IMG/VR virus record: IMGVR_UViG_3300031231_000003
Location: 60,422 to 124,421 of that record
Length of the DNA stretch: 64,000 bases
DNA from: a virus
Strand: one strand, 5' to 3'
Position 1 is the stretch's first letter. Every line of letters begins with the position of its first letter. The notes under the pieces were generated by a model. That model was not told the origin of the DNA, searched no databases, and worked only from the letters and a program-made list of their open reading frames with translations. The translations under genes were made by a program, and so were the position numbers. This document shows positions 1-64,000 of the stretch, one piece after another.

Positions 1-2
1 AC

Positions 3-1169
3 GTGCCATTGAATGTTAAGAACGTTCTATACGAAACACTGATTCAACCAGAATTCTCAACGAAAAAAGCATTGAACAAAAAAATTCTGACCGTCGGATT
101 ACCACTAGATTTTTCACGAAGATTGTCACAAAAGGGGAAAATTTCAACACAAGCGACCGACAAATTGAAGAGCAAACAACTTGATATTGTCAAGATTTTT
201 GTTTACAGGATCGACACGCTGAATCAGGACATCGTCTTTAAACCACAGAAGCTGTTGTTCGAGCTATCGAGATTTCCGGTTAGAAATTTTGACACTATGA
301 ACGACGTTTCTCGAGGAGCAAGCATTCAAAGTATCATTGGATCCGTTGCATTGCGTGACTTTGGGGAGTCACTTGACGAGAATTCATCATCAGCGGTATC
401 GTATTACCTCGAAGGCGATGCAAACAGTGCATTCAATTCGCCCAGTTATGAATTTCTATCGTTGCAACAAAAACGAGAACTAGCACGAAATCATGTGCTT
501 AGTTACATGCTCGAGATCTACATCAAATTATTGACTGGCATTTCAACATCGGATCATTCATTCACAATGGATGCGAACGATGAAAAAACGATCAAAATGT
601 TCGAAAGCACGTTCATCAAATTGTTGATTGAAAAGAACACAGCCGTTGTTACGAACGGTATTGCAAATACGATCAAACAAAGTCAGATTTCTTCGATTGG
701 AACATTCTTTTCATCGAATAGATCGACGGCGTCATCACGAATGGTTGGTATTGCTGGAAGCAACAAGAACCTCACTTTCACGGCTGCCACAAGTTTAGCC
801 TCGTTACCTCGTCAAGGTATCAAACCTCTGATGAATCTCGTGAAGCTCGTTTCAAAGGTTTCAAATTTGAAAACAACGATCAGCGATGGAGTTTTAATGT
901 CAAAGAACATCATTCGTCCACGACAATTTGATCGAGTATTCAACGTCATCATTGACCCTGATGATTTTGAAATCAATTATGAGGCGACGATCAAGACAGA
1001 GTACGGTAAAAAATCATTCGAACAACTGATCAAGAAACGCATCGTCATCCCCGTAGATTCAAACGATCAACGACGTAGAGCGTACAAGTTCCGTGAAAAC
1101 GATATTTCTCAAGGTTCCGCTTCGTTCGATAAGTACTTTGTAACGCTTGGAACGTTTGACGAGGAATAA
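3..1169 (+). CDS. Putative virion structural (baseplate-region) protein, probably 5'-truncated by the window edge
   Basis: 388-aa ORF from the window edge, TAATG-coupled to the next gene; no diagnostic motif, call rests on context. Confidence 0.45.
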   Translation: MPLNVKNVLYETLIQPEFSTKKALNKKILTVGLPLDFSRRLSQKGKISTQATDKLKSKQLDIVKIFVYRIDTLNQDIVFKPQKLLFELSRFPVRNFDTMNDVSRGASIQSIIGSVALRDFGESLDENSSSAVSYYLEGDANSAFNSPSYEFLSLQQKRELARNHVLSYMLEIYIKLLTGISTSDHSFTMDANDEKTIKMFESTFIKLLIEKNTAVVTNGIANTIKQSQISSIGTFFSSNRSTASSRMVGIAGSNKNLTFTAATSLASLPRQGIKPLMNLVKLVSKVSNLKTTISDGVLMSKNIIRPRQFDRVFNVIIDPDDFEINYEATIKTEYGKKSFEQLIKKRIVIPVDSNDQRRRAYKFRENDISQGSASFDKYFVTLGTFDEE

Positions 1170-3049
1170 TGACACAATCTTTACCATCGAACGAAGCATG
1201 TACCATTGACGTCAAAGAGGTTGAAAGATTCACAGCAAAGTTCTTTTATCAACACTTTGTTAAAGATGAATGCACGAATGACTCGGGAGAGTCAATTGAC
1301 GTTGACATAAAAAACGTCTCTGGTACAGATGGATCAAACGTTCCTTTGAAAAAGGTTCCTCGATACATTGAACTAAAGTTCATTCCTGTCGCAGTTTCTA
1401 GTGAGAATGTTGACAATCAAGTGATCAAACGAGATCAGGCTTCTCAATTAATCAGCGATCATTTTGATTCGATAGTGACTGAGGATCAATTTTCGTCGAA
1501 TTCGTTCATAAGCATCAATTTTCACGACGGATCGATGGATGACAAGATTTATGAAGTTGTCAGTGGTTCCCTTCAACAATTCATGTTGAATACTGAGAAG
1601 AATTCCAACGTTAGTAATAATAAGCTTTCAAAGCAATTCAATTCATTGTTATCAGATGATGTCGATGCTGATTTTTTATCATCAAAGTTTTCATCATTGA
1701 CTCGATCATCGGGCGCGTCATTTCATTCACTTTCTGAAGGAACCGATAGGATCAAGACCGCGGAAGCGATCGATGCGATCAGTTCTGGTCGAGGTGACAA
1801 GGTTGCAATCATTGAAAGACCTTCTCGAGGAACGAACGTTAGCGTGCAACTGAATGCTAAGATCATCAATGACGTGTTAAAAACACAAATTGACGATCCC
1901 ACTTCACCCTATTCAAGCGACTTGCAAGACCTTTTGAATTCGACACAAAGCACGCAAAGAACTGCAAAGCAACGAAATCAAATACCGTCGGACGAGGACT
2001 ACATGACAATGATTCCATTCATTGACCTCGACGTTCAAAATTCTTCAACAAAGCATGATGAATCTTCAAGACGCGTCGTTGGTTACGTCATTGATAAATT
2101 TGAGATCGATCAAAACCAGAACACGATTGAAAAGGAAAGGTTGATCATCGAAAATCCATTCGCGACACGGATCATCGATTCACGCGTAAAGTACGGTTCG
2201 ACGTACAGGTACCAGATCAGGACGATCGTCCTATTCATTCTTCCCGCCGTCGATGCCGACACGGGCGAACTTGCAATGGTGAAAGCATTGATCAGTTCAA
2301 AACCATCAAGGCCTGAGTACGTTGAGTGTACGGAGAATCAGGCTCCACCCGTACCAAACGATGTCAACTTCATTTGGGATTACGAGACAGAAAAATTGAT
2401 GGTCACTTGGAATTTACCCACGAACCCTCAAAGGGATATCAAACAATTTCAGGTGTTCAAAAGAACGTCGCTTGAGTCATCGTACGACCTTGTGAAGCAA
2501 TTCAACTTCAACGATAGCGACTCGCCCATCGAACAAAACGAAAATCCCGATCCTTCCGTGCTTGAAGTGACAAATTCACCTCGAACGTTCTGGATTGATG
2601 AAAAATTCAAGAAAAATAGCAAGTACATCTACTCGGTGTGTTCGATAGATGCTCATGGCCTCTCAAGCGGTTACTCGGCCCAATTCGAGGTCGGATTTGA
2701 TATCTTTAAGAACAAACTAACGAAATCACTCGTCAGTCACTCAGGTGCCCCGAAACCCTATCCGAACATGTACGTAGAGAACCAATTGTTCGTTGATTCA
2801 ATCAGGACGTCACGCGGCTCGAGAATGAAGCTCTACTTCAATCCCGAGTACTACTCGCTCGTCAATAATCAGAAAAAGGTCATCAAGACGCTTTCAACGA
2901 AGCAAGACGGGGGGAGATACTTGTTGCAAGTACTGAACCTCGATAATCAGAAGGTTGAAAATTTAACGATCACGATCGATGATCAAACGAAGCAATCGAA
3001 AACGAACACAAAATCAACGAAAGTTCTAACAAAGAATCGAACGAAGTGA
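1169..3049 (+). CDS. Putative structural protein with fibronectin-III-like segments
   Basis: 626 aa; Fn3-like patterns 'DSRVKYGSTYRYQIRT', 'LMVTWNLP...FQVFKR', 'KYIYSVCSIDAHGLSSGYS'. Confidence 0.5.
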   Translation: MTQSLPSNEACTIDVKEVERFTAKFFYQHFVKDECTNDSGESIDVDIKNVSGTDGSNVPLKKVPRYIELKFIPVAVSSENVDNQVIKRDQASQLISDHFDSIVTEDQFSSNSFISINFHDGSMDDKIYEVVSGSLQQFMLNTEKNSNVSNNKLSKQFNSLLSDDVDADFLSSKFSSLTRSSGASFHSLSEGTDRIKTAEAIDAISSGRGDKVAIIERPSRGTNVSVQLNAKIINDVLKTQIDDPTSPYSSDLQDLLNSTQSTQRTAKQRNQIPSDEDYMTMIPFIDLDVQNSSTKHDESSRRVVGYVIDKFEIDQNQNTIEKERLIIENPFATRIIDSRVKYGSTYRYQIRTIVLFILPAVDADTGELAMVKALISSKPSRPEYVECTENQAPPVPNDVNFIWDYETEKLMVTWNLPTNPQRDIKQFQVFKRTSLESSYDLVKQFNFNDSDSPIEQNENPDPSVLEVTNSPRTFWIDEKFKKNSKYIYSVCSIDAHGLSSGYSAQFEVGFDIFKNKLTKSLVSHSGAPKPYPNMYVENQLFVDSIRTSRGSRMKLYFNPEYYSLVNNQKKVIKTLSTKQDGGRYLLQVLNLDNQKVENLTITIDDQTKQSKTNTKSTKVLTKNRTK

Positions 3050-3288
3050 ACTCAGTACCCGACGATCAATTTCTACCGGGAGATTCAATCATCGTGTTCA
3101 AGGGTTCGTATGACATCGTCGCAAGCGATTGGCCATTCGTTGAATCGTTCGAGGATGATTCGTTCGGAATGATCTTGGGAGCGAGAAGTAACATGTTGTC
3201 GGAACAGGATTTCATCGTCCTTGTGAACCAGAAATTGCTGTACGTTCAAGGATATCGGATGGTGAGATCTAATGAACATCAATCTTGA
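3046..3288 (+). CDS. Small xLxPGD-family protein (SH3/KOW-like)
   Basis: 'QFLPGDSIIV...FGMILG'; GTGA overlap with the upstream stop. Confidence 0.6.
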   Translation: MNSVPDDQFLPGDSIIVFKGSYDIVASDWPFVESFEDDSFGMILGARSNMLSEQDFIVLVNQKLLYVQGYRMVRSNEHQS

Positions 3289-3304
3289 TTCGATTTAGAA
3301 TTGA

Positions 3305-4309
3305 TTGATGTACTTGGGTGTAGAAAAAATCGTAAAGAAGGATTCTTGGAATAGGACATCAACGAAGCACGTTCATAAATTTCAATGTGATGAATGCGGT
3401 AAATCGTACGACTTGTACAGAAATCGAAAAAGAAGGTTGCATTTTTGTTCTAAGTCATGTAAAAATGCATCAAAATTGCTTCAAAGGTTGATCACTGATG
3501 TTTGCATTGAACGTTATGGTGGAAGAGGTAATGCGTCCATTGAATTGAAATTGAAGAACCAGACGACGTGTCTTAAAATTTACGGTGCATCACATCCTTG
3601 GAAAAATGACGATGTTCATGAAAAATGCATGGTGACGACAGAAAACTTGCATGGTTCGAGAGGATACTTTGGAACTAAAAATTACAAGAAAGCGTTGAAA
3701 GAAAACTGGAATGTTGATCACCCCATGCATTCAGGCGAGATCAAAGAAAAACATCGTAATACTTGTCTTGCAAATTTGGGAGTCGAATACCCCTTGCAAT
3801 CATCGATTTCGATGAAAAAAATGAACGAAACCTGTAATGACAAATTCGGCGTCAAATGGGGATTTCAAATTGAATCTTGTATTCGTAATTCTCATACGAA
3901 TGAAGCCCATAAAAAACGACATGAAACGTTAAAAAAGAATGGTTCATACACTAAATCAAGATGGGAAGATCGATTTCATGAGTTTCTTTGTTCACGATTT
4001 TCAATTGTTGAACGTCAGGTGAGCATGAATCAACGATGGGCGATTGATTTCTATGTTGAACAATTAGATTCTTACGTTCAATTCGATGGTGTTTATTGGC
4101 ACGGCCTTGATCGTGACGAGAATGAGATAAAAAACAGCACGAACAAGCGTGATAAAACGATCTTCAAGAAGTTCTTAACGGATAAAACTCAAAATGAATG
4201 GTTCAAAGAACAGAATTTGAAGTTAGTTAGAATAACCGACAAAGAGTTCATGTCATGTTGGAAGACACAGAATTTTTCCGGTATTGATTTGAAATTATCA
4301 GGAGAATAA
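3305..4309 (+). CDS. Putative homing endonuclease (Zn finger, helical repeats, Vsr/DUF559-like nuclease)
   Basis: CDECG/FCSKSC; 'TCLKIYG', 'TCLANLGVEYP', 'TCNDKFGV' repeats; 'IDFY...YVQFDGVYWH...LVRI'. Confidence 0.75.
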   Translation: MMYLGVEKIVKKDSWNRTSTKHVHKFQCDECGKSYDLYRNRKRRLHFCSKSCKNASKLLQRLITDVCIERYGGRGNASIELKLKNQTTCLKIYGASHPWKNDDVHEKCMVTTENLHGSRGYFGTKNYKKALKENWNVDHPMHSGEIKEKHRNTCLANLGVEYPLQSSISMKKMNETCNDKFGVKWGFQIESCIRNSHTNEAHKKRHETLKKNGSYTKSRWEDRFHEFLCSRFSIVERQVSMNQRWAIDFYVEQLDSYVQFDGVYWHGLDRDENEIKNSTNKRDKTIFKKFLTDKTQNEWFKEQNLKLVRITDKEFMSCWKTQNFSGIDLKLSGE

Positions 4310-4310
4310 T

Positions 4311-5575
4311 TTGGCCACGTACAAAGAAATTTTAGCGGGAGATATCAAGAGCAGTCGAAGTTTCCTCTCGCAATTGATAGATTGTTTACAAGAAGACGTG
4401 AGTGCCTCTGTTTCCCGACAACAATATCAACATTTTGTAACTGGCGGACTTGGGCCGGGCGTAACCTCGTCGCTCTTTCAAACTGTTTACGATCAAGATT
4501 TCACGCTTCAAACTGCGAATGCAATCTTTGACATGACGGTAGGAATCCTTCCCGGTGGCACAACGGCCCTCACATCACAATCAGGTACCGATTCAGCTGG
4601 TAAGGAATTATTCCCGTCTTCTTCGTTAATGATGCGAGAAAAGATGGACGTCTATCGTCAATTCTCATCCGCCCTCCTTGGCGATGTGAACTCAACGTTC
4701 ACCGCCCCATTCGATTCATCGGACGTTTCTAATGAGATCGATGTTGGGCTTTTCATCGCGTTCAAGCGTCTTTTTGCTAGGGATCAAATCAAACGTGAAA
4801 CGTTCGCAATGCGTTTCTTCCAATCTGCATCCGCAGTTGGACCTAACGGTCAAACGACGGTCAATCCAACTCAACAAACGAACTGGCGTCCGAACCTGAA
4901 TGTCGCGTCAGTGTCGGGTTCAGCAATCTACACCGATATTGGTTCGGCAACGAATAAGTTGACCGCCTTCGGTGGAGCGGTCGGAAACATCGTTGACAGC
5001 GCAAACACTTCACGCACCGTTGGCGTCATGTTCTACGACAGGGGAATCGCTGTTCTCGACCTTGCAAAGATCACATCCGCATCGCAGTTCGTTTCTGGAA
5101 CGATCGATGCAATGCATGTTCTCGGTCAACAAACTCTCGGAGGACCTGGAACACAAACTGCCTTCAATAGCAAGTTCATCCCCGATTTCGTGGTCAGCGC
5201 AAGTCTTGACAACATTGTTGATCACATCGCCGCAACCCGGTTCGGTAGCGGTTCACAAACTGCGATCACCTTCCAGAACGTTACGAACATCAATTCAACG
5301 TTGATCTTTGCCAAGCTGGGTGCAGACGAATTCAATTACAGTTCAAATCCAACGTACACTGATAGTGAAGATCGTATCAGGGTCATTGAAGTCGGTCAGG
5401 AAGAGAATCAAACGGCATTCAGCTTCGTAACATCGATCGGTATTTACGATTCGAATGATACGTTGCTTGCCGTCGCCAAGACAAGTCGGCCCATTGAAAA
5501 AAAAATAATGAACGGGACCTTACGATACGCATAAGATTGGATTTCGCCCAGAAAAGAAGGTTTCACTTGATTTAA
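4311..5575 (+). CDS. Baseplate/tail structural protein with a frameshift in the A9 run at 5497-5505
   Basis: 'EFNYSSNPTY...TSIGIYD..DTLLAVAKTSRPIEK'; the -1 frame continues 'NNERDLTIRIRLDF', matching the C-terminus 'YLFRIKLDW' of the related ORF 18028..20505. Confidence 0.7.
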
Positions 5576-5605
5576 CAAAATGTATGGGTAACGTACAATG
5601 GTCAT

Positions 5606-6694
5606 ATGCCAAGGTATTTACCCGTAACGAATCAATGTGAAGTTTGTCATAATCCCTTTACAGTAGCGTACCGTTTCCGTGGTACGAAAACTTGTAACAA
5701 GGAATGCTTCAAGAAATTGATGTCTTCGAAAAAGAGGACTGAACGTATCAAGAAACAATGCTTGAACGATAAATGCGGGAAGATCTTTGATCTAAAGATC
5801 ACCTACGAGAACATTCAAAAGTACTGCAGTCAAATCTGTTTCTACGATCACAAGTACGGACGAGAATCAGCAATCGTCACATTGATCTGTAAATCATGCG
5901 GAAATGATTTTGATCGTGTGTTCAGCAAACGTCGACACAGATGTTGTTCAAAAAAATGTTTTAGTGTTCAACAAAGTCTGGCAATGATGGGTAAAAATAA
6001 TCCAATGTTTGGTAAAGGACCAATGTTGGGTCGTGTTGCATGGAACAACGGTAAAACAACCGAAACAGACGACAGATTAAAAAATCTAGGACGTGAAGTT
6101 TCACGATCGTTGCAAAGAGGATTTGAATCCGGAAAATTGACTCATGTGGGCGAGAACAATCCGAACTTTGGGCGGACCCGAGAAACACGTTCAATCGAGA
6201 ACCTCGAAAACTACAGCAAGGCAGCATCACAACGCGTGATCGATGGAGTCTCTTGCAACAACAAGAATTTCATGCAAGGAAATTTCTTCAGCAAGAAACA
6301 GAACGAAAGTTTCCATTATCGTTCATCGTACGAACTTCGATTGATGCTTTGCTATGAAGTTGATGAAGATATAATTTCGTACGAACATGAACCGTTCGTG
6401 ATCAAGTACGACGAAGGCAAACGTTACATACCCGATGTCTTAATATTGAAGAACTCATGTGAAAAAGCTATGATCGTTGAAGTCAAACCCGAAATGTTCT
6501 TGCAGAATTTAGATGTAGTTGAAAAAGCAAACGCGGCTCGCGATTATTGTGACAAAAATGACATGACGTACGAATTCATCACATTGAATGACATCGTACG
6601 TTACGAGAAAACGTTATCAATAGATTCTGAACGACACAAAAATTTACATGAACAGAATTCAACCTTAAACGGGGGTGTGAAGTATGCGTCATGA
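5606..6694 (+). CDS. Putative homing endonuclease: Zn-ribbon repeats, NUMOD-like motifs, TnsA-like PD-(D/E)xK domain
   Basis: Three CxxC..C..C units; 'GKNNPMFG', 'GENNPNFG'; 'YRSSYELR..YEHEPF.IKY..YIPD..IVEVKP'. Confidence 0.75.
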   Translation: MPRYLPVTNQCEVCHNPFTVAYRFRGTKTCNKECFKKLMSSKKRTERIKKQCLNDKCGKIFDLKITYENIQKYCSQICFYDHKYGRESAIVTLICKSCGNDFDRVFSKRRHRCCSKKCFSVQQSLAMMGKNNPMFGKGPMLGRVAWNNGKTTETDDRLKNLGREVSRSLQRGFESGKLTHVGENNPNFGRTRETRSIENLENYSKAASQRVIDGVSCNNKNFMQGNFFSKKQNESFHYRSSYELRLMLCYEVDEDIISYEHEPFVIKYDEGKRYIPDVLILKNSCEKAMIVEVKPEMFLQNLDVVEKANAARDYCDKNDMTYEFITLNDIVRYEKTLSIDSERHKNLHEQNSTLNGGVKYAS

Positions 6695-7040
6695 AATCCT
6701 GGTCGGAGCTAGAACATATCAAATGTTCCTGTTATCGTCTAAGGAATTCAATGAACGAGTAAAAATACTGACTGGTCAGGATCTGTGTTCAAAACTTGGA
6801 TTGACCGATCATTACAATCAAGAAATTTACGTTTGTAATGATATTCACCCAGAACTAATGAGAGAGATCATAGTTCATGAAATCGTTCATGTCATGTTAG
6901 AAGATGCAGGTCTGGCTTCGTTGCAAAATCAGAACATTGAATTGAACGAGATCGTTACATCGATCATTTCACCTCGTTTAACGCAAGTTCTGTCACAGAA
7001 CAAAAAGATCTTCGATCTGTTGTTTAGTGGAACTCGTTGA
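6684..7040 (+). CDS. Small HExxH zinc metallopeptidase-like protein
   Basis: 'LGLTD..NQEIY...EIIVHEIVHVML...NE'. Confidence 0.65.
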   Translation: MRHEILVGARTYQMFLLSSKEFNERVKILTGQDLCSKLGLTDHYNQEIYVCNDIHPELMREIIVHEIVHVMLEDAGLASLQNQNIELNEIVTSIISPRLTQVLSQNKKIFDLLFSGTR

Positions 7041-7329
7041 TATCGACATTGACGACTCGTTGTTCTTTGAACCTCCAAAGGATGAAAATTTAATCATGTT
7101 CAAAGATTCATTCAATGAACTTTACGATCGAAAAGCTGAACTCACCCAAAGGGGAAATGTTGTCTCAATCAGTTTTGGCCAATCGCCCCGCCGATCGGTC
7201 GAACACAACGCTCTGTACTGGTATGGATTTTCCGTGTTGGATATGATCAACCATTTGTACATTACCTTACCAGAACTCATCATCACAAGATCACCGGGAC
7301 TTAGATGTGCGAATTCATTCAAAGATTGA
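7027..7329 (+). CDS. Hypothetical protein
   Basis: 100-aa ORF overlapping the upstream stop. Confidence 0.45.
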   Translation: MELVDIDIDDSLFFEPPKDENLIMFKDSFNELYDRKAELTQRGNVVSISFGQSPRRSVEHNALYWYGFSVLDMINHLYITLPELIITRSPGLRCANSFKD

Positions 7330-7660
7330 AGGCTTGATTGCATCGAAATTCGCGTCCAAAAAGTAACAAATTGTTGGAATTGTACTTGAAATGCCCGGCG
7401 GCCATCGATCCATACCACCTCTGATCGTTCTGTCAACGCTTGACGGATTCACGATGCACGCAGCGAACGTTGATCGGTGTTCGGTTTTTACGTTTGAATT
7501 ACCCAATTTCATGTGACCGATCACAAGAAACGTTTTACAAATTTTTGCATGACCGACAACCTGTCGCGTTGACGAATAAAGCCATGAACCTCCGCCTTTT
7601 TAGTGATTCGAGGCATGACGATCGTGCCAGGTGGGTGAAAATTGCTCAAGTGATCAAGAT

Positions 7661-7906
7661 TCATATCGCTTGATTCTTACAATCGCCGCAGATTGCAGAA
7701 CAAACAACACAATCTTTGATCTTGCATTCTAGCGAGAGTTCTCTCTGATGCGAAGCATTGAAAGCTTGAGACAAGGAATCACGTTCAGCCGTGAGACTTT
7801 CTATTTCCTTTGCGAGAAGTTCTCGTTCCTTCATGAGTTCATCGAACTCTGATCGCTTTAAGCAGACGAGATCAGTTTGATATTCAATCGTAGATTTGAG
7901 CTTCAT
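7661..7906 (-). CDS. Hypothetical coiled-coil protein with Cys-rich C-terminus
   Basis: Heptad stretch 'LMKERELLAKEIESLTAERDSL'; 'CVVCSAICGDC'; purine-rich RBS-like sequence upstream. Confidence 0.55.
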   Translation of the reverse strand: MKLKSTIEYQTDLVCLKRSEFDELMKERELLAKEIESLTAERDSLSQAFNASHQRELSLECKIKDCVVCSAICGDCKNQAI

Positions 7907-8002
7907 TTCTTCTCTTTAATTCAGATAGGCGGGAAAATCAATCCCTCGATCGGTCACGAACGTATCGAATTTGTTGTGATCGAGGGGATCAAAGTTGAGT
8001 TG

Positions 8003-8074
8003 AGCAGGTGGCGAGACTCGAACTCGCAACTTTCAGTTTGGAAAACTGACCCTCTACCATTGAGTTACACCTGC
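8003..8074 (-). tRNA. tRNA-Gly (anticodon UCC), CCA not encoded
   Basis: Reverse complement GCAGGTGTAACTCAATGGTAGAGGGTCAGTTTTCCAAACTGAAAGTTGCGAGTTCGAGTCTCGCCACCTGCT: 7-bp acceptor stem, D-loop GGTA, TCAGT/ACTGA anticodon stem around TT-TCC-AA, T-loop TTCGAGT. Confidence 0.93.
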
Positions 8075-8239
8075 GAAAAATTCTTACTTGCGAGGCGTCA
8101 TCGGGTGACCGAAATCATCCCAGAGTACGTACTTGACAAGCTTGTTGAGGTACTTACGAACGAATTTCATTTGATCATGGTAACATGAAAATTGAAAGAA
8201 AACACGATTATTGCGATCGTATGGTCAAAATACCTTTCA

Positions 8240-8956
8240 TTACAGATTCTTATCTATGATTATCGTCGTGGACTGAACTGCGCCGCTTTGCTTCCCACTT
8301 ATCGTGATCACACCCTTGATCTTTGTCTTGTCGGCGGTGGTACCGTACACGGTGAACAACGCATCAGTCAGTGACTTCACGCTCAACGTGAACTGACACA
8401 GCGATCCACCGAACGAGTTTTCATTGGGTGATCGAGTGAGGACGTACGTCGCCCTTTGTTGTCCATCAATGTTCTCAGGAACCTGTTGCAGGATCTGGAC
8501 GAATTGGTTCGGAACCTGAACGATGAACGTCTGATCCCTTAGCTCAACGTCGATCGTCGTCTCGTTCCTGATCGTTTGTTCGACCGAGATCGTGGTCGTC
8601 TTTTGCTGGTTTCGACCTATCGTCACGGTGTTGTTCGCGCTAGAGACGTTGCTGTCACCTGACAACGTGAACGAAGGAAGACGAAGGAGGTTTGGGTTAG
8701 AAACTGACACGAGCTTGTACTTTTGAGCGTGGGTTTGATTTGTTAGAGCCTCAAGGATGGGGGTGTTCTTTTCGATCTTTTCTTTACCAATGGTGCGACC
8801 GTACTTCTCAATGATCCCATAATCTATTTCGTCATCGCCGCACGCAAATTTATGGAAACTGAATGATCCATCATTTCGACTTAGTGCTTGCCTTCCGGAG
8901 TCGGTGAGAACCGCATCGAGTAAAATATTGTTACTTGTAGAATTTAAGAAACCCAT
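8240..8956 (-). CDS. Conserved large-phage structural protein (baseplate/tail associated)
   Basis: N-terminus 'MGFL....ILLDAVLTDSGRQALS....F.FHKFACGDDEIDY' recalled from large myovirus structural modules; beta-rich. Confidence 0.6.
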   Translation of the reverse strand: MGFLNSTSNNILLDAVLTDSGRQALSRNDGSFSFHKFACGDDEIDYGIIEKYGRTIGKEKIEKNTPILEALTNQTHAQKYKLVSVSNPNLLRLPSFTLSGDSNVSSANNTVTIGRNQQKTTTISVEQTIRNETTIDVELRDQTFIVQVPNQFVQILQQVPENIDGQQRATYVLTRSPNENSFGGSLCQFTLSVKSLTDALFTVYGTTADKTKIKGVITISGKQSGAVQSTTIIIDKNL

Positions 8957-9867
8957 ATATTCATTCTTTCTTTGATCAAATCGTTTAAAGTTTTTGCTTT
9001 GAAGGCTGTCATGACTTCGTCATCAAAAAATCTGATAAATTTCAAATCATTCTTCGGAAACCAAAGATCCTGTTCACGATCTCGGTCAAATTTTCCCAAA
9101 ATTTGCTTGAATTGTTTACTACCAGCATTCGACCGTTCCACCAAATTTTCACGTCCGTACTTCGTTCCATGCCAATGAATTCCATCAAGTTGAACGTAGA
9201 CGTTTAGTTTTGTGATGAACGCATCGATCGACCAGCCATTCACCGTAATATGACGATCAACATTTCCATACAAGTTACTTAGTTCATTGATCAGTAGATT
9301 TTCAGGATTCGATTGCTTGATCGTCCCATTCTTTACCCATGAGCGAAATCGTTTCGCATTGTACTCGTGAGATCTCATCACGCGTTCGACGAATTCTGAA
9401 TCACATGCGGGTGAAGGTCCACCAAATTTTTCAGTTAACGAAGATTGTGCAATTTCTCGAACTTCTACGCGTCCAAAATTATTTCTCGCTCCATAATTTT
9501 TCAGGAACGTTTCTTCCTTTTTCTTTTTTACGGAAGGATCTTTACTAGGATTGTCGAATCCCGTTTTAGCGAGACAAGTTTGTTTTTTCTTGTCAATGAC
9601 AACTTTCGAAGCGTAAGGATTCTTGCAACCATAATTTCGTTGGAACGTAGCTTCGAGTTTGCTCTTGACAACGCCGTGCTTGAATGCAAAATTCCTGCAT
9701 TCTTCCCCACAAAACGACAAAGAATCACTTTGATTAAACCTACCACTCAAAGTAAGATTGATCTTGCATTGATCACAAAGGTACTTGTATCGTTTGTTTC
9801 GACGACCGGTCACGTCATTAACGATGATTTCAATTCCCACATACATTCTGTAGGTAAGTATTGTCAT
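8944..9867 (-). CDS. Putative homing endonuclease, paralog of 3305..4309
   Basis: 'MYVGIE..CDQC..FCGEEC', 'YGCKNP' repeats, 'IDAF..VYVQLDGIHWH'; likely start at ATG 9846. Confidence 0.75.
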   Translation of the reverse strand: MTILTYRMYVGIEIIVNDVTGRRNKRYKYLCDQCKINLTLSGRFNQSDSLSFCGEECRNFAFKHGVVKSKLEATFQRNYGCKNPYASKVVIDKKKQTCLAKTGFDNPSKDPSVKKKKEETFLKNYGARNNFGRVEVREIAQSSLTEKFGGPSPACDSEFVERVMRSHEYNAKRFRSWVKNGTIKQSNPENLLINELSNLYGNVDRHITVNGWSIDAFITKLNVYVQLDGIHWHGTKYGRENLVERSNAGSKQFKQILGKFDRDREQDLWFPKNDLKFIRFFDDEVMTAFKAKTLNDLIKERMNIWVS

Positions 9868-9982
9868 TTCATATCGTCCTGCCTTGATTTATCGTGTATT
9901 CGTACTACTCGTTTCACTTCGTTTGGAAACTTTCGCGCAAAGCATACCTAATCCAGGTGACAAACTTGCAAGGAGTTCCTAG

Positions 9983-11230
9983 ATGAAACAAGAAGATATT
10001 GATACAATGTTGGCTGCGATCAAGATGCAACTCGATGGTGTGACGACGAGCGTTGTCGCGTTGCTCACGGCGGTAACTGCTGATGGCGGTACCGTGGGTC
10101 CCGCAGGTCCGATCGGCCCAGTTGGTCCTGCGGGAGCTCGAGGTGCTACAGGTACAAAGGGAACGACGGGTGCTCAGGGTCCACAAGGAATTCCCGGTCC
10201 AGTCGGTCCAAAGGGTGATCCAGGTGGAACCGTCGTGACGCCACCTGTGGTAACCCCTCCAGTTGTCACACCGCCCGTCGTGGTTCCTCCGGTCGTCATT
10301 CCACCGAATCCGGGTGGAGTGATGAAGGTCGTGGGAAACAAGCTGTTCGATGCGAATGGGAAGCAGTTCATCATGCGTGGAGCCGAAGGCTGGTTCGGTC
10401 CTGATGCTCAAGGAAACGTGAAGGGGCATGTCGGCACGATTGCTGCGCTAGGTTTCAACGCTTATCGTGCTCAAACGCTAACGAATAATCTTGTCAAGGT
10501 TGAGGAACTTTATAAGGAGATGACGGCGAACGGTATGGTGATCTATGCCAACGCGGACAATATGCCCGGCGGCGGTCCCTCTTGGTTCGGTAAGCCTGAA
10601 GTCATTGCACTGTTAAATAAATACGGGCGTAACATGATCATTGATGCGAGCATCGAGGACGAACCCGATGCCGACAGTGGTAAAGCAACGATCGACAAAT
10701 GGGTGGCTGATACAAAGGCTCTGATCCTTAAGTTCAGAAGTTACGGGTACACACAGCCCCTGCTAGTCGGAACGTTGAATTCAGGACGTTACCTTCGCGG
10801 TTTGCTTGATCACGGTCAAGAATTCGTTAACACAGATCCTTTGAAGAACTTGATATTGAATTGTCAATTTTATTGGGCAAATTACGGTGGTGGATTCTCG
10901 TGGCAAAGTTCCAATGGATATCCTTCGGGGGATGCTGGGGTGAAACAGGCGATGGCTGACGTTGCAGCCAAACCTTTTTACGTACAGTTTGGATACGACG
11001 CAGCGGATTCTGGGGGTTCATGGGCACCCGTTCCTTACGAACTCATGATGAGTGAAGCACAAAGATTGGGCTTCGGGTATCTCTGGTGGCAAATAAAAGA
11101 TCCATCACAGAATGATCCCAACAGTTTGTTGTCAGATCCTTTTAAGGCAACGTCATTAACCCCTTTAGGTCAAGTCGTTGTCAACACACATCCCGCTAGT
11201 ATCATGAAAACATCAAAGAAATTTACTTAA
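9983..11230 (+). CDS. Collagen-like stalk, Pro-rich linker and GH5-like glycoside hydrolase domain
   Basis: About 15 G-X-Y triplets; VVTPP-type repeats; 'KVVGNKLFDANGKQFIMRG', 'GFNAYR', 'GFGYLWW' typical of GH5. Confidence 0.75.
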   Translation: MKQEDIDTMLAAIKMQLDGVTTSVVALLTAVTADGGTVGPAGPIGPVGPAGARGATGTKGTTGAQGPQGIPGPVGPKGDPGGTVVTPPVVTPPVVTPPVVVPPVVIPPNPGGVMKVVGNKLFDANGKQFIMRGAEGWFGPDAQGNVKGHVGTIAALGFNAYRAQTLTNNLVKVEELYKEMTANGMVIYANADNMPGGGPSWFGKPEVIALLNKYGRNMIIDASIEDEPDADSGKATIDKWVADTKALILKFRSYGYTQPLLVGTLNSGRYLRGLLDHGQEFVNTDPLKNLILNCQFYWANYGGGFSWQSSNGYPSGDAGVKQAMADVAAKPFYVQFGYDAADSGGSWAPVPYELMMSEAQRLGFGYLWWQIKDPSQNDPNSLLSDPFKATSLTPLGQVVVNTHPASIMKTSKKFT

Positions 11231-11250
11231 AATTAGTAATCGTTTGAAAC

Positions 11251-11288
11251 AAGGGATCAGGACGAAAGTTCTGGTCCTTTGTGATTTT
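11251..11288. terminator. Hairpin terminator between convergent genes
   Basis: AGGGATCAGGAC-GAAA-GTTCTGGTCCTT stem with GNRA loop and T-rich tail. Confidence 0.7.
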
Positions 11289-11856
11289 CATTGAATGTAT
11301 CCACAATAAAGTAACCACGTGATTAATTCTTGATCGGTCGGTTTAGATTTCCCATTCATGAAACGTGTTTTAGCGTGTTGACAGATCGAGCCATTTCGTT
11401 GAAAATCTTTCTCAGTTTGAGGTTTCTTTCGACCCAAATTCAAGGCGCGATGATCAATTTTCGCTTGAGCGATTCGCATATTACGTCGAGTTTCTTCGCT
11501 CTTCTTTTGACCTCTCATTGTCATGCTGATCTTGGATTTCGCCTCATCAGTATGTCTTAGCGTTTTCTGATATCGCCACGCAGAAATTTGAGCAAATTCG
11601 TATTGTCGCGAAGTTACTTTGTGCTTTTTATCGTTACACATAAAGAACCATGCAATCGTCATCTTTCCACCATGAATGTTCTTCAACAACCAATGAACGA
11701 GGAAATGTTCCCTCGCGGTCAAGTAAACGAGGTTCTCTTTTTCATCAGTTCCCCTAACGATTTCGGTAGAATGTGATGAAGTTCCTTGTAACCTTCGAGC
11801 GTTGAACGTGACTTCGCTCGATCAATGATCTGATTCATGATACGACGATAGTTCAC
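11288..11856 (-). CDS. HNH/NUMOD3 homing endonuclease with a frameshift at 11751-11754
   Basis: From GTG 11856 'MNYRRIMNQIIDRAK..KELHHILPKSLG'; one extra G restores 'GTDEKENLVYLTAREHFLVHWLL'; NUMOD3 'HTDEAKSKIS'. Confidence 0.75.
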
Positions 11857-11899
11857 GATTAATTGTACATTCATGAGTTACGACGTATCATCATGAAAG

Positions 11900-12385
11900 A
11901 TGAAACTTACTTGGATTGATTCGAAATTGCTGGGATTCTTTACAAAAGAAAAACTTGCACTACGAAACAATACAATGGATTCGTTAAACGAAGAAATCAA
12001 GGAACTCTGGAAATACGAACTCCTTGATGGAAAACCATACTTGAATAATTCACGTACAAGATGCAAGAATACGTTTGAAGATTTTCAATATGATTGTCTT
12101 AATACCGTTGATAACCGGTCAAAGTCAATATATGAAGAATATCGTTCATATGGTTGCGGTTCATTTACTTCGGTGATTATGTTGTATTGGAATATTTGGG
12201 AACATTCAAGTGATATCAACGCGGGAGAACTTTTAAAGAAGTATTGGGGTCGCTCATTGTTGTATTGGATCGAATATGGGATAAAGAAAATCGCAATATG
12301 GATTTGGTCGCATCGTAATGAACCATTCATTCTAATGATTTTAGGTGCGTTTTTAACAGCTTACGCTTTAACGATCATTAAATGA
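11900..12385 (+). CDS. Hypothetical protein with C-terminal transmembrane helix
   Basis: 161 aa, AT-rich; 'FILMILGAFLTAYALTII'. Confidence 0.55.
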   Translation: MKLTWIDSKLLGFFTKEKLALRNNTMDSLNEEIKELWKYELLDGKPYLNNSRTRCKNTFEDFQYDCLNTVDNRSKSIYEEYRSYGCGSFTSVIMLYWNIWEHSSDINAGELLKKYWGRSLLYWIEYGIKKIAIWIWSHRNEPFILMILGAFLTAYALTIIK

Positions 12386-12636
12386 AACCAAAACTCACCT
12401 CAGAACTTCTCCCCGGTGATCTGTTATGTCCCCGCGGCCTGAACGATTTCAATGACTATGGTATCGTCATTGGCGTCGCAGAATCATTCACGAATTTTGC
12501 TGCGTATGGTTCCGGTCCGCTCATCGTTAATGCCATGTACCTCACGATCACATACGTTAATTCACGAACGTCACAGGTAAAGAAGTACGTCTCGTTGAAA
12601 ACGACGATGCATCAGGTTGTGTCATTCCAGCCATGA
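12382..12636 (+). CDS. Small xLxPGD-family protein
   Basis: 'SELLPGDLLC...YGIVIGV'; ATGA overlap. Confidence 0.65.
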   Translation: MKPKLTSELLPGDLLCPRGLNDFNDYGIVIGVAESFTNFAAYGSGPLIVNAMYLTITYVNSRTSQVKKYVSLKTTMHQVVSFQP

Positions 12637-12657
12637 TTGTGATATCATCGTTAAACT

Positions 12658-13449
12658 ATGAATAGATTCATTATCGTTTCAATGTTCACCCTTGCATGTT
12701 CTGGAGGTGGGATCGCTGACATTGCCACGAATCCATCTGGAAATTCGCCTCCCGTTCATCGACCTTCGTCGTCGACCCCTTGGAAGAATCCGTTGGTGAC
12801 GTCACTCGCTCCGGACGCAGGTCAACCAGCTCAGATCGGTCAAGATGGGGTTATTGATGATGATGCTGGTATTCCACCACAATACGACGGAGGTCAACCT
12901 GATGCCGACGTCGTGACTCTCGATGCTGACATTTCTTCAAATCAACCTGATACGGGCTCGAATTGCAGTTCACCGGCCGCTGTATCCTCAGATTCGGGTA
13001 ATTGGTTCACCACGAACATTGACAACGGTGAGTGGTTCCAACTTGTAACCGTCGCCGGATTTTCCAGTGATCTGTGTACTTACACGGGCAAGATCAAATG
13101 GTTCTATGATGTGGGTGGTTTTTGGGAGAGTGATCGAGCATACGATCAACCAACGACAACGTTCGTGTTTGAATTCAACGTTGACGGGACGATGAAGACG
13201 AGAATCGTTCATTCACCCAACTACCCGAACGGGATGTACACACAATCGAACGTTTCGTACCGGGGTTCGTGCATTACTGGATTGTCCGAGGGTGATCCTA
13301 TCGTTTTCAACAACGATTTTAGGTTTCATTCCTGCATCGAACGAATGTATTCCGGTCACGCAGAACATTGGTTCAGCGTGTTTCGTGGTCGCTGGAACGT
13401 TGATCACCCTGAGAACGTTCAGACGATCATCACTTACCCACAAGGATGA
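12658..13449 (+). CDS. Putative lipoprotein with DAG/PDAG low-complexity linker
   Basis: Signal peptide and lipobox-like 'FTLAC'; 'PDAG','DDAG','DGGQPDAD','PDTG'. Confidence 0.6.
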   Translation: MNRFIIVSMFTLACSGGGIADIATNPSGNSPPVHRPSSSTPWKNPLVTSLAPDAGQPAQIGQDGVIDDDAGIPPQYDGGQPDADVVTLDADISSNQPDTGSNCSSPAAVSSDSGNWFTTNIDNGEWFQLVTVAGFSSDLCTYTGKIKWFYDVGGFWESDRAYDQPTTTFVFEFNVDGTMKTRIVHSPNYPNGMYTQSNVSYRGSCITGLSEGDPIVFNNDFRFHSCIERMYSGHAEHWFSVFRGRWNVDHPENVQTIITYPQG

Positions 13450-13455
13450 TTCATC

Positions 13456-13680
13456 ATGTCCCGAAGCGTCAAGATGAAAGATCTTCGGCCAGGCATTGAT
13501 GTTTTGACATGGTCGTATCAAAGCACCGGTCTTGTGATTGGAAACATTCGTACCGTTCCAACGACACAAAGAAAGCTTCCGCAAAGGAAGGTAATTTACT
13601 TGGATTTGAACGGAATTCACGAATTCAGCGGGCAAGACGATTATACCGTCTCTGTGAATGATGATGATAATGAAACTTGA
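13456..13680 (+). CDS. Small xLxPG-family protein
   Basis: 'MKDLRPGIDVL...TGLVIGN'. Confidence 0.6.
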   Translation: MSRSVKMKDLRPGIDVLTWSYQSTGLVIGNIRTVPTTQRKLPQRKVIYLDLNGIHEFSGQDDYTVSVNDDDNET

Positions 13681-14071
13681 ACATTCGCCACGTTTTGTAA
13701 TTGCTCCCGATATCGTGGCGGGCAATGTGTTCATAGGGAGCGAGATTCCTACGAATCCTCCAATTCCCGATGGAATCATCATTAGCGCGATTAAGAACGA
13801 TCAGATTGAAGGTTTGACATTCGGGAAATTCACGATCAAAAAAGTCATTAACTTAAGACCTGGAATCGATGTTCTGGATGAACATGATCCCTTTAAAGGT
13901 CTCATTATTGCGAACGTTGAGTGTGATAAACAAGAACATGACAGAGCGCCGACGTTCGCGGGAGACTGGTACGGCTTCAGCGACAGAAAGATCTTGATCA
14001 TTAACAATTCGGGAGTTCGTTGGTTGTTCGCGTACAATGATTCACTTTTCAGGATCAGAACGTGGGGATAA
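13658..14071 (+). CDS. xLxPG-family protein with N-terminal extension
   Basis: C-half 'INLRPGIDVL...KGLIIAN' is a tandem paralog of 13456..13680. Confidence 0.55.
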   Translation: MMMIMKLEHSPRFVIAPDIVAGNVFIGSEIPTNPPIPDGIIISAIKNDQIEGLTFGKFTIKKVINLRPGIDVLDEHDPFKGLIIANVECDKQEHDRAPTFAGDWYGFSDRKILIINNSGVRWLFAYNDSLFRIRTWG

Positions 14072-14272
14072 AGACGGCAAAGGAGCAGAATCATGCATCC
14101 AAAAGAAATAAAGAAGCGTTTGTTCGAATTTTTCTTCATTAGCGAAAAAGTTCCACTGTTCGTAAAAATTGGTCGTTTCAGCATTCCCGCAGGTCTTTAT
14201 GAACAATTTCTGCCGGAACGATTCAAAAGATGGCTCGTTAAACGAAAAAGATAGTGTTTTCATCCACGAATC

Positions 14273-14473
14273 GTGATAAGATCAGATCAACAAGGATATA
14301 TCATGGCAATTCATACGACCATCCGGTACGAGTACGTGAACGATAAACACACCCCTCTCGATGTTCCTCGGCAGGTCACGACCTACGAAGGTCGGGTATT
14401 GAAGGTCTTCAACGAGCAGTTTCGGGCGATGTCGGACATCTACACGATGGCGAAGAACGTGAAGGCAGTATGA
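14273..14473 (+). CDS. Hypothetical protein (likely start ATG 14303)
   Basis: AAGGA RBS before 'MAIHTTIRYEY'. Confidence 0.5.
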   Translation: MIRSDQQGYIMAIHTTIRYEYVNDKHTPLDVPRQVTTYEGRVLKVFNEQFRAMSDIYTMAKNVKAV

Positions 14474-14724
14474 AGTACTCTGAATTGCTCCCTGGCGACG
14501 TCATCTTTTATCCGGGTTGGAAGGAAAGGTTCAACGTGACATCCTCACAGATCGGTCATGATGTGATTCTTTCGGTTTGTTTGGGGAAGAATTTCGAGAT
14601 CAAAATCTACGTAATGTACACGAACCCGCAGAAACAATCTTCCGTCAAAAAGTGGTTCACTAGATCTGACGAGATCATCGAAAGCGACCGCACAGTGCAC
14701 AGAAAAGGTGTACTGATCCACTGA
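14470..14724 (+). CDS. Small xLxPGD-family protein
   Basis: 'MKYSELLPGDVIF...DVILSV'; ATGA overlap. Confidence 0.65.
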   Translation: MKYSELLPGDVIFYPGWKERFNVTSSQIGHDVILSVCLGKNFEIKIYVMYTNPQKQSSVKKWFTRSDEIIESDRTVHRKGVLIH

Positions 14725-14726
14725 GC

Positions 14727-14951
14727 GTGATACAATTGAACGTGAAATCAATCTTTGACAATAGACACAAGAACACGTTCGTGGCAACATTGCTTGGAAT
14801 GTTGGTAGCGATTCCACTCATTTACACGCTCAATTACTTTCTAACGGGCCGCGGGTACGTATCGTGGGTTGCGATATTGCTCACTCTCGTTTCGTTGAAC
14901 GTGTATTACCATTACAAAGACAAAAAAGAAGACGAAAAAAAGTTGCAGTAA
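14727..14951 (+). CDS. Small two-TM membrane protein
   Basis: Two hydrophobic helices and a charged C-terminus. Confidence 0.55.
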   Translation: MIQLNVKSIFDNRHKNTFVATLLGMLVAIPLIYTLNYFLTGRGYVSWVAILLTLVSLNVYYHYKDKKEDEKKLQ

Positions 14952-14986
14952 CGTGTTTCCTTAGTTCATTCATGATATGATCAATC

Positions 14987-15190
14987 ATGTTCGGCAACCT
15001 GATCAACACGTTCCTCGAATTGCTGGGATACGACAATCGTAACGTTGCAGCACAACGTTCGGTTTACGCGGTCAAGCTTCCGAAGGCTTCGAAGGTTCCG
15101 AACGATCTTTACTTGATCGCGGCAACGCAATTCAACACGACCGACCAAGACAGCGAGCTTTTGTTGACTCTCGCAGGAGACTTTGAGTGA
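14987..15190 (+). CDS. Hypothetical protein
   Basis: 67 aa, TATGAT 5 nt upstream, overlaps next gene. Confidence 0.45.
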   Translation: MFGNLINTFLELLGYDNRNVAAQRSVYAVKLPKASKVPNDLYLIAATQFNTTDQDSELLLTLAGDFE

Positions 15191-16296
15191 TCCTATTTTC
15201 AATCGTCCTTTTGATCCCGCTCATCTGCGCGGCTGCTGCGTTTTGCTTTTCAAAGCAAATTTGTCCCAAGGAACTTGCTGTCATCGCGGGGACACAGATC
15301 GTCGTTGCGATAGTATCTGCGTTGGTTTGTTACAACATGTCAACTTGTGACAATGAAACCTGGAACTCAAGGATCGTATCAAAGCAAAAAGTATACACGT
15401 CATGTTCTCACTCGTATTCATGCCATTGTCGCGAAAGCTGTTCTGGTTCTGGTAAGAACAGATCATGTCATCAGGTATGCGACACTTGTTACGAGCATTC
15501 CAACGACTGGAACTGGAGGATTGATACTTCAACGGGCGAATCATTGAACATCGATCGTATCGATCGTCGTGGTTCTAACGAGCCTCCACGTTGGACTCGA
15601 GCATTCATCAATGAACCCGTATCAACCACGCATTCGTACACGAACTACATAAAAGCTTCTCCCGATTCATTGTTTCGCCACCAAGGTCTGGTTGAGAAGT
15701 ACAAAGGAACGATACCTGAGCATCCCGACAACGTGTACGACTATTATCGTCTCGATAGGTTCGTGACGGTCCACGTCAACGTGAAGGATTCCAGGTACTG
15801 GAACGACGACCTGATGCAACTTAACGCTGAACTCGGCTCAAAAAAGCAAGTCAACGTCATCGTTGTGCTCGTCAACGGGCTCTCACAAGAGTACTTTTAC
15901 GCCCTTGAACAAGCATGGATCGGTGGGAAGAAAAACGATGTTGTACTTGTCGTCGACGTTGATTCGAACAAGAAACCCGTCTGGGCATCGGTGATGGCAT
16001 GGGAATCGAACGATGTGTTCAAGATCAAGCTTCGTGATACGATCATGGAGCAAGAGACGATCGAACGCTGGACGGTGATTCCCGTGTTGAAGGATACGAT
16101 CACGAAGTACCACGTTCGAAAGCCAATGTCCGACTTCGAGTACCTGAAATCTGCGATCGTTCCATCGACATTGCAATACGTCGTCACTTTGGGAATCGCA
16201 TTCTTGCTGACGATCATTCTTGTGGTCGTCTTCTATGTTAACGAAACGTTCGATTCGTACGGTTCATCGTACGGTCGACGCAATCGGTTCTACTAA
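15187..16296 (+). CDS. Membrane protein with Cys-rich loop and TPM-like domain
   Basis: Two N-terminal and one C-terminal TM; '[10 protein letters not shown]....C..CDTC'; '[12 protein letters not shown]'. Confidence 0.65.
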
Positions 16297-16315
16297 CAAA
16301 AAGAAAGAAAAAGAA

Positions 16316-16870
16316 ATGTCAACCTCGGTTAAAATTCTGCTCGTCGTACTCGTCTTCTTTGGGTTCACCGTGTTCTTGGGTGGTGGTTGCGTAATGTCTA
16401 TCAACAACGATCTGGTTCGTCAAGAAGCGGGTCTTGAAGCCCAATATAAACAGAATCAGAACAATTATGCTAATTATTTCAATAAGTTGAAAGAATCCGC
16501 CCAGGTACCAAAGATGTATGCCGCCGATCTACAGAAACTGTACACGGGAACGATGCAAGGTCGCTACGGCGCCGATGGTTCCAAGGCGATTTTTCAGTTC
16601 ATCAAGGAACACAATCCCTCGGTCGACATTTCGGTGTACAAGCAACTCCAGCAGATCATCGAGGCGGGTCGCAACAGTTTCGAAGCAGATCAAAAGACGT
16701 TGCTTGACAAGAAGCGGGTGTACGAGGTTTCGTTGAACACCTTCCCCGATAGCTTCGTTGCAAGCTTCCTTGGTTTCCCCAAGAAGGACATTTCCAAGTT
16801 CGACATCGTCATCAACGACGAAACTGAGAAGGCCTTCGACACGAAGAAAGCGGGTCCAATTGAGCTCTGA
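16316..16870 (+). CDS. LemA-like membrane-anchored protein
   Basis: N-terminal TM then 'NDLVRQE..LEAQY...[16 protein letters not shown]...[16 protein letters not shown]'. Confidence 0.7.
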
Positions 16871-17297
16871 AGTCAGAAATTTTCCAAGTAGTTTTCCATC
16901 TTGGTCGGTTGTTGTCTTGAGTACGGCAACCTTGTTCACGGGAATCATAATCGGAACCGCGGTAAAATCCGATTCAAAGTCGATCGTGAATCACGCAGCG
17001 GCGATAACTCAAAACAAGAACGATATCGATAAACTACGTCGTGATTTTCAAAACGTAGGTCTCGACATTGAAAAGTGGGGTGAACAAGTTAGCGAACTTA
17101 AAAACAACGTCGATGAATTCAAGATCAACGTTGCTTCCCTTCGAGGAACGACGGAAAGAATTCAAAGTTCTCTTCAACCTCGAGATTGCAATCCAACAAC
17201 GAAGCGTGAAGTCACCTGGTACGCGGAATGCTTGAAGAATTCAAATGAATGCTGTGCCAAGTTCCTTCGTGCGGTGGAGATCGGTTACTTTAAATGA
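16758..17297 (+). CDS. TM plus coiled-coil protein (start uncertain, probably near 16870-16900)
   Basis: Hydrophobic '[18 protein letters not shown]' followed by heptads. Confidence 0.4.
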
Positions 17298-17656
17298 TCA
17301 AAATTCTAGCGAAGATTTCAACCTCATTGTACAGAACGTCTCTGTTCATGCGTTCCGTGAGGTTCTTCTTCCAGCGAAGGTTTCGAGGTTGGGATGACAG
17401 CGATACTTGGGCGCTCGATACGACGATATCGAAGCTCATCCTGCCTCGATTGAAACGCTTCAAGCTTTTGAAGGTCGGTTGTCCAAGTCATGTTGAGTCG
17501 ATGGAAGAGTGGAATGCAATGCTCATGAAAATGATCCATGCGTTCGAGTTCCTGGCATCCGATGAAAAGTACGGGAACTTCGATCAGGTGAAGAACAACG
17601 AGGTCAACGAGGGTCTCGACATGTTTTGTCAGAACTTTCGTTCGCTCTGGTGGTGA
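17294..17656 (+). CDS. Conserved phage hypothetical protein
   Basis: 'DTWALD..ISKLILPRLKRFK...G.P...EEW...L.KMI.AFE...LWW' pattern recalled from phage ORFs. Confidence 0.6.
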   Translation: MIKILAKISTSLYRTSLFMRSVRFFFQRRFRGWDDSDTWALDTTISKLILPRLKRFKLLKVGCPSHVESMEEWNAMLMKMIHAFEFLASDEKYGNFDQVKNNEVNEGLDMFCQNFRSLWW

Positions 17657-17660
17657 AATA

Positions 17661-17921
17661 ATGAAACTGTGTGACGTTCGACCGGGAGATTACTTGAAAT
17701 GGACGAACGGCCTGTGCTTTTGCATCTCTGTCATTCGTAACGACAAGTACGACCGTAGGAATTCGAGAAGAGAACCGACATGGACGCTCAATTTCGTTTT
17801 CAACGATTTTCCCGGAAAGATGCGATTTTCGGCAATCACCAACGCAACGAGCGAGGTCATGAATGCTAGCAGGGATAATACCCAGAGGTTGAATTCACCG
17901 TTCGACGACGGCTCGAGATGA
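17661..17921 (+). CDS. Small xLxPGD-family protein
   Basis: 'MKLCDVRPGDYL...CFCISV'. Confidence 0.6.
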   Translation: MKLCDVRPGDYLKWTNGLCFCISVIRNDKYDRRNSRREPTWTLNFVFNDFPGKMRFSAITNATSEVMNASRDNTQRLNSPFDDGSR

Positions 17922-17977
17922 ATTTTTAGTGATTCGATTATGGAATCCTTGTTCAACGAAAGAAATTCATCTCGAGC
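17911..17977. repeat. Perfect 15-bp inverted repeat
   Basis: GCTCGAGATGAATTT (17911-17925) and AAATTCATCTCGAGC (17963-17977). Confidence 0.8.
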
Positions 17978-18027
17978 AAATTCTTGATATTGAACTCATT
18001 CTCGGATACGTCGCTAATTAATCCCAG

Positions 18028-20505
18028 ATGTCATTGTTCAAGCTTAAAAGGGGAGACTTTGATTCGTTCTCCATAAACACGAATCCTCTTCGTACATACT
18101 CATCGTCAAGTGCGGGTGTCACGGGAAGCCTGAACATATTTGCGAGACGATCATCGACTGAGAAGGACGTTCCTACGAGCAGCACGTTCGTGGATTCAAC
18201 ACACAGTGACAGCGGTATCGCGAGCTCGATTGATCACGTTCAAAAGGTCGGTAAGTTGTTCAGGAACAACTCCGCGACTCGGACAAGCGATCCAACATTG
18301 TTCAATCGAACGTTGCAATCGTTTCTGACCGACGTCAACAACACGTCAACGTCCGCGAGGAAGCAACAGAAACTCAGCATCTTTCGTACGGTTCCATCGT
18401 TCAACTTCACGGTCGATACATGCAGGAAGTTGCTGATCAAGAACACGCTGAATCCTTACTACCGTGACATGTTCCCGCATGCTAACTGGGCGTACACGAA
18501 CTACAATTGCTTGAATTTCTTCACCGCATCGACCGTTCCAACATCGAGCGTGTTGTTGTATCCGAACGTTGAAGCCCCGATCGAACATGCTGGGTTCGTC
18601 GGTGGAACGTACTCGTTGTCAGGTGCGTTCAGCTTCGATTTTTGCATCAACCCCCGGTACACGACATCGTCGCCCAACCAAGAATTCAAGGCGGGAACGT
18701 TGTTCCACCTTTCCTCGAGCTATGCGGTATCGTTGATCAGTGGTTCCGCTAAGGACGAGAATGGGCATCCTTCGTTCTTTAGGTTGCAATTACAACTCTC
18801 TCACAGTGCCGATATCGTTCCGTCGCTGGCTGTGCCCGGAACGTCATTTCCCAACAACCTCACATTCTTGTCAAACGACAATGTTCTGAAACGTAATAAC
18901 TGGCATCACGTAATCATACGTTGGGGAACCAACTTAACGAATCATGGTACCGGTTCGTTCAACATTGATAAGATCGATCAAGGAACATTCGTGATTCCCT
19001 CGGGAACGATTGAACTCAATGGAATTTGGCCAGCAGCCCTTTGCGTTGGTAACTTTTACGAAGGTGTTCCTGATATTGAAGCATTCTTCGCCAATGATCC
19101 CGCAACTCGTGACGGTCTTGAAGTGCTCGATGGTACGCCTGGCGTTGAAACGCCGTCTCGATTCTCGTTCAACCACCCGCTGAATGCGGAGGTTCACGAT
19201 CTGATGATCAAGCGGTACTACATGGGTGATAATGACATCGTCGCATCAGCCTCACGAGGTCCCACGGAGATCCCCGCCGACAAGTTCGCATTGTTCATTC
19301 CTCCGTTCTTCGTTGAGGATTCTCCTTTCAGGCAATTCGTCGGAACCCACGGCGGGGTTCCACAAACTCCGTTCTTTGAGCTTGATAGTTCGACGAATGA
19401 TCCATTCAACGTTGCGATGTCATTCGGTGTCGGAGGACATTACATCAACCTCGAAAACTTTGTTCGAGACTTTGCATCCGACGTGTTTCCTCGTTTGCAT
19501 CACTTGACGGGAGTCGCGATAACGACAACGACCGATGATTTCAGATCTGCGAACGAGTACCTGTACGCTCAACCATTCGTTGTGAAGAGAAATCTGACGA
19601 TCCTTCCTTGCGATGACGGCACGTTCGTTCCTAACTTCGACCTGTTGCAGGATGAATCACCGAATTCAAAGTTCACGAATGATTTGGGTTCTGAGGATCT
19701 CAGTCTCATCAACATGAGCGAGATGATGAACACGTCATCGTTGTTGTTCGGTACTGATTTTGGAACCGATGCAAAGTCTCTCGAGGAAGCGAACGCATTC
19801 GTTGACGAACTGATTGGATTCACGCCCGAACAACCGGGCCGCTCTGCCGGTAATGCATTCAGGAACTTCGTTCGCTTGATAGACGCATCTGTAGCTTCGG
19901 GAACGTTCGATCCAGGATTGCAAGCAGGCGCGCCACTGACGATCTACAATCGAACAAGGGACGCTTCGTCAAATCAGGTGACGATGTTCGACCTCAGCAA
20001 CCTTTTTTATGGTGACAAGATTGATTCTGAATCATTCACCATGAGCGATTCTGGTCTTTCCGGGTCCGGAGGGACAATTCGAATCACTTTGAAGGACGAT
20101 GGAAGGGGAAACCTATACCGTGCAGATGCTGAAACGTCACACCCGAAATGGAATAGTGTTGGAAGTATCTACCCCTACGAAGGTGTGATAGTCATTAAAA
20201 GCCCCCATCTCAATTTTTTTGGACAAGAACAGTACGACATGAGTTTTCGAGGAGAGAGAAACGTTCACGTGATGAAGATTGATTGCATTGCGCCGGCAGG
20301 ACAGTTGAACTCATCATCGAATCCGAATTTCACGTCCGTTCTACCGTCGGGTCATGCAAACGATCCTGATACTGAGTTCGTTTACGTGAATCAAATTTTG
20401 TTACACGATGACAATCTAAACGTAGTTGCAAAAGCGCAGCTTGTTCAACCAATGATGAAACGCCTTGGTGATAAATATCTTTTCCGAATAAAACTCGACT
20501 GGTAG
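18028..20505 (+). CDS. Baseplate/tail structural protein with LamG-like domain
   Basis: 825 aa; 'FSFDFCINP..GTLFH..NNWHHVIIRW'; C-terminus 'LKDDGRGNLY..SSSNPNF..LHDDNLNVVAKAQL..FRIKLDW' related to 4311..5575. Confidence 0.7.
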   Translation: MSLFKLKRGDFDSFSINTNPLRTYSSSSAGVTGSLNIFARRSSTEKDVPTSSTFVDSTHSDSGIASSIDHVQKVGKLFRNNSATRTSDPTLFNRTLQSFLTDVNNTSTSARKQQKLSIFRTVPSFNFTVDTCRKLLIKNTLNPYYRDMFPHANWAYTNYNCLNFFTASTVPTSSVLLYPNVEAPIEHAGFVGGTYSLSGAFSFDFCINPRYTTSSPNQEFKAGTLFHLSSSYAVSLISGSAKDENGHPSFFRLQLQLSHSADIVPSLAVPGTSFPNNLTFLSNDNVLKRNNWHHVIIRWGTNLTNHGTGSFNIDKIDQGTFVIPSGTIELNGIWPAALCVGNFYEGVPDIEAFFANDPATRDGLEVLDGTPGVETPSRFSFNHPLNAEVHDLMIKRYYMGDNDIVASASRGPTEIPADKFALFIPPFFVEDSPFRQFVGTHGGVPQTPFFELDSSTNDPFNVAMSFGVGGHYINLENFVRDFASDVFPRLHHLTGVAITTTTDDFRSANEYLYAQPFVVKRNLTILPCDDGTFVPNFDLLQDESPNSKFTNDLGSEDLSLINMSEMMNTSSLLFGTDFGTDAKSLEEANAFVDELIGFTPEQPGRSAGNAFRNFVRLIDASVASGTFDPGLQAGAPLTIYNRTRDASSNQVTMFDLSNLFYGDKIDSESFTMSDSGLSGSGGTIRITLKDDGRGNLYRADAETSHPKWNSVGSIYPYEGVIVIKSPHLNFFGQEQYDMSFRGERNVHVMKIDCIAPAGQLNSSSNPNFTSVLPSGHANDPDTEFVYVNQILLHDDNLNVVAKAQLVQPMMKRLGDKYLFRIKLDW

Positions 20506-20563
20506 AGGTTAAACCAGTTCAAATTTTGAACACGAATTTTAAACGTGTTATATTTATCGTGTT

Positions 20564-20845
20564 ATGAATCAGTACGTGGGGTTACAACAAGATCTGTATT
20601 TAGAGGAATCTAAAATGGAAAAAAATGCGTTGAAACGAAAACTTCGAACGATTTTTGAAACTTCATTTTTTAAAAATGATGATCCCGCCTGCAAAGAAAT
20701 GCTTGACATTGCTTTTGTAAACAATGATCAATTTAACATTACGAGGGAAATTGATTCATGGGTTTTGAACGCTGGTCGTGCACATTTATTGATTGCCAAT
20801 AAAGATCTCAATCAAGTTCGTAAACTTGTAGCTAAACTTCAGTAA
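20564..20845 (+). CDS. Hypothetical protein
   Basis: AT-rich ORF; GAGG before internal ATG 20615. Confidence 0.45.
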   Translation: MNQYVGLQQDLYLEESKMEKNALKRKLRTIFETSFFKNDDPACKEMLDIAFVNNDQFNITREIDSWVLNAGRAHLLIANKDLNQVRKLVAKLQ

Positions 20846-21102
20846 TGATCTACAGGCCAGGACAACAAGTAAAACTTGATCCAGCTTATTTTCAAGTATT
20901 AGTCAATTCGCCAATTGGTTCTAGTGATGTTGGGTTGATTATTTGTCAGCTAGATTCTCTAGATAGGAATGATAACGTTGAATACTTGGTTCTTTGGAAT
21001 GGAATCAATTATTGTAAATACACGAATGAAATTGTTCTTGTTGAAGAAACGATAGTTGAACGTGTTTTCAAGCGTTTATTGACGTTCATGAGTCATTCAT
21101 GA
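20845..21102 (+). CDS. Small SH3-like protein (PG-family variant)
   Basis: 'YRPGQQVKL..VGLII..YLVLW..IVERVFKRLL'. Confidence 0.55.
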   Translation: MIYRPGQQVKLDPAYFQVLVNSPIGSSDVGLIICQLDSLDRNDNVEYLVLWNGINYCKYTNEIVLVEETIVERVFKRLLTFMSHS

Positions 21103-21323
21103 TTCGTCGTTCATCTCCCTGGTACTCGTTCTTCAAAGCTTTCAAGATTGATGATCACGATGGATTCGCTGAAACACTTGGTTTCGCCGATCTTCAGGAT
21201 CTTGAACGATACGAGCCGATCGATGTCTTCAATTCAATGACTGGCGAGTTCATTCAGGTCATGATGGCGATCGATCCAAACATGTCAATCAATGACGTCG
21301 TGCAGACAATGAAAGAATGTTGA
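21099..21323 (+). CDS. Hypothetical protein
   Basis: 74 aa, ATGA overlap. Confidence 0.45.
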   Translation: MIRRSSPWYSFFKAFKIDDHDGFAETLGFADLQDLERYEPIDVFNSMTGEFIQVMMAIDPNMSINDVVQTMKEC

Positions 21324-21366
21324 CCCCGAGACGTGCACTTTGATGCCACGTCTCCTACGTATCAAC

Positions 21367-21768
21367 GTGGCAACCACCAAAAAACGACGACGGAAATCTC
21401 GTAGAGCGAAACGTGGCGTCTACGTTTCACTGAAAACGGGACAAGTTTGCAATTATAGATCGGGGTGGGAATTACTTGTAATGAAACATCTTGACGAAAA
21501 TCCACTTGTTGAGAAGTTCATATATGAACCTTTTGCAATTCCTTATGTTTCGAATTCAAGGACGGGCAAAGTTCGAAGATATTATCCAGATCTTGCAATT
21601 GAGTATATAGATGGATCTCGTTGTCTAGTTGAAATCAAACCAAGCTCGAAGATCAAAAAACCCACAGTTATTAAAAAAACGAATGCGGCGATTGCTTGGT
21701 GTTTAAACAACGGCATGATCTTCTCTTTTATAACTGAAAAGGATCTAAAGAGTTTAGGATTGTTGTGA
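21367..21768 (+). CDS. Head completion nuclease (T4 gp4-like, TnsA-type PD-(D/E)xK)
   Basis: 'YRSGWE...LDENP.V....YEP..IPY.....RRYYPD......LVEIKP...K..AA..WC...F.FITEKDL'; GTG 21367 follows TACGTA. Confidence 0.8.
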   Translation: MATTKKRRRKSRRAKRGVYVSLKTGQVCNYRSGWELLVMKHLDENPLVEKFIYEPFAIPYVSNSRTGKVRRYYPDLAIEYIDGSRCLVEIKPSSKIKKPTVIKKTNAAIAWCLNNGMIFSFITEKDLKSLGLL

Positions 21769-22594
21769 ATTACCAAAAGATTATTGATCAAATCGTTGAT
21801 CGAGGAAAATTACGTGGTTTACCTCGAGTAAGACCAAAAGGTTTTGAACGTCATCATATTCTTCCATGTAGTTTTGGTGGCACGAATAAAAAATCGAATC
21901 TCGTTGATTTAACGCCTCGTGAACATTTTATTGTTCATCATCTTCTTGCAAGAATTCATGGTGGAAAAATGTCACAAGCATGGTGGATGATGTGTCATCA
22001 AAATAGTAAAACGGGATTCAAACCAAATTCAAGACAATATGAAACAGCAAAAAGATTATTTTCCAAAATCATCACGGGAAATAGTTTTGCTTGTGGAAAA
22101 CGTTCTAAAGAACAATGTGAAAATATTAAAAGATCCGTTCAGAATTTTTATGATAATCTAACTGATAGTGAACGTGAAGAACGTTCTCGTATTCAAAGTA
22201 CATTTTTTAGCGAATTACATAAAGGAGTTCCTAAATCAGAAAATCACCGTGAAATTATTAGTAAATGCATGATAGAAGTACATGCAAATTCATCAATCGA
22301 GAAAAAACAATCTAGAGCAAAAAAGATTAGCATAGCGTCTAAGGGTCATCCGGGGGCGCCAACTCCCCGTGGGCTAACAAAAGATTTTATCAAACACATA
22401 AAAGTGCATGTATTGGAAGAAAACACACTCCCGAAGAACGCCAAAAATTATCTAAAGCGAATTTAGGTAATAAAAATGCGCGTGGAAAACGTACAGAAAA
22501 ACAAATTCAAAATATGAGGCGAGGTCATGCATTGAAGCGACAAAAAGAAGGAAAACCTCATCCCGGTGATGAAATTTTGTTGTCACAAACATAA
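21765..22594 (+). CDS. HNH/NUMOD3 homing endonuclease with a frameshift near G5 at 22352-22356
   Basis: '[27 protein letters not shown]'; shifted frame gives '[29 protein letters not shown]' ending at 22594. Confidence 0.75.
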
Positions 22595-22611
22595 CTGTGT
22601 ACAATTCGTAC

Positions 22612-22866
22612 ATGCCGTACATCAAGCAATGGGACCGTGCAGTACTGAATTCATCGACTCGAGAACCACAGACCGTTGGTGAGCTCAATTACATGATCAC
22701 GAAGCTGGTGGATGAGTTCATTACACGAAACGGGAAGAATTACGCTACCATGAACGAAGCGATGGGAGCATTGGAATGCGCGAAGCTCGAGCTTTACAGG
22801 CGAATAGTGTCACCGTACGAGGATGCGAAGATCATCGAAAACGGTGACGTCTACAAGAACGTTTAA
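22612..22866 (+). CDS. Conserved phage hypothetical protein
   Basis: 'MPYIK..R.....GELNY.IT.L.......Y...N...[26 protein letters not shown]'. Confidence 0.7.
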
Positions 22867-22868
22867 TC

Positions 22869-24176
22869 ATGCTGATCAAAAATTTTGTGAACGGATTCGT
22901 CTCCCTGAAAGACGAGAATTTATCGATCATCATTGACCCGTGGATCACTGACGGAATTTACGAGAATTCATGGTTCATTCATCCACCTTTGAAGAAGTTC
23001 GATGAGCTTTATGAAGCTGATTTCGTATTAATCACTCATATTCATGCTGATCATTTTGATGCGAACGCTCTTAAGTTAACAAACTCGAATGCTAAAATTC
23101 TAATTCCTGACATTTATCCAAATAGGAATGTTTGTAAGCGAAGATTACCTCAGGAACTTCAGCATCGCATAATGTTCATTCAACCGAAAATTAAGTTTCA
23201 ACTTAACGAACGTTGTGAAATTGAATTCATACCGCCTATGAATACGTTTGGTCATAAAACGGATGAGAATAATTCGAATGATAACGTTCCGGCAATTGAT
23301 ACGGGAATTGTTGTCACAATGGATGGAAAACAATTCGTTTTTTTGGCCGATAATTTTCCCTTTGAATCGAACTCATTGAGCGAGCAAGTCAATGGTTGTG
23401 AATTGTTCGCGTTTCCATACAATACTTTCGCAGATGATTACCCGCTTTGTTACGATGATCTATCAATCGATGAAAAGAGGCAAAAATCTCTCAATAGGAA
23501 CGAACACAAGTTCAAATTGATGATTGATGTCATTCGTAGGATGAATCCGAAGAATTTACTTCCGTATTCATCAGATTTTTTATTGGGGGGACCGCGTTCG
23601 AATGAATTTCTTAGTGTTCATCCAGAACAATTTTTGCGTAAAGAATTCATTGCATCAACGTACGAACGAACGACGAAGATCCCAACACATTTCATTATGG
23701 GAAATGATGAATTATTGATTCAAGATGGGATCGGTAAGGTCACGAAATTTGAAAATGATCATGATTTGAAAACACGAGCGAATGAATTGTATAGACAAAA
23801 ATCGAACATTCATGATTCATACAAAAAGGTTGACATGAACGAGTTCATTGCGAACTTTCGAATCGCATCTGTGAATGCTCGTAAAAAGCTAATAGAAATG
23901 AATCTAAGTTCATCTTGGACGTTTCAACTTGTTCCTCAAGATCATGATACATTGTTGAGTTACGACATAAAGAATGATCAAGTGATCGTCGAAAACATCA
24001 AATCAATGCAACAAAATGAATTGCGATGCATTGCCCCAATCGAGTATTTGAATGCTTTGTTGACGTTCAAATCCCATTGGGACAATGCGATCATTTCGTG
24101 CAATCTTTCCTGGAACCGTTCACCAGATGATTACGATGTCGGAATCTACAAGATGCTAAACTTCTTTCATATTTAA
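22869..24176 (+). CDS. Metallo-beta-lactamase-fold hydrolase (UlaG / CMP-Neu5Ac-hydroxylase-like)
   Basis: 'IIIDPWI.DG....W', 'LITHIHADHFD', 'D..IVV....FVFLAD'. Confidence 0.75.
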   Translation: MLIKNFVNGFVSLKDENLSIIIDPWITDGIYENSWFIHPPLKKFDELYEADFVLITHIHADHFDANALKLTNSNAKILIPDIYPNRNVCKRRLPQELQHRIMFIQPKIKFQLNERCEIEFIPPMNTFGHKTDENNSNDNVPAIDTGIVVTMDGKQFVFLADNFPFESNSLSEQVNGCELFAFPYNTFADDYPLCYDDLSIDEKRQKSLNRNEHKFKLMIDVIRRMNPKNLLPYSSDFLLGGPRSNEFLSVHPEQFLRKEFIASTYERTTKIPTHFIMGNDELLIQDGIGKVTKFENDHDLKTRANELYRQKSNIHDSYKKVDMNEFIANFRIASVNARKKLIEMNLSSSWTFQLVPQDHDTLLSYDIKNDQVIVENIKSMQQNELRCIAPIEYLNALLTFKSHWDNAIISCNLSWNRSPDDYDVGIYKMLNFFHI

Positions 24177-25099
24177 TCGTTGTTCCATAGATCATGAAGT
24201 GATTCACGGACGAGAGTTCTTTCTTGAGTTGTTAGATCATGATTGAACACGAGAATTCTTGCTACTTGTGCATTGTTTTGTCCCGTATGGGGTCCGGGTA
24301 CCGGGTTCGCACAGATCGACAATCCTCCGATATTTCGTGGACTGATATCATCCATGTTCCATGAAAATTGTTCATCAAAGTACGCGGTGAGCGTTCCTGA
24401 ACCATTCGAGCTGATCTCAATCATGTGCTTGTTCAAGTCAATATGGGCAATGATAGAACTGCTCGAAATCATGTGTGATTCATTGTTGATCGCAAGAACG
24501 AAATCGGATTCATCGTTGTACAGGTACATTTGATAGAATGCCGTAGTGGTGTTCAAGTTAAAATCAAAGATTCCCGCTTCGCTCGAAGGTGTATCATTCA
24601 ATTTCAACACGACGAACATTGACCATTCCTTGAAACTGCCCGATGGATTCGAAAGCGTTTCGAATAAGCTGGGAAATTCAAAGTTGTCAAGCCATTGTTC
24701 AGCTTCATTCGCGTCTTTTGGTCCTTCGAATTTAATACTTTTGACAGAATTTCCTCCGAACGTTGTTTCAAGTGTTGGTTCGTGACCGCTACCCGTAAAG
24801 TACGTTTCTTCACCGGCCGAATTTCCGATGAACAAGACATCCGAACTCGATAATGATAGTGAACTCGTATTTTCAGGATTGAAATCCCAGATGCAACCCG
24901 ATACGTCGGTAGGAATTTCCTCCAACGGGAAGAACAAAATATTTCCTTCCTCGCCGTTAAAACATGTACGTAAAAGTTTGACTTCGCTTGATCCGTAAGT
25001 TGTGATCATGTCGTTCAAAGTTCCTTCGAACTCGACCGATCCCGATAGATTAAGTGAACCGCTAAGCTCGCCGCTAAAAATGTTGAGATTAAAATTCAT
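24173..25099 (-). CDS. LamG/concanavalin-like domain protein (likely virion)
   Basis: Likely start ATG 25099; 'WSMFVVLK','VARILVFNHDLT.QER..V...L...W'; SGS motifs. Confidence 0.6.
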   Translation of the reverse strand: MNFNLNIFSGELSGSLNLSGSVEFEGTLNDMITTYGSSEVKLLRTCFNGEEGNILFFPLEEIPTDVSGCIWDFNPENTSSLSLSSSDVLFIGNSAGEETYFTGSGHEPTLETTFGGNSVKSIKFEGPKDANEAEQWLDNFEFPSLFETLSNPSGSFKEWSMFVVLKLNDTPSSEAGIFDFNLNTTTAFYQMYLYNDESDFVLAINNESHMISSSSIIAHIDLNKHMIEISSNGSGTLTAYFDEQFSWNMDDISPRNIGGLSICANPVPGPHTGQNNAQVARILVFNHDLTTQERTLVRESLHDLWNND

Positions 25100-25233
25100 A
25101 GTTTCCACCCGTAATTGAGAATCAAATTGGGATTCCCCCTTTGTTATCATATACTTATGGGTTTCATGATGAAGTTTTACCAACTTCAAAAGAGTTCGTT
25201 TAACTTTCTTCGTAAAAACTTTACAATGAACTT

Positions 25234-25770
25234 GTGGTAGTAATTGGTCTTGACATTTCAACTTCATGCACAGGCTTTTGTGCATATGAATCTCTCACAA
25301 AAACAATCCTGAAACTTGACCACATCGATTTCAAAGATTGCAAAACAATATGGTCGAAGGCCGACAAAGTTCGCGATTACTTCAAGACAATCGAATACGA
25401 CGTTGGATTCCTCGCAATCGAAGAGATTGCAATGATGTACGGGATGGGGGCTTCATCCGCAGGAACGATCACAACACTAGCTCGATTCAACGGGCTCGTA
25501 TCGTACCTTGCTCGTGATCGTTTTGGAATCGAGCCCGTTCACATGACTCCCGCTCAAGCGAGAAAAGCGTGTGGATTGAAGATGCTTCAGAAACAGAAAC
25601 ACCCGCAAAAGCTCCCCCACAAGGAACAATGCTTCGTCACGATGTGTGCGACGGATCTTAAACACGTTGTTTGGCCAACGAAGAAGAACGGTCAGATCGT
25701 TGATTGGGCAAGGGACGAATGTGACAGTTTCATCATTGCAAAGGGAGCCGCGAATTTATTTGTAAAATGA
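25234..25770 (+). CDS. ruvC: RuvC-like Holliday junction resolvase
   Basis: 'IGLDIS.SCTG', 'LAIEE', 'LARFNG', 'DECDSFIIA'. Confidence 0.8.
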   Translation: MVVIGLDISTSCTGFCAYESLTKTILKLDHIDFKDCKTIWSKADKVRDYFKTIEYDVGFLAIEEIAMMYGMGASSAGTITTLARFNGLVSYLARDRFGIEPVHMTPAQARKACGLKMLQKQKHPQKLPHKEQCFVTMCATDLKHVVWPTKKNGQIVDWARDECDSFIIAKGAANLFVK

Positions 25771-25808
25771 ACGTGTTTTCTTTTCGTGAGCTGTATTAAA
25801 TTTCAATA

Positions 25809-26132
25809 GTGATACATCAAGAATCACAGAAAAGAAATCAAATGCCCCGGAAGAAGTTTACACCACACGATCACGTTGCTGATGCAAAGTTTGCCGCCGA
25901 CACGCTCAAGGCCATTTCTACGATTTTGGATGAAAATGGGAAACTAAAGCTGAGCGCGCCGATCAGACTTGTTGTTAAGATTTTGAATCACGCTGTGAAA
26001 TGTGAAAACGCTAAGATCGAAGTACGTCAACGATTGAATTCGAAACGGTTCGATAGTTTTATCAAGAATCGTGATGATCTGAAAGCTCTTCTAGAACTTG
26101 CTCGTCAAATTGAACGAAACAAGATCAAGTGA
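25809..26132 (+). CDS. Hypothetical basic protein
   Basis: 107-aa ORF. Confidence 0.45.
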   Translation: MIHQESQKRNQMPRKKFTPHDHVADAKFAADTLKAISTILDENGKLKLSAPIRLVVKILNHAVKCENAKIEVRQRLNSKRFDSFIKNRDDLKALLELARQIERNKIK

Positions 26133-26164
26133 ACGTCGATCTCAAGAAGACGTATAATTGATAC

Positions 26165-27037
26165 GTGAGTGTCATCTACGTCATTAAGACGTGTAACAAG
26201 AACGTTCAACGTCAAGAAGCTTGTTCGAAGACATGGTTGATGAATGTCGATCCTTCGAACGTTTTCTGGAATGGTGACACCAACGAACATGATATTGAAC
26301 GTGGTTACGTTGGTGTTGCCGAAAAATTCGAACGATTCATGATCAATCACTCGTTCAACGAGTTGAATTGGTACATGTTCGTTGATGATGACACGTATGT
26401 GAACGTGGATTCGCTCCAATCCTGGACTTCCACTCTCGACATCAAGAAATTACTTTGTTTTGGATACCTCTTATCTCCATGTCCTCAACCAACTTCGTTG
26501 GGAAGAGCGTGGACAAACAAGCATAAGGTTCTTCAAGGTGGTGCCGGGATCTTGATGTCGGGTCGATTATGTTTGTATCTACAGAAGACGATCAAGACGA
26601 CTGATTCAAGAGTTGCGAAATCAGTTCAAGACGATGAGTTGATCATGAAAACACCATGTGAGGGAAAACCTCCGTGTTCGTGTTTGTTTTGTGCTGATGA
26701 TCAATGGATCCTTCAATTCGTTCGTGAAGCTGAAGAAAAGATCAAAACAAAAATTGTTCATGATACACCAGTTTCTGCGATAGTTCCCTCAATGAACAAA
26801 GGGGGAAAGTTAGTAAATAAAAAATTAGGTTCTCTTTTTCCCAATTGGGAACCGAATCGAGCGAATTCATTCTATCGTGAGAACAAGAAACTCTACGTTG
26901 ACGTTTTTTTGAAAGGAAGCGTATTTACGATGTCAAACCTTTCGCCCGCTGGAATGAAGGGGCTTGACATGGTGATGAAGAAAGAGTTGAAGAATTCAGA
27001 GAAAACATATGAGTTCCTTGTGAAATATTCGAAATAA
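26165..27037 (+). CDS. Fringe-like glycosyltransferase (GT31-like)
   Basis: 'VIKTC..R.....TW', 'WYMFVDDDTYVN', 'GGAGILMS', 'ADD'. Confidence 0.75.
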   Translation: MSVIYVIKTCNKNVQRQEACSKTWLMNVDPSNVFWNGDTNEHDIERGYVGVAEKFERFMINHSFNELNWYMFVDDDTYVNVDSLQSWTSTLDIKKLLCFGYLLSPCPQPTSLGRAWTNKHKVLQGGAGILMSGRLCLYLQKTIKTTDSRVAKSVQDDELIMKTPCEGKPPCSCLFCADDQWILQFVREAEEKIKTKIVHDTPVSAIVPSMNKGGKLVNKKLGSLFPNWEPNRANSFYRENKKLYVDVFLKGSVFTMSNLSPAGMKGLDMVMKKELKNSEKTYEFLVKYSK

Positions 27038-27945
27038 TGCCGTATTGTCCTCAAACATATAATTTGCCGTCTTATTGTCCCCTTTGTGGAACATTTTTAG
27101 ATGGCAAAAATCAATCAGTTGATCATATTATTGCCATAAACAATTTTAAACAAAAACAAAAAGATATTTTGAACGTAACCTGGTTAAAGGTTGATCTTTG
27201 TAACCCCTGTCATACTAAAAAAACTGATATTGACAATGTTCAAATGTGTTTAAACACGTTCGGTGATTTTAGTTCAAATCATGATGAACTTCTTGTTAAA
27301 AGAATTGCAGCGCTCAAACAATCGCTGAGAGGAAGAATTTCATTATTCAGTAGAAGAAGATATTCTAGACCGGGGCGTTGGTACAAGCGTTGTACACGTA
27401 TAACGACGGTAAAGCAATCACGATTGTTCAAACTAGCGTTGAATTTCATTAAATCTGGAAATACACAACCTCAAATTCTGAATAATGGAATTCTTGCAAA
27501 TTGCATAGACGTGTCAAATCTACGACCTGATTTAGACGAACTAAGGGTCATGATTGCAAAAGAGCTGGTATTTTACAATACGGGACTATTTTTCCCGCAA
27601 TTTTGTGTTAGCGAATGTTATGGGCATGACGATATTTTTGATATTTTTGATTGTTTAGAAACAACTTATGTGCCAGTTTCACAACCTTTGTGGTTCAATG
27701 ATACAGGAGCATACAAAAATTTGGTAAAGTATGATATTAAATTTTTAGACGATGAAACATTGGTTCGTTTTAGAATGTTTGAAACGAAATTTTCGTCAGC
27801 AACGAATCCTCAACACATACTGAACTGGATTTATGTCAAACTTCCCGCCGTTATTCCTCTATGGACAAGAAAATCTACGGTAAAATCCCCACCCAACAAT
27901 CAATTACTACGGATTTTTTTCTTACCTCGAGGAATTCGTTTCTAA
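27037..27945 (+). CDS. HNH (Zn-binding) domain protein
   Basis: 'CPLCG...SVDHIIA...LCNPCHTKK'; AT-rich. Confidence 0.6.
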   Translation: MPYCPQTYNLPSYCPLCGTFLDGKNQSVDHIIAINNFKQKQKDILNVTWLKVDLCNPCHTKKTDIDNVQMCLNTFGDFSSNHDELLVKRIAALKQSLRGRISLFSRRRYSRPGRWYKRCTRITTVKQSRLFKLALNFIKSGNTQPQILNNGILANCIDVSNLRPDLDELRVMIAKELVFYNTGLFFPQFCVSECYGHDDIFDIFDCLETTYVPVSQPLWFNDTGAYKNLVKYDIKFLDDETLVRFRMFETKFSSATNPQHILNWIYVKLPAVIPLWTRKSTVKSPPNNQLLRIFFLPRGIRF

Positions 27946-28266
27946 ATGCTTTCTCGCTCTAATTCGCTTCTTCGACTCAAAGCTCTCACTGATCACAAAT
28001 GGTTGACGAAGGTTCCATTCGAACACGTTCGTTTCTTTCTGTTCGAGTGTGAAACATTGTACGTGGGCAAGAACCACATTACGACGTTCAAAGGTAACCT
28101 GAAGCACTCGTTCACGTTCAATGGAAACTCGATTCCTACGATCTCGTATCGAACGAGATTTCGTAATCCACATTTGGATCAAAGTAAACGAAAGTACGAA
28201 TGGTGGCATTTAAGTAATTTCATTCGATGCGCAGATGATCTAAGTGATCCGTTCGCTGGAAAATAA
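27946..28266 (+). CDS. Hypothetical protein
   Basis: 106 aa, abuts upstream stop. Confidence 0.45.
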   Translation: MLSRSNSLLRLKALTDHKWLTKVPFEHVRFFLFECETLYVGKNHITTFKGNLKHSFTFNGNSIPTISYRTRFRNPHLDQSKRKYEWWHLSNFIRCADDLSDPFAGK

Positions 28267-28298
28267 ATGGGTGTCTTTACGTTGATTGATGTGATACA

Positions 28299-28505
28299 TT
28301 GGATTTTATCATGAACAAAGATCTGAACTCAGAGGGATTTAGAGTTGCAAAGAGAAAACTTTCTCAATCTCAAGTTGAAGAACTATTGACGATTCTTCAA
28401 GAATATCCGCATTTTGCGAAGGATGTTTTGGTTAAAATGCCCGGGGGACGGATGGTATCTTTCGAAGATCATTTTCGAGAAACAAGAAAAAAATATTTTC
28501 ATTGA
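28299..28505 (+). CDS. Hypothetical protein
   Basis: 68-aa ORF. Confidence 0.4.
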   Translation: MDFIMNKDLNSEGFRVAKRKLSQSQVEELLTILQEYPHFAKDVLVKMPGGRMVSFEDHFRETRKKYFH

Positions 28506-28637
28506 TCAGATCAAATTGTCAAGATCAATTCATAATCCAAAAATGTTCGGACTTGAATTTGGTGAGAATAATGGGATCATGATTGATCCCGAATACATTA
28601 ACATGGATAAATTGAACGATTTCTTGTTGAGCATTCA

Positions 28638-28877
28638 ATGAAATTCGTTCATGCTCAAGAGGTGAAGTTAAAAGTTGGGGTAGGTGCAAAAACAGCTAAT
28701 TCACCCACTGGAAAAGGAATCATACTTGATAATGTTGATGGATTAAATCTCGTTCTTTGGGTTGATGACGGGATTCAAGATTATCGCATGGATGGTGAAT
28801 TATTGTTGTTCGTTGAAAACGATGGATCGTTGATCGAACGAGTGTTCCGTCGTTTGATCAATCTATTGAACTCATGA
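28638..28877 (+). CDS. Small SH3-like protein, paralog of 20845..21102
   Basis: 'LKVGV..KGIIL..LVLW..LIERVFRRLI'. Confidence 0.55.
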   Translation: MKFVHAQEVKLKVGVGAKTANSPTGKGIILDNVDGLNLVLWVDDGIQDYRMDGELLLFVENDGSLIERVFRRLINLLNS

Positions 28878-29866
28878 CGACTGAAATCTTCACGTTCGGA
28901 AGTAAGTTGAAATTCATCGAGAAATGCTTTGGAAAGGCGTACATCTCAACTTCGCAAAGGAACGTGGAAGTAAGATGTCCAGTTTGTCAACCGAAAGATC
29001 CGACAAAAAAGAAACTTTCCATACGAATTGCCGATGATGCCTTCAACTGTTGGGTTTGCAGTTTAAAAGGCCGATCACTAATATTCCTGCTCAAGAAGTA
29101 CGGGACTCAGGAGCTGATCAACGAGTACATTGACACGTTTGCCCCTTCGTTAAAAAACAAGCACAAGAATGCGATCATCACGATTGAACCCGATAAGTTC
29201 ACACTTCCGAACGATTTCAAGCTACTTGCGGTTGAACAAGATACAAAGGATCCCGATACCCGTGCAGTTCTCTCGTACCTGAGATCAAGGGACATCACCG
29301 AACGGGATCTTTGGTACTTCAAGTTCGGTGTTTCTAATCAATCGCGTTGGTTCAGAAGGGCTTTGGTCCCTTCATTCGACTCAGAAGGCAACGCTGACTT
29401 CCTCGTCGGTCGCTCGATTGATTCGAAGAGGATGCCTAAGTACCAACAACCTCACGTTCAAAGAGGTGACATCGTATTCAACGAGCTCAACGTTGATTGG
29501 ACGAAACGACTCGTGCTTTGTGAAGGCGTGTTCGATGTCATCAAATGTGGAGATAACGCGGTTCCATTGCTTGGTTCCAGCTTGAACGAGCATTCGTTGT
29601 TGTTTGAACGCATTGTGACGAACATGACACCCGTTGTCATAGCTCTCGATAACGACATGGTTGATTCTGCGATACCTCGCATCGTGAAGAAGCTGGATGA
29701 GTACCAGATCGAAGCCACGATAGTCGATCTCAATGGGAAGAAGGATCCGGGCGAGATGACACGTGATGAGTTCAAACGTGCTCTTGAGAACACGAGATCC
29801 CTCGATTGGTACAACTTCTTCCAATCCAAGCTGAACAGAATGACGAACGTATCATTGTCGAAATGA
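28874..29866 (+). CDS. DNA primase (Zn finger plus TOPRIM)
   Basis: 'CPVC..FNCWVC', 'YLRSR', 'LCEGVFD', 'IALDND', 'KDPGEM'. Confidence 0.9.
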   Translation: MTTEIFTFGSKLKFIEKCFGKAYISTSQRNVEVRCPVCQPKDPTKKKLSIRIADDAFNCWVCSLKGRSLIFLLKKYGTQELINEYIDTFAPSLKNKHKNAIITIEPDKFTLPNDFKLLAVEQDTKDPDTRAVLSYLRSRDITERDLWYFKFGVSNQSRWFRRALVPSFDSEGNADFLVGRSIDSKRMPKYQQPHVQRGDIVFNELNVDWTKRLVLCEGVFDVIKCGDNAVPLLGSSLNEHSLLFERIVTNMTPVVIALDNDMVDSAIPRIVKKLDEYQIEATIVDLNGKKDPGEMTRDEFKRALENTRSLDWYNFFQSKLNRMTNVSLSK

Positions 29867-29904
29867 CATTCATTGTCAATTCACTCGTGAATGATAATTA
29901 AGTC

Positions 29905-30822
29905 GTGATGAACACGCTACGCAATTACGTGAGATTGATCCTTTCCGAGAGGATCAGGGCGAAAGATCCTTCCTCTTCGTCTTCACGTAAGGCAACGTTC
30001 AACATGAACGACTTCAAGAAATTGAAGCAAAATGATCCACTAGAAGGAACGTTTTTGAAGTACGCGAAACGCAACCTTCAAAGGTTGGGAGAGGGATCAT
30101 CTCGTGAAGTATTCTTACTTTCATCACAAAAGGTTCTCAAGGTCGCGGTGAACGAAAAAGGTATCGCTCAAAACGAAGCCGAGATTGATGTTTATACGAA
30201 TCCCAAGACTCGACCGATCATATCGAAGGTGTACGATTATGGTTCAGGTTACGAATGGCTCGTATCTGAACTAGTTCGTGAATTGACGTACGAAAAAATC
30301 TGCACTTTGTTGGATCTTGATGGTTCTTGGGACTACATGATCAAGGAACTTATCGTTGATAAAATGCCAATTGATAAACTTGTCAAGCGATACACGGAAA
30401 AAAATTTAAGAGTCAAAGATTCAGGAACTGATGTTCCTGGCTCAGTCGTTGTCGATAAACATGGGAACCACGTAGCAGGACCGTTTTTTTCGCCGCCAGG
30501 CTGGGAACACGATCGCGGAACGCCCGAAGCATTTAAAGCAATCGATGAAATTAACGTACAAAATCCCAAGTTGAAACAATTTCTCATTGCATTGAAACAA
30601 ACGATGGAAGTGAACGAGCTCGAACGCGGAGACATTCAACCCCAACATTTCGGTAAAAGCGCTTCGGGCGACATCGTGCTTCTCGATTACGGGTACACGA
30701 CAACGGTTCTTAAGAATCATTACGGGGGCGGTGATATCAGTTGGGATGATGGTGATGATGACGTTGATCCGTCAAATTCGATATCTGGTCGTGAAACCAC
30801 TCGATCACCCGCGGCAAGTTGA
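29905..30822 (+). CDS. Protein-kinase-like fold protein with capsid-leader-like N-terminus
   Basis: 'LGEGSSREVF','VLKVA','QNEAE','WLVSELV','GDI...FG','LLDYG'. Confidence 0.7.
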   Translation: MMNTLRNYVRLILSERIRAKDPSSSSSRKATFNMNDFKKLKQNDPLEGTFLKYAKRNLQRLGEGSSREVFLLSSQKVLKVAVNEKGIAQNEAEIDVYTNPKTRPIISKVYDYGSGYEWLVSELVRELTYEKICTLLDLDGSWDYMIKELIVDKMPIDKLVKRYTEKNLRVKDSGTDVPGSVVVDKHGNHVAGPFFSPPGWEHDRGTPEAFKAIDEINVQNPKLKQFLIALKQTMEVNELERGDIQPQHFGKSASGDIVLLDYGYTTTVLKNHYGGGDISWDDGDDDVDPSNSISGRETTRSPAAS

Positions 30823-30855
30823 ACATCAACAACTTAACGTAATACATTAGAAGTA

Positions 30856-31503
30856 ATGCTCAGATTTGCGACGATTGCGGACGTTCACATCCGCTCGTTA
30901 ACACGTCATGATGAGATTCGAGAAGTGTTCAACGCTTTCGTTAAAGACGTGAAGGAACACAACATCGATCACATTTTCATTGGTGGCGACATCGGTCACA
31001 GTAAAACAGCACAATTTTCGGCTGAGTACGTTGATCTCATGGTTGAGCTGATCAACTTGCTTGGCGATACCGCACCGACCCACATGATCTTGGGAAATCA
31101 CGACCTGAACGAGAGAAACAAGATCAGACAGGATGTGATCACACCCGTTTTAAACGCGGTCAAGCACCCAAACGTGCATCTTTACAAGACTAGCGGTGTT
31201 TACAGTATCGCAGAAGGTTGCAATTTGTGCGTCTTTAGCATCTTTGACGAGGAGAATTGGAAAAATGTGGAACCCGTAGAAGGTGACATCAACATCGCTT
31301 GTTATCACGGGGGCGTTTCGGGAGCAAGGACTGAAACTGATTGGGAACTCACGGGAGGTCTGGAATTAGATCATTTTGCTGAATATGATGCAACTTTCCT
31401 CGGTGACATCCACAAATTTCAATGGCTGGATCATCGTGATTTTGAAATTGAAATTGACGAGGATGAGTTAAAAGATTATCCCGGAGCAATTGTGCTTCCA
31501 TGA
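30856..31503 (+). CDS. SbcD/Mre11 (gp47-like) nuclease, N-terminal fragment
   Basis: 'IADVH','GGDI','LGNHD','CYHG','LGDIH'; stops before the conserved YPGS motif. Confidence 0.88.
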   Translation: MLRFATIADVHIRSLTRHDEIREVFNAFVKDVKEHNIDHIFIGGDIGHSKTAQFSAEYVDLMVELINLLGDTAPTHMILGNHDLNERNKIRQDVITPVLNAVKHPNVHLYKTSGVYSIAEGCNLCVFSIFDEENWKNVEPVEGDINIACYHGGVSGARTETDWELTGGLELDHFAEYDATFLGDIHKFQWLDHRDFEIEIDEDELKDYPGAIVLP

Positions 31504-31718
31504 AATTTAGTGATCTCAGACCGGGAGATATGTACATCACGTCTGGTTCTACCGTTTATCCTCAGCATGAATCAGCAACCGTTGTAGCCGTAACTGAGAA
31601 TCATATAACGTGGTTGATTACGGAAAATAGATTGACAAAGATCTATCGTTTTAAGAATTTCAATGATCAACCTTTCGATGAAAAGGGAATCACTTGGTTG
31701 AGGGTGAAAAATGTCTAA
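31500..31718 (+). CDS. Small xLxPGD-family protein inside the split sbcD
   Basis: 'MKFSDLRPGDMYI...ATVVAV'; overlaps both neighbours. Confidence 0.65.
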   Translation: MKFSDLRPGDMYITSGSTVYPQHESATVVAVTENHITWLITENRLTKIYRFKNFNDQPFDEKGITWLRVKNV

Positions 31719-34284
31719 GAAGATTCGAATTCGTATAAACCGACCGGCGATAGGGTATCCCGGATCGATGCTTCAAAATACCTACTCAGAAGATCTGAAG
31801 CATTTTTGGCTGAAATGGGAGTTCAAATCGAGCAACGACTTCACAGTCGTTCCTGTTGAACTTCCGAATCCAAAGCCATTTTTGACAATCGATTGGAACG
31901 GTTCCGTCAATAAAACGGTCGACCAGTTGAAGAACTTCAAGGCTGGTTCAAGGGTTCGTATCAAGTCTGATGCAAAGATCCCACTTAAGTACTCAACGAA
32001 GCTCGTTTCAACGATCAAGAACGAGATGGGAGCATCGGAGGTCATCTTCAAGGAAGAACAGGCAACCGACATCTCTCGAATCAACATGGGTTCCGTTCAG
32101 TTGCTTCGTACGGATCTGAGGAATTCGGACGTATTGTTTCAGCTTTTAAAGGAACATTACAAGTCATCCGAAATGCATGAGGATGAATGGGTGAAGATCT
32201 ACGATCTTCTTCGTAAGTACGTCTCGATTCTCACGAGCGAGGATGTGATGAGGAACGTCAAATGGTCATTGAGAAGACTTCGCTTCAACAACATGTATTC
32301 CTATGGCGAAGATAACACGATCAATTTCGATGCATTGTCGGGCCTCGTAGGTATATTCGGGCCAAACAGAAGCGGCAAGTCTTCAATTCTCGGAACCCTA
32401 ATGTACGGGTTGTTCAATGCGACCGATAGAGGTCCAATCAAGAACATGTTGCTGTGCAACACTCGTAAGCAATCATGCTCATCAAAGATCGTGATCAAGC
32501 TCGGGGGTCGTGATTACCTCGTTGAGCGTTCAACGAACAAGAAGTCGAACAAGCAGGGTGACATCTCCGCCGCGACGAACCTCAGGATTTGGGAACTCAT
32601 CGATGGAAAACCTGTTGAAAGCACGGGGGAGCAACGTTCAGACACCGAGAAAACGCTGAGAAAGCTCATCGGAACGTCGGATGATTTTCATTTGATGTCG
32701 ATATCGACGCAGCGAGATGATAATTCAATCCTCGAACACGGGTCCACGAAAAGACGACAGATCATTTCAAGGTTCCTTGACATTGACGTCCTCCAGCAGA
32801 TCCATGAACTTGCACGTGATGATGTTCGTGAACAAAAAGGTCTCATCAAGAACCTGAACGAGGATTTGAATGAATCAATAAACGATAGACGTAACGTGTC
32901 ATCCAATCTCGATCAACAGATTGAACTCAACGTTTCTAATCTCGAAAGTTCACGTGAAAGGTTGTTCGATCTAAAGACTCAGCTCGCAGCTTTCAAGGGA
33001 TTCAAGCATGTTTCGATCGAGGAGCTCGAATCACACCGTGAATCGATCGACGAGTTGAACGGAAAATTATCGAAGGTTGTTTCAAGCATTGAAAAAGCGG
33101 GAAGGGACTTACAAGAAACGGATGAAAAAATAGAACGTGTTTCGACGGTTCTTCAGGATTACGATCTTGTGACGATGAAGCAACAGCTCGATTCATTCAA
33201 GAAGCTGCGTTCAAGCGTCAATTCGATGCTTCAAGCGTACACGAACGAGAACAACTCGTTCGAACGTAGCAAGAAGACGATCAAGATCCTGCAAGACGTT
33301 CCTTGTGGCGATTCGTTTCCAACGTGTAAGTTCATCAAGGATGCTCATGACCTGAAACCAACGCTGGACGATCAACGTGATCGAGTAAATTCTTTGAAAC
33401 GATCGTACGATGAAGCGAATCAATCGCTCGGCGGTATCGATGAAAAAAAGATGGTCGACAACGTTTCGAAGGTTGAATCGTTGAAGGAAAAACTGGGACA
33501 ATTGAAGTTGAACAAGGCTCAGCTCGAAACCCAATTGACAAGGCTCAATCACAACAGGAACGAGATTCAGCGAACTTTGGACGTTGCGATCAATGAATTC
33601 GAGGATCTCGAATCAAGGACCGACAAAAAGAAGAACGATGAACTGACCTCACTTAAATCATTGATCTTTTCTGCCGAAGCCGGAATATCCGTCTTGGAAA
33701 AAGCGAATATCTCTTTGGCAACACAAAAAGGTAAGATTGAATCCGAGATCGAACGTTTGTTGAAGGATCAAAAGAGACGAATCGATATCCTTCAAAGGAT
33801 GAAGTACCACGAGGTGATCGAATCCAGCTTTTCAAAGAATGGAATTCAGGATGCGATCCTCTCATCAATGCTTCCTGCGATCAATGAAGAGGTTGCAAAG
33901 ATCCTCAATGGAATCGTGAACTTCACCGTTGAGCTCGAGAAGCTACCGAATGATGATCAAATCGACATCTACATAAACTATGGTGATGGTGACAAGAGGG
34001 TTCTCGAACTCGGAAGCGGCATGGAAAAGTTCATCAGTTCAATCGTTCTACGAGTTGCATTGAACAACATCTCCACCTTACCGAAGAGCGATGTGTTCTT
34101 CATCGACGAAGGATTCGGGTCGTTGGATGCGAGCAGCGTGGAGGAGTGTTCAACATTGCTTCAATCTCTGAAGAAGTACTTCAAGACGATCATTGTCATC
34201 ACACACGTTGACGTGATGAAGGACATCGTCGATTCCACGATTGAGATCACACGAAACGGAAAGGACTCACATGTCTCGTGTTGA
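31711..34284 (+). CDS. SbcD C-terminal fragment fused to SbcC/Rad50 (gp46-like) ATPase
   Basis: 'IGYPGSMLQ..YSE'; Walker A 'GPNRSGKSS'; Zn hook 'CGDSFPTC'; 'GSGME'; Walker B 'FFIDEGFGSLD'; 'VITH'. Confidence 0.92.
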   Translation: MSKKIRIRINRPAIGYPGSMLQNTYSEDLKHFWLKWEFKSSNDFTVVPVELPNPKPFLTIDWNGSVNKTVDQLKNFKAGSRVRIKSDAKIPLKYSTKLVSTIKNEMGASEVIFKEEQATDISRINMGSVQLLRTDLRNSDVLFQLLKEHYKSSEMHEDEWVKIYDLLRKYVSILTSEDVMRNVKWSLRRLRFNNMYSYGEDNTINFDALSGLVGIFGPNRSGKSSILGTLMYGLFNATDRGPIKNMLLCNTRKQSCSSKIVIKLGGRDYLVERSTNKKSNKQGDISAATNLRIWELIDGKPVESTGEQRSDTEKTLRKLIGTSDDFHLMSISTQRDDNSILEHGSTKRRQIISRFLDIDVLQQIHELARDDVREQKGLIKNLNEDLNESINDRRNVSSNLDQQIELNVSNLESSRERLFDLKTQLAAFKGFKHVSIEELESHRESIDELNGKLSKVVSSIEKAGRDLQETDEKIERVSTVLQDYDLVTMKQQLDSFKKLRSSVNSMLQAYTNENNSFERSKKTIKILQDVPCGDSFPTCKFIKDAHDLKPTLDDQRDRVNSLKRSYDEANQSLGGIDEKKMVDNVSKVESLKEKLGQLKLNKAQLETQLTRLNHNRNEIQRTLDVAINEFEDLESRTDKKKNDELTSLKSLIFSAEAGISVLEKANISLATQKGKIESEIERLLKDQKRRIDILQRMKYHEVIESSFSKNGIQDAILSSMLPAINEEVAKILNGIVNFTVELEKLPNDDQIDIYINYGDGDKRVLELGSGMEKFISSIVLRVALNNISTLPKSDVFFIDEGFGSLDASSVEECSTLLQSLKKYFKTIIVITHVDVMKDIVDSTIEITRNGKDSHVSC

Positions 34285-34576
34285 CAAGTTCGAACCGTAC
34301 CTGAACGATAGATTGATCCTCAAGAAGGAAAATTACGTTTTGATCAAACCGAATCGTGAATCGAGGTTGATTCCACTCGGTTGTTCGGTATGTGAATTCT
34401 TATACAGGACTCACAACGATGAGAAGGCACACGAAACGTACGGGTGTTGTCACAGATGTGCTGAGGTGTTCGTGTACCCTGATCGAAAACGATGGTCAAA
34501 AGGATGGCGACCGAATGAAGATCAGATCAAAAGAGACGTCGAATCACGACAATCTTTATCGATCATGATGAAGTAA
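34271..34576 (+). CDS. Hypothetical Cys-containing protein
   Basis: 'CSVC...CCHRC...W..GWRP'; AGGA RBS before ATG 34271. Confidence 0.55.
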   Translation: MSRVDKFEPYLNDRLILKKENYVLIKPNRESRLIPLGCSVCEFLYRTHNDEKAHETYGCCHRCAEVFVYPDRKRWSKGWRPNEDQIKRDVESRQSLSIMMK

Positions 34577-34577
34577 A

Positions 34578-35162
34578 ATGCGTAATTACGATTGGTTCAA
34601 AAAAACTTACGATTATATCGTTTACGATGTTCGAAATAACTTGCTGATTGCGGATTTCGAAGTTCATCATATTTTGCCGCGCTCTTTGGGTGGTTTGGAT
34701 TCTCTCGAAAACAGAGTTAGATTAACGTATCGTCAACATTTCATTTGTCATTGGTTACTTTGGAAAATGTCGACCGGGAAAGATCGTGAAAAGATGGCAC
34801 TTGCGTTCAAGTTCATGAAAGAAGGCCAACAAGGAAAATTTGTTGTATTGAATTCAATAACGTTCGCCAGAGTGAAGAAGGAAGCTTCACTTTTTCAGAG
34901 CAATCGACAAATTGGGATTAAAAAGCCGTATTTGAATGGAAATCAATTCGCAAGACACAAGCATACTCCCGAACAAAATTTGAGAAAAAGTAAACGTCAA
35001 ATTGGTGGTAAAAGAAAACCCGAAACGATTGAGAGGATGAAAATTGCACAAAGTAAATCCGAAACTAAAAATCAAATTAGAGAACAATTGAAACGATATT
35101 GGGCAAAATGGCGCGTAGATAACAATCGTAAACCTCGTATCGGTGATGAAAAATATTTATGA
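34578..35162 (+). CDS. HNH/NUMOD3 homing endonuclease
   Basis: 'EVHHILPRSLGGLD..EN.VRLTYRQHFICHWLL'; 'HKHTPEQ','KRKPETIERMK'. Confidence 0.8.
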   Translation: MRNYDWFKKTYDYIVYDVRNNLLIADFEVHHILPRSLGGLDSLENRVRLTYRQHFICHWLLWKMSTGKDREKMALAFKFMKEGQQGKFVVLNSITFARVKKEASLFQSNRQIGIKKPYLNGNQFARHKHTPEQNLRKSKRQIGGKRKPETIERMKIAQSKSETKNQIREQLKRYWAKWRVDNNRKPRIGDEKYL

Positions 35163-35628
35163 TATGGACATTGATCAATTATTAAAGGATGAAGAACTTG
35201 AGTTTGATCCTTTAGCGAATAAACTTGATAAAGGAGTTGATTCTGAGAATCAAGATATTGACTATTCAGCTCTCGCGCAAAGTTTTGATACGTCGTGGGG
35301 GAGATCTTCTACGCCGAAAACGGCTCAATTCTCCGTAAAATTCCAGCTCGATGGTGCGAATCGAATGATCGCAAGTTACTGTGCAATCGTCAATTTTGCA
35401 AGCGAACGTGACATGATTGAGCAAAAGCGAAGGTACGCATCTGAATCAACTGATATCTTGAAGGCTCACGTCAAGTTCATTAAGGACCGTTACAAGGGAC
35501 TTTGTGGAAAGACGCTCAGTGTCGACGAGATGTTCACAAGTGATTCCGTTGAATGTATCTCAATGAACTTTTATAATCCTCGAAAAGTTGCTTATTTTCG
35601 CAAAAAAACCGCCTATCAAATCGGGTAA
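35143..35628 (+). CDS. Hypothetical protein upstream of terminase
   Basis: 161-aa ORF in the head module. Confidence 0.55.
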   Translation: MMKNIYDMDIDQLLKDEELEFDPLANKLDKGVDSENQDIDYSALAQSFDTSWGRSSTPKTAQFSVKFQLDGANRMIASYCAIVNFASERDMIEQKRRYASESTDILKAHVKFIKDRYKGLCGKTLSVDEMFTSDSVECISMNFYNPRKVAYFRKKTAYQIG

Positions 35629-35633
35629 CGTAA

Positions 35634-35900
35634 ATGAAAATTTCACTGAAACAGCTCAAGTCAATCATTAAGGAAGAAATCTCATACAAGGACGTTGGAG
35701 ACGAACCCGAAGTTTTAGATATGATTTCGTCATTAATCAACGTTGTTGTTGATCAACCTCAATTTCGAATCTTAGCAAAACCAGATCCGAGAGGTCCCAA
35801 TCCAAAAATTGCAAAATTTCGACAAAAACTGTACAATGATATCGCACAATTGATAGATGATTCAATCAATCAGAACTTTAACGGCCCGTATTCAAAGTGA
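35634..35900 (+). CDS. Leader-bearing putative internal head protein
   Basis: 'MKISLKQLKSIIKEEI'. Confidence 0.6.
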   Translation: MKISLKQLKSIIKEEISYKDVGDEPEVLDMISSLINVVVDQPQFRILAKPDPRGPNPKIAKFRQKLYNDIAQLIDDSINQNFNGPYSK

Positions 35901-35910
35901 ATTACTTACC

Positions 35911-35916
35911 TAGTTA
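35911..35916 (+). promoter_or_regulatory. Representative TANNTA late-promoter-like hexamer
   Basis: TAGTTA 4 nt before the terminase GTG; same placement before about 10 other mostly structural genes. Confidence 0.5.
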
Positions 35917-35920
35917 ATAG

Positions 35921-37522
35921 GTGTTATCAGCGAACGATAAGAGAAATGAAATCATCCGGTGCGGCCGCGACCCGAAGTATTTCATAAAGCGTTATGTTTT
36001 CATCCAGCACCCCACAAAGGGGCGAATTAAGTTCACAACATATCCCTATCAGGACGACGTTGTTGATGCACTTGAAAATCATCGTCACAACATTGTCCTA
36101 AAATCTCGCCAGCTTGGCTTGTCAACGATTGCAGCCGCGTACTCATTGTGGATGGCGGTATTTCACAAGGACAAGAACATCATTGTCATTGCAACGAAGC
36201 TTGAAACGGCTCAGAACTTCGTTAAAAAGGTAAAGATTGCGCTTTTATCATTACCACCATGGCTAGTTCTTCCGAAACACGATGATAAAGCAACGGCACT
36301 TAATTTCGATAACGGATCACGAGTCATTGCAATTCCCGCTTCTGATGATGCGGGACGTTCTGAGGCTATTTCTCTATTGATCGTTGATGAATGTGCATTT
36401 ATCCGCAACTTCGATACCCTTTGGACAGGACTCTCACCAACCATTTCCACCGGTGGAAATGCATTCATACTTTCATCACCCAATGGTGTAGGCGGGCAAT
36501 TTTACAAGTTATGGATCGGTGCTGAAGCAGGACAGAATAACTTCAATCCCATAAAATTGCCTTGGACGGTTCATCCCGAACATGATGAAAAATGGTTCAA
36601 GGAAGAGACAAAAGATCTTACTCGTAAAAAGGTAGCTCAGGAATACATGTGTGACTTCCTCGCATCAGGTGATACCTTCCTGCAAGTCGAAGATCTCGAT
36701 TGGATGAAATCGAAGGTTCGTGAACCATTGCTAAAGACGGGATTTGACCGTAACGTGTGGATATGGGCTCATCCCGAATCTGAAAAACGATACGTCATCT
36801 CAGCCGACATTGCACGCGGCGATTCGCAGGATTTTTCAGCATTCCACGTCATCGATGCTGATGACGGTCAACTCGTCGCTGAGTACATGGGCAAGGCACC
36901 TCCCGAGGTGATGGGACAATTGATGGACGAGTACGGTCGTAAGTACAATATCGCCCTTGCGATCCCTGAAAATAACACTTTCGGTTACATGACCGCAATG
37001 TACTTGAAAGCGAATGGGTACCCTCGTATGTACTACAAGGATCATAAAGGTGATCCATTCAACTTTGTACCAACCGATGACATGTTGCCGGGGTTCTCCA
37101 CACAAACTCATTCACGTCGAAACATTCTCACAAAATTCGAAGAGTTGATCAGAAACAAGATGATCAATTGTCCTTCGTCACGCCTCGTTCAACAATTACA
37201 AGCGTTCGTCTGGCAGAACGCGAAGGCTCAAGCGTTGAAAGATAGTCATGACGACTTGATCATCAGTATTGCAATTGGCATGTACGTCGTTGGAGGAGAA
37301 CTTCAACAGGATTGCAGTCGGACGGATTTGACGGTGGCATTGCTGAATGCGACATCGCGAATGTCGAGAAGTGCAGATGAACTTCCAGGGCTGCGAGATC
37401 TTCCACCACCGATGAACCCTCAAATGATCACGACCACTTTTCAGCAAGTGAGGTCGGGAGAACGCGGAAGGCAATTAGTTCAAACGTTGCATCCCATGTA
37501 CAATTGGCTTGTGGATAAATAA
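35921..37522 (+). CDS. terL: Terminase large subunit (T4 gp17-like)
   Basis: 'YPYQ', Walker A 'KSRQLGLST', Walker B 'LLIVDE', 'SSPNG', nuclease 'SADIARG..DFSA..HDD'. Confidence 0.95.
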   Translation: MLSANDKRNEIIRCGRDPKYFIKRYVFIQHPTKGRIKFTTYPYQDDVVDALENHRHNIVLKSRQLGLSTIAAAYSLWMAVFHKDKNIIVIATKLETAQNFVKKVKIALLSLPPWLVLPKHDDKATALNFDNGSRVIAIPASDDAGRSEAISLLIVDECAFIRNFDTLWTGLSPTISTGGNAFILSSPNGVGGQFYKLWIGAEAGQNNFNPIKLPWTVHPEHDEKWFKEETKDLTRKKVAQEYMCDFLASGDTFLQVEDLDWMKSKVREPLLKTGFDRNVWIWAHPESEKRYVISADIARGDSQDFSAFHVIDADDGQLVAEYMGKAPPEVMGQLMDEYGRKYNIALAIPENNTFGYMTAMYLKANGYPRMYYKDHKGDPFNFVPTDDMLPGFSTQTHSRRNILTKFEELIRNKMINCPSSRLVQQLQAFVWQNAKAQALKDSHDDLIISIAIGMYVVGGELQQDCSRTDLTVALLNATSRMSRSADELPGLRDLPPPMNPQMITTTFQQVRSGERGRQLVQTLHPMYNWLVDK

Positions 37523-37570
37523 CACAAAGTAAAATCTTTCAAAGGATGACGTTTTTGTGGATACGTAATC

Positions 37571-38224
37571 TTGATGAAATCGAAAACAATTTCTTACAAG
37601 ATCTCCGAGGATCGTCTCAAGGAAATAATCGCCGAGGAATTGCAACGTAAGTTGCAGCTCGCGGAGAACCCTGATTCACTCACTGAAGACATCGATCACG
37701 AAGGTGCCGCAACGGTCTCTAAGGCTTCTTCGAAGCTTCTGAAAGCTCTTGCATCGTTTAAAGAAGATGCTAATGGCGGAATGCAAAGTGCTACGACGCC
37801 GCATCTCGATGCACTCGTGTCGACGCTTGAAGCGATGGTACAGAATCCCGCGAACTACACTGATAAGGTAAAGGTTGAACCGAAGCGAGTGAAGCTTCGT
37901 AAGGTTGAAGAAACCTTGCGCTCAAAATTCGATTCAAAAAAGCTTGCGGAATCTCGCTATAACTGGAAACCTGAGGCGATTGAGTTCATGAAGGATCTTC
38001 TTCGTACGAAGACTAAAACGGTTCCTGTGGGTTCAAATCAAACGAAGATCGCTGATACACTTCAGGACGTGAACATGATTCGGATGAAGAAACATTTCAA
38101 GGGTCCGTCGGGTCTCGTTGTCGTGTACGAACCGACACAAGAAGGGCTGGAAGAATTCGACAAGTACAGAACTTCATCGATGACGTCAAAGAAACCACAG
38201 GTTGAAAAGGTAAGCGAACAATGA
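37571..38224 (+). CDS. Leader-bearing putative internal head protein
   Basis: 'KISEDRLKEIIAEEL'; several L-x-E sites. Confidence 0.55.
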   Translation: MMKSKTISYKISEDRLKEIIAEELQRKLQLAENPDSLTEDIDHEGAATVSKASSKLLKALASFKEDANGGMQSATTPHLDALVSTLEAMVQNPANYTDKVKVEPKRVKLRKVEETLRSKFDSKKLAESRYNWKPEAIEFMKDLLRTKTKTVPVGSNQTKIADTLQDVNMIRMKKHFKGPSGLVVVYEPTQEGLEEFDKYRTSSMTSKKPQVEKVSEQ

Positions 38225-39198
38225 AAATCACACTCAATGAATTAAGGCGAATTATTCGTGAAGAAAGCTCTCGTGGATGGGGTTCGAAACGACGCAAAGG
38301 TAAGGATCCCGCACAGTACGATGCAAACCGTGAAATAAACCGCGATGCGGATTGGGCGGTGGATCAGCTCAAATCAAAGGGTGGGATGTACGATGATTTG
38401 AATGATCGTGGTAATCAAAGAACGAGATTCAATAAATTGAGTCGTCAAGTCGATATGCCGTCACATCCAAATCGGGGTCTTCCTGGCCACGATGATGGTT
38501 GCAAGAACTGCGGCATGAAAGTTTCATTGCTTCCCAATGGTAAATGTGAAGATTGCGATTTCATGAACAATGAATCACGATCATGGGATGGTTACGAGCC
38601 TCGCTCATTATCAGATGGTGATGAAACATGCGAACTTTGTGGTTGCGAGGATGTTTCATTGACACCCAACGGTTTATGTGATGATTGTGATGACGCTGAA
38701 AACGGTCTAACCGAGGCGAAAGAAACTGAGACGACAATTGAAGCCACCGAGGAAGAAATCGACAAGCGAATCTCATCCATGGACGCTGATACGATTGTCG
38801 ACAAGGATTACATCGATTCACATACGGGCGAAGTTTACCTTGAAATTGGTGATCGAGCGGGGGACTCTCAATTTCATCCTTCGTACGTTCCAAAAACGTA
38901 TCGCGGCGAGAGCCCCGTCGATGTCTCATTTGATGATGATGATTTTCCCGATTACGAGGAAGAGGATCATGAATCGAACCTAGTATACGATACGTTCGTA
39001 TCTCAGGTTGATAAGTTCGTTGCAGACCTTGATCTGTCAGAACACGGTGCTGGCCCGGAAGATACTGCTCCCGAATACGCTCGTGTGTTCTTACACATGC
39101 ATCCCGAATGGAATGATAACAAGAAGCTCGGAATGAGCAGGCGACAGATCATCGATTACATCGCTAACTTAGCATTCGAAAAGTATGGAAACCGCTGA
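38221..39198 (+). CDS. Leader-bearing acidic protein with two CxxC..CxxC Zn-finger repeats
   Basis: 'MKITLNELRRIIREE'; 'CKNCG..VSLLPNGKCEDC' and 'CELCG..VSLTPNGLCDDC'. Confidence 0.6.
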   Translation: MKITLNELRRIIREESSRGWGSKRRKGKDPAQYDANREINRDADWAVDQLKSKGGMYDDLNDRGNQRTRFNKLSRQVDMPSHPNRGLPGHDDGCKNCGMKVSLLPNGKCEDCDFMNNESRSWDGYEPRSLSDGDETCELCGCEDVSLTPNGLCDDCDDAENGLTEAKETETTIEATEEEIDKRISSMDADTIVDKDYIDSHTGEVYLEIGDRAGDSQFHPSYVPKTYRGESPVDVSFDDDDFPDYEEEDHESNLVYDTFVSQVDKFVADLDLSEHGAGPEDTAPEYARVFLHMHPEWNDNKKLGMSRRQIIDYIANLAFEKYGNR

Positions 39199-39242
39199 TA
39201 CAAGGTCAGCGATAGAAAGATCACGTCTCGGGAGAGAATAAT

Positions 39243-39455
39243 ATGAAACTATCATTAAAACAATTAAGAAACCTGATCAACGAAGAGATTAAATCAAAGA
39301 GCGGAGGGGTTCACCTTTCAACACTCGAATCAATCAATCCTCGTGCATACGAAGGATGGATTGAAATGCTCGTTGAAGATTGTAGTGATGAATTCATTGT
39401 TAACTCAAAGAAGGAAATTCGCGTCAAGACTCGTAATGGTGTTGGGAACCACTAA
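39243..39455 (+). CDS. Leader-bearing small protein
   Basis: 'MKLSLKQLRNLINEEI'; GGAG RBS. Confidence 0.55.
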   Translation: MKLSLKQLRNLINEEIKSKSGGVHLSTLESINPRAYEGWIEMLVEDCSDEFIVNSKKEIRVKTRNGVGNH

Positions 39456-39554
39456 AAGGTCACGGAAATGAGAAACCTTAACGTCCAAGTAGATTGACAT
39501 AAGATTTAGAACGATAAAGCAGTAAAAAGCTTCATCTCTTAATAGGGAAGCAAG

Positions 39555-42500
39555 ATGGCAAACAAGCAATTAAAAGGATCAGAATCGCCCGAGAAGTTCT
39601 TTAAAAGAATGACTCGTATCTTCAAGAGCGGCGTTCAGGTCAAGCGAAAGATTCGTGCTCAAGATACCGCCGTCGTCGTTGCCGATAAGACGAAATCGTC
39701 TGGAACGTTGCTGTTTCAGAAGTCGTTCTCTCCAACGTACGCTTCAATCACGAGCAATGCTTACAACATCGCTGAGCGTCAAGTTCGTTACCAGGATTTT
39801 CAGCAGATGGAACAGACTGCTGAGATCGCTGCTGCCTTGGATCTATGGGCGGATGAATCTTCAAGTCCTGATGAACACGGGCGAGCTTTGCACATCTTTT
39901 CTGACAACGAGAAGATCAAGCAGGTTCTTGATGACCTGTTCTACAATCGATTGAACATCGAATTCAACCTTAGAAGTTGGGTTCGATCATGTTGCAAGTT
40001 CGGTGACTTTTTTCTATTGAATGACGTGCATCCTACTGAGGGTGTCGTTCATGCGTACCCAATTCCAGTCAATGAGATCGAACGCGAGGAAGGGTACGAC
40101 CGCGATGATCCAATGGCGGTTCGCTTTCGCTGGGTCTCGCTTGGTAATAGGATCCTACAGAACTGGGAAGTATCTCATTTCAGGTTGCTAGGAAATGATT
40201 CGTTCCTGCCATATGGTTGCTCGGTCATTGAAGCAGCAAGACGTGTGTGGCGTCAATTGATCCTCATTGAGGATGCGATGCTTGTCTACCGTGTCACAAG
40301 GGCACCCGAACGTCGAGTGTTCTACATCGATGTCGGTAACCTCCCAGCGAACGACATTCCTGCGTACGTTGAAGCTCAAAAGCAAGCGCTTCGAATGAAT
40401 CAGGTGCTTGATTCACAGACGAGCCGGGTTGATCTTCGTTATAATCCACTTCCAGTACATAAGGATACACCAATTCCATTACTTGATGGAACGACGTTGA
40501 CGATTGAGAATCTTTCGAACAAAATGAAGGAGAATTCCAATTGGACACCTTGGGTTTACTCGATACAAGACAAGTCGCTTCGTATTGTTCCAGGTAAGGT
40601 CACCTGGTGCGATAGGAATTACGTTGCGAAGAAGCTGGTGAAGGTTTGGCTTGACAACGATTCGTACGTTCTCACCGCTCCAGAACACCCATTTGTGCTG
40701 AGGGATGGATCAAGCAAGAGAGCTGATGAGTTGGTGGTGGGTCAGGCTTTGATGCCATTTTACAGGGAACTAAGTGTTTTTAAGGAAAAAGTTGATGGTA
40801 CAGATGATTTAGACGGATATGAAAAAATTTATGATCCAAAAACTCAAAGATTCGTTTATACACACCGTCGTGTTGCTGAAATTTTATCTCAACCAATAAC
40901 CTTACCCGAAGGAAATAATAATTGGGTAACTCATCATGTTGATTTTAACAGGTTAAATAACGATCCTTCGAATTTATTGAGAATGGGAAATGTAGATCAC
41001 TGGTATTTACATGCGTCTGAAATTACACGATACAATAAATCTGATCTTAAGAAAGAACGAACATCAAAGAACAACATTGAACGAAATTCAGTTGGTGCCA
41101 TGTCTTGGTACAACGGTTCGGATCTTCACAAGTCTCATAATGAGAATCGTAAGATCGGTCAATTGAAAGATTGGGGAGATCAAGAAAAGAAAACTCAACG
41201 AAAGTTGAACATGCAATGGAAAATTCCGAACGAGATGATCGAGAAGATCAGTGATCTCATTCGAAAGGATCCAAAAATTTCTCGGGTTAAAATTCACGAA
41301 GAGATCAAGAATGATCAAGAATTGATGAACGCATTGATGTCGATTCAAACGCCTGCAAGAGATGTTTCAAAGTTCAGTTATCAAGGCTGGATGTGCGAAT
41401 TTCAACGAAGAGGTCAAGGTAATGGATTTACTCAAATTCGTGAAGCTGTGTTGAATTACAAGAATCACAAGGTTTCTAAGATTGAATTCTTGGACGTTGA
41501 CGGCGAAGACGTCTATTGCATGACCGTTGTTGGTTCCGCCGGTGAAGACGATAGACACAATTTTATGGTCCTCGGGTTGAATGAGGATGGATCTCAATCA
41601 GATTCTGGTGTTTCATTATGGAACAGTGTAGACGAAGATTATTTCATTCCTATTCGTGGAAGCGACACAGGTACCAAGATCGACACACTCGCTGCGGGGC
41701 AGAATACAGGAACCGTTGAAGACGTTGCTTACATTCAAAAGAAACTGTTCGCAGCCCTCAAGATTCCAAAGGCTTACCTTGGTTACGAAGAAGGTCTGAG
41801 TTCTAAGAGCACGTTGGCACAGATGGACATTCGATTCTCTCGTTCAGTCTCCGTAATTCAACGCACATTCATTGCGGAACTGAATAAACTCGCAATCATT
41901 CACTTGTTCACGCTCGGATTTCAGAACGAGGATCTTGCTAACTTCACGTTGCACTTGTCTAATCCGTCAACCGTCGCGGAGCAACAAAAGCTCGAACTTT
42001 GGCGGACCAGATTCGAAATTGGGGGTTCGTTACCCGAAGGTATGGGAACGAAGCAATTCGTTTACAAGACAATCTGGGGTCTCAATGACGATGAGATCGA
42101 CCAGATCAACAACGACCGTGTCAAGGAAACCCTTGTGGATGCCACAATCGCTGCGATGGCAGAAGGTGGAGAAGCTTCCGGCCCCGGAGGCGGTGGAGGT
42201 GGTGGCGGGGGAGCACCTGCAGGTGGAGGATTCGATCTTGATGCCGGTGGCGAGGATGAGGACATCTTTAGCGATGACGATGCAGGTGGAAGCGCGGATG
42301 ATTCTGGTGGTGAGGATGAGATCCCTGACGAGGAGAACGCAGGTCCCGAACCTCTCGAGGATGAGGATCCCGATTTGGAATTATTGACATCGAGCGATGA
42401 TCAGGATGATCCCGAGACGTTCAAGATTCCTTCAATGAGGGATTCACCCGTGAAGGTTGCAAAGCAACTGCAGAAATCGCTTTACAACAGATCACGTCAT

Positions 42501-42854
42501 CGTACACATGGTCCATCAAAGACTCACATGCCCGACTTTCTAGGCATGGTGAACAACAAACGTCGCGAAGATACAATGAACGACCCGTACGATACGAATG
42601 CAATGAAGGCACTTATCACGAATCCGTTCGGTGAATCAATTCGCAGGCCAAATGCGATATTGACGAATGATATCATGAGTGCGTTGAACAACATGAAACG
42701 TGAACACGATTCCGATCGTGTCGCAAAAGGTGGTACGTTGTTGTTGAATGAAGGTGATGAAGGTGTCGAAATTGAACTTGACGACTCGACGTCTGATGAC
42801 GATGAACTATCGTTGCAAGAACAAGTATTCCATAATGAAAGAGAAGAAGAATAA
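39555..42854 (+). CDS. Portal protein (T4 gp20-like) containing an intein
   Basis: 'EIAAALD..ADE','RVWRQL.LIEDAMLVYR.TRAPERRVFYIDVGN','EDYFIP.RG...TKIDTL','KKLFAALKIP'; acidic Gly-rich C-terminus. Confidence 0.95.
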   Translation: MANKQLKGSESPEKFFKRMTRIFKSGVQVKRKIRAQDTAVVVADKTKSSGTLLFQKSFSPTYASITSNAYNIAERQVRYQDFQQMEQTAEIAAALDLWADESSSPDEHGRALHIFSDNEKIKQVLDDLFYNRLNIEFNLRSWVRSCCKFGDFFLLNDVHPTEGVVHAYPIPVNEIEREEGYDRDDPMAVRFRWVSLGNRILQNWEVSHFRLLGNDSFLPYGCSVIEAARRVWRQLILIEDAMLVYRVTRAPERRVFYIDVGNLPANDIPAYVEAQKQALRMNQVLDSQTSRVDLRYNPLPVHKDTPIPLLDGTTLTIENLSNKMKENSNWTPWVYSIQDKSLRIVPGKVTWCDRNYVAKKLVKVWLDNDSYVLTAPEHPFVLRDGSSKRADELVVGQALMPFYRELSVFKEKVDGTDDLDGYEKIYDPKTQRFVYTHRRVAEILSQPITLPEGNNNWVTHHVDFNRLNNDPSNLLRMGNVDHWYLHASEITRYNKSDLKKERTSKNNIERNSVGAMSWYNGSDLHKSHNENRKIGQLKDWGDQEKKTQRKLNMQWKIPNEMIEKISDLIRKDPKISRVKIHEEIKNDQELMNALMSIQTPARDVSKFSYQGWMCEFQRRGQGNGFTQIREAVLNYKNHKVSKIEFLDVDGEDVYCMTVVGSAGEDDRHNFMVLGLNEDGSQSDSGVSLWNSVDEDYFIPIRGSDTGTKIDTLAAGQNTGTVEDVAYIQKKLFAALKIPKAYLGYEEGLSSKSTLAQMDIRFSRSVSVIQRTFIAELNKLAIIHLFTLGFQNEDLANFTLHLSNPSTVAEQQKLELWRTRFEIGGSLPEGMGTKQFVYKTIWGLNDDEIDQINNDRVKETLVDATIAAMAEGGEASGPGGGGGGGGGAPAGGGFDLDAGGEDEDIFSDDDAGGSADDSGGEDEIPDEENAGPEPLEDEDPDLELLTSSDDQDDPETFKIPSMRDSPVKVAKQLQKSLYNRSRHRTHGPSKTHMPDFLGMVNNKRREDTMNDPYDTNAMKALITNPFGESIRRPNAILTNDIMSALNNMKREHDSDRVAKGGTLLLNEGDEGVEIELDDSTSDDDELSLQEQVFHNEREEE
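40452..41624 (+). mobile_element. Intein (391 aa) with HNH endonuclease in the portal gene
   Basis: Inserted in RYNPL/SVDEDYFIP; block A 'PVHKDTPIPLLDG', block B 'LTAPEHPF', HNH 'HHVDFNRLNNDPSNL', block F 'VYCMTV..HNF', terminal WN/S. Confidence 0.88.
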
Positions 42855-42856
42855 TT

Positions 42857-43733
42857 ATGAGCAACGTCATGACATCGTCAAAACATAACAAGCGCAGAAA
42901 CGTTCTTCTCGTATACGAGTTCCTGACTCGCCACGTCTCAGCGGGTCTTGTCGAAGGCAACAATGCTAAGTCTTCCAAGGCATTAAAAATACTGAAAAAG
43001 TCATTCAAACAAGGAACCGAACTTTACAATGAGTTCAGGGTGATGAATGCTCTTGCTAAGACAACCGTCACATCAGAGGCTGTTGCCTGCTCGATCATGA
43101 ATGAAGCAAAAGTTGCTGTGAAAAAAACACGATGTCGCAAAGCTCGACCGCGAAAAGTCTCACCTGATCAGGAACATCAACCACTCGTTGAACGATGCAA
43201 CGTTCTTTGATCAACACGTTAGCGAGTACAAGACGTACGCGACGATGCAGGTACTCTTTAACGAGTGGCGAAACAAGAATCCCGACATTGCGACGCTTGC
43301 GTCCCACGAGGATTCACTTGTCAAATGGTTGACGAAAGAGAAAACTGAGACGGGCGAATCAACGCTTTCCGAGAATTCACCCGGTACGAATCGTTTGCTG
43401 ATGAAGATCATGATGACAAAGCTGAACGAGAAGTACTCTGGAACGTTATCGTCCGAGCAAAAGGATCTAATTCGCGATTACGTTTGGTCAACATCAACGG
43501 ATGATCCAGAACGCATTCGTGTCAAGCTAAACGAGGTGAAGTCGCAACTATCAACGTCAATCGGTGCTTGCATCTCCGAGAATTCCGGTAACGAGCACAT
43601 GTTGAATCAATTGAACGATGTTCGAACGAAACTGATCAATGAGGATGTTTCTGAGATCAACGATGGTATCGTGACTCGATTCATGCAATACCTGAAACTC
43701 AATGATGAGTTTAACACAAAGGACGAAAAATGA
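42857..43733 (+). CDS. Head-module protein downstream of portal; single gene with a frameshift at A7 43121-43127
   Basis: Removing one A joins ORFs 42857..43210 and 43188..43733 as 'VKKHDVAKLDREKSHLIRNINHSLNDATFF'. Confidence 0.7.
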
Positions 43734-43966
43734 AGATTGAACAATTAAGACGTCAGATTCGTAAAATCATCATCACTGAGGATCATCGTTCCGCCGCAAC
43801 GGTTCCTCCAAAGTTTGCAAGCAGCGAGCTCGACGATGATGCTCCCGGAAGTCGACCTGAACTCGATCGTGAGGAACTCCTGAGAAAAGCAAAGAAATGC
43901 CGGACAGAGGCAAAACGGTTACTCGCTCAGGCTGAAGAATACGAACATCTCGCGAAGAAGGCTTGA
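43730..43966 (+). CDS. Leader-bearing small protein
   Basis: 'MKIEQLRRQIRKIIITE'. Confidence 0.55.
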   Translation: MKIEQLRRQIRKIIITEDHRSAATVPPKFASSELDDDAPGSRPELDREELLRKAKKCRTEAKRLLAQAEEYEHLAKKA

Positions 43967-43973
43967 TAAGACA

Positions 43974-44372
43974 ATGAACGGATCGAATCTTTTGCGTAAA
44001 TTCATTTGTGAAGCAATCAGCGACAGCGTTCGTGAACGTGCGAACGGATTCATTGACGAGGCTGTTCAACTTTCGAACGACATCGCGGAAGGTGACAAAC
44101 ATTCTATCAAGCAACTTCAGCACGTTGCAAAGGAAATGGAAAGCTTGACGAGCTTTTTCAAGCGAAACGATGAATTGATGAACACGGCATTCAATCGTTT
44201 GCTCGAACAGGTGAACAAGATGGTGAAGATGACGAGCTTTTGGAATCGTCCACTTGCGATTGGAAAGCAAGCGTACTTTGAGAAGTTGAACGATCAAGCT
44301 GCGAACATCGAACACGAAGCATCGATCACGAAACATTTAATGGAGAAGGTGAAGAAACACAAGGTCTGGTGA
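43974..44372 (+). CDS. Leader-bearing helical protein
   Basis: 'LLRKFICEAI'. Confidence 0.5.
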   Translation: MNGSNLLRKFICEAISDSVRERANGFIDEAVQLSNDIAEGDKHSIKQLQHVAKEMESLTSFFKRNDELMNTAFNRLLEQVNKMVKMTSFWNRPLAIGKQAYFEKLNDQAANIEHEASITKHLMEKVKKHKVW

Positions 44373-44429
44373 AACTCACAATGATTGATGTGCATCGTTA
44401 AATTTTCGTTTCGTACATAATTACTTGTT

Positions 44430-45032
44430 ATGAACGAGCAACGGATCATCACATCATACGAGGATTTCACCCCCGAAGTTATCACAGAAGCCATTACGGG
44501 AACTGATAGAAAAAAGATGATTCTTAAGGGAATTCTTCAGCGTTCGGATAGTGTCAACCAGAACGGCAGGATCTATACGAGAGCGATACTTGAGCGCGAG
44601 ATCAGGAATTACCAGAAGTTCATTCTTGAAAATCGAGCATTGGGAGAACTTGATCATCCGTCCGAAAGTGTTGTTGAACTTAAGAATGTTTCGCACATCG
44701 TGCGTAAAGCTGAGATGGATGACAAGGGAGTCGTTACCGGTTTGATTGAATTGTTAGACACCCCTTGCGGGAAGATTGCACAGAGCTTGGTCGAAAGCGG
44801 TGTAAAAATTGGCATCTCATCACGTGGAGTGGGGTCAACAACAAAGAAAGGGGACTATCAAGAGGTCTCTTCCGACTACATTCTCATATGTTTTGACCTC
44901 GTCGTAGACCCAAGTACCCCCAATGCGTTCATGATCCCAGAAGGTAGAAAAATTTCTACAAAGGAATATGAAAAAATTCTAACTCGTTCTGATCGCCTCT
45001 CTAGGCTGATGAACGAGATTCTGATCAAGTGA
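44430..45032 (+). CDS. Prohead core protease (T4 gp21-like)
   Basis: 'GILQ....NQNGRIY','ALGELDHP','VSH','TPCGKI','GISSRGVGS','DLVVDPSTPNAF'. Confidence 0.95.
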   Translation: MNEQRIITSYEDFTPEVITEAITGTDRKKMILKGILQRSDSVNQNGRIYTRAILEREIRNYQKFILENRALGELDHPSESVVELKNVSHIVRKAEMDDKGVVTGLIELLDTPCGKIAQSLVESGVKIGISSRGVGSTTKKGDYQEVSSDYILICFDLVVDPSTPNAFMIPEGRKISTKEYEKILTRSDRLSRLMNEILIK

Positions 45033-45138
45033 TCGAAGTGAGATTCACGCTATCTGATGTTTCGACGTTGACGTCGAATGAATTCTCGTTCACCTGATTG
45101 GGGGAAATTAGTACACTCTCAAAGAACGTTCGTGTGCA

Positions 45139-45468
45139 TTACGGAATGCGTGAGTTGCATTCCTTCGCCTTTCGTCGCTTGATGACGATTGGTGATTCCT
45201 TCACGTCAATGACGTGTGAGCTGATTCTGAACGAGGTTCGATTCGTTGAAGCTTGAAAACATTCGTGCTTCGCATCACATGTGCAACGAATGTACGATCC
45301 CTGATAAGAAACACGATCGAATCCATCGCCATCAGTCGACATTCCAATTCGAGACGTCCATTCGAGCTTTCCACCTAATCCGCAATGAGGATTGAACGAT
45401 TCGGAACGAGCTAGTATGTCGTACAAATCGAACGTTCGTGCTGTAGTATTACGCGTTTTGAATGCCAT
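45139..45468 (-). CDS. Hypothetical protein
   Basis: 109 aa, TACAAT upstream. Confidence 0.45.
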   Translation of the reverse strand: MAFKTRNTTARTFDLYDILARSESFNPHCGLGGKLEWTSRIGMSTDGDGFDRVSYQGSYIRCTCDAKHECFQASTNRTSFRISSHVIDVKESPIVIKRRKAKECNSRIP

Positions 45469-45495
45469 GAAAAGCTCATTGTAACATGAAATCTT

Positions 45496-45711
45496 TCAAA
45501 GAACATGAAAGAACGTTGCATCTTGAAACGCGTAAATACTAACCGTTAGTACCCTGTTTTTCTTGTACACCGTCACGTATTCATTGACATGAGCAATGAC
45601 TGTGAACATATCATGAAGCGCGAACATCTCGTAATCACTGATGGAGGATGACCATATCTGAATTTTTCTCAGAACGTAGTACATCTCGCCAAGCAAGAGC
45701 TTGTTCAACAA
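45496..45711 (-). CDS. Small SH3-like protein (divergent family member)
   Basis: 'KLLLGEMYYV...FTVIA'. Confidence 0.4.
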   Translation of the reverse strand: MLNKLLLGEMYYVLRKIQIWSSSISDYEMFALHDMFTVIAHVNEYVTVYKKNRVLTVSIYAFQDATFFHVL

Positions 45712-45717
45712 AGATTG

Positions 45718-46227
45718 TCACACGTGCAGGATCGTGAACGGCGGACGAACTGCCGCGTTGTTGATACATGAAACTTCAAGTGCCTGTTTAATTCTTGCCT
45801 CAGCATTCTTGATGCTTCCGTTCGAATGCATCGCACCCATTGCAAGATCTGCACCGGATCCCATTGCATCGAAACCTTCTCGTGCTTCAGCAACTTGGTA
45901 ATCCCCGTGAATTCCGAACAACTTTCCAGCGTGACCGACGAGAATGTCGGGCTGGAGATTATCTTCCTTCAAGCAGGAACGTACGGAATCTACGAATTCG
46001 TTCACCATGTACGTTGAAAGGTTACCTCCCTTGAACTTCGGAATCACCAATCGGTGTTGGATCAACTGACCCATCCTGAAGCTACCGCAGAATCCAAAAA
46101 TGAAGCCATCACGAACGAACACCTTCTTGTCATTTCGTGAGCGTTGTAGCATGTTGGAACTCGTTCCAGCACTGTCGCCACCAATGAAAACTTTACCCTT
46201 GCTTTCGAGCCCAATGATACAAGTCAT
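45718..46227 (-). CDS. HslV/proteasome-beta-like N-terminal-Thr peptidase
   Basis: 'MTCIIG...IGGDS','KKVF','GFCGS','AMGSG..LAMGAM'. Confidence 0.8.
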   Translation of the reverse strand: MTCIIGLESKGKVFIGGDSAGTSSNMLQRSRNDKKVFVRDGFIFGFCGSFRMGQLIQHRLVIPKFKGGNLSTYMVNEFVDSVRSCLKEDNLQPDILVGHAGKLFGIHGDYQVAEAREGFDAMGSGADLAMGAMHSNGSIKNAEARIKQALEVSCINNAAVRPPFTILHV

Positions 46228-46242
46228 GCTAGTATGATACCA

Positions 46243-46479
46243 CTATTTCTTTTGACGTATCACGAACGTTGCCCCGTCAATTTTATCCCGTTCGTTGTAG
46301 CAAATTTTTCTCGTACAGGTGGGATGGTTGTTCATGAAGTTGATGTGAAGATCGTAACCAGTACCGAGCTTACCGGTTGCATTCGTAATTACGACACTTA
46401 AAACCAACGATTGGTTACCGTGAACGACCCTTGAGACTAGCAAATCTCCGGGATAAAGGTGTGAATAAAGCATTGTCAA
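46243..46479 (-). CDS. Small xLxPGD-family protein
   Basis: 'MLYSHLYPGDLLV...SLVLSV'. Confidence 0.6.
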   Translation of the reverse strand: MTMLYSHLYPGDLLVSRVVHGNQSLVLSVVITNATGKLGTGYDLHINFMNNHPTCTRKICYNERDKIDGATFVIRQKK

Positions 46480-48164
46480 ATATAAGAAAAGAAAGAGTTT
46501 TCGTACCCGTTAATTCGTGTGAAACCATCTGCTGCGGCGAGCTCGTTCTCATTTAATCCAAGTTCTTTGTTGTTTTTGAACGTTTGACGGTCGTAACGTT
46601 TACACATATCTGTCCACCAGTAACGCATCACAGTTTGACGTTCGTATCTCCAACCTGATAATTTGTATCCCCTGCCATCACCGATCCGGTTATCGACGTA
46701 TGTTACCAATCCAGGTTTCATGGATGTTTTAGCGATTTTCAACGCTTCTTTTGTTAATTTACCCAACCAACCATGAACCTTGATGTTACATTTACATGCC
46801 GCTCTTGCGACCTCGAATCGGGATTCATTCGATCTTGATGCATTACGAGGTATTCTCAATGTCATGACGGCAATAAGTTCATCATTGAACTTCAATCCAA
46901 TACACTTTGATGATTGAACGTGTCCCTCTAGGTGGTTATTTACCAGGAATGATTTCGATTGTGCATTATCGATCTCAACAAGTTCGCATTTTCTTGCATG
47001 TATCGTTCTGTCAAACACATTCAATCGTTGTTTGATCATTGATTCAACTATTTTTCGTTTTTGTAACCATTCATCTTCAAATATCGAAAAGAGACGAATT
47101 CCAACTTGTTTAGCAAGCAACGACTTCTTAACGTGGTAACGAGGATCTTTCAGCACGGCGGTTGAATGCCAATAAAGTCCATTGTATTCAATACCAAATT
47201 TCATTGACGGAACGTAGATATCGACCTCTTGAGGGAACAAGATAGTTCTATCTCCGGATACAACATCACCCACGTTAAGCGATTTGACGAAATCAAGAAC
47301 TTCTAGTTGACCAATTGATCCTTTGGGATGACATGTATTACAAATCGGTCGTCCCCTGAATTGCATCAACGTTCTTTGTGCGGTGATACCGCAAGTCTTA
47401 CACTTGATATCAAGTTGATTGTACTTGTTTCGATATAAGTTCGGGTCGGTCAAAAGATCGAACTTTCCTTTTGAGCTGTCTTCGAACACATTGATCAATT
47501 GATCAGGCTTGAAACGTTTTGCGGACGAATTCATGTTTGTTTTGACTGTGTGAGATATGTTTCTACCCAACAAACGTACACTTTCATTCGTATCCTTTGT
47601 TTGCCCCTTGATCCAAGCAATTTTTTCACCCGAAGCGAACTTTCGTTTCTTTGTTTCTGATGATTTCTTCAAACTTTCATGAGTATCTTTCGTTTGACCT
47701 TTTTGCCAGTACTCATAAGTTCCCGCTTCGTGTCCAATTGTCAACGTTTTTCCAATACGTTCAGACATTTCTGCAACACGAATGTCAGTTTCTTTCGTCA
47801 AACCATCATTCCATACCTTGTATTTACCAGAACGATAACCATCAGTACGTTTTTGAGCGAATTCTGCTTGTCGATCCGGATCGTTGTAGATTGAATCAAT
47901 CACGGCGTTATGACCCCGGACGAATTTCACGGGATAACCAACCTTCCAACCGTACCATTTAACGGGCTCACTGCATTTTCCACATTTACAAACGGGGGTG
48001 ATTCCGCAGTGATAGATTTTGTCGAACAATGCTTGATGGTTGGTACAGGAATGTGTGGACGACAAATGCTCAAGAAATTTCTTCTCTTGAGCAAAGTCTT
48101 TATCACAGTTCGGACATGAAATTCGTTTGAATTTCTTTTTTTCAGGTATTACTTCCTCACTCAT
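46476..48164 (-). CDS. Hef-like endonuclease: Zn fingers, WxKGxTK repeats, Vsr-like nuclease, GNAT/Mom-like C-domain
   Basis: 'CKCGKC','WNDGLTKET','WQKGQTKDT','EVDIYVP..FGIEYNGLYWHS','ARKC..NH','YVDNRIGDG.GY'. Confidence 0.7.
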   Translation of the reverse strand: MSEEVIPEKKKFKRISCPNCDKDFAQEKKFLEHLSSTHSCTNHQALFDKIYHCGITPVCKCGKCSEPVKWYGWKVGYPVKFVRGHNAVIDSIYNDPDRQAEFAQKRTDGYRSGKYKVWNDGLTKETDIRVAEMSERIGKTLTIGHEAGTYEYWQKGQTKDTHESLKKSSETKKRKFASGEKIAWIKGQTKDTNESVRLLGRNISHTVKTNMNSSAKRFKPDQLINVFEDSSKGKFDLLTDPNLYRNKYNQLDIKCKTCGITAQRTLMQFRGRPICNTCHPKGSIGQLEVLDFVKSLNVGDVVSGDRTILFPQEVDIYVPSMKFGIEYNGLYWHSTAVLKDPRYHVKKSLLAKQVGIRLFSIFEDEWLQKRKIVESMIKQRLNVFDRTIHARKCELVEIDNAQSKSFLVNNHLEGHVQSSKCIGLKFNDELIAVMTLRIPRNASRSNESRFEVARAACKCNIKVHGWLGKLTKEALKIAKTSMKPGLVTYVDNRIGDGRGYKLSGWRYERQTVMRYWWTDMCKRYDRQTFKNNKELGLNENELAAADGFTRINGYENSFFSYI

Positions 48165-48236
48165 GAAGAAATAATAATTATTAATTACGTAGCGTACAAC
48201 TCTAGAGTTCCAATAACCATAAGTGGTTGAAATTGT

Positions 48237-48728
48237 TCAGAATTGGAGGATCCAATTGTCGGCACGGAGGGTACAAGAAATTTCCGTGGGTTCATGAGTA
48301 TCGTAACTAAGTTCTCCAAAGTTGACCTCAGTCGCCCAGACGCCTTTTCCGTCCCATAAACTGACCACTGTACCTACCGGGTCCAACAATTTAAGTTGGA
48401 CATCCCTCTTGTAAAAGTCAGCATACCCCGCTCGTCCCGAAACTGATTCGTAACAGAGTCTCAACCATTCCATCGTTTGCTGTGCCGCGGAAGGAGCAAT
48501 CGGATCGTGAAGCGTGATTTGAACCGGTCCGAACGTGGTCTTACCAGCAAGGTAACGGTGAGCGTTGATGAATGGTATTGGAACCTCTTCCGTGGTCACG
48601 GTAGGTTGCTGCGCGGTCTTAAGCAAGAATGCATCGATGCCTTCGATCATGAACACCCACCTATTCTTTTGCTTGGGCTGAAATTGATTCGGTAACATTG
48701 ACGTAACATCTAGGGTTTCTGCGGCCAT
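48237..48728 (-). CDS. Tail tube protein (T4 gp19-like)
   Basis: 'PKQKNRW','IPFIN..RYLAGK','ITLHDPIAPSAAQQTMEW','FYKRD..LLDPVG.VV..W','FGELSY'. Confidence 0.9.
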   Translation of the reverse strand: MAAETLDVTSMLPNQFQPKQKNRWVFMIEGIDAFLLKTAQQPTVTTEEVPIPFINAHRYLAGKTTFGPVQITLHDPIAPSAAQQTMEWLRLCYESVSGRAGYADFYKRDVQLKLLDPVGTVVSLWDGKGVWATEVNFGELSYDTHEPTEISCTLRADNWILQF

Positions 48729-48819
48729 ATTGGAATTCTCCTACGAATAGTTAGGTAACAATTATTGTTTACGACCATTTACAAAGTTTTTTTGGTAATT
48801 ACCTATTCATGATAACCGT

Positions 48820-50601
48820 ATGATCCAATTGAATGAAGTTACGTGGTCTCGAATTTGTCCAACTTGTGATCAACCAACAACACATAAAAATCGTGCAAAA
48901 TGTCTTTGTGCGGAAAAACTAAAAACGACATGTTCAAGTTGTTCTGCAAAGCAACGAGGAAAGAAAAGATCGGCACATGATTTATGTCCAATTTGTAAGA
49001 ACGAATTTAGAGTCCTTGATGTTCAAGAACACTCTGAACTACATTCAACGACGCCTCAATTACTTTGGTTGTTAAAACATTCATGTGAAATTCCTAAGTG
49101 TCGATGTGGTTGTGGTGAATCAACGAACTGGGCAAATTGGAAAAAAGGCTTCAGTGAATTCTTGAACGGTCATAACGGAAGTATTTACACGTCCTACGAC
49201 CTGCAAAAAGCTAAAGAAATTAGTGATAAAAGAAGATCAAAATTGATCGGGAAAGTTGGTTGGGCCAAGAACCAAACGATGGAAAATAACACAATAATTA
49301 AAAATCGTGCTCAAGCATCCGCAGCCGGAATACGCAAAACATTTGCTGAAGGTCGAATCGCCTGGTCAAAAGGATTGACGAAAGAAACCAATCCTGCCGT
49401 AGCCAGCATGGCTAAAAATTTAAAGGAGGGGTTCGCGAATGGAACGTACAAGCCGTGGGCAAAAGGATTGACGAAGGAAACAAATCCAACCCTTGCAACC
49501 ATGGCAATGAATGTTTCTTTTGCATTAAAACAAAAGGAATTGCATGAACGGCTAACAATCATTAAAAGATTGACTAAAAGCGAAATTTTAGATCGAATCA
49601 AAACCAACAGCAGCATCGAATTGCTTGATGATCTTTCACCGTATTTGTCGTTGACATCGACAAACATAAACGTTAAATGCAAACTTTGCAATGAAACGTT
49701 TAAATCATCAATCAATAATCTTGTAAGTGGAAACCGGTGTTACATTTGTTCTCCCGCTTGGATCTCATCTGGACAATCTGAAATCATCAATTTCGTCAAA
49801 AGTTTGAATTTTTCACCTCTGGTAAATGACAGATCAGCGATTAGTCCTCTTGAGCTTGACATATATGTACCAGAACGTCGATTCGCAATCGAATACAATG
49901 GCCTGTATTGGCATTCCGAGCTGAATAAAAGTGCAATTTACCATGACAACAAGACGAACAAATGCCTTACGAGTGATGTTCGTTTATTTCATGTTTTTCA
50001 AGATGAATGGGGAGAAAAATCAGACATCGTTAAAAGCATGATCAAGCATCGTTTGGGAATTTTTGATCGTGTAATTGGGGCTCGTAAATGCACGATACAT
50101 GTTTTAAACAACAGGCAACGAATAGAATTTTTTGAAAAAAATCACATTGATGATGATTCATCCGCAGGAATGTGTTTGGGTTTAATTCACAACGATGAAT
50201 TAGTGGCCGCATTATCATTACGAAAAGCGTTTCATAAAAAATACGAAGACGCTCTCGAGGTTGCTAGATTTTGCACTAAAACGTTCACAGCCGTGCCAGG
50301 TGCTTTGAGTCGTTTAACTTCACATGCTAAAATTTATGCAAGTTCGATGGGATACAAGCGATTGATCACTTACGTTGATTCAAGATTAGGAACCGGTGAA
50401 GCTTATAAAAAAGCTGGATTTTCCCTTGTGTCAAACACAAAACCTCGATTCTGGTGGACTGACATGAAGTACCGTTTCAATCGTTTCAAGTTCCGTGCCG
50501 ATCCAAAAAACAACATGACGGAGGCTCAGGTTGCTGGGGAAGCGGGTGTAGTGAAAATTTGGGGGTGCAAGAATTACGTGTTCGAGCTCATCATTGAATG
50601 A
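48820..50601 (+). CDS. Hef-like endonuclease, paralog of 46476..48164
   Basis: 'CRCGCG', 'WSKGLTKET', 'WAKGLTKET', 'ELDIYVP..FAIEYNGLYWHS','ARKC','EVARFC','YVDSRLGTG.AY..AGF'. Confidence 0.7.
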   Translation: MIQLNEVTWSRICPTCDQPTTHKNRAKCLCAEKLKTTCSSCSAKQRGKKRSAHDLCPICKNEFRVLDVQEHSELHSTTPQLLWLLKHSCEIPKCRCGCGESTNWANWKKGFSEFLNGHNGSIYTSYDLQKAKEISDKRRSKLIGKVGWAKNQTMENNTIIKNRAQASAAGIRKTFAEGRIAWSKGLTKETNPAVASMAKNLKEGFANGTYKPWAKGLTKETNPTLATMAMNVSFALKQKELHERLTIIKRLTKSEILDRIKTNSSIELLDDLSPYLSLTSTNINVKCKLCNETFKSSINNLVSGNRCYICSPAWISSGQSEIINFVKSLNFSPLVNDRSAISPLELDIYVPERRFAIEYNGLYWHSELNKSAIYHDNKTNKCLTSDVRLFHVFQDEWGEKSDIVKSMIKHRLGIFDRVIGARKCTIHVLNNRQRIEFFEKNHIDDDSSAGMCLGLIHNDELVAALSLRKAFHKKYEDALEVARFCTKTFTAVPGALSRLTSHAKIYASSMGYKRLITYVDSRLGTGEAYKKAGFSLVSNTKPRFWWTDMKYRFNRFKFRADPKNNMTEAQVAGEAGVVKIWGCKNYVFELIIE

Positions 50602-50657
50602 TCAAACATTCCTGACTTCGTTCCGCATGTTGTGTTAGGATACATGTTAAACCTCAC

Positions 50658-50843
50658 ATGATGTTCAAAGATCTCCAGCCAGGAAATTTGTTGGTTTATG
50701 GCAATGTTCTACTTGTTCTTTCGATAGAATCTAAAAAGCACTCGTGTGGAATGACAATCTCGTACCTGGGAAACTATGGCGTGTTTCGTCAAGTGTACCA
50801 TCAAGAATCTTGCATAGATCAATCAATACGAGTCGTTAAATGA
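50658..50843 (+). CDS. Small xLxPG-family protein
   Basis: 'MFKDLQPGNLLV...LLVLSI'. Confidence 0.6.
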   Translation: MMFKDLQPGNLLVYGNVLLVLSIESKKHSCGMTISYLGNYGVFRQVYHQESCIDQSIRVVK

Positions 50844-51079
50844 CTTACGGTGAACTCGTTCCGGGTGACTTGCTCATCAATGACGCTCTTGGTACCATCA
50901 TCGTCATAGCAATTGATACCACAACCGTGTTGTTCGGGAACGATACTTCGGCACATATCAAACTATCGTTCCTTAGTACCTATAAGTCAATGTTCAACGT
51001 TCACATGCCATCGATGCAACATTGCACGAGCTTCGTTCGTTCAACAACTATACAACCCTCGTTGTCAAAAAAGAGGTAG
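50840..51079 (+). CDS. Small xLxPGD-family protein
   Basis: 'MTYGELVPGDLLI...IIVIAI'; ATGA overlap. Confidence 0.6.
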   Translation: MTYGELVPGDLLINDALGTIIVIAIDTTTVLFGNDTSAHIKLSFLSTYKSMFNVHMPSMQHCTSFVRSTTIQPSLSKKR

Positions 51080-51249
51080 TTTTTCAACGAACCGTCCACT
51101 GTTAAGACTGAAATGCTTCTATCGAACGCATTGCACCGCGTCTTTTGGTTTGCAATGACGAGACCTTGCATGTCACGAGCTGAGTGAATTAGAACGTCGC
51201 CTGGCTGAAGATCTTTGATCAATAACTGCAATCGTAGTACCTCGGCCAC
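51001..51249 (-). CDS. Small xLxPGD-family protein (convergent)
   Basis: 'LIKDLQPGDVLI...GLVIAN'; 3' end overlaps the convergent ORF. Confidence 0.5.
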   Translation of the reverse strand: MAEVLRLQLLIKDLQPGDVLIHSARDMQGLVIANQKTRCNAFDRSISVLTVDGSLKNYLFFDNEGCIVVERTKLVQCCIDGM

Positions 51250-51274
51250 AATTTTATCTTACATACTTATCGAC

Positions 51275-51964
51275 GTGAATGCGTTGAAATTGTACGTACA
51301 AAACGTCTTGAATGAAAGAATCCGCTCGACAAGTGTGACATCTCCCCACGGTGATCTGAACGTGGGACCGTTCAAGCTTGAACAATTCAAGAAAATGAGC
51401 GGGCTTGCACAGATGCAAAATTACGTTGTTAAACGTCTTGAGTACGTTGCTGAGGGATCATCACGGCAGACATTCGTTTTAACGAGCACAAAGGTTCTAA
51501 AACTTGCCATCAATCGAGCAGGAATTGCTCAAAACGAGCAAGAGGTTGAGGTATTCACGGATCCTCGAACAAAAGATATCACGACTCGTATTTACGAGTA
51601 CGATCCCGACTTTTTTTGGATCGTGAGCGAGCTTGTCAAACCATTCGATGACAAGGATGACATTGAAGAATTTCTTGACGTTAGAATGCCGAATGCGACC
51701 GTTACAGCGGTCGATTTTTACGATTTTGTACTTGACGCAAGCGTCGGTGATGAACCATCGTATGAATCGCGTGCAAAGCTTCCCAACAGGGTAAAACAGG
51801 ATTTAGAACGCATTGCAAAGATGATTGAAGATCTTGTCGATCATCATAACATGTTGCCGGGTGATCTTGCGAAGGAATCTTCGTGGGGAAGATCATCTGA
51901 TGGACGTCTTGTGTTGTTGGATTACGGATTCACGCATCGTGTTAGAAATGATCACTATACATGA
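51275..51964 (+). CDS. Protein-kinase-like protein, paralog of 29905..30822
   Basis: GTG 51275 after TACTTA; 'EGSSRQTF','VLKLA','QNEQE','WIVSELV','GDL....WG','LLDYGF'. Confidence 0.7.
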   Translation: MNALKLYVQNVLNERIRSTSVTSPHGDLNVGPFKLEQFKKMSGLAQMQNYVVKRLEYVAEGSSRQTFVLTSTKVLKLAINRAGIAQNEQEVEVFTDPRTKDITTRIYEYDPDFFWIVSELVKPFDDKDDIEEFLDVRMPNATVTAVDFYDFVLDASVGDEPSYESRAKLPNRVKQDLERIAKMIEDLVDHHNMLPGDLAKESSWGRSSDGRLVLLDYGFTHRVRNDHYT

Positions 51965-52000
51965 TGCATGACGGGTTCGCAGTGACATACTTACATCTAA

Positions 52001-52408
52001 ATGTCGCTCAACAACGCATCATCAGGTCTTTTTAACGCCGTCGAATACCAAGCTCCGGGATTTCCCTGGTTGACTTCTAGCGCGGCGAACACGACTCCTT
52101 CGAAGCTCAATTTCTTCAAGGTCACTCGAGGAATCACGGTGCGAAATCTGGGTGCAACACCGTTGCATATCGGGTTCACGCAATTGGGCGTCACCGCAAC
52201 GGGTTCCAATAGGTACACGATTCCCGCTTCTACGTCAGAGCGTCTCGAGATTCGAACCGCAGTGCTTTGGCTTCAGGCTGAATCAGGAACCGCGAACTAC
52301 AGCATTCTTGCCGAGTTAACGTTGATTGATGCAAAAATGATGCCCGAGCTCACTGGATCAACGTTGTCGGGTTCGGGTCAAGGATTTGGGTGGCAAGGTG
52401 TCGGGTGA
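52001..52408 (+). CDS. Putative virion structural protein
   Basis: 'EYQAPGFPWLTSS..F..VTR.ITVRN..LHIGF...GV..ILAELT.I'. Confidence 0.55.
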   Translation: MSLNNASSGLFNAVEYQAPGFPWLTSSAANTTPSKLNFFKVTRGITVRNLGATPLHIGFTQLGVTATGSNRYTIPASTSERLEIRTAVLWLQAESGTANYSILAELTLIDAKMMPELTGSTLSGSGQGFGWQGVG

Positions 52409-52456
52409 TGCAATTTTTTATTTAAGTAATTCAATTACTTACACGAGGATTCTATA

Positions 52457-52870
52457 ATGGGCGGTGCACTTTACGATAAGGGTCGAGAAGCGTTTCTTGG
52501 TCCAGCAACAGGTCAGATCAATTGGTTCAATGACACGATCAAAGCGTCATTGGTCAGTTCATCGTATGTTCCAGATCTAACCTCGCATCAGTTCGTTCCG
52601 TCAATTCATGCTCACACGGCCTCTCTGACAGCACAAACGGTCGGTTCAAGAACCGTGACTAACGGAGTGGCGGACGGTGACGATGTTTCATTCACTGCGG
52701 TTGCAGCGAACTTCGTGTTCGATTACGTTGCTCTTTTCAAGGACAGTGGTTCACCGAACACGTCACAATTGATTGCGCTGATCAGTGGATCTGGAATGCC
52801 ACTGACATCATCGGGAGCCGATATTTCTATCGTGTGGTCCAACTCAGCGAACAAAATATTCAAGTTGTAA
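52457..52870 (+). CDS. Conserved phage structural protein preceding fibre genes
   Basis: 'ALYDKGREAFL..INW..DTIKASLV...GVADGDDVSF..G.DI.I.W...KIFKL'. Confidence 0.65.
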   Translation: MGGALYDKGREAFLGPATGQINWFNDTIKASLVSSSYVPDLTSHQFVPSIHAHTASLTAQTVGSRTVTNGVADGDDVSFTAVAANFVFDYVALFKDSGSPNTSQLIALISGSGMPLTSSGADISIVWSNSANKIFKL

Positions 52871-52882
52871 CATACGTAATTC

Positions 52883-55800
52883 GTGTCATTCATAATTGCT
52901 GATTTTGTCAGAGAAACATCTCTAACTACCGGCACGTTCGCAATTCAGCTAAGCGGGTTAAGGTCACCTGGACAAACGTTTTCATCCGTGCTCGCGAACG
53001 GTGACACGCTAGATTACACGATAGCTCATGCTTCGTTGAATGAGTTCGAAACGGGTCTTGGAACGTACGATTCAGGAACGAATTCATTAGCTCGTTCGCT
53101 AGTTTACGCTTCATCGAATGGAAATTCTTTAGTAAATTTCAGTCCAGGTACGAAGAACGTTGATCTAAGCTATCCCGCTGAGCGTATCAAGCAAACTACA
53201 AATAGCATTCTGAATCTATCTGCTTCGGTGACAGCGAGTTTCTTGTCAGCAAGCAATTCGTTATCGTTCACGTCATCATCGTTATCTGTAACGGATCGTT
53301 CAATTCAATCGCAGATCAACTCCGTTTCAACGTCAGCAACTGCAAGCTTTTTGTCCGCATCGAATTCGATCACGACAACCTCTGCATCGATAAACAATAC
53401 AATCACAAACCTCAGAACGCCACAATTCGTTGTGCTTGCAGCAACGGGTGAAACCACGAATGAACGTGTTCTGACGTCAGGTGGGGGCGTGACACTAGCT
53501 GATGCAGGTGCGGGTTCTACGTTGACGCTAGGAATCAATAATTCCATCGTTGCAACGGTCTCGGGAACAACGTTCACTCAATTGACGGGATCCATTCAAA
53601 AAACCGCATCCGGTGTTTCATACCTGGCTGGAAGCCCCGACGTTTTCATCTCTTCGGCCTCAAATGGTCAGATAGGGGTTTCATTAAATCCTTCGTTCAG
53701 TTCTTCTCTCGTCAACGTCATTAATTCCGCGACATCTTCGTTCAATACATTGACATCACGAATCTCCTCCGTAGAAGTTTCTGCGACAGCGTCATTCTTG
53801 TCCGCGTCTAATTCGATTGGGGGACTGAGCTCGAGCGTCGTTCTGTCGTTCGTATCTTCGTCTAACGCTCTTACTGCGGCCTCATCGTCGTTCGTAACGA
53901 CGATCAACAATTTAAGTTCCACCGTCGTTTCTTCGTTCCTGTCTGCATCTAATTCTATTTCTGCGACTTCGGCATCGTTGAGCGTCACCGATCGATTGCT
54001 TTCTCAGTCTTTGGTCAACGTTATCGTTTCGACGACGAGCTCGTTTAACACTCTGACAAGCAGGATTACCTCAGTCGAGGTATCTGCAACCGCAAGTTTT
54101 CTTTCAGCTTCTAATTCAATCAACTCATTGAGTTCAAGCGTTGTCTTGTCATTCGTTTCTTCATCGAACGCTTTGACAACAACATCAGCATCGTTTGCAA
54201 CATCTGAAAGATTATTGTCACAATCTCTAGTTAACGTCATCAATTCTGCGACGTCTTCGTTCAACACGTTGACAAGCAGGATTGCTAGCGTTGAGGTCAG
54301 CGCAACCGCATCATTCTTATCTGCGTCTAACTCGATCACTGCGACATCATCGTCGTTCGTTACGACGATCAACAATTTAAGTTCAACTATTGTCGCTAGC
54401 TTCGTATCTGCGTCAAACGCTTGGATTGACAAGGCTTCGAATCAAACGATGACGGGAAACAAGTCATTTTCGGGCGGTTTGTCTGGCTCGGTTCAGAACC
54501 TATCGAACGGTACTTCGTACCTCGTTGCTGGTACGAACGTTACAATTGCATCGGCTTCGAGTGGACAAGTAACGATCTCTGCTATTTCTGCTGGTTCCGG
54601 TGATCCGAACGCGTCTTATGTTGTGATCGGTCTTACTGGATCACTGAATGCTGAACGTGCATTGACTGCTGGCACGGGATTGTTGTTGACTGATGTTGGT
54701 GTCAATTCGAACGTTACACTCGCGATCACTTCCGAATTCAGTTCATCATTACGGGACGTCATTGCATCGGCAACGTCTTCGTTAAATGTTCTTACTTCAC
54801 GAATCACCTCTGTCGAAGTTTCTGCCACTGCGTCGTTCTTATCAGCATCTAATTCAATCGCTGTGACATCATCTTCGTTTGTGACGACGATCAATAATCT
54901 TAGTTCGACGGTTGTATCATCGTTCCTATCGTCATCAAATGCCACCCAATTAACCTCGGCTTCGTTTGCAACGTCAGAACGCCTTCTTTCGCAATCGCTG
55001 GTTAATGTGATTACCTCTGCAACGGCATCATTTAACACGTTGACATCACGAATCTCCTCCGTAGAAGTTTCTGCGACAGCGTCATTCTTGTCCGCGTCTA
55101 ATTCAATAGGTTCGTTAAGTTCAAGCGTCATTCTTTCATTCGCTTCTTCGTCCACGTCACTACAAGCAACATCAGCTTCGATCAACGGAGCGATCACCAA
55201 TCTTCGAGTACCAAGTTTTGTCACCCTAGGAACGTCTTCTGAGTTATCAAACGAACGCGTTCTAACTCAAGGCGGTGGAATCACGTTGACTGATGCGGGG
55301 GCTGGATCCACAACAACCCTCGGAATCAACAACAATTTGATAGCAACGGTCACAGGATCCACCTTTGCTCAACTTTCGGGTTCCCTTCAAAGGTTAGCAG
55401 ATGGAACTTCTTACCTCGTAGCGGGGGCTGGAATGACAGTCTCAAGTGGTTCGAATGGTCAGATAACTTTAACAACCACGCTCGCTGATCCCGGTGCTGC
55501 GTATGTCTTGATTGGAACGACAGGATCTCTTGCGAACGAGAGAGCACTAGCTGTTGGCGCGGGATTGCTTTTGGTGGACGGTGGGGCGGGTGGAAACGTA
55601 ACTCTATCGATAACGTCTGAGTTCAGCTCATCCCTTAGGGATGTCATTGTATCCTCAACGTCATCGTTGAACGTTTTGACATCGCGAATTGCTTCAGTTG
55701 AAGTATCTGCGACGGCCTCGTTTTTGTCTGCTTCTAATTCAATCGGATCATTGAGCTCAAGCATTGTTCTTTCATTCGTATCAGCGTCGAACTCGTTACA

Positions 55801-58800
55801 ATCAACATCGGCTTCATTTGCAACGTCAGAACGCTTGCTTTCTCAGTCCCTCGTTAATGTTATCGTCTCAACAACTGCAAGCTTTTTGTCTGCTTCAACG
55901 TCAATTACAACGACGTCGGCATCAATAAACTCAACAATCAACGCATTGAGAATTCCTTCGTTCATTGCGCTTGCATCGTCAAACGAGCTAACAAATGAAC
56001 GAACTTTGACTCAAGGCGGGGGTATCACATTAACGGATGCTGGTGCTGGTTCGACGCTAACATTGGGAATCAACAACAACGTTATTTCCACCATTTCGGG
56101 TTCAACATTTTCCCAATTAACAGGTTCCATTCAAAAACTCGCTGACGGAACTTCGTACCTTGTCGCTGGTTCTAACATTACGATTTCATCCGCATCGAAC
56201 GGTCAGATCATGATTTCTTCTCCCACATCGGGAGGCGCCGCTGATCCGGGAGCCGCATACGTTCTAATTGGAACGACGGGTTCACTTGTAAACGAAAGAG
56301 CTTTAGTTGCTGGTACTGGTTTATCGTTGACTGATACTGGTGCTGGCGGAAACGTAACTTTAGCTATTACTTCTGAATTCAGCTCATCGCTGAGAGATGT
56401 CATTGCGTCTTCGACATCCTCATTTTTATCTGCTTCGAATTCAATCACTGCAACCTCATCTTCGTTCGTAACGACGATCTCAAACCTAAGTTCAACGGTT
56501 GTCGCCTCATTTCTATCATCGTCAAATGCATTAACTTTTACTTCCGCTTCGTTCACCAGTACTGATAGATTGTTATCACAATCGCTGGTGAACATCATTG
56601 TTTCGACAACAAGCTCGTTTAATACGCTGACATCAAGAATTGCGTCCGTCGAAGTATCAGCAACAGCATCGTTCCTATCTGCTTCGAATTCAATCGGATC
56701 ATTGAGTTCAAGCGTTATCTTGTCATTCGCATCTTCGTCGAACGCTCTAGCGGCAACATCGTCCTCGTTCGTAACGACGATCTCGAATCTCAGTTCGACC
56801 GTCGTAGCCTCGTTCTTATCGGCATCGAACTCGATCTCCACAACATCAGCATCACTCAGTGTTACCGATCGATTATTATCTCAGTCTCTAGTTAACGTCA
56901 TAATTTCTACAACATCATCTTTCAACACGTTAACGAGCAGGATTGCTTCGGTCGAAGTATCTGCAACAGCTTCATTTTTATCAGCTTCAAACTCAATCAC
57001 TGCGACATCATCGTCGTTCGTAACGACAATTTCAAATCTAAGTTCAAGTGTTGTTACAAGTTTCGTATCCGCATCAAACGTTTGGGTTGACAAGGCCTCG
57101 AATCAAACGATTTCAGGCAATAAATCATTCTCTGGTGGTCTTTCAGGTTCAGTTCAGAATCTATCGAACGGTACGTCGTACATCGTCGCTGGAACGAACA
57201 TAACGATCACCTCTGCTTCAAGTGGTCAGGTAACCATTTCATCAACTGCGACGGGTGGGGGTGCCGATCCGGGTGCAAATTACGTGCTCATCGGAACCAC
57301 AGGATCGCTTGCGAATGAACGAGCCTTAACCGCCGGAAGTGACTTAAATCTAACCGATGCGGGTGCCGGGGGAAACGTAACCATTGGATTGAATCAATCG
57401 TTCAGTTCGTCGTTGGTGAATGTAATCAATTCAGCAACCTCTTCTTTCAATGCATTAACGAGCAGGATTGATTCCGTTGAAGTTTCTGCCACGGCATCGT
57501 TCCTGTCGGCTTCGAATTCGATCGGTGCATTGAGTTCAAGCGTTGCATTATCTTTCATATCGGCATCGAATGCCTTGACAACGACCTCTTCTTCGTTCGT
57601 AACGTCGATCAGCTCCTCGTTTTCAGATTCGATCTTTGCAGGATTGAGAGTTTCGCAATCAACGTTCGATGCGACTGGAAGCGTCTCATCGATTCCAGAT
57701 TCGTACACAACGAATCCCGCGACGCAAACTAACAACCTTCGACGTCCGACGTTTCAATACTCGGACAACGGACAACCTTGTTTAAGGTTCCTCACGAACG
57801 ACACGCTGAGCTGGCCCATAACACCTTCGAATTCTGGAAATCAAAGGTGGGGCGTTGCATTTTGGGTCAAGTTCGATGATCTATCTGGAGTGAAGGCTCT
57901 CTTCACCACAATGACAACCGGCGGTGCTTCCGCGAATCGACTTCGATTCTACCAGCAAACTTCCGGTTTGACATGCGAGATCTACGCAACGTCAGTGGCC
58001 GGCAGGTTCGTGAATGCTGCGAACTGTCTTACTTTGGGTTGGAACTTCGTATCGTTCGAGTACGACTCGTTGCAACCCACAGAAGCTACCAAGGCGGTGA
58101 TCACCGTCAATGGTTCAGCACGTACAACGTCGTTCGGTAATCAAGGCGGGGGCGCTGCGATCGGTGACCTGATCTCGGTCACGGGAACTCATGTCATCGG
58201 TGACATTCAAAATGGAGCGCCCAGCCTTCCATTGAATGGCGTCATCGGTCCGAATTTATTCCTGTTCGGAAGTAAAATGTTCCAAGCAACAACGGGATTG
58301 TTGACGAATCGAGCTCGCCTCCAATTGATGGATTACGAGAAACCGATTGATCTTGCAACGATCCAGCCAGGACTCGTTGATCTCACGACGACGCAATCGA
58401 TCACCGGAAGCAAGACATTTCTGAATGGACTTTCGGGATCATTACAACAATTGTCGGGGGGATCATCGTACCTCGTCGCTGGTACGAACGTAACGATTGC
58501 TTCGGCTTCGAATGGACAGGTAACGATTTCATCAACGGCAACGGGAGGTTCGGGTGATTCGAACGCATCGTACGTCGTCATCGGGTTAACTGGTTCACTT
58601 AGCGCGGAACGTGCTCTTACAGCAGGAACTGGTTTGTCGTTGATCGACGGTGGTGCCAATTCGAACGTTACGTTAGCAATCACGAATGAATTCAGTTCAT
58701 CGTTACGAGACGTCATTGCAACAACAACATCTTCGTTCAATAACTTGACGTCAAGAATTGCGTCGGTCGAAGTTTCAGCAACGGCGAGTTTCCTTTCTGC

Positions 58801-60268
58801 GTCCAACTCAATCGGTGCTTTGAGTTCGTCAGTCGTTGCTTCGTTCCTGTCAAGCTCTAACGCTTTAACATTCACGTCTGCATCATTGAGCGTGACCGAT
58901 CGTTTATTGTCACAGTCACTCGTCAACGTTATAATTTCTGCGACAGCAAGTTTCTTATCCGCGTCGAACTCAATTCAATTACTAAGTTCAAGCGTCGTCG
59001 CTTCATTCCTGTCTTCATCGAATGCTTTAACGTTCACATCAGCTTCTTTACGAGATGCAGACAAATTACTTTCACAGTCGTTGACGAACGTCATTGTTTC
59101 TGCGACCGCATCGTTCTTATCTGCTTCGAATTCGATCGGTTCGTTGAGCTCGAGCGTCGTTTTATCGTTCGCATCCTCATCCGTGGCTTTACAAACTACA
59201 TCAGCATCAATAAATGGAACGATCGCCAATCTTCGAGTTCCCAGCTTCGTAACGTTAGGAACGACAATTGAATTAACGAATGAACGTGTTCTCACACAGG
59301 GTGGTGGAATAACTCTCACTGATGCTGGTGCAGGATCGACCGTAACACTGGGTATCAACAACAACACGATTGCCACCGTTTCGGGAAGCACGTTCACTCA
59401 ACTCTCTGGTTCTCTTCAAAAGTTAGCTAACGGCACGTCATATCTGGTCGGTGGCATCGGCGTCAACGTTACAAGTGCATCTAATGGCCAAATAACGTTG
59501 ACAACAACGGGCACTTTGCTTAGAGCGCCTCAATATTGTTTGACAGGCACTTTGAGTATAATTCATCCCGTCGGTACTAGAATCATCTTTGTCAAAGGAG
59601 TCGGCGGCGGCGGTGCGGGAGGGGGCTCGGCCGCTACCGCTTATACGGGCGGCGCTTGCGGCGGGTCCGCAACATACGCAGAAAAAACAATCACGATATC
59701 ATCGTTAACTTCAACGTACGTGATCGGCGCGGCAGGTGCTGGAGTCTCAGGTGCGGATGGTGGCGACGGGGGAAGTAGCTCGTTTACGAATGGTTCCACA
59801 ACCGTCTCCGTACCTGGTGGTAGCGGTGGATCAATATCATCAACTGCAGCGGGTACTTGGGTCACTGCCGCTGGTGGACCCGGCGGCGGCAATGCTACAA
59901 ATGCTGACTTTTCAATCAACGGACAAAGAGGTGGTTCTTACGTTCGTGATTCCCAAGTAACGCCCGCTCGATGGCACACGGATGCCGGAGGAAGTTGTTG
60001 TTTGGGTAACGGTGGGGCAAGTCAAGCAAGAATTGACAACACGTCAGTTGCTGGCGGAGCTGCGACAGGCTTTGGTTCAGGCGGCGGCGGCCGTCTGCAA
60101 GGTAATTCCGCGGTGGCAAACCCCGGCGCCGCGGGAACTGCTGGTGTATGGATGGTTGAAGAGTATTCTGCTAAAATTAAACGTTTACAAGTAGTTGAAT
60201 TTTTATACGGCCCAGATCATGAAAGAAAGAATGTATTTTGTGTACGCAGATCGAACAGATGTAGGTGA
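52883..60268 (+). CDS. Giant Ser/Thr-rich repetitive fibre protein with LamG-like domain and Gly-rich C-terminus
   Basis: 2461 aa; fibre-type N-terminus 'ADFVRETS.TTGT'; many 'SATASFLSASNSI' and 'ERALTAGTGL.LTD.GA..NVTL' repeats; LamG-like region near 57700-58330. Confidence 0.8.
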   Translation: MSFIIADFVRETSLTTGTFAIQLSGLRSPGQTFSSVLANGDTLDYTIAHASLNEFETGLGTYDSGTNSLARSLVYASSNGNSLVNFSPGTKNVDLSYPAERIKQTTNSILNLSASVTASFLSASNSLSFTSSSLSVTDRSIQSQINSVSTSATASFLSASNSITTTSASINNTITNLRTPQFVVLAATGETTNERVLTSGGGVTLADAGAGSTLTLGINNSIVATVSGTTFTQLTGSIQKTASGVSYLAGSPDVFISSASNGQIGVSLNPSFSSSLVNVINSATSSFNTLTSRISSVEVSATASFLSASNSIGGLSSSVVLSFVSSSNALTAASSSFVTTINNLSSTVVSSFLSASNSISATSASLSVTDRLLSQSLVNVIVSTTSSFNTLTSRITSVEVSATASFLSASNSINSLSSSVVLSFVSSSNALTTTSASFATSERLLSQSLVNVINSATSSFNTLTSRIASVEVSATASFLSASNSITATSSSFVTTINNLSSTIVASFVSASNAWIDKASNQTMTGNKSFSGGLSGSVQNLSNGTSYLVAGTNVTIASASSGQVTISAISAGSGDPNASYVVIGLTGSLNAERALTAGTGLLLTDVGVNSNVTLAITSEFSSSLRDVIASATSSLNVLTSRITSVEVSATASFLSASNSIAVTSSSFVTTINNLSSTVVSSFLSSSNATQLTSASFATSERLLSQSLVNVITSATASFNTLTSRISSVEVSATASFLSASNSIGSLSSSVILSFASSSTSLQATSASINGAITNLRVPSFVTLGTSSELSNERVLTQGGGITLTDAGAGSTTTLGINNNLIATVTGSTFAQLSGSLQRLADGTSYLVAGAGMTVSSGSNGQITLTTTLADPGAAYVLIGTTGSLANERALAVGAGLLLVDGGAGGNVTLSITSEFSSSLRDVIVSSTSSLNVLTSRIASVEVSATASFLSASNSIGSLSSSIVLSFVSASNSLQSTSASFATSERLLSQSLVNVIVSTTASFLSASTSITTTSASINSTINALRIPSFIALASSNELTNERTLTQGGGITLTDAGAGSTLTLGINNNVISTISGSTFSQLTGSIQKLADGTSYLVAGSNITISSASNGQIMISSPTSGGAADPGAAYVLIGTTGSLVNERALVAGTGLSLTDTGAGGNVTLAITSEFSSSLRDVIASSTSSFLSASNSITATSSSFVTTISNLSSTVVASFLSSSNALTFTSASFTSTDRLLSQSLVNIIVSTTSSFNTLTSRIASVEVSATASFLSASNSIGSLSSSVILSFASSSNALAATSSSFVTTISNLSSTVVASFLSASNSISTTSASLSVTDRLLSQSLVNVIISTTSSFNTLTSRIASVEVSATASFLSASNSITATSSSFVTTISNLSSSVVTSFVSASNVWVDKASNQTISGNKSFSGGLSGSVQNLSNGTSYIVAGTNITITSASSGQVTISSTATGGGADPGANYVLIGTTGSLANERALTAGSDLNLTDAGAGGNVTIGLNQSFSSSLVNVINSATSSFNALTSRIDSVEVSATASFLSASNSIGALSSSVALSFISASNALTTTSSSFVTSISSSFSDSIFAGLRVSQSTFDATGSVSSIPDSYTTNPATQTNNLRRPTFQYSDNGQPCLRFLTNDTLSWPITPSNSGNQRWGVAFWVKFDDLSGVKALFTTMTTGGASANRLRFYQQTSGLTCEIYATSVAGRFVNAANCLTLGWNFVSFEYDSLQPTEATKAVITVNGSARTTSFGNQGGGAAIGDLISVTGTHVIGDIQNGAPSLPLNGVIGPNLFLFGSKMFQATTGLLTNRARLQLMDYEKPIDLATIQPGLVDLTTTQSITGSKTFLNGLSGSLQQLSGGSSYLVAGTNVTIASASNGQVTISSTATGGSGDSNASYVVIGLTGSLSAERALTAGTGLSLIDGGANSNVTLAITNEFSSSLRDVIATTTSSFNNLTSRIASVEVSATASFLSASNSIGALSSSVVASFLSSSNALTFTSASLSVTDRLLSQSLVNVIISATASFLSASNSIQLLSSSVVASFLSSSNALTFTSASLRDADKLLSQSLTNVIVSATASFLSASNSIGSLSSSVVLSFASSSVALQTTSASINGTIANLRVPSFVTLGTTIELTNERVLTQGGGITLTDAGAGSTVTLGINNNTIATVSGSTFTQLSGSLQKLANGTSYLVGGIGVNVTSASNGQITLTTTGTLLRAPQYCLTGTLSIIHPVGTRIIFVKGVGGGGAGGGSAATAYTGGACGGSATYAEKTITISSLTSTYVIGAAGAGVSGADGGDGGSSSFTNGSTTVSVPGGSGGSISSTAAGTWVTAAGGPGGGNATNADFSINGQRGGSYVRDSQVTPARWHTDAGGSCCLGNGGASQARIDNTSVAGGAATGFGSGGGGRLQGNSAVANPGAAGTAGVWMVEEYSAKIKRLQVVEFLYGPDHERKNVFCVRRSNRCR

Positions 60269-60305
60269 ACCTTTAGAGCCCCCGGCGAAAAGCGATATTT
60301 AACTC

Positions 60306-61541
60306 ATGTCTGCGATCGGTACATTTGCAATTGGTACGAGGGCGATTGCTGATCAGAACGATTCAGAGTCATCGATACAAACGTTTTACGCTGAATCAAT
60401 AAATTCAACAGAACGTTTTAATGAACCACGATTCATTTGTACGGTACTTTTTAATTCACTAAATTCGGATGAGATAGTAAATGACGCTAGCGTGTCATCG
60501 CAATCAAGTGCGATAATTTCAAACGTTGGTAACATTGCTAGCAACGAATCTTTCACATCGTTCAACACGATCGTTACATTACATGTTGACTCAATTCGTT
60601 CCGAGGAAAGATTCAACGAAGCGAACGTTTCAACAACGTACGAAATCATCGTTTCCGATCTAGGAAACATTCAAAGTCAGGAGCGCGTAGATTCAGTTAC
60701 TACGGTCGTTACTTTACGCGTCAATTCAATTTCTACAAATGAAGCCGTCAATGATGCGAATGTTTCCACAATTGCGAAGATCGTAGTTTCGAACGCTGGG
60801 GACATTTCAAGTTCTGAAAATATTCAATCGCCCACAATCAGAACGACATTTCATGCTGGATCCATCGAATCAACTGAAAAATTTGATGAAGCAAACGTCT
60901 CAACACCGCCAGTCATCACAATCCCGGTCGTCGGAGGCGTTGCGAGTCTCGAAGCGTTCGAATCGTTCGCCGTAAAACAAACAATACGATTCACTTCGAT
61001 TGATTCTTTGGAAGAATTTGGTGATCTAAGTACAATTTCTAACGTTGGAGTTCAACTCGAATCGATTCCTGGTTCTGAAAACGTTAATGGATTCGCAGTC
61101 AAAACGATAATACACGAACTTTCGGCTGAAAGCGAAGAACGCTTCGGTGAGATTCAAGCCGTATTTGATTCCACGATTTCGAACGTTGGAATCGAGGGAA
61201 GCGATGAAACCTTCGGTGAATTCAATGCTACGGTCGTCTCGGAAGCCGATGATACGAACGTCATCGACATACAAGCAATGTTGCTACGACGTCGTCGATC
61301 CGGTGGATCATCGTCGAGTCACCAACATGAATCCTCTGAAGAAAAGGATCAAATCATTCGTGCGGCAGCCCAATTGATGGAGGTTAACTTGAAACCTCGC
61401 AATGATGTCTCTGGTAAAACGATCATCAAATTTCCAGCGAATCAGGGTAACGCGATGAAAAAACAAAGGATCATCTTTGAAAGATTGGTCGTTAATAATA
61501 TCGACGTGAAAGTTAATTATGTGAGAAGAAGAAAACAATGA
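60306..61541 (+). CDS. Acidic beta-repeat virion protein
   Basis: Repeated 'SI.S.E.F.EA.V' units. Confidence 0.6.
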   Translation: MSAIGTFAIGTRAIADQNDSESSIQTFYAESINSTERFNEPRFICTVLFNSLNSDEIVNDASVSSQSSAIISNVGNIASNESFTSFNTIVTLHVDSIRSEERFNEANVSTTYEIIVSDLGNIQSQERVDSVTTVVTLRVNSISTNEAVNDANVSTIAKIVVSNAGDISSSENIQSPTIRTTFHAGSIESTEKFDEANVSTPPVITIPVVGGVASLEAFESFAVKQTIRFTSIDSLEEFGDLSTISNVGVQLESIPGSENVNGFAVKTIIHELSAESEERFGEIQAVFDSTISNVGIEGSDETFGEFNATVVSEADDTNVIDIQAMLLRRRRSGGSSSSHQHESSEEKDQIIRAAAQLMEVNLKPRNDVSGKTIIKFPANQGNAMKKQRIIFERLVVNNIDVKVNYVRRRKQ

Positions 61542-61987
61542 ACGAGAACGATGACATTGAACTTGACTTGATGGAAACCAACGAATTGATCTTCAACGTT
61601 AAGGTTGAAGGTTCGAATACGATTCACGAATCAAGGCTACAAATACGACAAAACGACATTTCGTACACGTTCCATGGCACGAGCGTTGCTGGTGACGAGG
61701 GTAACGTATCGTTCATGATTCCCGAAAGCCTGATGAAGGAGGGGACGTACGAATCAAAGGTTGAGGTCATTGTTGGTAACAAGATCCTCGTTCCGTTGAA
61801 GTTCAATTCCGTTTTCAAGCAAGCGTTGAAGTCAAGCACGGAATTGATCGAAGCGAACGTCAACTTGAATGATTCTATCGTCGTCGAAGCGAAGCACGTC
61901 ATCAACAAGAAACACGTATCAGCGAACAAATCATTGAAGGAACGATTCCTGTCAAAGAAGTCTCGCCAGCCAGTGATTAAACGCTGA
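61538..61987 (+). CDS. Hypothetical Ig-like/beta-rich protein
   Basis: 'VSFMIP....EGTYESKVEVIV'. Confidence 0.55.
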   Translation: MNENDDIELDLMETNELIFNVKVEGSNTIHESRLQIRQNDISYTFHGTSVAGDEGNVSFMIPESLMKEGTYESKVEVIVGNKILVPLKFNSVFKQALKSSTELIEANVNLNDSIVVEAKHVINKKHVSANKSLKERFLSKKSRQPVIKR

Positions 61988-62011
61988 ACGTTTTAAAGTT
62001 AGAATTTACAC

Positions 62012-62446
62012 ATGAAAATAGCGAAAAATGAATTGAAGAATCTCATTAAAGAATGTTTGATAGAAATTCTTTGTGACGGGATTGGGGAAAACTTAATTGA
62101 GGCTCGAAAGATGAACTCTCGTCATCGTGAACCCATCCTAGAGGGTCGAATTGACCAGAGAAAGCTAAACAATCCAATCGCTCAGCAACGCACGAACGTT
62201 CTTAATAACGCAATCGCTGAGGCTGCGGGCAAGAACTCCGTGATGAAGGACATCTTTGCTGATACCGCCGAGAGAACGTTACCTTCGATGCTTGAAGGCA
62301 ACAAAAAGGGTTATCAACCGGTAGGAACATCGATCGAAGAAGCCTTGGTTCATGAAACGGAACCCGAAGATTTGTTTGGTAATGAGAACGTTGATCGTTG
62401 GGCAAAACTGGCATTTGAATCGCCAGTGATAAAACGGCCTGGTTAA
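62012..62446 (+). CDS. Leader-bearing head-associated protein
   Basis: 'MKIAKNELKNLIKECLIEIL'. Confidence 0.6.
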   Translation: MKIAKNELKNLIKECLIEILCDGIGENLIEARKMNSRHREPILEGRIDQRKLNNPIAQQRTNVLNNAIAEAAGKNSVMKDIFADTAERTLPSMLEGNKKGYQPVGTSIEEALVHETEPEDLFGNENVDRWAKLAFESPVIKRPG

Positions 62447-62980
62447 TGAAAATGAAAAATAAGCTTCGAGCATTGATTAAGTTGATCATTGAACACAATG
62501 ATCCTTACGTGGCCCTTAAAAGGTCGGGGTAAGATCAAGAAAACATCTAAAATTTTTTATCACGTATCGATGCAGGATCACGGAGAAAAATTCACGCTTG
62601 TACCTCGAATTCCTCGTGATGCAATTGGCATGGAAGAAGAAGACTTTACGACCCCTCGAGTTTGTCTTGCATCAACGACGAAAGACGCTTTCGAAGCGTT
62701 GGGATTCAATGTGAACAAAAGTGGAAAAATTTATACCGACGAATTATCAACGAGTGGACACAATGTCGAACATTTGTGGATCTATAAATGTTCACCCAAT
62801 GTTGTTTTCATTCCTTCGAATGGGGAATATCCCGAGGGTTCATTCAAGGGAAGTAAACAAGAACGAGCTGAAGCCTTGAAAGGTTTTGTACCAGATGCAG
62901 GTGATACGGGCGAAGTATGGGTACTTGAACAAATTGCGGTGACATTAGTAAAAGTTATCGATGTTCCTAGCGGGGCATGA
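62446..62980 (+). CDS. Leader-bearing ADP-ribosyltransferase-like protein with a frameshift near 62518-62529
   Basis: 'MKMKNKLRALIKLIIE' from ATG 62446 joins, after removing one base, 'FYHVS...PRIP...PRVCLASTT...TGEVW' (H/S/E pattern). Confidence 0.5.
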
Positions 62981-63052
62981 AAAATTCATCAACGTTTCTA
63001 GAACACGCATACTTAATTGAAGCGAGCCCGTTAAACAGGAGAAAAACTACAA

Positions 63053-63313
63053 ATGAAATCATTGACCAAAGAAGGCCTAAAACGACTAATTCAGCAAGAA
63101 GCTGCGAAAATGAATGCCCCTGAGGATGTCGAGAAGGTTGCTGCGAAAACGAAAGAAGTTGACGCCGATGAGTATGGAACCGACAAGAGCCTCGAAAAGC
63201 ACATTGACATGGTTTCCGCCCTCAAGATTGAGGAATCTCGTCTACTCCGTCGGCTCAAGACCCTCCGTGAATCGAAAGCACGCATCCTGAAGACGATCAA
63301 GAATCGAAAGTAA
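63053..63313 (+). CDS. Leader-bearing head-associated protein
   Basis: 'MKSLTKEGLKRLIQQE'; AGGAG RBS. Confidence 0.6.
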   Translation: MKSLTKEGLKRLIQQEAAKMNAPEDVEKVAAKTKEVDADEYGTDKSLEKHIDMVSALKIEESRLLRRLKTLRESKARILKTIKNRK

Positions 63314-63320
63314 TCTCCTA

Positions 63321-63704
63321 ATGAAGATTTCACTGAAACAACTCAAGCAAATCATCAAAGAAGAGATTTCAAGATCACGTAAGGTCTTGAAAGAAAGCAC
63401 GGGCGAAGCGGGAGCTGAGCTCGTTGATGAACAGAATTGCTGGCATCTCGAAGTTGGTAACGAGTACAAGATAGATGGTTCTATTTCAACGTTCGTCGGT
63501 TGGTTCGATGATACGGGTTCTGAACTACCTGATGATGTGAATGATGATCCGACTCATGTGCTTTTAAAGTTTCAAGATGTTGATGGATTCGAATGGGAAG
63601 CTTACTGGAATGAAGGAAATTTCTGTGTAGGCTCTTCTGCCGATCCTTTGAGGGTTGCAGAGGCTGAGTCAGAATCGCATGTTTACGACGAAGAAAATTT
63701 GTAA
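63321..63704 (+). CDS. Leader-bearing acidic protein
   Basis: 'MKISLKQLKQIIKEEI...VLKES'. Confidence 0.6.
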   Translation: MKISLKQLKQIIKEEISRSRKVLKESTGEAGAELVDEQNCWHLEVGNEYKIDGSISTFVGWFDDTGSELPDDVNDDPTHVLLKFQDVDGFEWEAYWNEGNFCVGSSADPLRVAEAESESHVYDEENL

Positions 63705-63706
63705 AA

Positions 63707-63864
63707 TGATGAAAGAAGTTTCACGAAAAAGCGTTGAAAATGGAAATCATTCATTTCAAGGTGGCGAAGTTCAAAGACGATATTGGGCTAATTGGAGATT
63801 AAAGAACAACAAAAATCCTTATCCCGATGATTGGAAATATTTATCTACGAAAGAAGGTCAGTGA
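63707..63864 (+). pseudogene. Remnant C-terminus of an HNH homing endonuclease
   Basis: 'QRRYWANWRLKNNKNPYPDDWKYL' versus 'LKRYWAKWRVDNNRKPRIGDEKYL' in 34578..35162. Confidence 0.45.
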
Positions 63865-64000
63865 TGTCAGGTCAAGGAAAATATTCCGTGTACGTTCCGG
63901 TTGCAAGCGTGAAGAATTCACGGCTTGCTAAGTTGTTTCGGGGCAACGATACTATCGATTCTCCGTTTGCTGCGGCCATGGCAAGCGGCGATCAGGAACA
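63864..64000 (+). CDS. Hypothetical protein, 3'-truncated by the window edge
   Basis: ATG 63864 'MSGQGKYSVYVPVAS...' open to the end. Confidence 0.5.
   Translation, partial: MSGQGKYSVYVPVASVKNSRLAKLFRGNDTIDSPFAAAMASGDQE

Follow-up and report, generated by a model that had tools for sequence, protein, structure and literature searches.

Unannotated small beta-barrel proteins rank with the most frequent unknowns of phage genomes. At the level of predicted fold, the closest described protein to those considered here is EF-P, whose domain I begins with a turn of similar kind and whose P-G-K-G loop at the hairpin tip carries a modified Lys or Arg. A short conserved N-terminus may also be an address, as in the internal proteins of T4, which have a capsid-targeting sequence, an N-terminal targeting peptide that is removed by the prohead protease. 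With regard to genome position, the nearest described elements are the free-standing endonuclease genes of T4-type phages, which one account places in intergenic sites of the kind described below and credits with the ability to split genes (PMC2988022).

Here we describe a family of small proteins, mostly 60-90 residues long, that makes up at least 13 of the ~180 ORFs of one phage fragment. The source is IMG/VR record IMGVR_UViG_3300031231_000003 (124,421 bp), and the window, the whole stretch of DNA that was analysed, is 64,000 nt long and covers record positions 60,422-124,421. The phage is uncultured and large, with a completeness of ~36% (CheckV). Its sequence was found in RNA libraries labelled soil; presence in such libraries is not proof of transcription.

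At least 11 copies lie in the window and two lie before it, in the record's first half (Table 1; copies are named by their first coordinate). An initial annotation had proposed an xLxPGD family of about 14 ORFs. All 14 exist at the coordinates given there, and 11 carry the motif and form the core set, but the three listed as variants (20845, 28638 and 45496) are not members. The first two were rejected because the core profile does not match them (hhalign E 0.19); they form a separate two-copy family (BLASTP E 4.5e-8) with a common C-terminal E-R-V-F-[KR]-R-L. ORF 45496 was rejected because it matches nothing (E 0.59).

Table 1. Family copies, the split sbcD-sbcC gene and rejected ORFs. Coordinates are window positions unless marked as record positions; ranks and E values are from leave-one-out profile searches.
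Position	Strand	Feature	Size (aa)	Remarks
3046..3288	+	family copy	80	motif F-L-P-G-D-S at residues 9-14
12382..12636	+	family copy	84	rank 2, E 0.0047
13456..13680	+	family copy	74	motif L-R-P-G-I-D; rank 1
13658..14071	+	ORF with family domain	137	motif L-R-P-G-I-D at residue 66
14470..14724	+	family copy	84	rank 1, E 6.2e-6
17661..17921	+	family copy	86	rank 1, E 0.019
20845..21102	+	non-member		paralogue of 28638-28877
28638..28877	+	non-member		paralogue of 20845-21102
30856..31503	+	split SbcD-SbcC (Mre11-Rad50-like), N-terminal half		Metallophos domain
31500..31718	+	family copy	72	fills split sbcD-sbcC junction exactly
31711..34284	+	remainder of split gene		SbcD C-terminal part and SbcC ATPase (AAA_23, SMC_N)
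45496..45711	-	non-member		without motif, without profile match
46243..46479	-	family copy	78	rank 1; rank 2 without motif
50658..50843	+	family copy	61	motif Q-P-G-N; rank 1 with and without motif
50840..51079	+	family copy	79	rank 1 with motif, rank 52 without
51001..51249	-	family copy	82	rank 1 with and without motif
record 20428-20754	-	extra family copy		motif internal, residue 21
record 37946-38179	-	extra family copy		

The motif is far in excess of chance. Of the 828 ORFs of at least 40 aa across all 124,421 bp of the record, 12 have [LIVMF].PG[DN][LIVMFYSW] within the first 25 residues; 100 dinucleotide-preserving shuffles gave 0.28 on average and never more than 2. This genome-wide count, a check named by the initial annotation, went together with two extra copies outside the window. 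Ten of the 12 ORFs belong to the family; the remaining pair, g4819 (48 aa) and g32502 (42 aa), look like chance ORFs, and g32502 overlaps a longer opposite-strand gene for a 342-aa epimerase. The codons for the motif residues L, P, G and D vary from copy to copy, and therefore it is the protein that is under selection; no conservation is seen in the DNA upstream. In all 13 copies the family's own frame has the best codon-usage score, although this test has little power, since stops interrupt the other frames. Public gene calls include 11 of the copies. The family ORFs are almost certainly real genes.

Relatedness among the copies is concentrated in this opening. Beyond ~12 residues they are barely alike, in line with the high divergence first reported, and copy-to-copy identity does not exceed ~35% over more than a short stretch. 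When each copy was left out of the profile in turn, it was ranked first in nine of 13 cases and at 2, 2, 4 and 6 in the remaining four, with 3046 the weakest member (rank 6, E 0.99). With the motif columns removed, two of the 13 ranked first, two more ranked 2 and 3, and nine were at ranks 11-510 or unlisted. When the family was divided in two and the profiles of the halves were compared, the alignment covered just 12 motif columns (E 9e-7), and without the motif these half-family profiles gave no alignment (E 0.67). The best pair in the family, 13456 and 13658, is 27% identical over 67 aa (E 3.5e-5); 46243 matches 50658 (E 3.8e-4) and 50658 matches 51001 (E 6e-4), while links between subgroups join 13456 to 51001 (E 0.002) and record 37946 to 50840 (E 2.4e-4). 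Because the sequences show hardly any relatedness outside the motif, the case for a common origin of all 13 copies is built on the motif, their size, the predicted fold and their presence together in a single genome. The pattern L-x-P-G-D-hydrophobic is also found in unrelated folds, e.g., NlpC/P60 repeats and MDR reductases. The conserved part is the first ~15 residues in 11 of the 13 copies and is internal in 13658 and record 20428. The pI of the copies spans 4.2 to 9.9, which fits diverse surfaces rather than one common nucleic-acid ligand.

Structures were predicted for three of the 13 copies. The AlphaFold2 model of 50658 is a five-strand barrel (pLDDT 93.5, pTM 0.75; two of five models confident) with strands at residues 11-13, 17-25, 31-38, 41-48 and 58-60 (DSSP of the model), and the motif lies within the fold, with a block pLDDT of 95 for residues 1-10. 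The AlphaFold2 model of 31500 (pLDDT 73.2) has the same strand order; the two are not mutually independent, because both took the family alignment as input. For 14470, the ESM Atlas's own single-sequence model (pTM 0.74, pLDDT 0.79) is independent of that alignment, and its structural neighbours include EF-P and IF5A N-domain clusters. Neighbours of the models also include SH3, Tudor and KOW domains. Thus, of the profile alignment and structure prediction suggested at the outset, the former cross-matches over the motif only, but the three predicted folds agree and uphold the SH3/KOW-like scaffold that had been proposed. Prediction supports a five-stranded SH3-like barrel closest to domain I of EF-P/eIF5A. 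In such a barrel, the opening [DE]-L-x-P-G-D with two hydrophobics would form the N-terminal cap, turn and first strand; the hydrophobic strand pattern appears to be retained and the loops and surfaces to have diverged almost completely. In the alignment, strands 2 and 3 are separated by a stretch whose length differs by up to ~30 residues among the copies.

Copies occur on both strands, e.g., 46243 and 51001 on the minus strand, and many overlap the upstream stop, as originally noted: ATGA at 12382, 14470, 31500 and 50840, GTGA at 3046, and TTGA at 46243. Copy 17661 starts 4 nt past the upstream stop. Similar overlaps are seen at non-members (ATGA at 28638, a single shared base at 20845). The spacing suggests that the copies may be translated together with the upstream gene, which is a 626-aa gene at 3046 (GTG start), a 161-aa ORF at 12382, an ORF at 14470 and copy 50658 at 50840. 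Copy 12382 is the first of four in a cluster at 12.4-14.7 kb that includes the tandem partners 13456 and 13658, both with the L-R-P-G-I-D variant. Copy 13456 is 68 aa if begun at the second Met, the start chosen by public gene calls; in 13658 the family domain is the C-terminal part (~13832-14071; profile stretch 59-125), and the N-terminal 58 aa match nothing. An antisense 88-aa ORF (17690-17956) over 17661 has an equal codon-usage score, so that the coding strand of 17661 rests on the motif and the public gene calls. The last 79 nt of 50840 overlap the convergent copy 51001-51249; given that the profile misses its post-motif part, 50840 may be decaying. In 51001, an in-frame TTG at codon 10 would yield the usual opening M-x-K-D-L-Q-P-G-D.

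Some neighbours are endonuclease genes. A DUF7487 endonuclease gene (3305-4309) is directly downstream of 3046, copy 46243 (76 aa from ATG) is directly downstream of a 562-aa endonuclease-like gene (46476-48164), and 50658 is downstream of a 593-aa endonuclease-like gene (48820-50601) paralogous to the latter. The surroundings of the first-half copies are a PD-(D/E)XK nuclease in one case and glycosyltransferases on either side in the other. Copy 31500, reported as sitting inside a split sbcD, is located exactly at the split sbcD-sbcC junction, with an ATGA overlap with the stop of the N-terminal half and an 8-nt overlap with the start of the C-terminal half. Among 80 related sbcD-sbcC loci, 73 are fused, five are split at the same site and two are partial. 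Four of the five split loci are empty and one (L001) contains a gene for a 289-aa endonuclease, a relative of the one at window 3305-4309. The junction is thus one slot in four states (unsplit, split and empty, endonuclease-filled, and mini-barrel-filled), which bears on the entry of accessory genes into large phage genomes.

The relatives G002 (269 kb) and G001 have no motif ORFs and no profile matches; as a positive control, the same search of the phage's own genome found 13 of 13 copies. The core neighbours of every window copy abut in G001, where all window sites are thus empty, a pattern common to every accessory gene of the phage. The 80-nt flanks have no common DNA motif or repeat (the top 7-mer is shared by three of 13, equal to random controls), no nuclease or recombinase domain was found in the family with Pfam and PHROGs, and the family profile matches no endonuclease ORF of the genome. 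The comparison of empty and filled sites that had been suggested therefore cuts both ways for a mobile gene. The window sites of G001 and the sbcD-sbcC junction of the four split relatives, which are distant relatives (37-65% protein identity), are unfilled and 31500 occupies a split-gene junction, but the copies are old and lack a flank motif and a nuclease, and therefore mobility is weakly supported. The family is found in accessory slots between core genes only.

With moderate confidence, we favour a family of paralogues specific to this lineage, each a single-domain mini-barrel of five strands, SH3-like and resembling EF-P domain I, with a diversified surface and probably a role as a binding module. 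The family would have grown inside the phage lineage by local duplication, for which the tandem 13456/13658, where both partners have the P-G-I-D variant, the three copies at 50.6-51.3 kb and the four copies within 2.4 kb are candidate examples. The copies would then have settled in accessory slots, their starts usually overlapping or a few bases past the upstream stop. We infer that these putative small binding modules most likely have different partners in the host or in the phage.

An alternative that we regard as unlikely is a minimal selfish or hitch-hiking gene that spreads by itself or via homing-endonuclease gene conversion and is harmless behind other genes. This would fit the position of 31500 in a junction that is endonuclease-filled in L001, the three of 11 window copies (3046, 46243, 50658) that directly abut endonuclease genes, and the most similar dispersed copies (46243 and 50658), which are each preceded by a member of a paralogous pair of endonuclease genes. 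The empty window sites of G001 fit as well, as does the described use of such intergenic, at times gene-splitting, sites by T4-type free-standing endonucleases (PMC2988022). However, no pair is recent (the best is E 3.5e-5 at 27% identity), no flank motif rises above random, and neither a nuclease or recombinase domain nor a profile match to the genome's endonuclease ORFs was found. Adjacency in three of 11 is also about what chance would give with an estimated ~10 endonuclease genes among ~100 window genes; the first-half copies lie by a PD-(D/E)XK nuclease and between glycosyltransferases, and G001's two endonuclease copies beside a 163-aa gene are both without a small ORF. It also seems doubtful that the ORFs are not one family, i.e., that they are unrelated or partly related beta-rich ORFs with a barrel-starting motif that arose by convergence or by descent in small subgroups. 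The confinement of the half-family match to 12 motif columns, the nine of 13 copies unrecovered without the motif, and the recurrence of the motif in many unrelated proteins are what this would predict, and in a distant relative a single 77-aa ORF opens with M-K-P-G-D-I-V without being matched by the profile. Yet with 12 motif ORFs against 0.28 expected in the record and none in the 269-kb nearest large relative, convergence would need a genome-specific reason, and sizes and strand patterns are alike, the three predicted folds agree, and 13456-51001 (E 0.002) and record 37946-50840 (E 2.4e-4) link the subgroups.

The limitation of conservation to the first ~15 residues in 11 of 13 copies could instead mean that the N-terminal motif serves for addressing or processing and that what follows it is cargo, e.g., targeted to the capsid for injection. 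The phage has a second such family, in which M-K-I-S-L-K-Q-L-K-x-I-I-K-E-E stands at the N-terminus of nine otherwise unrelated ORFs. We consider this improbable, given that the motif is modelled inside the fold of 50658 (pLDDT 95 for residues 1-10), resembles the opening turn of EF-P domain I, is internal in 13658 (residue 66) and record 20428 (residue 21), and is not consistently followed by a cleavage-type residue. Finally, the ORFs are short, 17661 has an antisense ORF of equal codon score, 50840 and 51001 overlap by 79 nt, and RNA-library presence is not proof of transcription, all of which would suit chance open frames in intergenic DNA. That possibility is extremely small in view of the motif excess over shuffles, the synonymous variation at conserved residues, the tight start/stop junctions with neighbouring genes and the confident predicted folds of 50658 and 14470.

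The retention of only the fold-defining opening provides a natural series for asking what mini-barrels bind, and if the copies prove to be counter-defence binders the family would offer new inhibitors in compact form. In a bolder version of the preferred reading, which we think has little chance of being correct, the copies are a repertoire: one minimal barrel copied repeatedly into translationally coupled slots behind unrelated genes, and even into the split repair gene's junction that has a homing endonuclease in a sister phage, each copy neutralising or recruiting a different host factor (e.g., defence proteins), spread via endonuclease-induced repair. If true, it would define a nuclease-free class of passenger genes specialised for homing sites.

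No homologues of the family were found in Pfam, PHROGs (no match below E 0.05) or 1.84 billion cluster representatives. This is a lineage-specific orphan family, one that belongs to a common kind of small phage protein. The nearest viral models are uncharacterised phage proteins of 52-110 aa in BFVD, such as A0A6J5NFN5, Escherichia phage PTXU04 A0A482MSN3, Bacillus phage G gp399 and Mycobacterium phage L5 gp83. Like the family, they are accessory proteins, and they share the size class and the predicted fold (TM by query 0.56-0.76), with Foldseek E values of 0.006-0.08, none reaching 0.001, and no sequence relation. To our knowledge, none of these small barrels is known to form a family that reaches 13 copies in a single genome. 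Other SH3-like or Tudor-like barrels nearby include the TraI translocation-signal domain, the UvrD/PcrA C-terminal Tudor domain, FeoA and the integron cassette VCH_CASS4.

The family shares its predicted KOW-like SH3 barrel fold with domain I of EF-P and EfpL and the a/eIF5A N-domain (EFP_N PF08207, IF5A-like_N), but it is single-domain, without EF-P domains II and III, and the structural alignments show 9-17% identity. The P-G-K-G sequence is absent from all 13 translations (the nearest is P-G-K-M in 17661). The EFP_N profile had no match in the record at E up to 10, with a control that matched 14 of 14 genomes; Pfam scans of the family at E up to 1 returned neither EFP_N nor KOW, and the KOW sequence motif and profile of NusG/Spt5/L24-type proteins are not matched. 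Like the free-standing homing endonucleases of T4-type phages, among them mobE, mobA and seg43(25), which split nrdA of Aeh1, gene 60 and gene 43, respectively, the family occupies conserved-gene junctions. Unlike them, it is without a nuclease, without signs of recent movement and without target-site features, and it behaves like a passenger in junction slots rather than like an endonuclease.

All 14 small ORFs named in the initial annotation are present (we designate them by their start positions in the window), but the family of about 14 that it proposed holds only in part. Eleven carry the motif, whereas 20845, 28638 and 45496 are non-members with no match to the core family profile. The opening of the 11 reads [DE]-L-x-P-G-D and continues with two hydrophobic residues; 13456 and 13658 have an extra Ile (P-G-I-D), and 13658 has the motif at residue 66. 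When the entire record was scanned for the pattern, 12 of 828 ORFs of at least 40 aa had it within their first 25 residues, against a mean of 0.28 and a maximum of 2 in 100 dinucleotide-preserving shuffles. Family copies account for ten of the 12; the other two are short and chance-like, in line with expectation. The record is a single 124,421-bp virus sequence (the window is its bases 60,422-124,421), and, at a CheckV completeness of 36%, it represents only part of a phage that is far larger. The genome-wide count suggested earlier could be made on this available 36%, where two further copies in the first half (see table) bring the total to 13. We conclude that these mini-barrels, predicted to be SH3-like, form a genuine orphan family that is specific to this lineage and statistically well founded.

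The excluded 20845 and 28638 form a separate two-copy family of about 80 aa (39% identity, E 4.5e-8) that has no database match. Both (20845-21102 and 28638-28877) lie in accessory slots and have in common a helix-like C-terminal end, E-R-V-F-[KR]-R-L. Among the true copies, 50840 overlaps the opposite-strand copy at 51001-51249 by 79 nt at the 3' ends. The family profile does not recognise the part of 50840 that follows the motif, and this may be a decaying copy.

The SH3/KOW-like scaffold proposed in the initial annotation is supported by prediction at the level of fold class. With the 13-row family alignment as input, AlphaFold2 gave a five-strand all-beta model for 50658 (pLDDT 93.5, pTM 0.75; two of five models confident), and 31500 has the same strand order (pLDDT 73.2). 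A single-sequence ESM Atlas model of 14470, which is independent of the family alignment, reached pTM 0.74 and pLDDT 0.79, and has some of its structural neighbours in the EF-P and IF5A N-domain clusters (TM 0.49-0.57). Foldseek puts the same EF-P/IF5A-type proteins first, none of them reaching E 0.001, and the viral model neighbours are uncharacterised phage proteins of 52-110 aa. An EFP_N profile found no match in the phage's own genome and matched 14 of 14 control genomes. Together, the predictions support the SH3/KOW-like fold class but not membership of the EF-P or KOW families. The nearest clusters in an ESM Atlas feature search are unnamed; the named leads (KilR, YdfZ, DUF7205, DUF4314, R67 DHFR and SH3-C_UBE2O) were set aside, as their scores of 0.80-0.85 fall in the chance range.

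Searches for homologues returned mainly the phage itself. Scanning all 16 ORFs against Pfam and PHROGs yielded no match with E below 0.04, and a PDB-sequence profile search gave motif-level matches only (E 0.2 or worse). Against 1.84 billion cluster representatives, the family profile had 18 matches at E up to 0.001. Eleven are short and all are the phage's own proteins; the other seven are long, and the four that were scanned are repeat proteins (BTB, RTX, NlpC/P60 and DUF7507). The long matches P0009 and P0014 aligned only around the motif columns, the best stretch of P0017 covers positions 3-53, and no stretch is listed for P0018. Word-indexed searches found own proteins only (one of one candidate for 31500; five passing of 851 for the alignment), and full-text literature searches listed no paper describing such a family. 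A weak profile match at record 31781-32809 is a polysaccharide-synthesis epimerase, and so was rejected as chance.

Related viruses gave a similar picture. The profile matched nothing in five related genome records (G001-G005), and a positive control on the phage's own genome found 13 of 13 copies. The nearest large relative, the 269-kb G002 (which contains G001), has core proteins 29-65% identical to those of the window phage, and has neither motif ORFs nor profile matches. In 80 related sbcD loci (850 kb) there are two motif-pattern ORFs, both chance-like, with a best profile E of 0.061, and the profile found nothing in a further 111 kb of metagenome sequence (nine loci, with no more than 59% identity on the 825-aa anchor protein), where one lone ORF carrying M-K-P-G-D-I-V was seen. 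A distant relative, L110 (37% identity on the anchor protein), encodes at 6641-6874 a lone 77-aa ORF opening M-E-G-T-Q-V-M-K-P-G-D-I-V that the profile does not match.

Ten 90%-identity clusters of copies were looked up and have one to three members each, on 4-11 contigs. Part of window 45400-52000 is found in 13 runs of soil-labelled metatranscriptome (RNA) libraries, and half or more of it in four; one 81.8-kb contig from such libraries spans this region. Four libraries compared over 6.6 kb differ by two letters, none within family copies. Because these libraries are available as contigs only, they have no bearing on transcription or selection, and DNA carry-over is possible. The cluster members and RNA-library contigs suggest a single phage population sampled repeatedly.

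Flavobacterium phage immuto and Microcystis phage Mel-JY01 have large terminases about 40% identical to that of this phage, and the portal here is of T4 type. The terminase ORF is 533 aa here and 937 aa in G001, whereas the portal protein (window 39555-42854) is 1,099 aa here and 826 aa in G001; its match to the Portal_T4 profile falls into two separate stretches, with endonuclease/intein-like motifs between them by eye. A second dispersed family is recognisable only by its N-terminus, M-K-I-[ST]-L-K-Q-L-[KR]-x-I-I-[KN]-E-E, and many of its ORFs surround the terminase and portal genes. This sequence opens nine ORFs of 59-325 aa (see table), the remainders of which are unrelated by eye, and five ORFs of G002; it could be a common targeting or assembly peptide. 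By eye, the ORFs at window 29905-30822 (305 aa) and 51215-51964 (249 aa) also have long similar stretches (G-S-S-R-x-x-F-x-L-x-S-x-K-V-L-K-...-G-I-A-Q-N-E), and neither has a Pfam family.

Additional family copies and ORFs with the M-K-I-[ST] opening, in window or whole-record coordinates
Feature	Coordinates	Strand	Found by
Extra family copy	record 20428-20754	(-)	pattern scan
Extra family copy	record 37946-38179	(-)	pattern scan
M-K-I-[ST] family ORF	window 35634-35900		
M-K-I-[ST] family ORF	window 38221-39198		
M-K-I-[ST] family ORF	window 39243-39455		
M-K-I-[ST] family ORF	window 62012-62446		
M-K-I-[ST] family ORF	window 63321-63704		
M-K-I-[ST] family ORF	record 1093		
M-K-I-[ST] family ORF	record 7555		
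M-K-I-[ST] family ORF	record 8179		
M-K-I-[ST] family ORF	record 8366		

Comparison of empty and filled sites with G001, a check put forward with the idea of mobility, showed a core that is syntenic and compact; in the window, accessory genes have been gained at nearly every core junction. For instance, in G001 a gap of 66 bp (by tblastn match ends) separates the 407-aa gene from the 825-aa gene; in the window the gap is a 12.5-kb island with five copies (12382 to 17661). A 7-kb block whose flanking genes are 92 bp apart in G001 (match ends) contains the copies at 46243 and 50658-51249, 3046 and an endonuclease gene sit after the 626-aa gene, and the two first-half copies lie by a PD-(D/E)XK nuclease and between two glycosyltransferases.

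The copy reported inside a split sbcD is also borne out, as the 72-aa 31500 lies in the junction and overlaps both the upstream stop and the downstream start. Of the 80 related loci, 73 carry this Mre11/Rad50-type gene as a single fused SbcD (Mre11-like)-SbcC (Rad50-like) ORF of about 1,047 aa, five have it split at the one site, and two are partial. Four of the five split junctions are empty; the fifth (L001) contains a gene for a 289-aa endonuclease, a relative of window 3305-4309. In the split forms (window 30856-34284 and the loci), the Y-P-G segment at the opening of the C-half occurs a second time, in diverged form, at the end of the N-half, as if an insertion had left a duplicated gene end behind. 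In L048 (about 6570-7560) the ORF is unbroken, with about 985 extra in-frame nt at the same junction that could represent an intein or in-frame endonuclease.

Several other explanations of the family have to be weighed, among them that the ORFs are not genes. Codon usage favours the annotated frame in 13 of 13 copies, a weak test because the other frames carry stops, and in 17661 the score is equalled by an antisense ORF; public gene calls include 11 of the copies. The codons of the conserved L, P, G and D vary from copy to copy and the upstream DNA is unrelated, so the conservation is in the protein. On these grounds, and with flank k-mers at random level, a DNA-level repeat or regulatory cassette was rejected as the cause of the motif. 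The copies could also be a non-monophyletic set, or the N-terminal motif an address signal. BLASTP similarity is mostly limited to the first 10-15 residues, and extends beyond the motif in 13456/13658 (E 3.5e-5), 46243/50658 (E 3.8e-4), 50658/51001 (E 6e-4) and record 37946/50840 (E 2.4e-4). Leave-one-out profiles place the omitted copy ahead of every other ORF in 9 of 13 cases (at ranks 2, 2, 4 and 6 in the rest); without the motif columns, two copies rank first, two more rank 2 and 3, and the remaining nine rank 11-510 or are unlisted. The cross-matching of profiles expected of a common scaffold was found in the motif only: profiles of two halves of the family align over its 12 columns (E 9e-7), but without it they do not (E 0.67). 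In the predicted barrel, the motif spans the cap, turn and first strand (pLDDT 95 over residues 1-10 of 50658), and strand hydrophobicity is kept across the family.

Alternatively, the copies may be passengers of homing sites. Endonuclease genes are plentiful in the window (DUF7487, TnsA-like with NUMOD3, HNH, and two paralogues of 562 and 593 aa), and adjacency to them is seen for 3 of 11 window copies, about as their density predicts. The 562- and 593-aa genes that lie before 46243 and 50658 are anciently diverged paralogues (35% identity), and in G001 both are already found beside the 163-aa gene, with no small ORF accompanying them. In the window (46476-50601) this endonuclease-like pair flanks the conserved 163-aa gene in inverted orientation and has no Pfam family; in G001 (68056-71094) one copy is intact and the other has decayed into 142-aa and 80-aa pieces in the same place. 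An HNH-type gene (window 11288-11874, minus strand), which resembles 21765-22466 and 34578-35162, appears from its translations to be broken into 51- and 144-aa ORFs. Origin of the family from an endonuclease domain was rejected, as the profile matches no endonuclease ORF. Pfam and PHROGs detect no nuclease among the copies, flank DNA has no motif above the random control, and pairwise similarity, flanks and domains gave no sign of recent movement. Judged by their sequences, the copies are old, and the mobile-gene reading in the initial annotation is weakly supported. Tandem and clustered copies point to local duplication, given the P-G-I-D common to 13456 and 13658, the three copies at 50.6-51.3 kb, and the four within 2.4 kb.

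We favour a duplicated set of small putative binding modules, each of which would be expressed by coupling to whatever gene sits upstream. The copies retain the cap and strand pattern; their loops joining strand 2 to strand 3 differ in length by as many as about 30 residues in the family alignment, and their pI ranges from 4.2 to 9.9, as would be expected of a scaffold whose binding surfaces have diversified. The same loop and charge pattern argues against one common nucleic-acid ligand for all copies; the putative anti-defence role suggested earlier is also weakly supported. The junction that 31500 fills is of a kind in which free-standing endonuclease genes are known, and such genes are also known to split others (PMC2988022). 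By prediction the mini-barrels resemble the EF-P and KOW families in fold class, but family profiles do not place them there; as small phage proteins they are of a familiar kind, and the family is new.

Follow-up and report, generated by a model that had tools for sequence, protein, structure and literature searches.

A split phage Mre11-Rad50 gene whose two products probably reassemble without splicing

Can a nuclease still be put together when its gene is broken inside the catalytic domain and no intein is there to mend it? The question is raised by a locus in the window, by which we mean the whole 64-kb stretch of viral DNA analysed here. Taking the explanation as a whole, we consider it likely that a phage Mre11-Rad50 fusion has been broken in the turn of a small insert, that its halves reassemble non-covalently, that the break goes back to an endonuclease, and that the small ORF now lying in the gene junction is a later, unrelated passenger.

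The split locus

The locus comprises three ORFs on the + strand, as do all of the features given below. ORF1 (30856-31503, 215 aa) is the N-fragment of a Mre11/SbcD nuclease domain; ORF2 (31500-31718, 72 aa) is an ORFan between the halves, just where the earlier note had placed it; and ORF3 (31711-34284, 857 aa) joins the C-fragment of Mre11 to Rad50/SbcC. The ORFs overlap at their stops and starts (ATGA at 31500 for ORF1/ORF2 and ATGTCTAA at 31711 for ORF2/ORF3), and a Shine-Dalgarno-like GAGGG, read from the sequence at 31700-31704, stands 6 nt upstream of the ORF3 ATG. This is the layout of a fractured gene, two adjacent ORFs of the same strand amounting to one enzyme; at the break, the window has neither a free-standing homing endonuclease gene between the halves nor split-intein halves. 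No phage DNA relative came up when 30000-35200 was compared with phages by blastn.

ORF1 is recognised both by Pfam (Metallophos, 3.4e-10, 41.1 bits against a cut-off of 21.5) and by PHROGs (SbcD-like, 3.2e-20). All five phosphoesterase metal-binding motifs lie within it (I, D9/H11; II, G44 D45, H48; III, G80 N81 H82 D83; IV, H151; V, G183 D184 I185 H186), and in an alignment of 97 sequences they are invariant or nearly so. The ORF list and the motif alignment bear out the earlier description of ORF1 as ending after LGDIH with an acidic tail (F196-P215, 31441-31500); in the list with translations its end reads ...LGDIHKFQWLDHRDFEIEIDEDELKDYPGAIVLP. By homology to the model of the uncut relative L088 described below, and with a consensus from the 97 sequences, this tail would consist of a first strand, FEIEID (31441-31458), a short helix, EDELKD (31459-31476), and a second strand, YPGAIVLP (31477-31500).

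ORF3, whose start reads MSKKIRIRINRPAIGYPGSMLQNTYSE in the same list, opens with the basic head MSKKIRIRINR (M1-R11, 31711-31743), which would form the third strand of the insert. The alignment and the L088 model assign to its residues 1-188 (31711-32274) the last core strands of the nuclease domain, the capping domain and a linker, with YPGS (31756-31767) in the last Mre11 core strands. Residues 189-857 (32275-34284) are the Rad50/SbcC part, on which Pfam places AAA_23 (8.6e-11, 43.3 bits against a cut-off of 27), SbcC_Walker_B and SMC_N, the last matching both ends of ORF3 at 32.3 bits, under its cut-off of 40; PHROGs names the protein SbcC-like (PHROG 77, 7.4e-54). This part carries motifs of ABC/SMC ATPases: a Walker A (32359-32382), a coiled coil with the hook-like motif PCGDSFPTC (33301-33327), a signature-like GSGME (34012-34026), a Walker B (34096-34116) and an H-loop (ITHV, 34198-34209). 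With the ORF list, Pfam and PHROGs in agreement, the second ORF is indeed, as first described, a basic head followed by YPGS, the rest of SbcD and Rad50/SbcC.

Split and fused relatives

By their sequences, a single fused Mre11-Rad50 protein of ~1050 aa is the norm among the relatives, and the gene in the window derives from this fusion family without itself being a single chain: the two domains that the relatives hold in one polypeptide are here spread over two. One fused ORF of ~1045-1090 aa makes up 129 of the 163 rows of relatives, while 13 further rows are fused but cut; the fused protein of Microcystis phage Mel-JY01 has 1066 aa. The earlier reading of a split Mre11/SbcD is therefore right in that the nuclease domain is broken, but the whole gene is a Mre11-Rad50 fusion and not a stand-alone SbcD.

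The break point is well kept, as a survey of homologues proposed in the earlier note was meant to reveal. The same split and tail end 100 of the 110 near-length protein clusters, with N-fragments of ~213-224 aa, and both halves are seen in 22 loci. The tails at the break are unique and oppositely charged: the net charge of the acidic tail averages -6.6 in 97 aligned N-fragments (<= -3 in 95/97), and that of the basic head runs from +3 to +6 in all 15 C-fragments. To judge from the sequences, this pattern is not the work of chance. The tail is not present in the closest fused relatives, which have short hairpins. Its conserved end (AEV..E) may in part reflect the ribosome-binding site encoded there.

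The register of the junction between the halves varies widely (-4 in 11 loci, -1 in 2, -8 in 2, and 0, +1, +16 and +24 in one each), and a GAGG/GGAG motif stands upstream of the start codons of the C-parts in the split relatives; because of both, each of the two proteins would be translated on its own, from a separate start codon and ribosome-binding site.

The whole insert also occurs uncut, in L088, L133, L139, L181 and L188. Reading by hand, we find that in the L133/L139/L188 group R/K on strand 1 faces D/E on strand 3, and that in L181 both charged positions have shifted by two residues together. In evolutionary terms, the charge swap represents one or two events. On the phylogenetic tree, the split state must have changed at least twice, but insert and split are not put in order; the base of a 35-row clade is not resolved in it.

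The insert and the predicted complex

The AlphaFold2 model of the uncut L088 protein has a pLDDT of 89.2 overall and of 92-96 across the insert. It has strands at 188-200, 211-217 and 220-232 and a helix at 201-206, so that the insert of ~34 aa is a strand-helix-strand-strand unit, with the acidic and the basic strand in one sheet and the break falling in the turn that leads into the last strand. The top Foldseek matches are 3qg5_D (4.9e-14), 7yzo_A (E. coli SbcCD), 4lty (SbcD) and 1ii7 (P. furiosus Mre11), among 80 matches with E <= 1e-3; the nuclease and capping-domain fold is thus found in this uncut homologue, the protein tested in place of that of the window.

The split site would, on this model, be a tight turn between strands 2 and 3 of an insert that lengthens the native beta-hairpin leading from phosphoesterase motif V (GDIH) to the YPGS strand. 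ORF1 would contribute all five metal-binding motifs together with strand 1, the helix and strand 2, and ORF3 the basic strand 3, the core strands with which the nuclease fold ends, the capping domain and Rad50 in full. The halves would reassemble non-covalently, the C-fragment completing the nuclease beta-sandwich while the basic strand of this fragment takes its place in the sheet between two strands of ORF1, the acidic strand 1 and strand 2, with E/D set against R/K on one face of the paired strands and I/V/L on the other. The C-fragment most likely supplies the middle strand, going by an order derived from DSSP and the interface lists.

Prediction of the two chains as a complex, which the earlier note had put forward as a check, is in line with this: ipSAE values of 0.88, 0.87 and 0.88 were obtained in three runs, against 0.00 for the best control, with both tail and head inside the interface. 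The three runs share at least 87% of their contacts, and the partner pLDDT is at least 71. The mark applied is reached by 116 of 157 solved pairs and by 2 of 215 mismatched pairs, and the predicted complex owes its pass partly to likeness to solved Mre11/SbcD structures. The interface takes in residues 182-203, 205, 208 and 210-215 of chain 1 (ORF1) and residues 2-21 of chain 2 (ORF3). Much of it is the native Mre11 core, where residues 1-11 of chain 1 lie with residues 33-38 of chain 2, and the contacts of lowest predicted error (chain 1 residues 3-7, chain 2 residues 33-38) belong to this core and not to tail and head.

The alternating EIEI and IRIRI segments had been proposed to form a beta-zipper created by the split. 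Part of this survives. Both strands are predicted in one sheet and in a confident interface; the structure is not a two-strand zipper, however, and it was not made by the break, for the same strand-helix-strand-strand insert is present in the five uncut relatives.

How the halves may be joined

From the models, it is very probable that the two products come together again with no splicing step, and the acidic end of ORF1 probably clasps the basic start of ORF3. The most serious alternative is that the native Mre11 core suffices to join the halves, the charged insert being dispensable for association and instead contacting DNA, Rad50 or a second Mre11 protomer, or being simply a tolerated scar. 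Since so much of the predicted interface is native core, the tails may not be what joins the halves; and since the insert also exists uncut, and so is not specific to split proteins, its conservation may serve a role other than reassembly. The lowest-error contacts, which are core contacts, point the same way, as does a precedent in the part of Crona et al. 2011 used here (PMC3045599), in which the tails of a split NrdA are dispensable for the heterodimer and needed at a later assembly step. Against this, both tail and head are within the confident predicted interface, and strand 1 is lost from the prediction of the lone fragment: folded alone, ORF1 has no strand at the position equivalent to strand 1 of the L088 model, and its pLDDT there is 67-69. 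Moreover, the opposite charges are kept in tails and heads alike, and in the uncut group they change sides together. We regard joining by the core alone, in any of these forms, as unlikely, and prefer the clasped reassembly.

A single polypeptide might also be made, through splicing of the 207-nt interval, ribosomal bypass between the two copies of TATCCCGGA (31477-31485 and 31756-31764), or frameshifting. In its favour, ORF1 and ORF3 share a frame, in which the intervening 207 nt hold many stops, and the interval is flanked by this 9-nt repeat encoding YPG. The 9-nt identity is present in only 1 of the 22 split loci, however, and so looks like a coincidence of codons; target-site duplication or bypass via the repeat was rejected on the same count, and a hop between the copies would remove strands 2 and 3. 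An intron at the break was likewise rejected, the Rfam scan of 30500-32500 returning only U7 at E 0.75, and no recoding signal was found at the break. In the relatives, the halves stand in several frame relations and have their own start codons. Four runs labelled metatranscriptomic hold the stretch without a joint across the interval; this point is a weak one, because an identical contig of 81.8 kb in one of them suggests DNA in the library. Production of a single chain is accordingly very improbable. The absence of an intein at either end, claimed from the start, holds too: a Pfam scan of the locus gave no intein or Hint family match, and the added pieces are too short.

That the locus is a decaying pseudogene or an assembly artefact, for which the bare fact of an interrupted gene is the sole argument, is scarcely credible: 6 contigs carry an identical 72-aa protein, the 100 clusters share one N-fragment length, the catalytic motifs are virtually invariant, and conservation in the tail matches that in the domain (its key positions have E in 82, L in 88 and Y in 91 of 97 sequences, where columns average 53% identity).

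The 72-aa ORF

The earlier note pointed out that phage genes can be fractured by inserted genes. That ORF2 was what broke this one is not borne out: 19 of the 22 split loci have no gene between the halves, and among the 22 the ORFan is confined to the window. Its GC content is 0.379, versus 0.45 in the flanking genes. It has no Pfam or PHROG match and no nuclease family match; a 5.8-billion word-index search found only ORF2 itself, no paralogue was found in its own virus record, tblastn against 161 loci gave no match, and its atlas scores are all <0.9. An exhaustive search returned only P0127, an RTX/HCBP repeat protein, over ~32 residues and in repeated copies, a match that we judged to be repeat-inflated and uninformative.

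Comparison with known systems

The portions of Dassa et al. 2009 drawn on here (PMC2677866) describe an intein-less SbcD-like gene in two adjacent ORFs from the Lake Gatun GOS data, with extra residues at the break (25 C-terminal upstream and 9 N-terminal downstream) that are without counterpart in unsplit homologues. Compared by description, it resembles our locus in being split without an intein and in the size of its additions, which are ~20 and ~10 residues here. Those portions concern one locus and give the extra residues no role, whereas here there are 22 loci; the window, moreover, has a 72-aa ORFan at the break, most relatives have nothing there, and the downstream half runs on into Rad50. 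A single intein-less split SbcD-like case has already been published; the split seen here belongs to a large family. The same source proposes that split-intein halves pair electrostatically via antiparallel strands. Gene layout and proposed electrostatic pairing are thus shared with split inteins; unlike these, our locus has additions far too short for an intein, and the uncut version of 45-47 residues belongs to the host fold in the model, with no splicing expected.

Crona et al. 2011, in the part consulted (PMC3045599), report that NrdA-a/NrdA-b of Aeromonas phage Aeh1 are split by mobE and bear charged tails, essential by experiment, though not for heterodimer formation, and predict such tails on other fragmented genes. 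Both cases are phage enzymes fragmented at a homing-endonuclease site, with oppositely charged tails and neither RNA nor protein splicing. In Aeh1, however, the basic tail (pI 10.4) belongs to the upstream fragment and the acidic one (pI 3.8) to the downstream fragment, a polarity reversed here, where the tails together form an insert also found uncut and their role is a predicted one. The split Mre11-Rad50 locus reveals no new kind of mechanism. It would, though, provide a well-populated natural case of an essential enzyme surviving a cut inside its catalytic domain, with about a hundred split-form clusters, states with and without a homing endonuclease, and uncut forms with the same insert. 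There would thereby be a second enzyme of well-understood structure on which to test the 2011 idea of tails as an antidote, with charge-swapped controls supplied by nature.

Single-polypeptide Mre11-Rad50 proteins are abundant in aquatic viral metagenomes and often adjoin a primase gene, according to the sections used of Yoshida, Claverie and Ogata 2011 (PMC3175470), a paper in which the words split and fission do not occur. This gene layout recurs in the window and its relatives, but the window has a secondary break inside the nuclease domain and not at the Mre11/Rad50 boundary. There is a warning for annotation in this: a 215-aa "phosphoesterase" beside "SbcC" in such phages is half of a Mre11-Rad50 fusion.

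Origin of the break

The preferred explanation would have a Vsr/TnsA-like homing endonuclease enter the turn and later be lost from most lineages. Such an endonuclease stands between the halves in 2 of the 22 split loci; in the window, Pfam and PHROGs detect none there. The intervening ORF of L002 matches Tn7_TnsA-like_N at 27.2 bits against a cut-off of 26.5, that of L119 matches Vsr (7.8e-5, under the family cut-off), and that of L003 matches PvuRts1I-like_N and DUF559, both weakly. These three resemble the locus of Dassa et al. 2009, where the portion used (PMC2677866) places a Vsr-like endonuclease ORF between the halves.

A bolder proposal, and one that we think quite unlikely, is that the insert is a self-complementing clasp of a portable kind, carried along by Vsr/TnsA-like homing endonucleases through co-conversion of the flanks. 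Were it true, the endonuclease would bring with it the means of repairing the gene that it breaks, and its loss would leave behind an enzyme stably encoded by two genes or, where these fuse again, a new insert domain; the same clasp would be expected at breaks in other phage genes and might serve as a natural split-protein tag. L133 and L139 have an internal Met at the old start position, which hints at re-fusion.

The split nuclease gene and its fused relatives

The layout of three plus-strand ORFs described in the earlier note is borne out. ORF1 (30856-31503, +) encodes a 215-aa calcineurin-like phosphoesterase (Metallophos, 3.4e-10; PHROG SbcD-like, 3.2e-20) that ends in ...LGDIHKFQWLDHRDFEIEIDEDELKDYPGAIVLP; ORF2 (31500-31718, +; 72 aa) overlaps ORF1 at its stop (ATGA) and ORF3 at its start; and ORF3 (31711-34284, +; 857 aa) begins with MSKKIRIRINRPAIGYPGS and continues as a complete Rad50/SbcC with its motifs located (AAA_23, SMC_N, SbcC_Walker_B; PHROG SbcC-like, 7.4e-54). 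ORF1 and ORF3 are in the same frame, the intervening 207 nt being rich in stops. As the note held, inteins are not involved: a Pfam search gave no intein family match in either protein. The observation is real, and the idea that an acidic tail on ORF1 and a basic head on ORF3 reassemble the nuclease is a reasonable one. The 124-kb IMG/VR record has a CheckV completeness of 36%, and by large terminase it stands closest, among isolates, to Flavobacterium phage vB_FspM_immuto and Microcystis phage Mel-JY01 (~39% identity).

Among phages, ORF1 is best matched by one undivided 1066-aa ORF in Mel-JY01, which adjoins a primase and reads GDIHKMQYMDTERRLAYPGSLIQQ across the point where the gene in the window is broken. 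When 162 loci and the window were classed, 129 were fused, 13 fused but ended by the contig end, 15 split, 5 split but showing no C-part, and 1 unreadable; published work already describes Mre11-Rad50 fusions (PMC3175470). Since the relatives are mostly fused, the window carries, judged from sequence, a Mre11-Rad50 fusion gene broken inside the nuclease domain. Short-hairpin relatives place the break 10-15 residues past GDIH (phosphoesterase motif V). In fused forms GDIH and the YPGS strand stand 10-15 residues apart in 120 loci, 20-23 apart in 16 and 45-46 apart in 3, with distances of 24, 27 and 47 found later.

Conservation of the break and its tails

A search for N-fragments restricted to 118-377 aa yielded 110 clusters, whose C-termini were then inspected. 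The conserved break point that the earlier note proposed to look for is found: 100 of the 110 are N-fragments of ~213-245 aa sharing the same C-terminal tail, and both halves with their tails are visible in 22 distinct loci. The remaining clusters are pieces of fused forms (5), truncated or unclear (4), or, in P0077, apparently an uncut insert ended by the contig end. An alignment of 96 clusters with ORF1 (97 rows; P0057, P0077, P0087, P0092, P0098, P0099, P0101, P0103-P0108 and P0111 left out) gave the tail consensus R-[DE]-V-E-[LI]-x-I-D-E-x-[DE]-L-x-x-Y-P-[GD]-A-E-[VI]-[ILV]-E, the key positions of which match the catalytic domain in conservation (E 82/97, L 88/97, Y 91/97). Tails have a mean net charge of -6.6, heads +3 to +6 (n=15). 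By these alignments the split is evidently old, common and conserved.

The phenomenon itself is already known. Dassa et al. 2009 report one split SbcD-like gene that lacks an intein, has a Vsr-like ORF and bears 25 + 9 extra residues at the break (PMC2677866), and Crona et al. 2011 describe oppositely charged tails that are essential in split NrdA, foreseeing further cases (PMC3045599); full-text searches found no further literature on split Mre11/SbcD. What is new, compared with what these papers describe of the single gene and of NrdA, is a much larger and better-resolved family.

Junctions and intervening genes

No gene lies between the halves in 19 of the 22 loci, the junction offset being -4 in 11, -1 in 2, -8 in 2, and 0, +1, +16 and +24 in one each. 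Frame relations differ between loci, each half has a start codon of its own, and a GAGG/GGAG motif precedes the C-part start; together these show the halves to be, by all signs in the DNA, two separately translated genes. A single product, whether through the splicing out of the insert contemplated in the earlier note or through bypass or frameshifting, is unlikely: no Rfam intron was found, the window alone has the 9-nt repeat, and no joint across the interval appeared in four runs, which may hold DNA. These runs (X1-X4, labelled metatranscriptomic, soil metagenome) contain window 30600-32600; an identical contig of 81.8 kb turns up in one of them, which may be where the record comes from and whose library may include DNA.

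Intervening ORFs occur in L003 (289 aa) and L002 (305 aa), and the 72-aa ORF2 in the window only among the 22 loci. ORF2 has no informative relative in Pfam, PHROGs, protein word-index and exhaustive searches, its own record or tblastn of 161 loci, and its GC is 0.379 against 0.45 in its neighbours; we take it to be a passenger that arrived later, whose overlaps with both neighbours would keep ORF1 and ORF3 translationally coupled. The ORFs that separate the halves in L002, L003 and L119 carry N-terminal zinc-ribbon-like repeats and match PD-(D/E)XK nuclease families, the sole match above its curated cut-off being that of L002 (Tn7_TnsA-like_N, 27.2 bits vs 26.5); L119 has Vsr (7.8e-5, under cut-off) and L003 weak matches to PvuRts1I-like_N, DUF559 and MTES. 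L119 is a separate case with short tails (GDIHKQQYLGYREYEE / MKKLVPWIGFAGS) and looks like a fresher endonuclease insertion. In this second kind of split (L119:4001-8224), which affects the same gene in a different lineage, two ORFs of 69 aa and 298 aa, the latter Vsr-like, occupy the tip of a 20-residue hairpin.

Predicted structure of the junction

The tails are two sides of one insert of ~34 aa, which is whole and uncut in L088 (GDIHKFQFLDYRSYELMINEDDLHLYQGAEIIEFLSEKKLKINLKKPWIAYPGS) and also in the group L133, L139, L181 and L188. An AlphaFold2 model of L088 residues 1-425 (54-row alignment; pLDDT 89.2, pTM 0.77; insert 92-96) has the Mre11/SbcD fold, and DSSP assigns the insert a strand (188-200), a helix (201-206) and two further strands (211-217, 220-232); the break of the window's family maps to the turn of two residues that joins the second strand to the third. 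Since strands 2 and 3 pair as a tight hairpin and the native one is continued by strands 1 and 3, we infer from this model that strand 3, the basic head, is the middle strand. Modelled alone, ORF1 keeps its domain (pLDDT 90.3) and has no strand at the equivalent of strand 1 (67-69).

The complex of ORF1 with ORF3 residues 1-200, predicted from an alignment for each half, scored 0.88, 0.87 and 0.88 against 0.00 for the best of three controls, with at least 87% contact agreement and partner pLDDT of at least 71. The model shows ORF1 without core strands that ORF3 is predicted to supply. The confident interface (chain 1 residues 182-203, 205, 208 and 210-215; chain 2 residues 2-21) takes in the whole tail and the whole head, as the earlier note proposed; of 157 solved complexes 116 pass the same mark, as do 2 of 215 mismatched pairs, but here a pass shows likeness, not binding, because the halves belong to a fold with many solved structures.

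A serious rival reading has the halves held together by the core alone, with some other role for the insert. The lowest-error pairs are those of the native core (chain 1 residues 3-7 with chain 2 residues 33-38), and in the NrdA precedent, as Crona et al. describe it, the tails had a role other than holding the halves together (PMC3045599). Direct pairing of tail and head fits the charges, read by hand from printed sequences with the strands set so that hydrophobic residues pair with each other: in the split family a conserved E of strand 1 stands opposite R/K of strand 3, in uncut L133, L139 and L188 these positions are R/K and D/E, and in L181 both are shifted together by two residues. The co-variation that the note proposed to look for is seen in one or two events only.

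History of the insert

In a quick IQ-TREE tree (44 rows, hairpin columns excluded; a FastTree of 130 rows was also made), the tailed split forms except L002 form one 35-row clade (SH-aLRT 99) whose base is unresolved. The window groups with L146, a fused form with a 20-residue hairpin (96), and L003 with uncut L088 (93). The trees force at least two changes of split state. They are compatible with either order, the insert first or the uncut forms as re-fusions, and cannot tell between them; L133 and L139 have an internal Met at the position of the former start, which hints at re-fusion.

Other genes in the window

Five homing-endonuclease-like genes are present: 3305-4309 (+) and 5606-6694 (+), both DUF7487 (6.6e-21 and 2.6e-12); 8944-9867 (-), Tn7_TnsA-like_N with NUMOD3 (8.3e-11); 27037-27945 (+), HNH (1.1e-4); and 34578-35162 (+), weak HNH. 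The first three share their families with ORFs between the SbcD halves of relatives, and the last lies directly 3' of ORF3 and its neighbour, a 111-aa Cys-rich ORF after the Rad50 part (34241-34576, +) that is kept in L003, L005, L012 and L013. Between primase and ORF1 is a 305-aa ORF without family (29905-30822, +), missing from syntenic L003, L005 and L013. The T4-like portal protein (39555-42854, +; 1099 aa) is about twice the usual length, matching Portal_T4 (5.4e-62) in two stretches with a weak HNH_3 (E 0.018) between them at residues 455-474; this may mark an intein or an inserted endonuclease. Finally, a 2461-aa ORF (52883-60268, +) with CBM_X2 and Gly_rich_2 matches is perhaps a fibre or adhesin.
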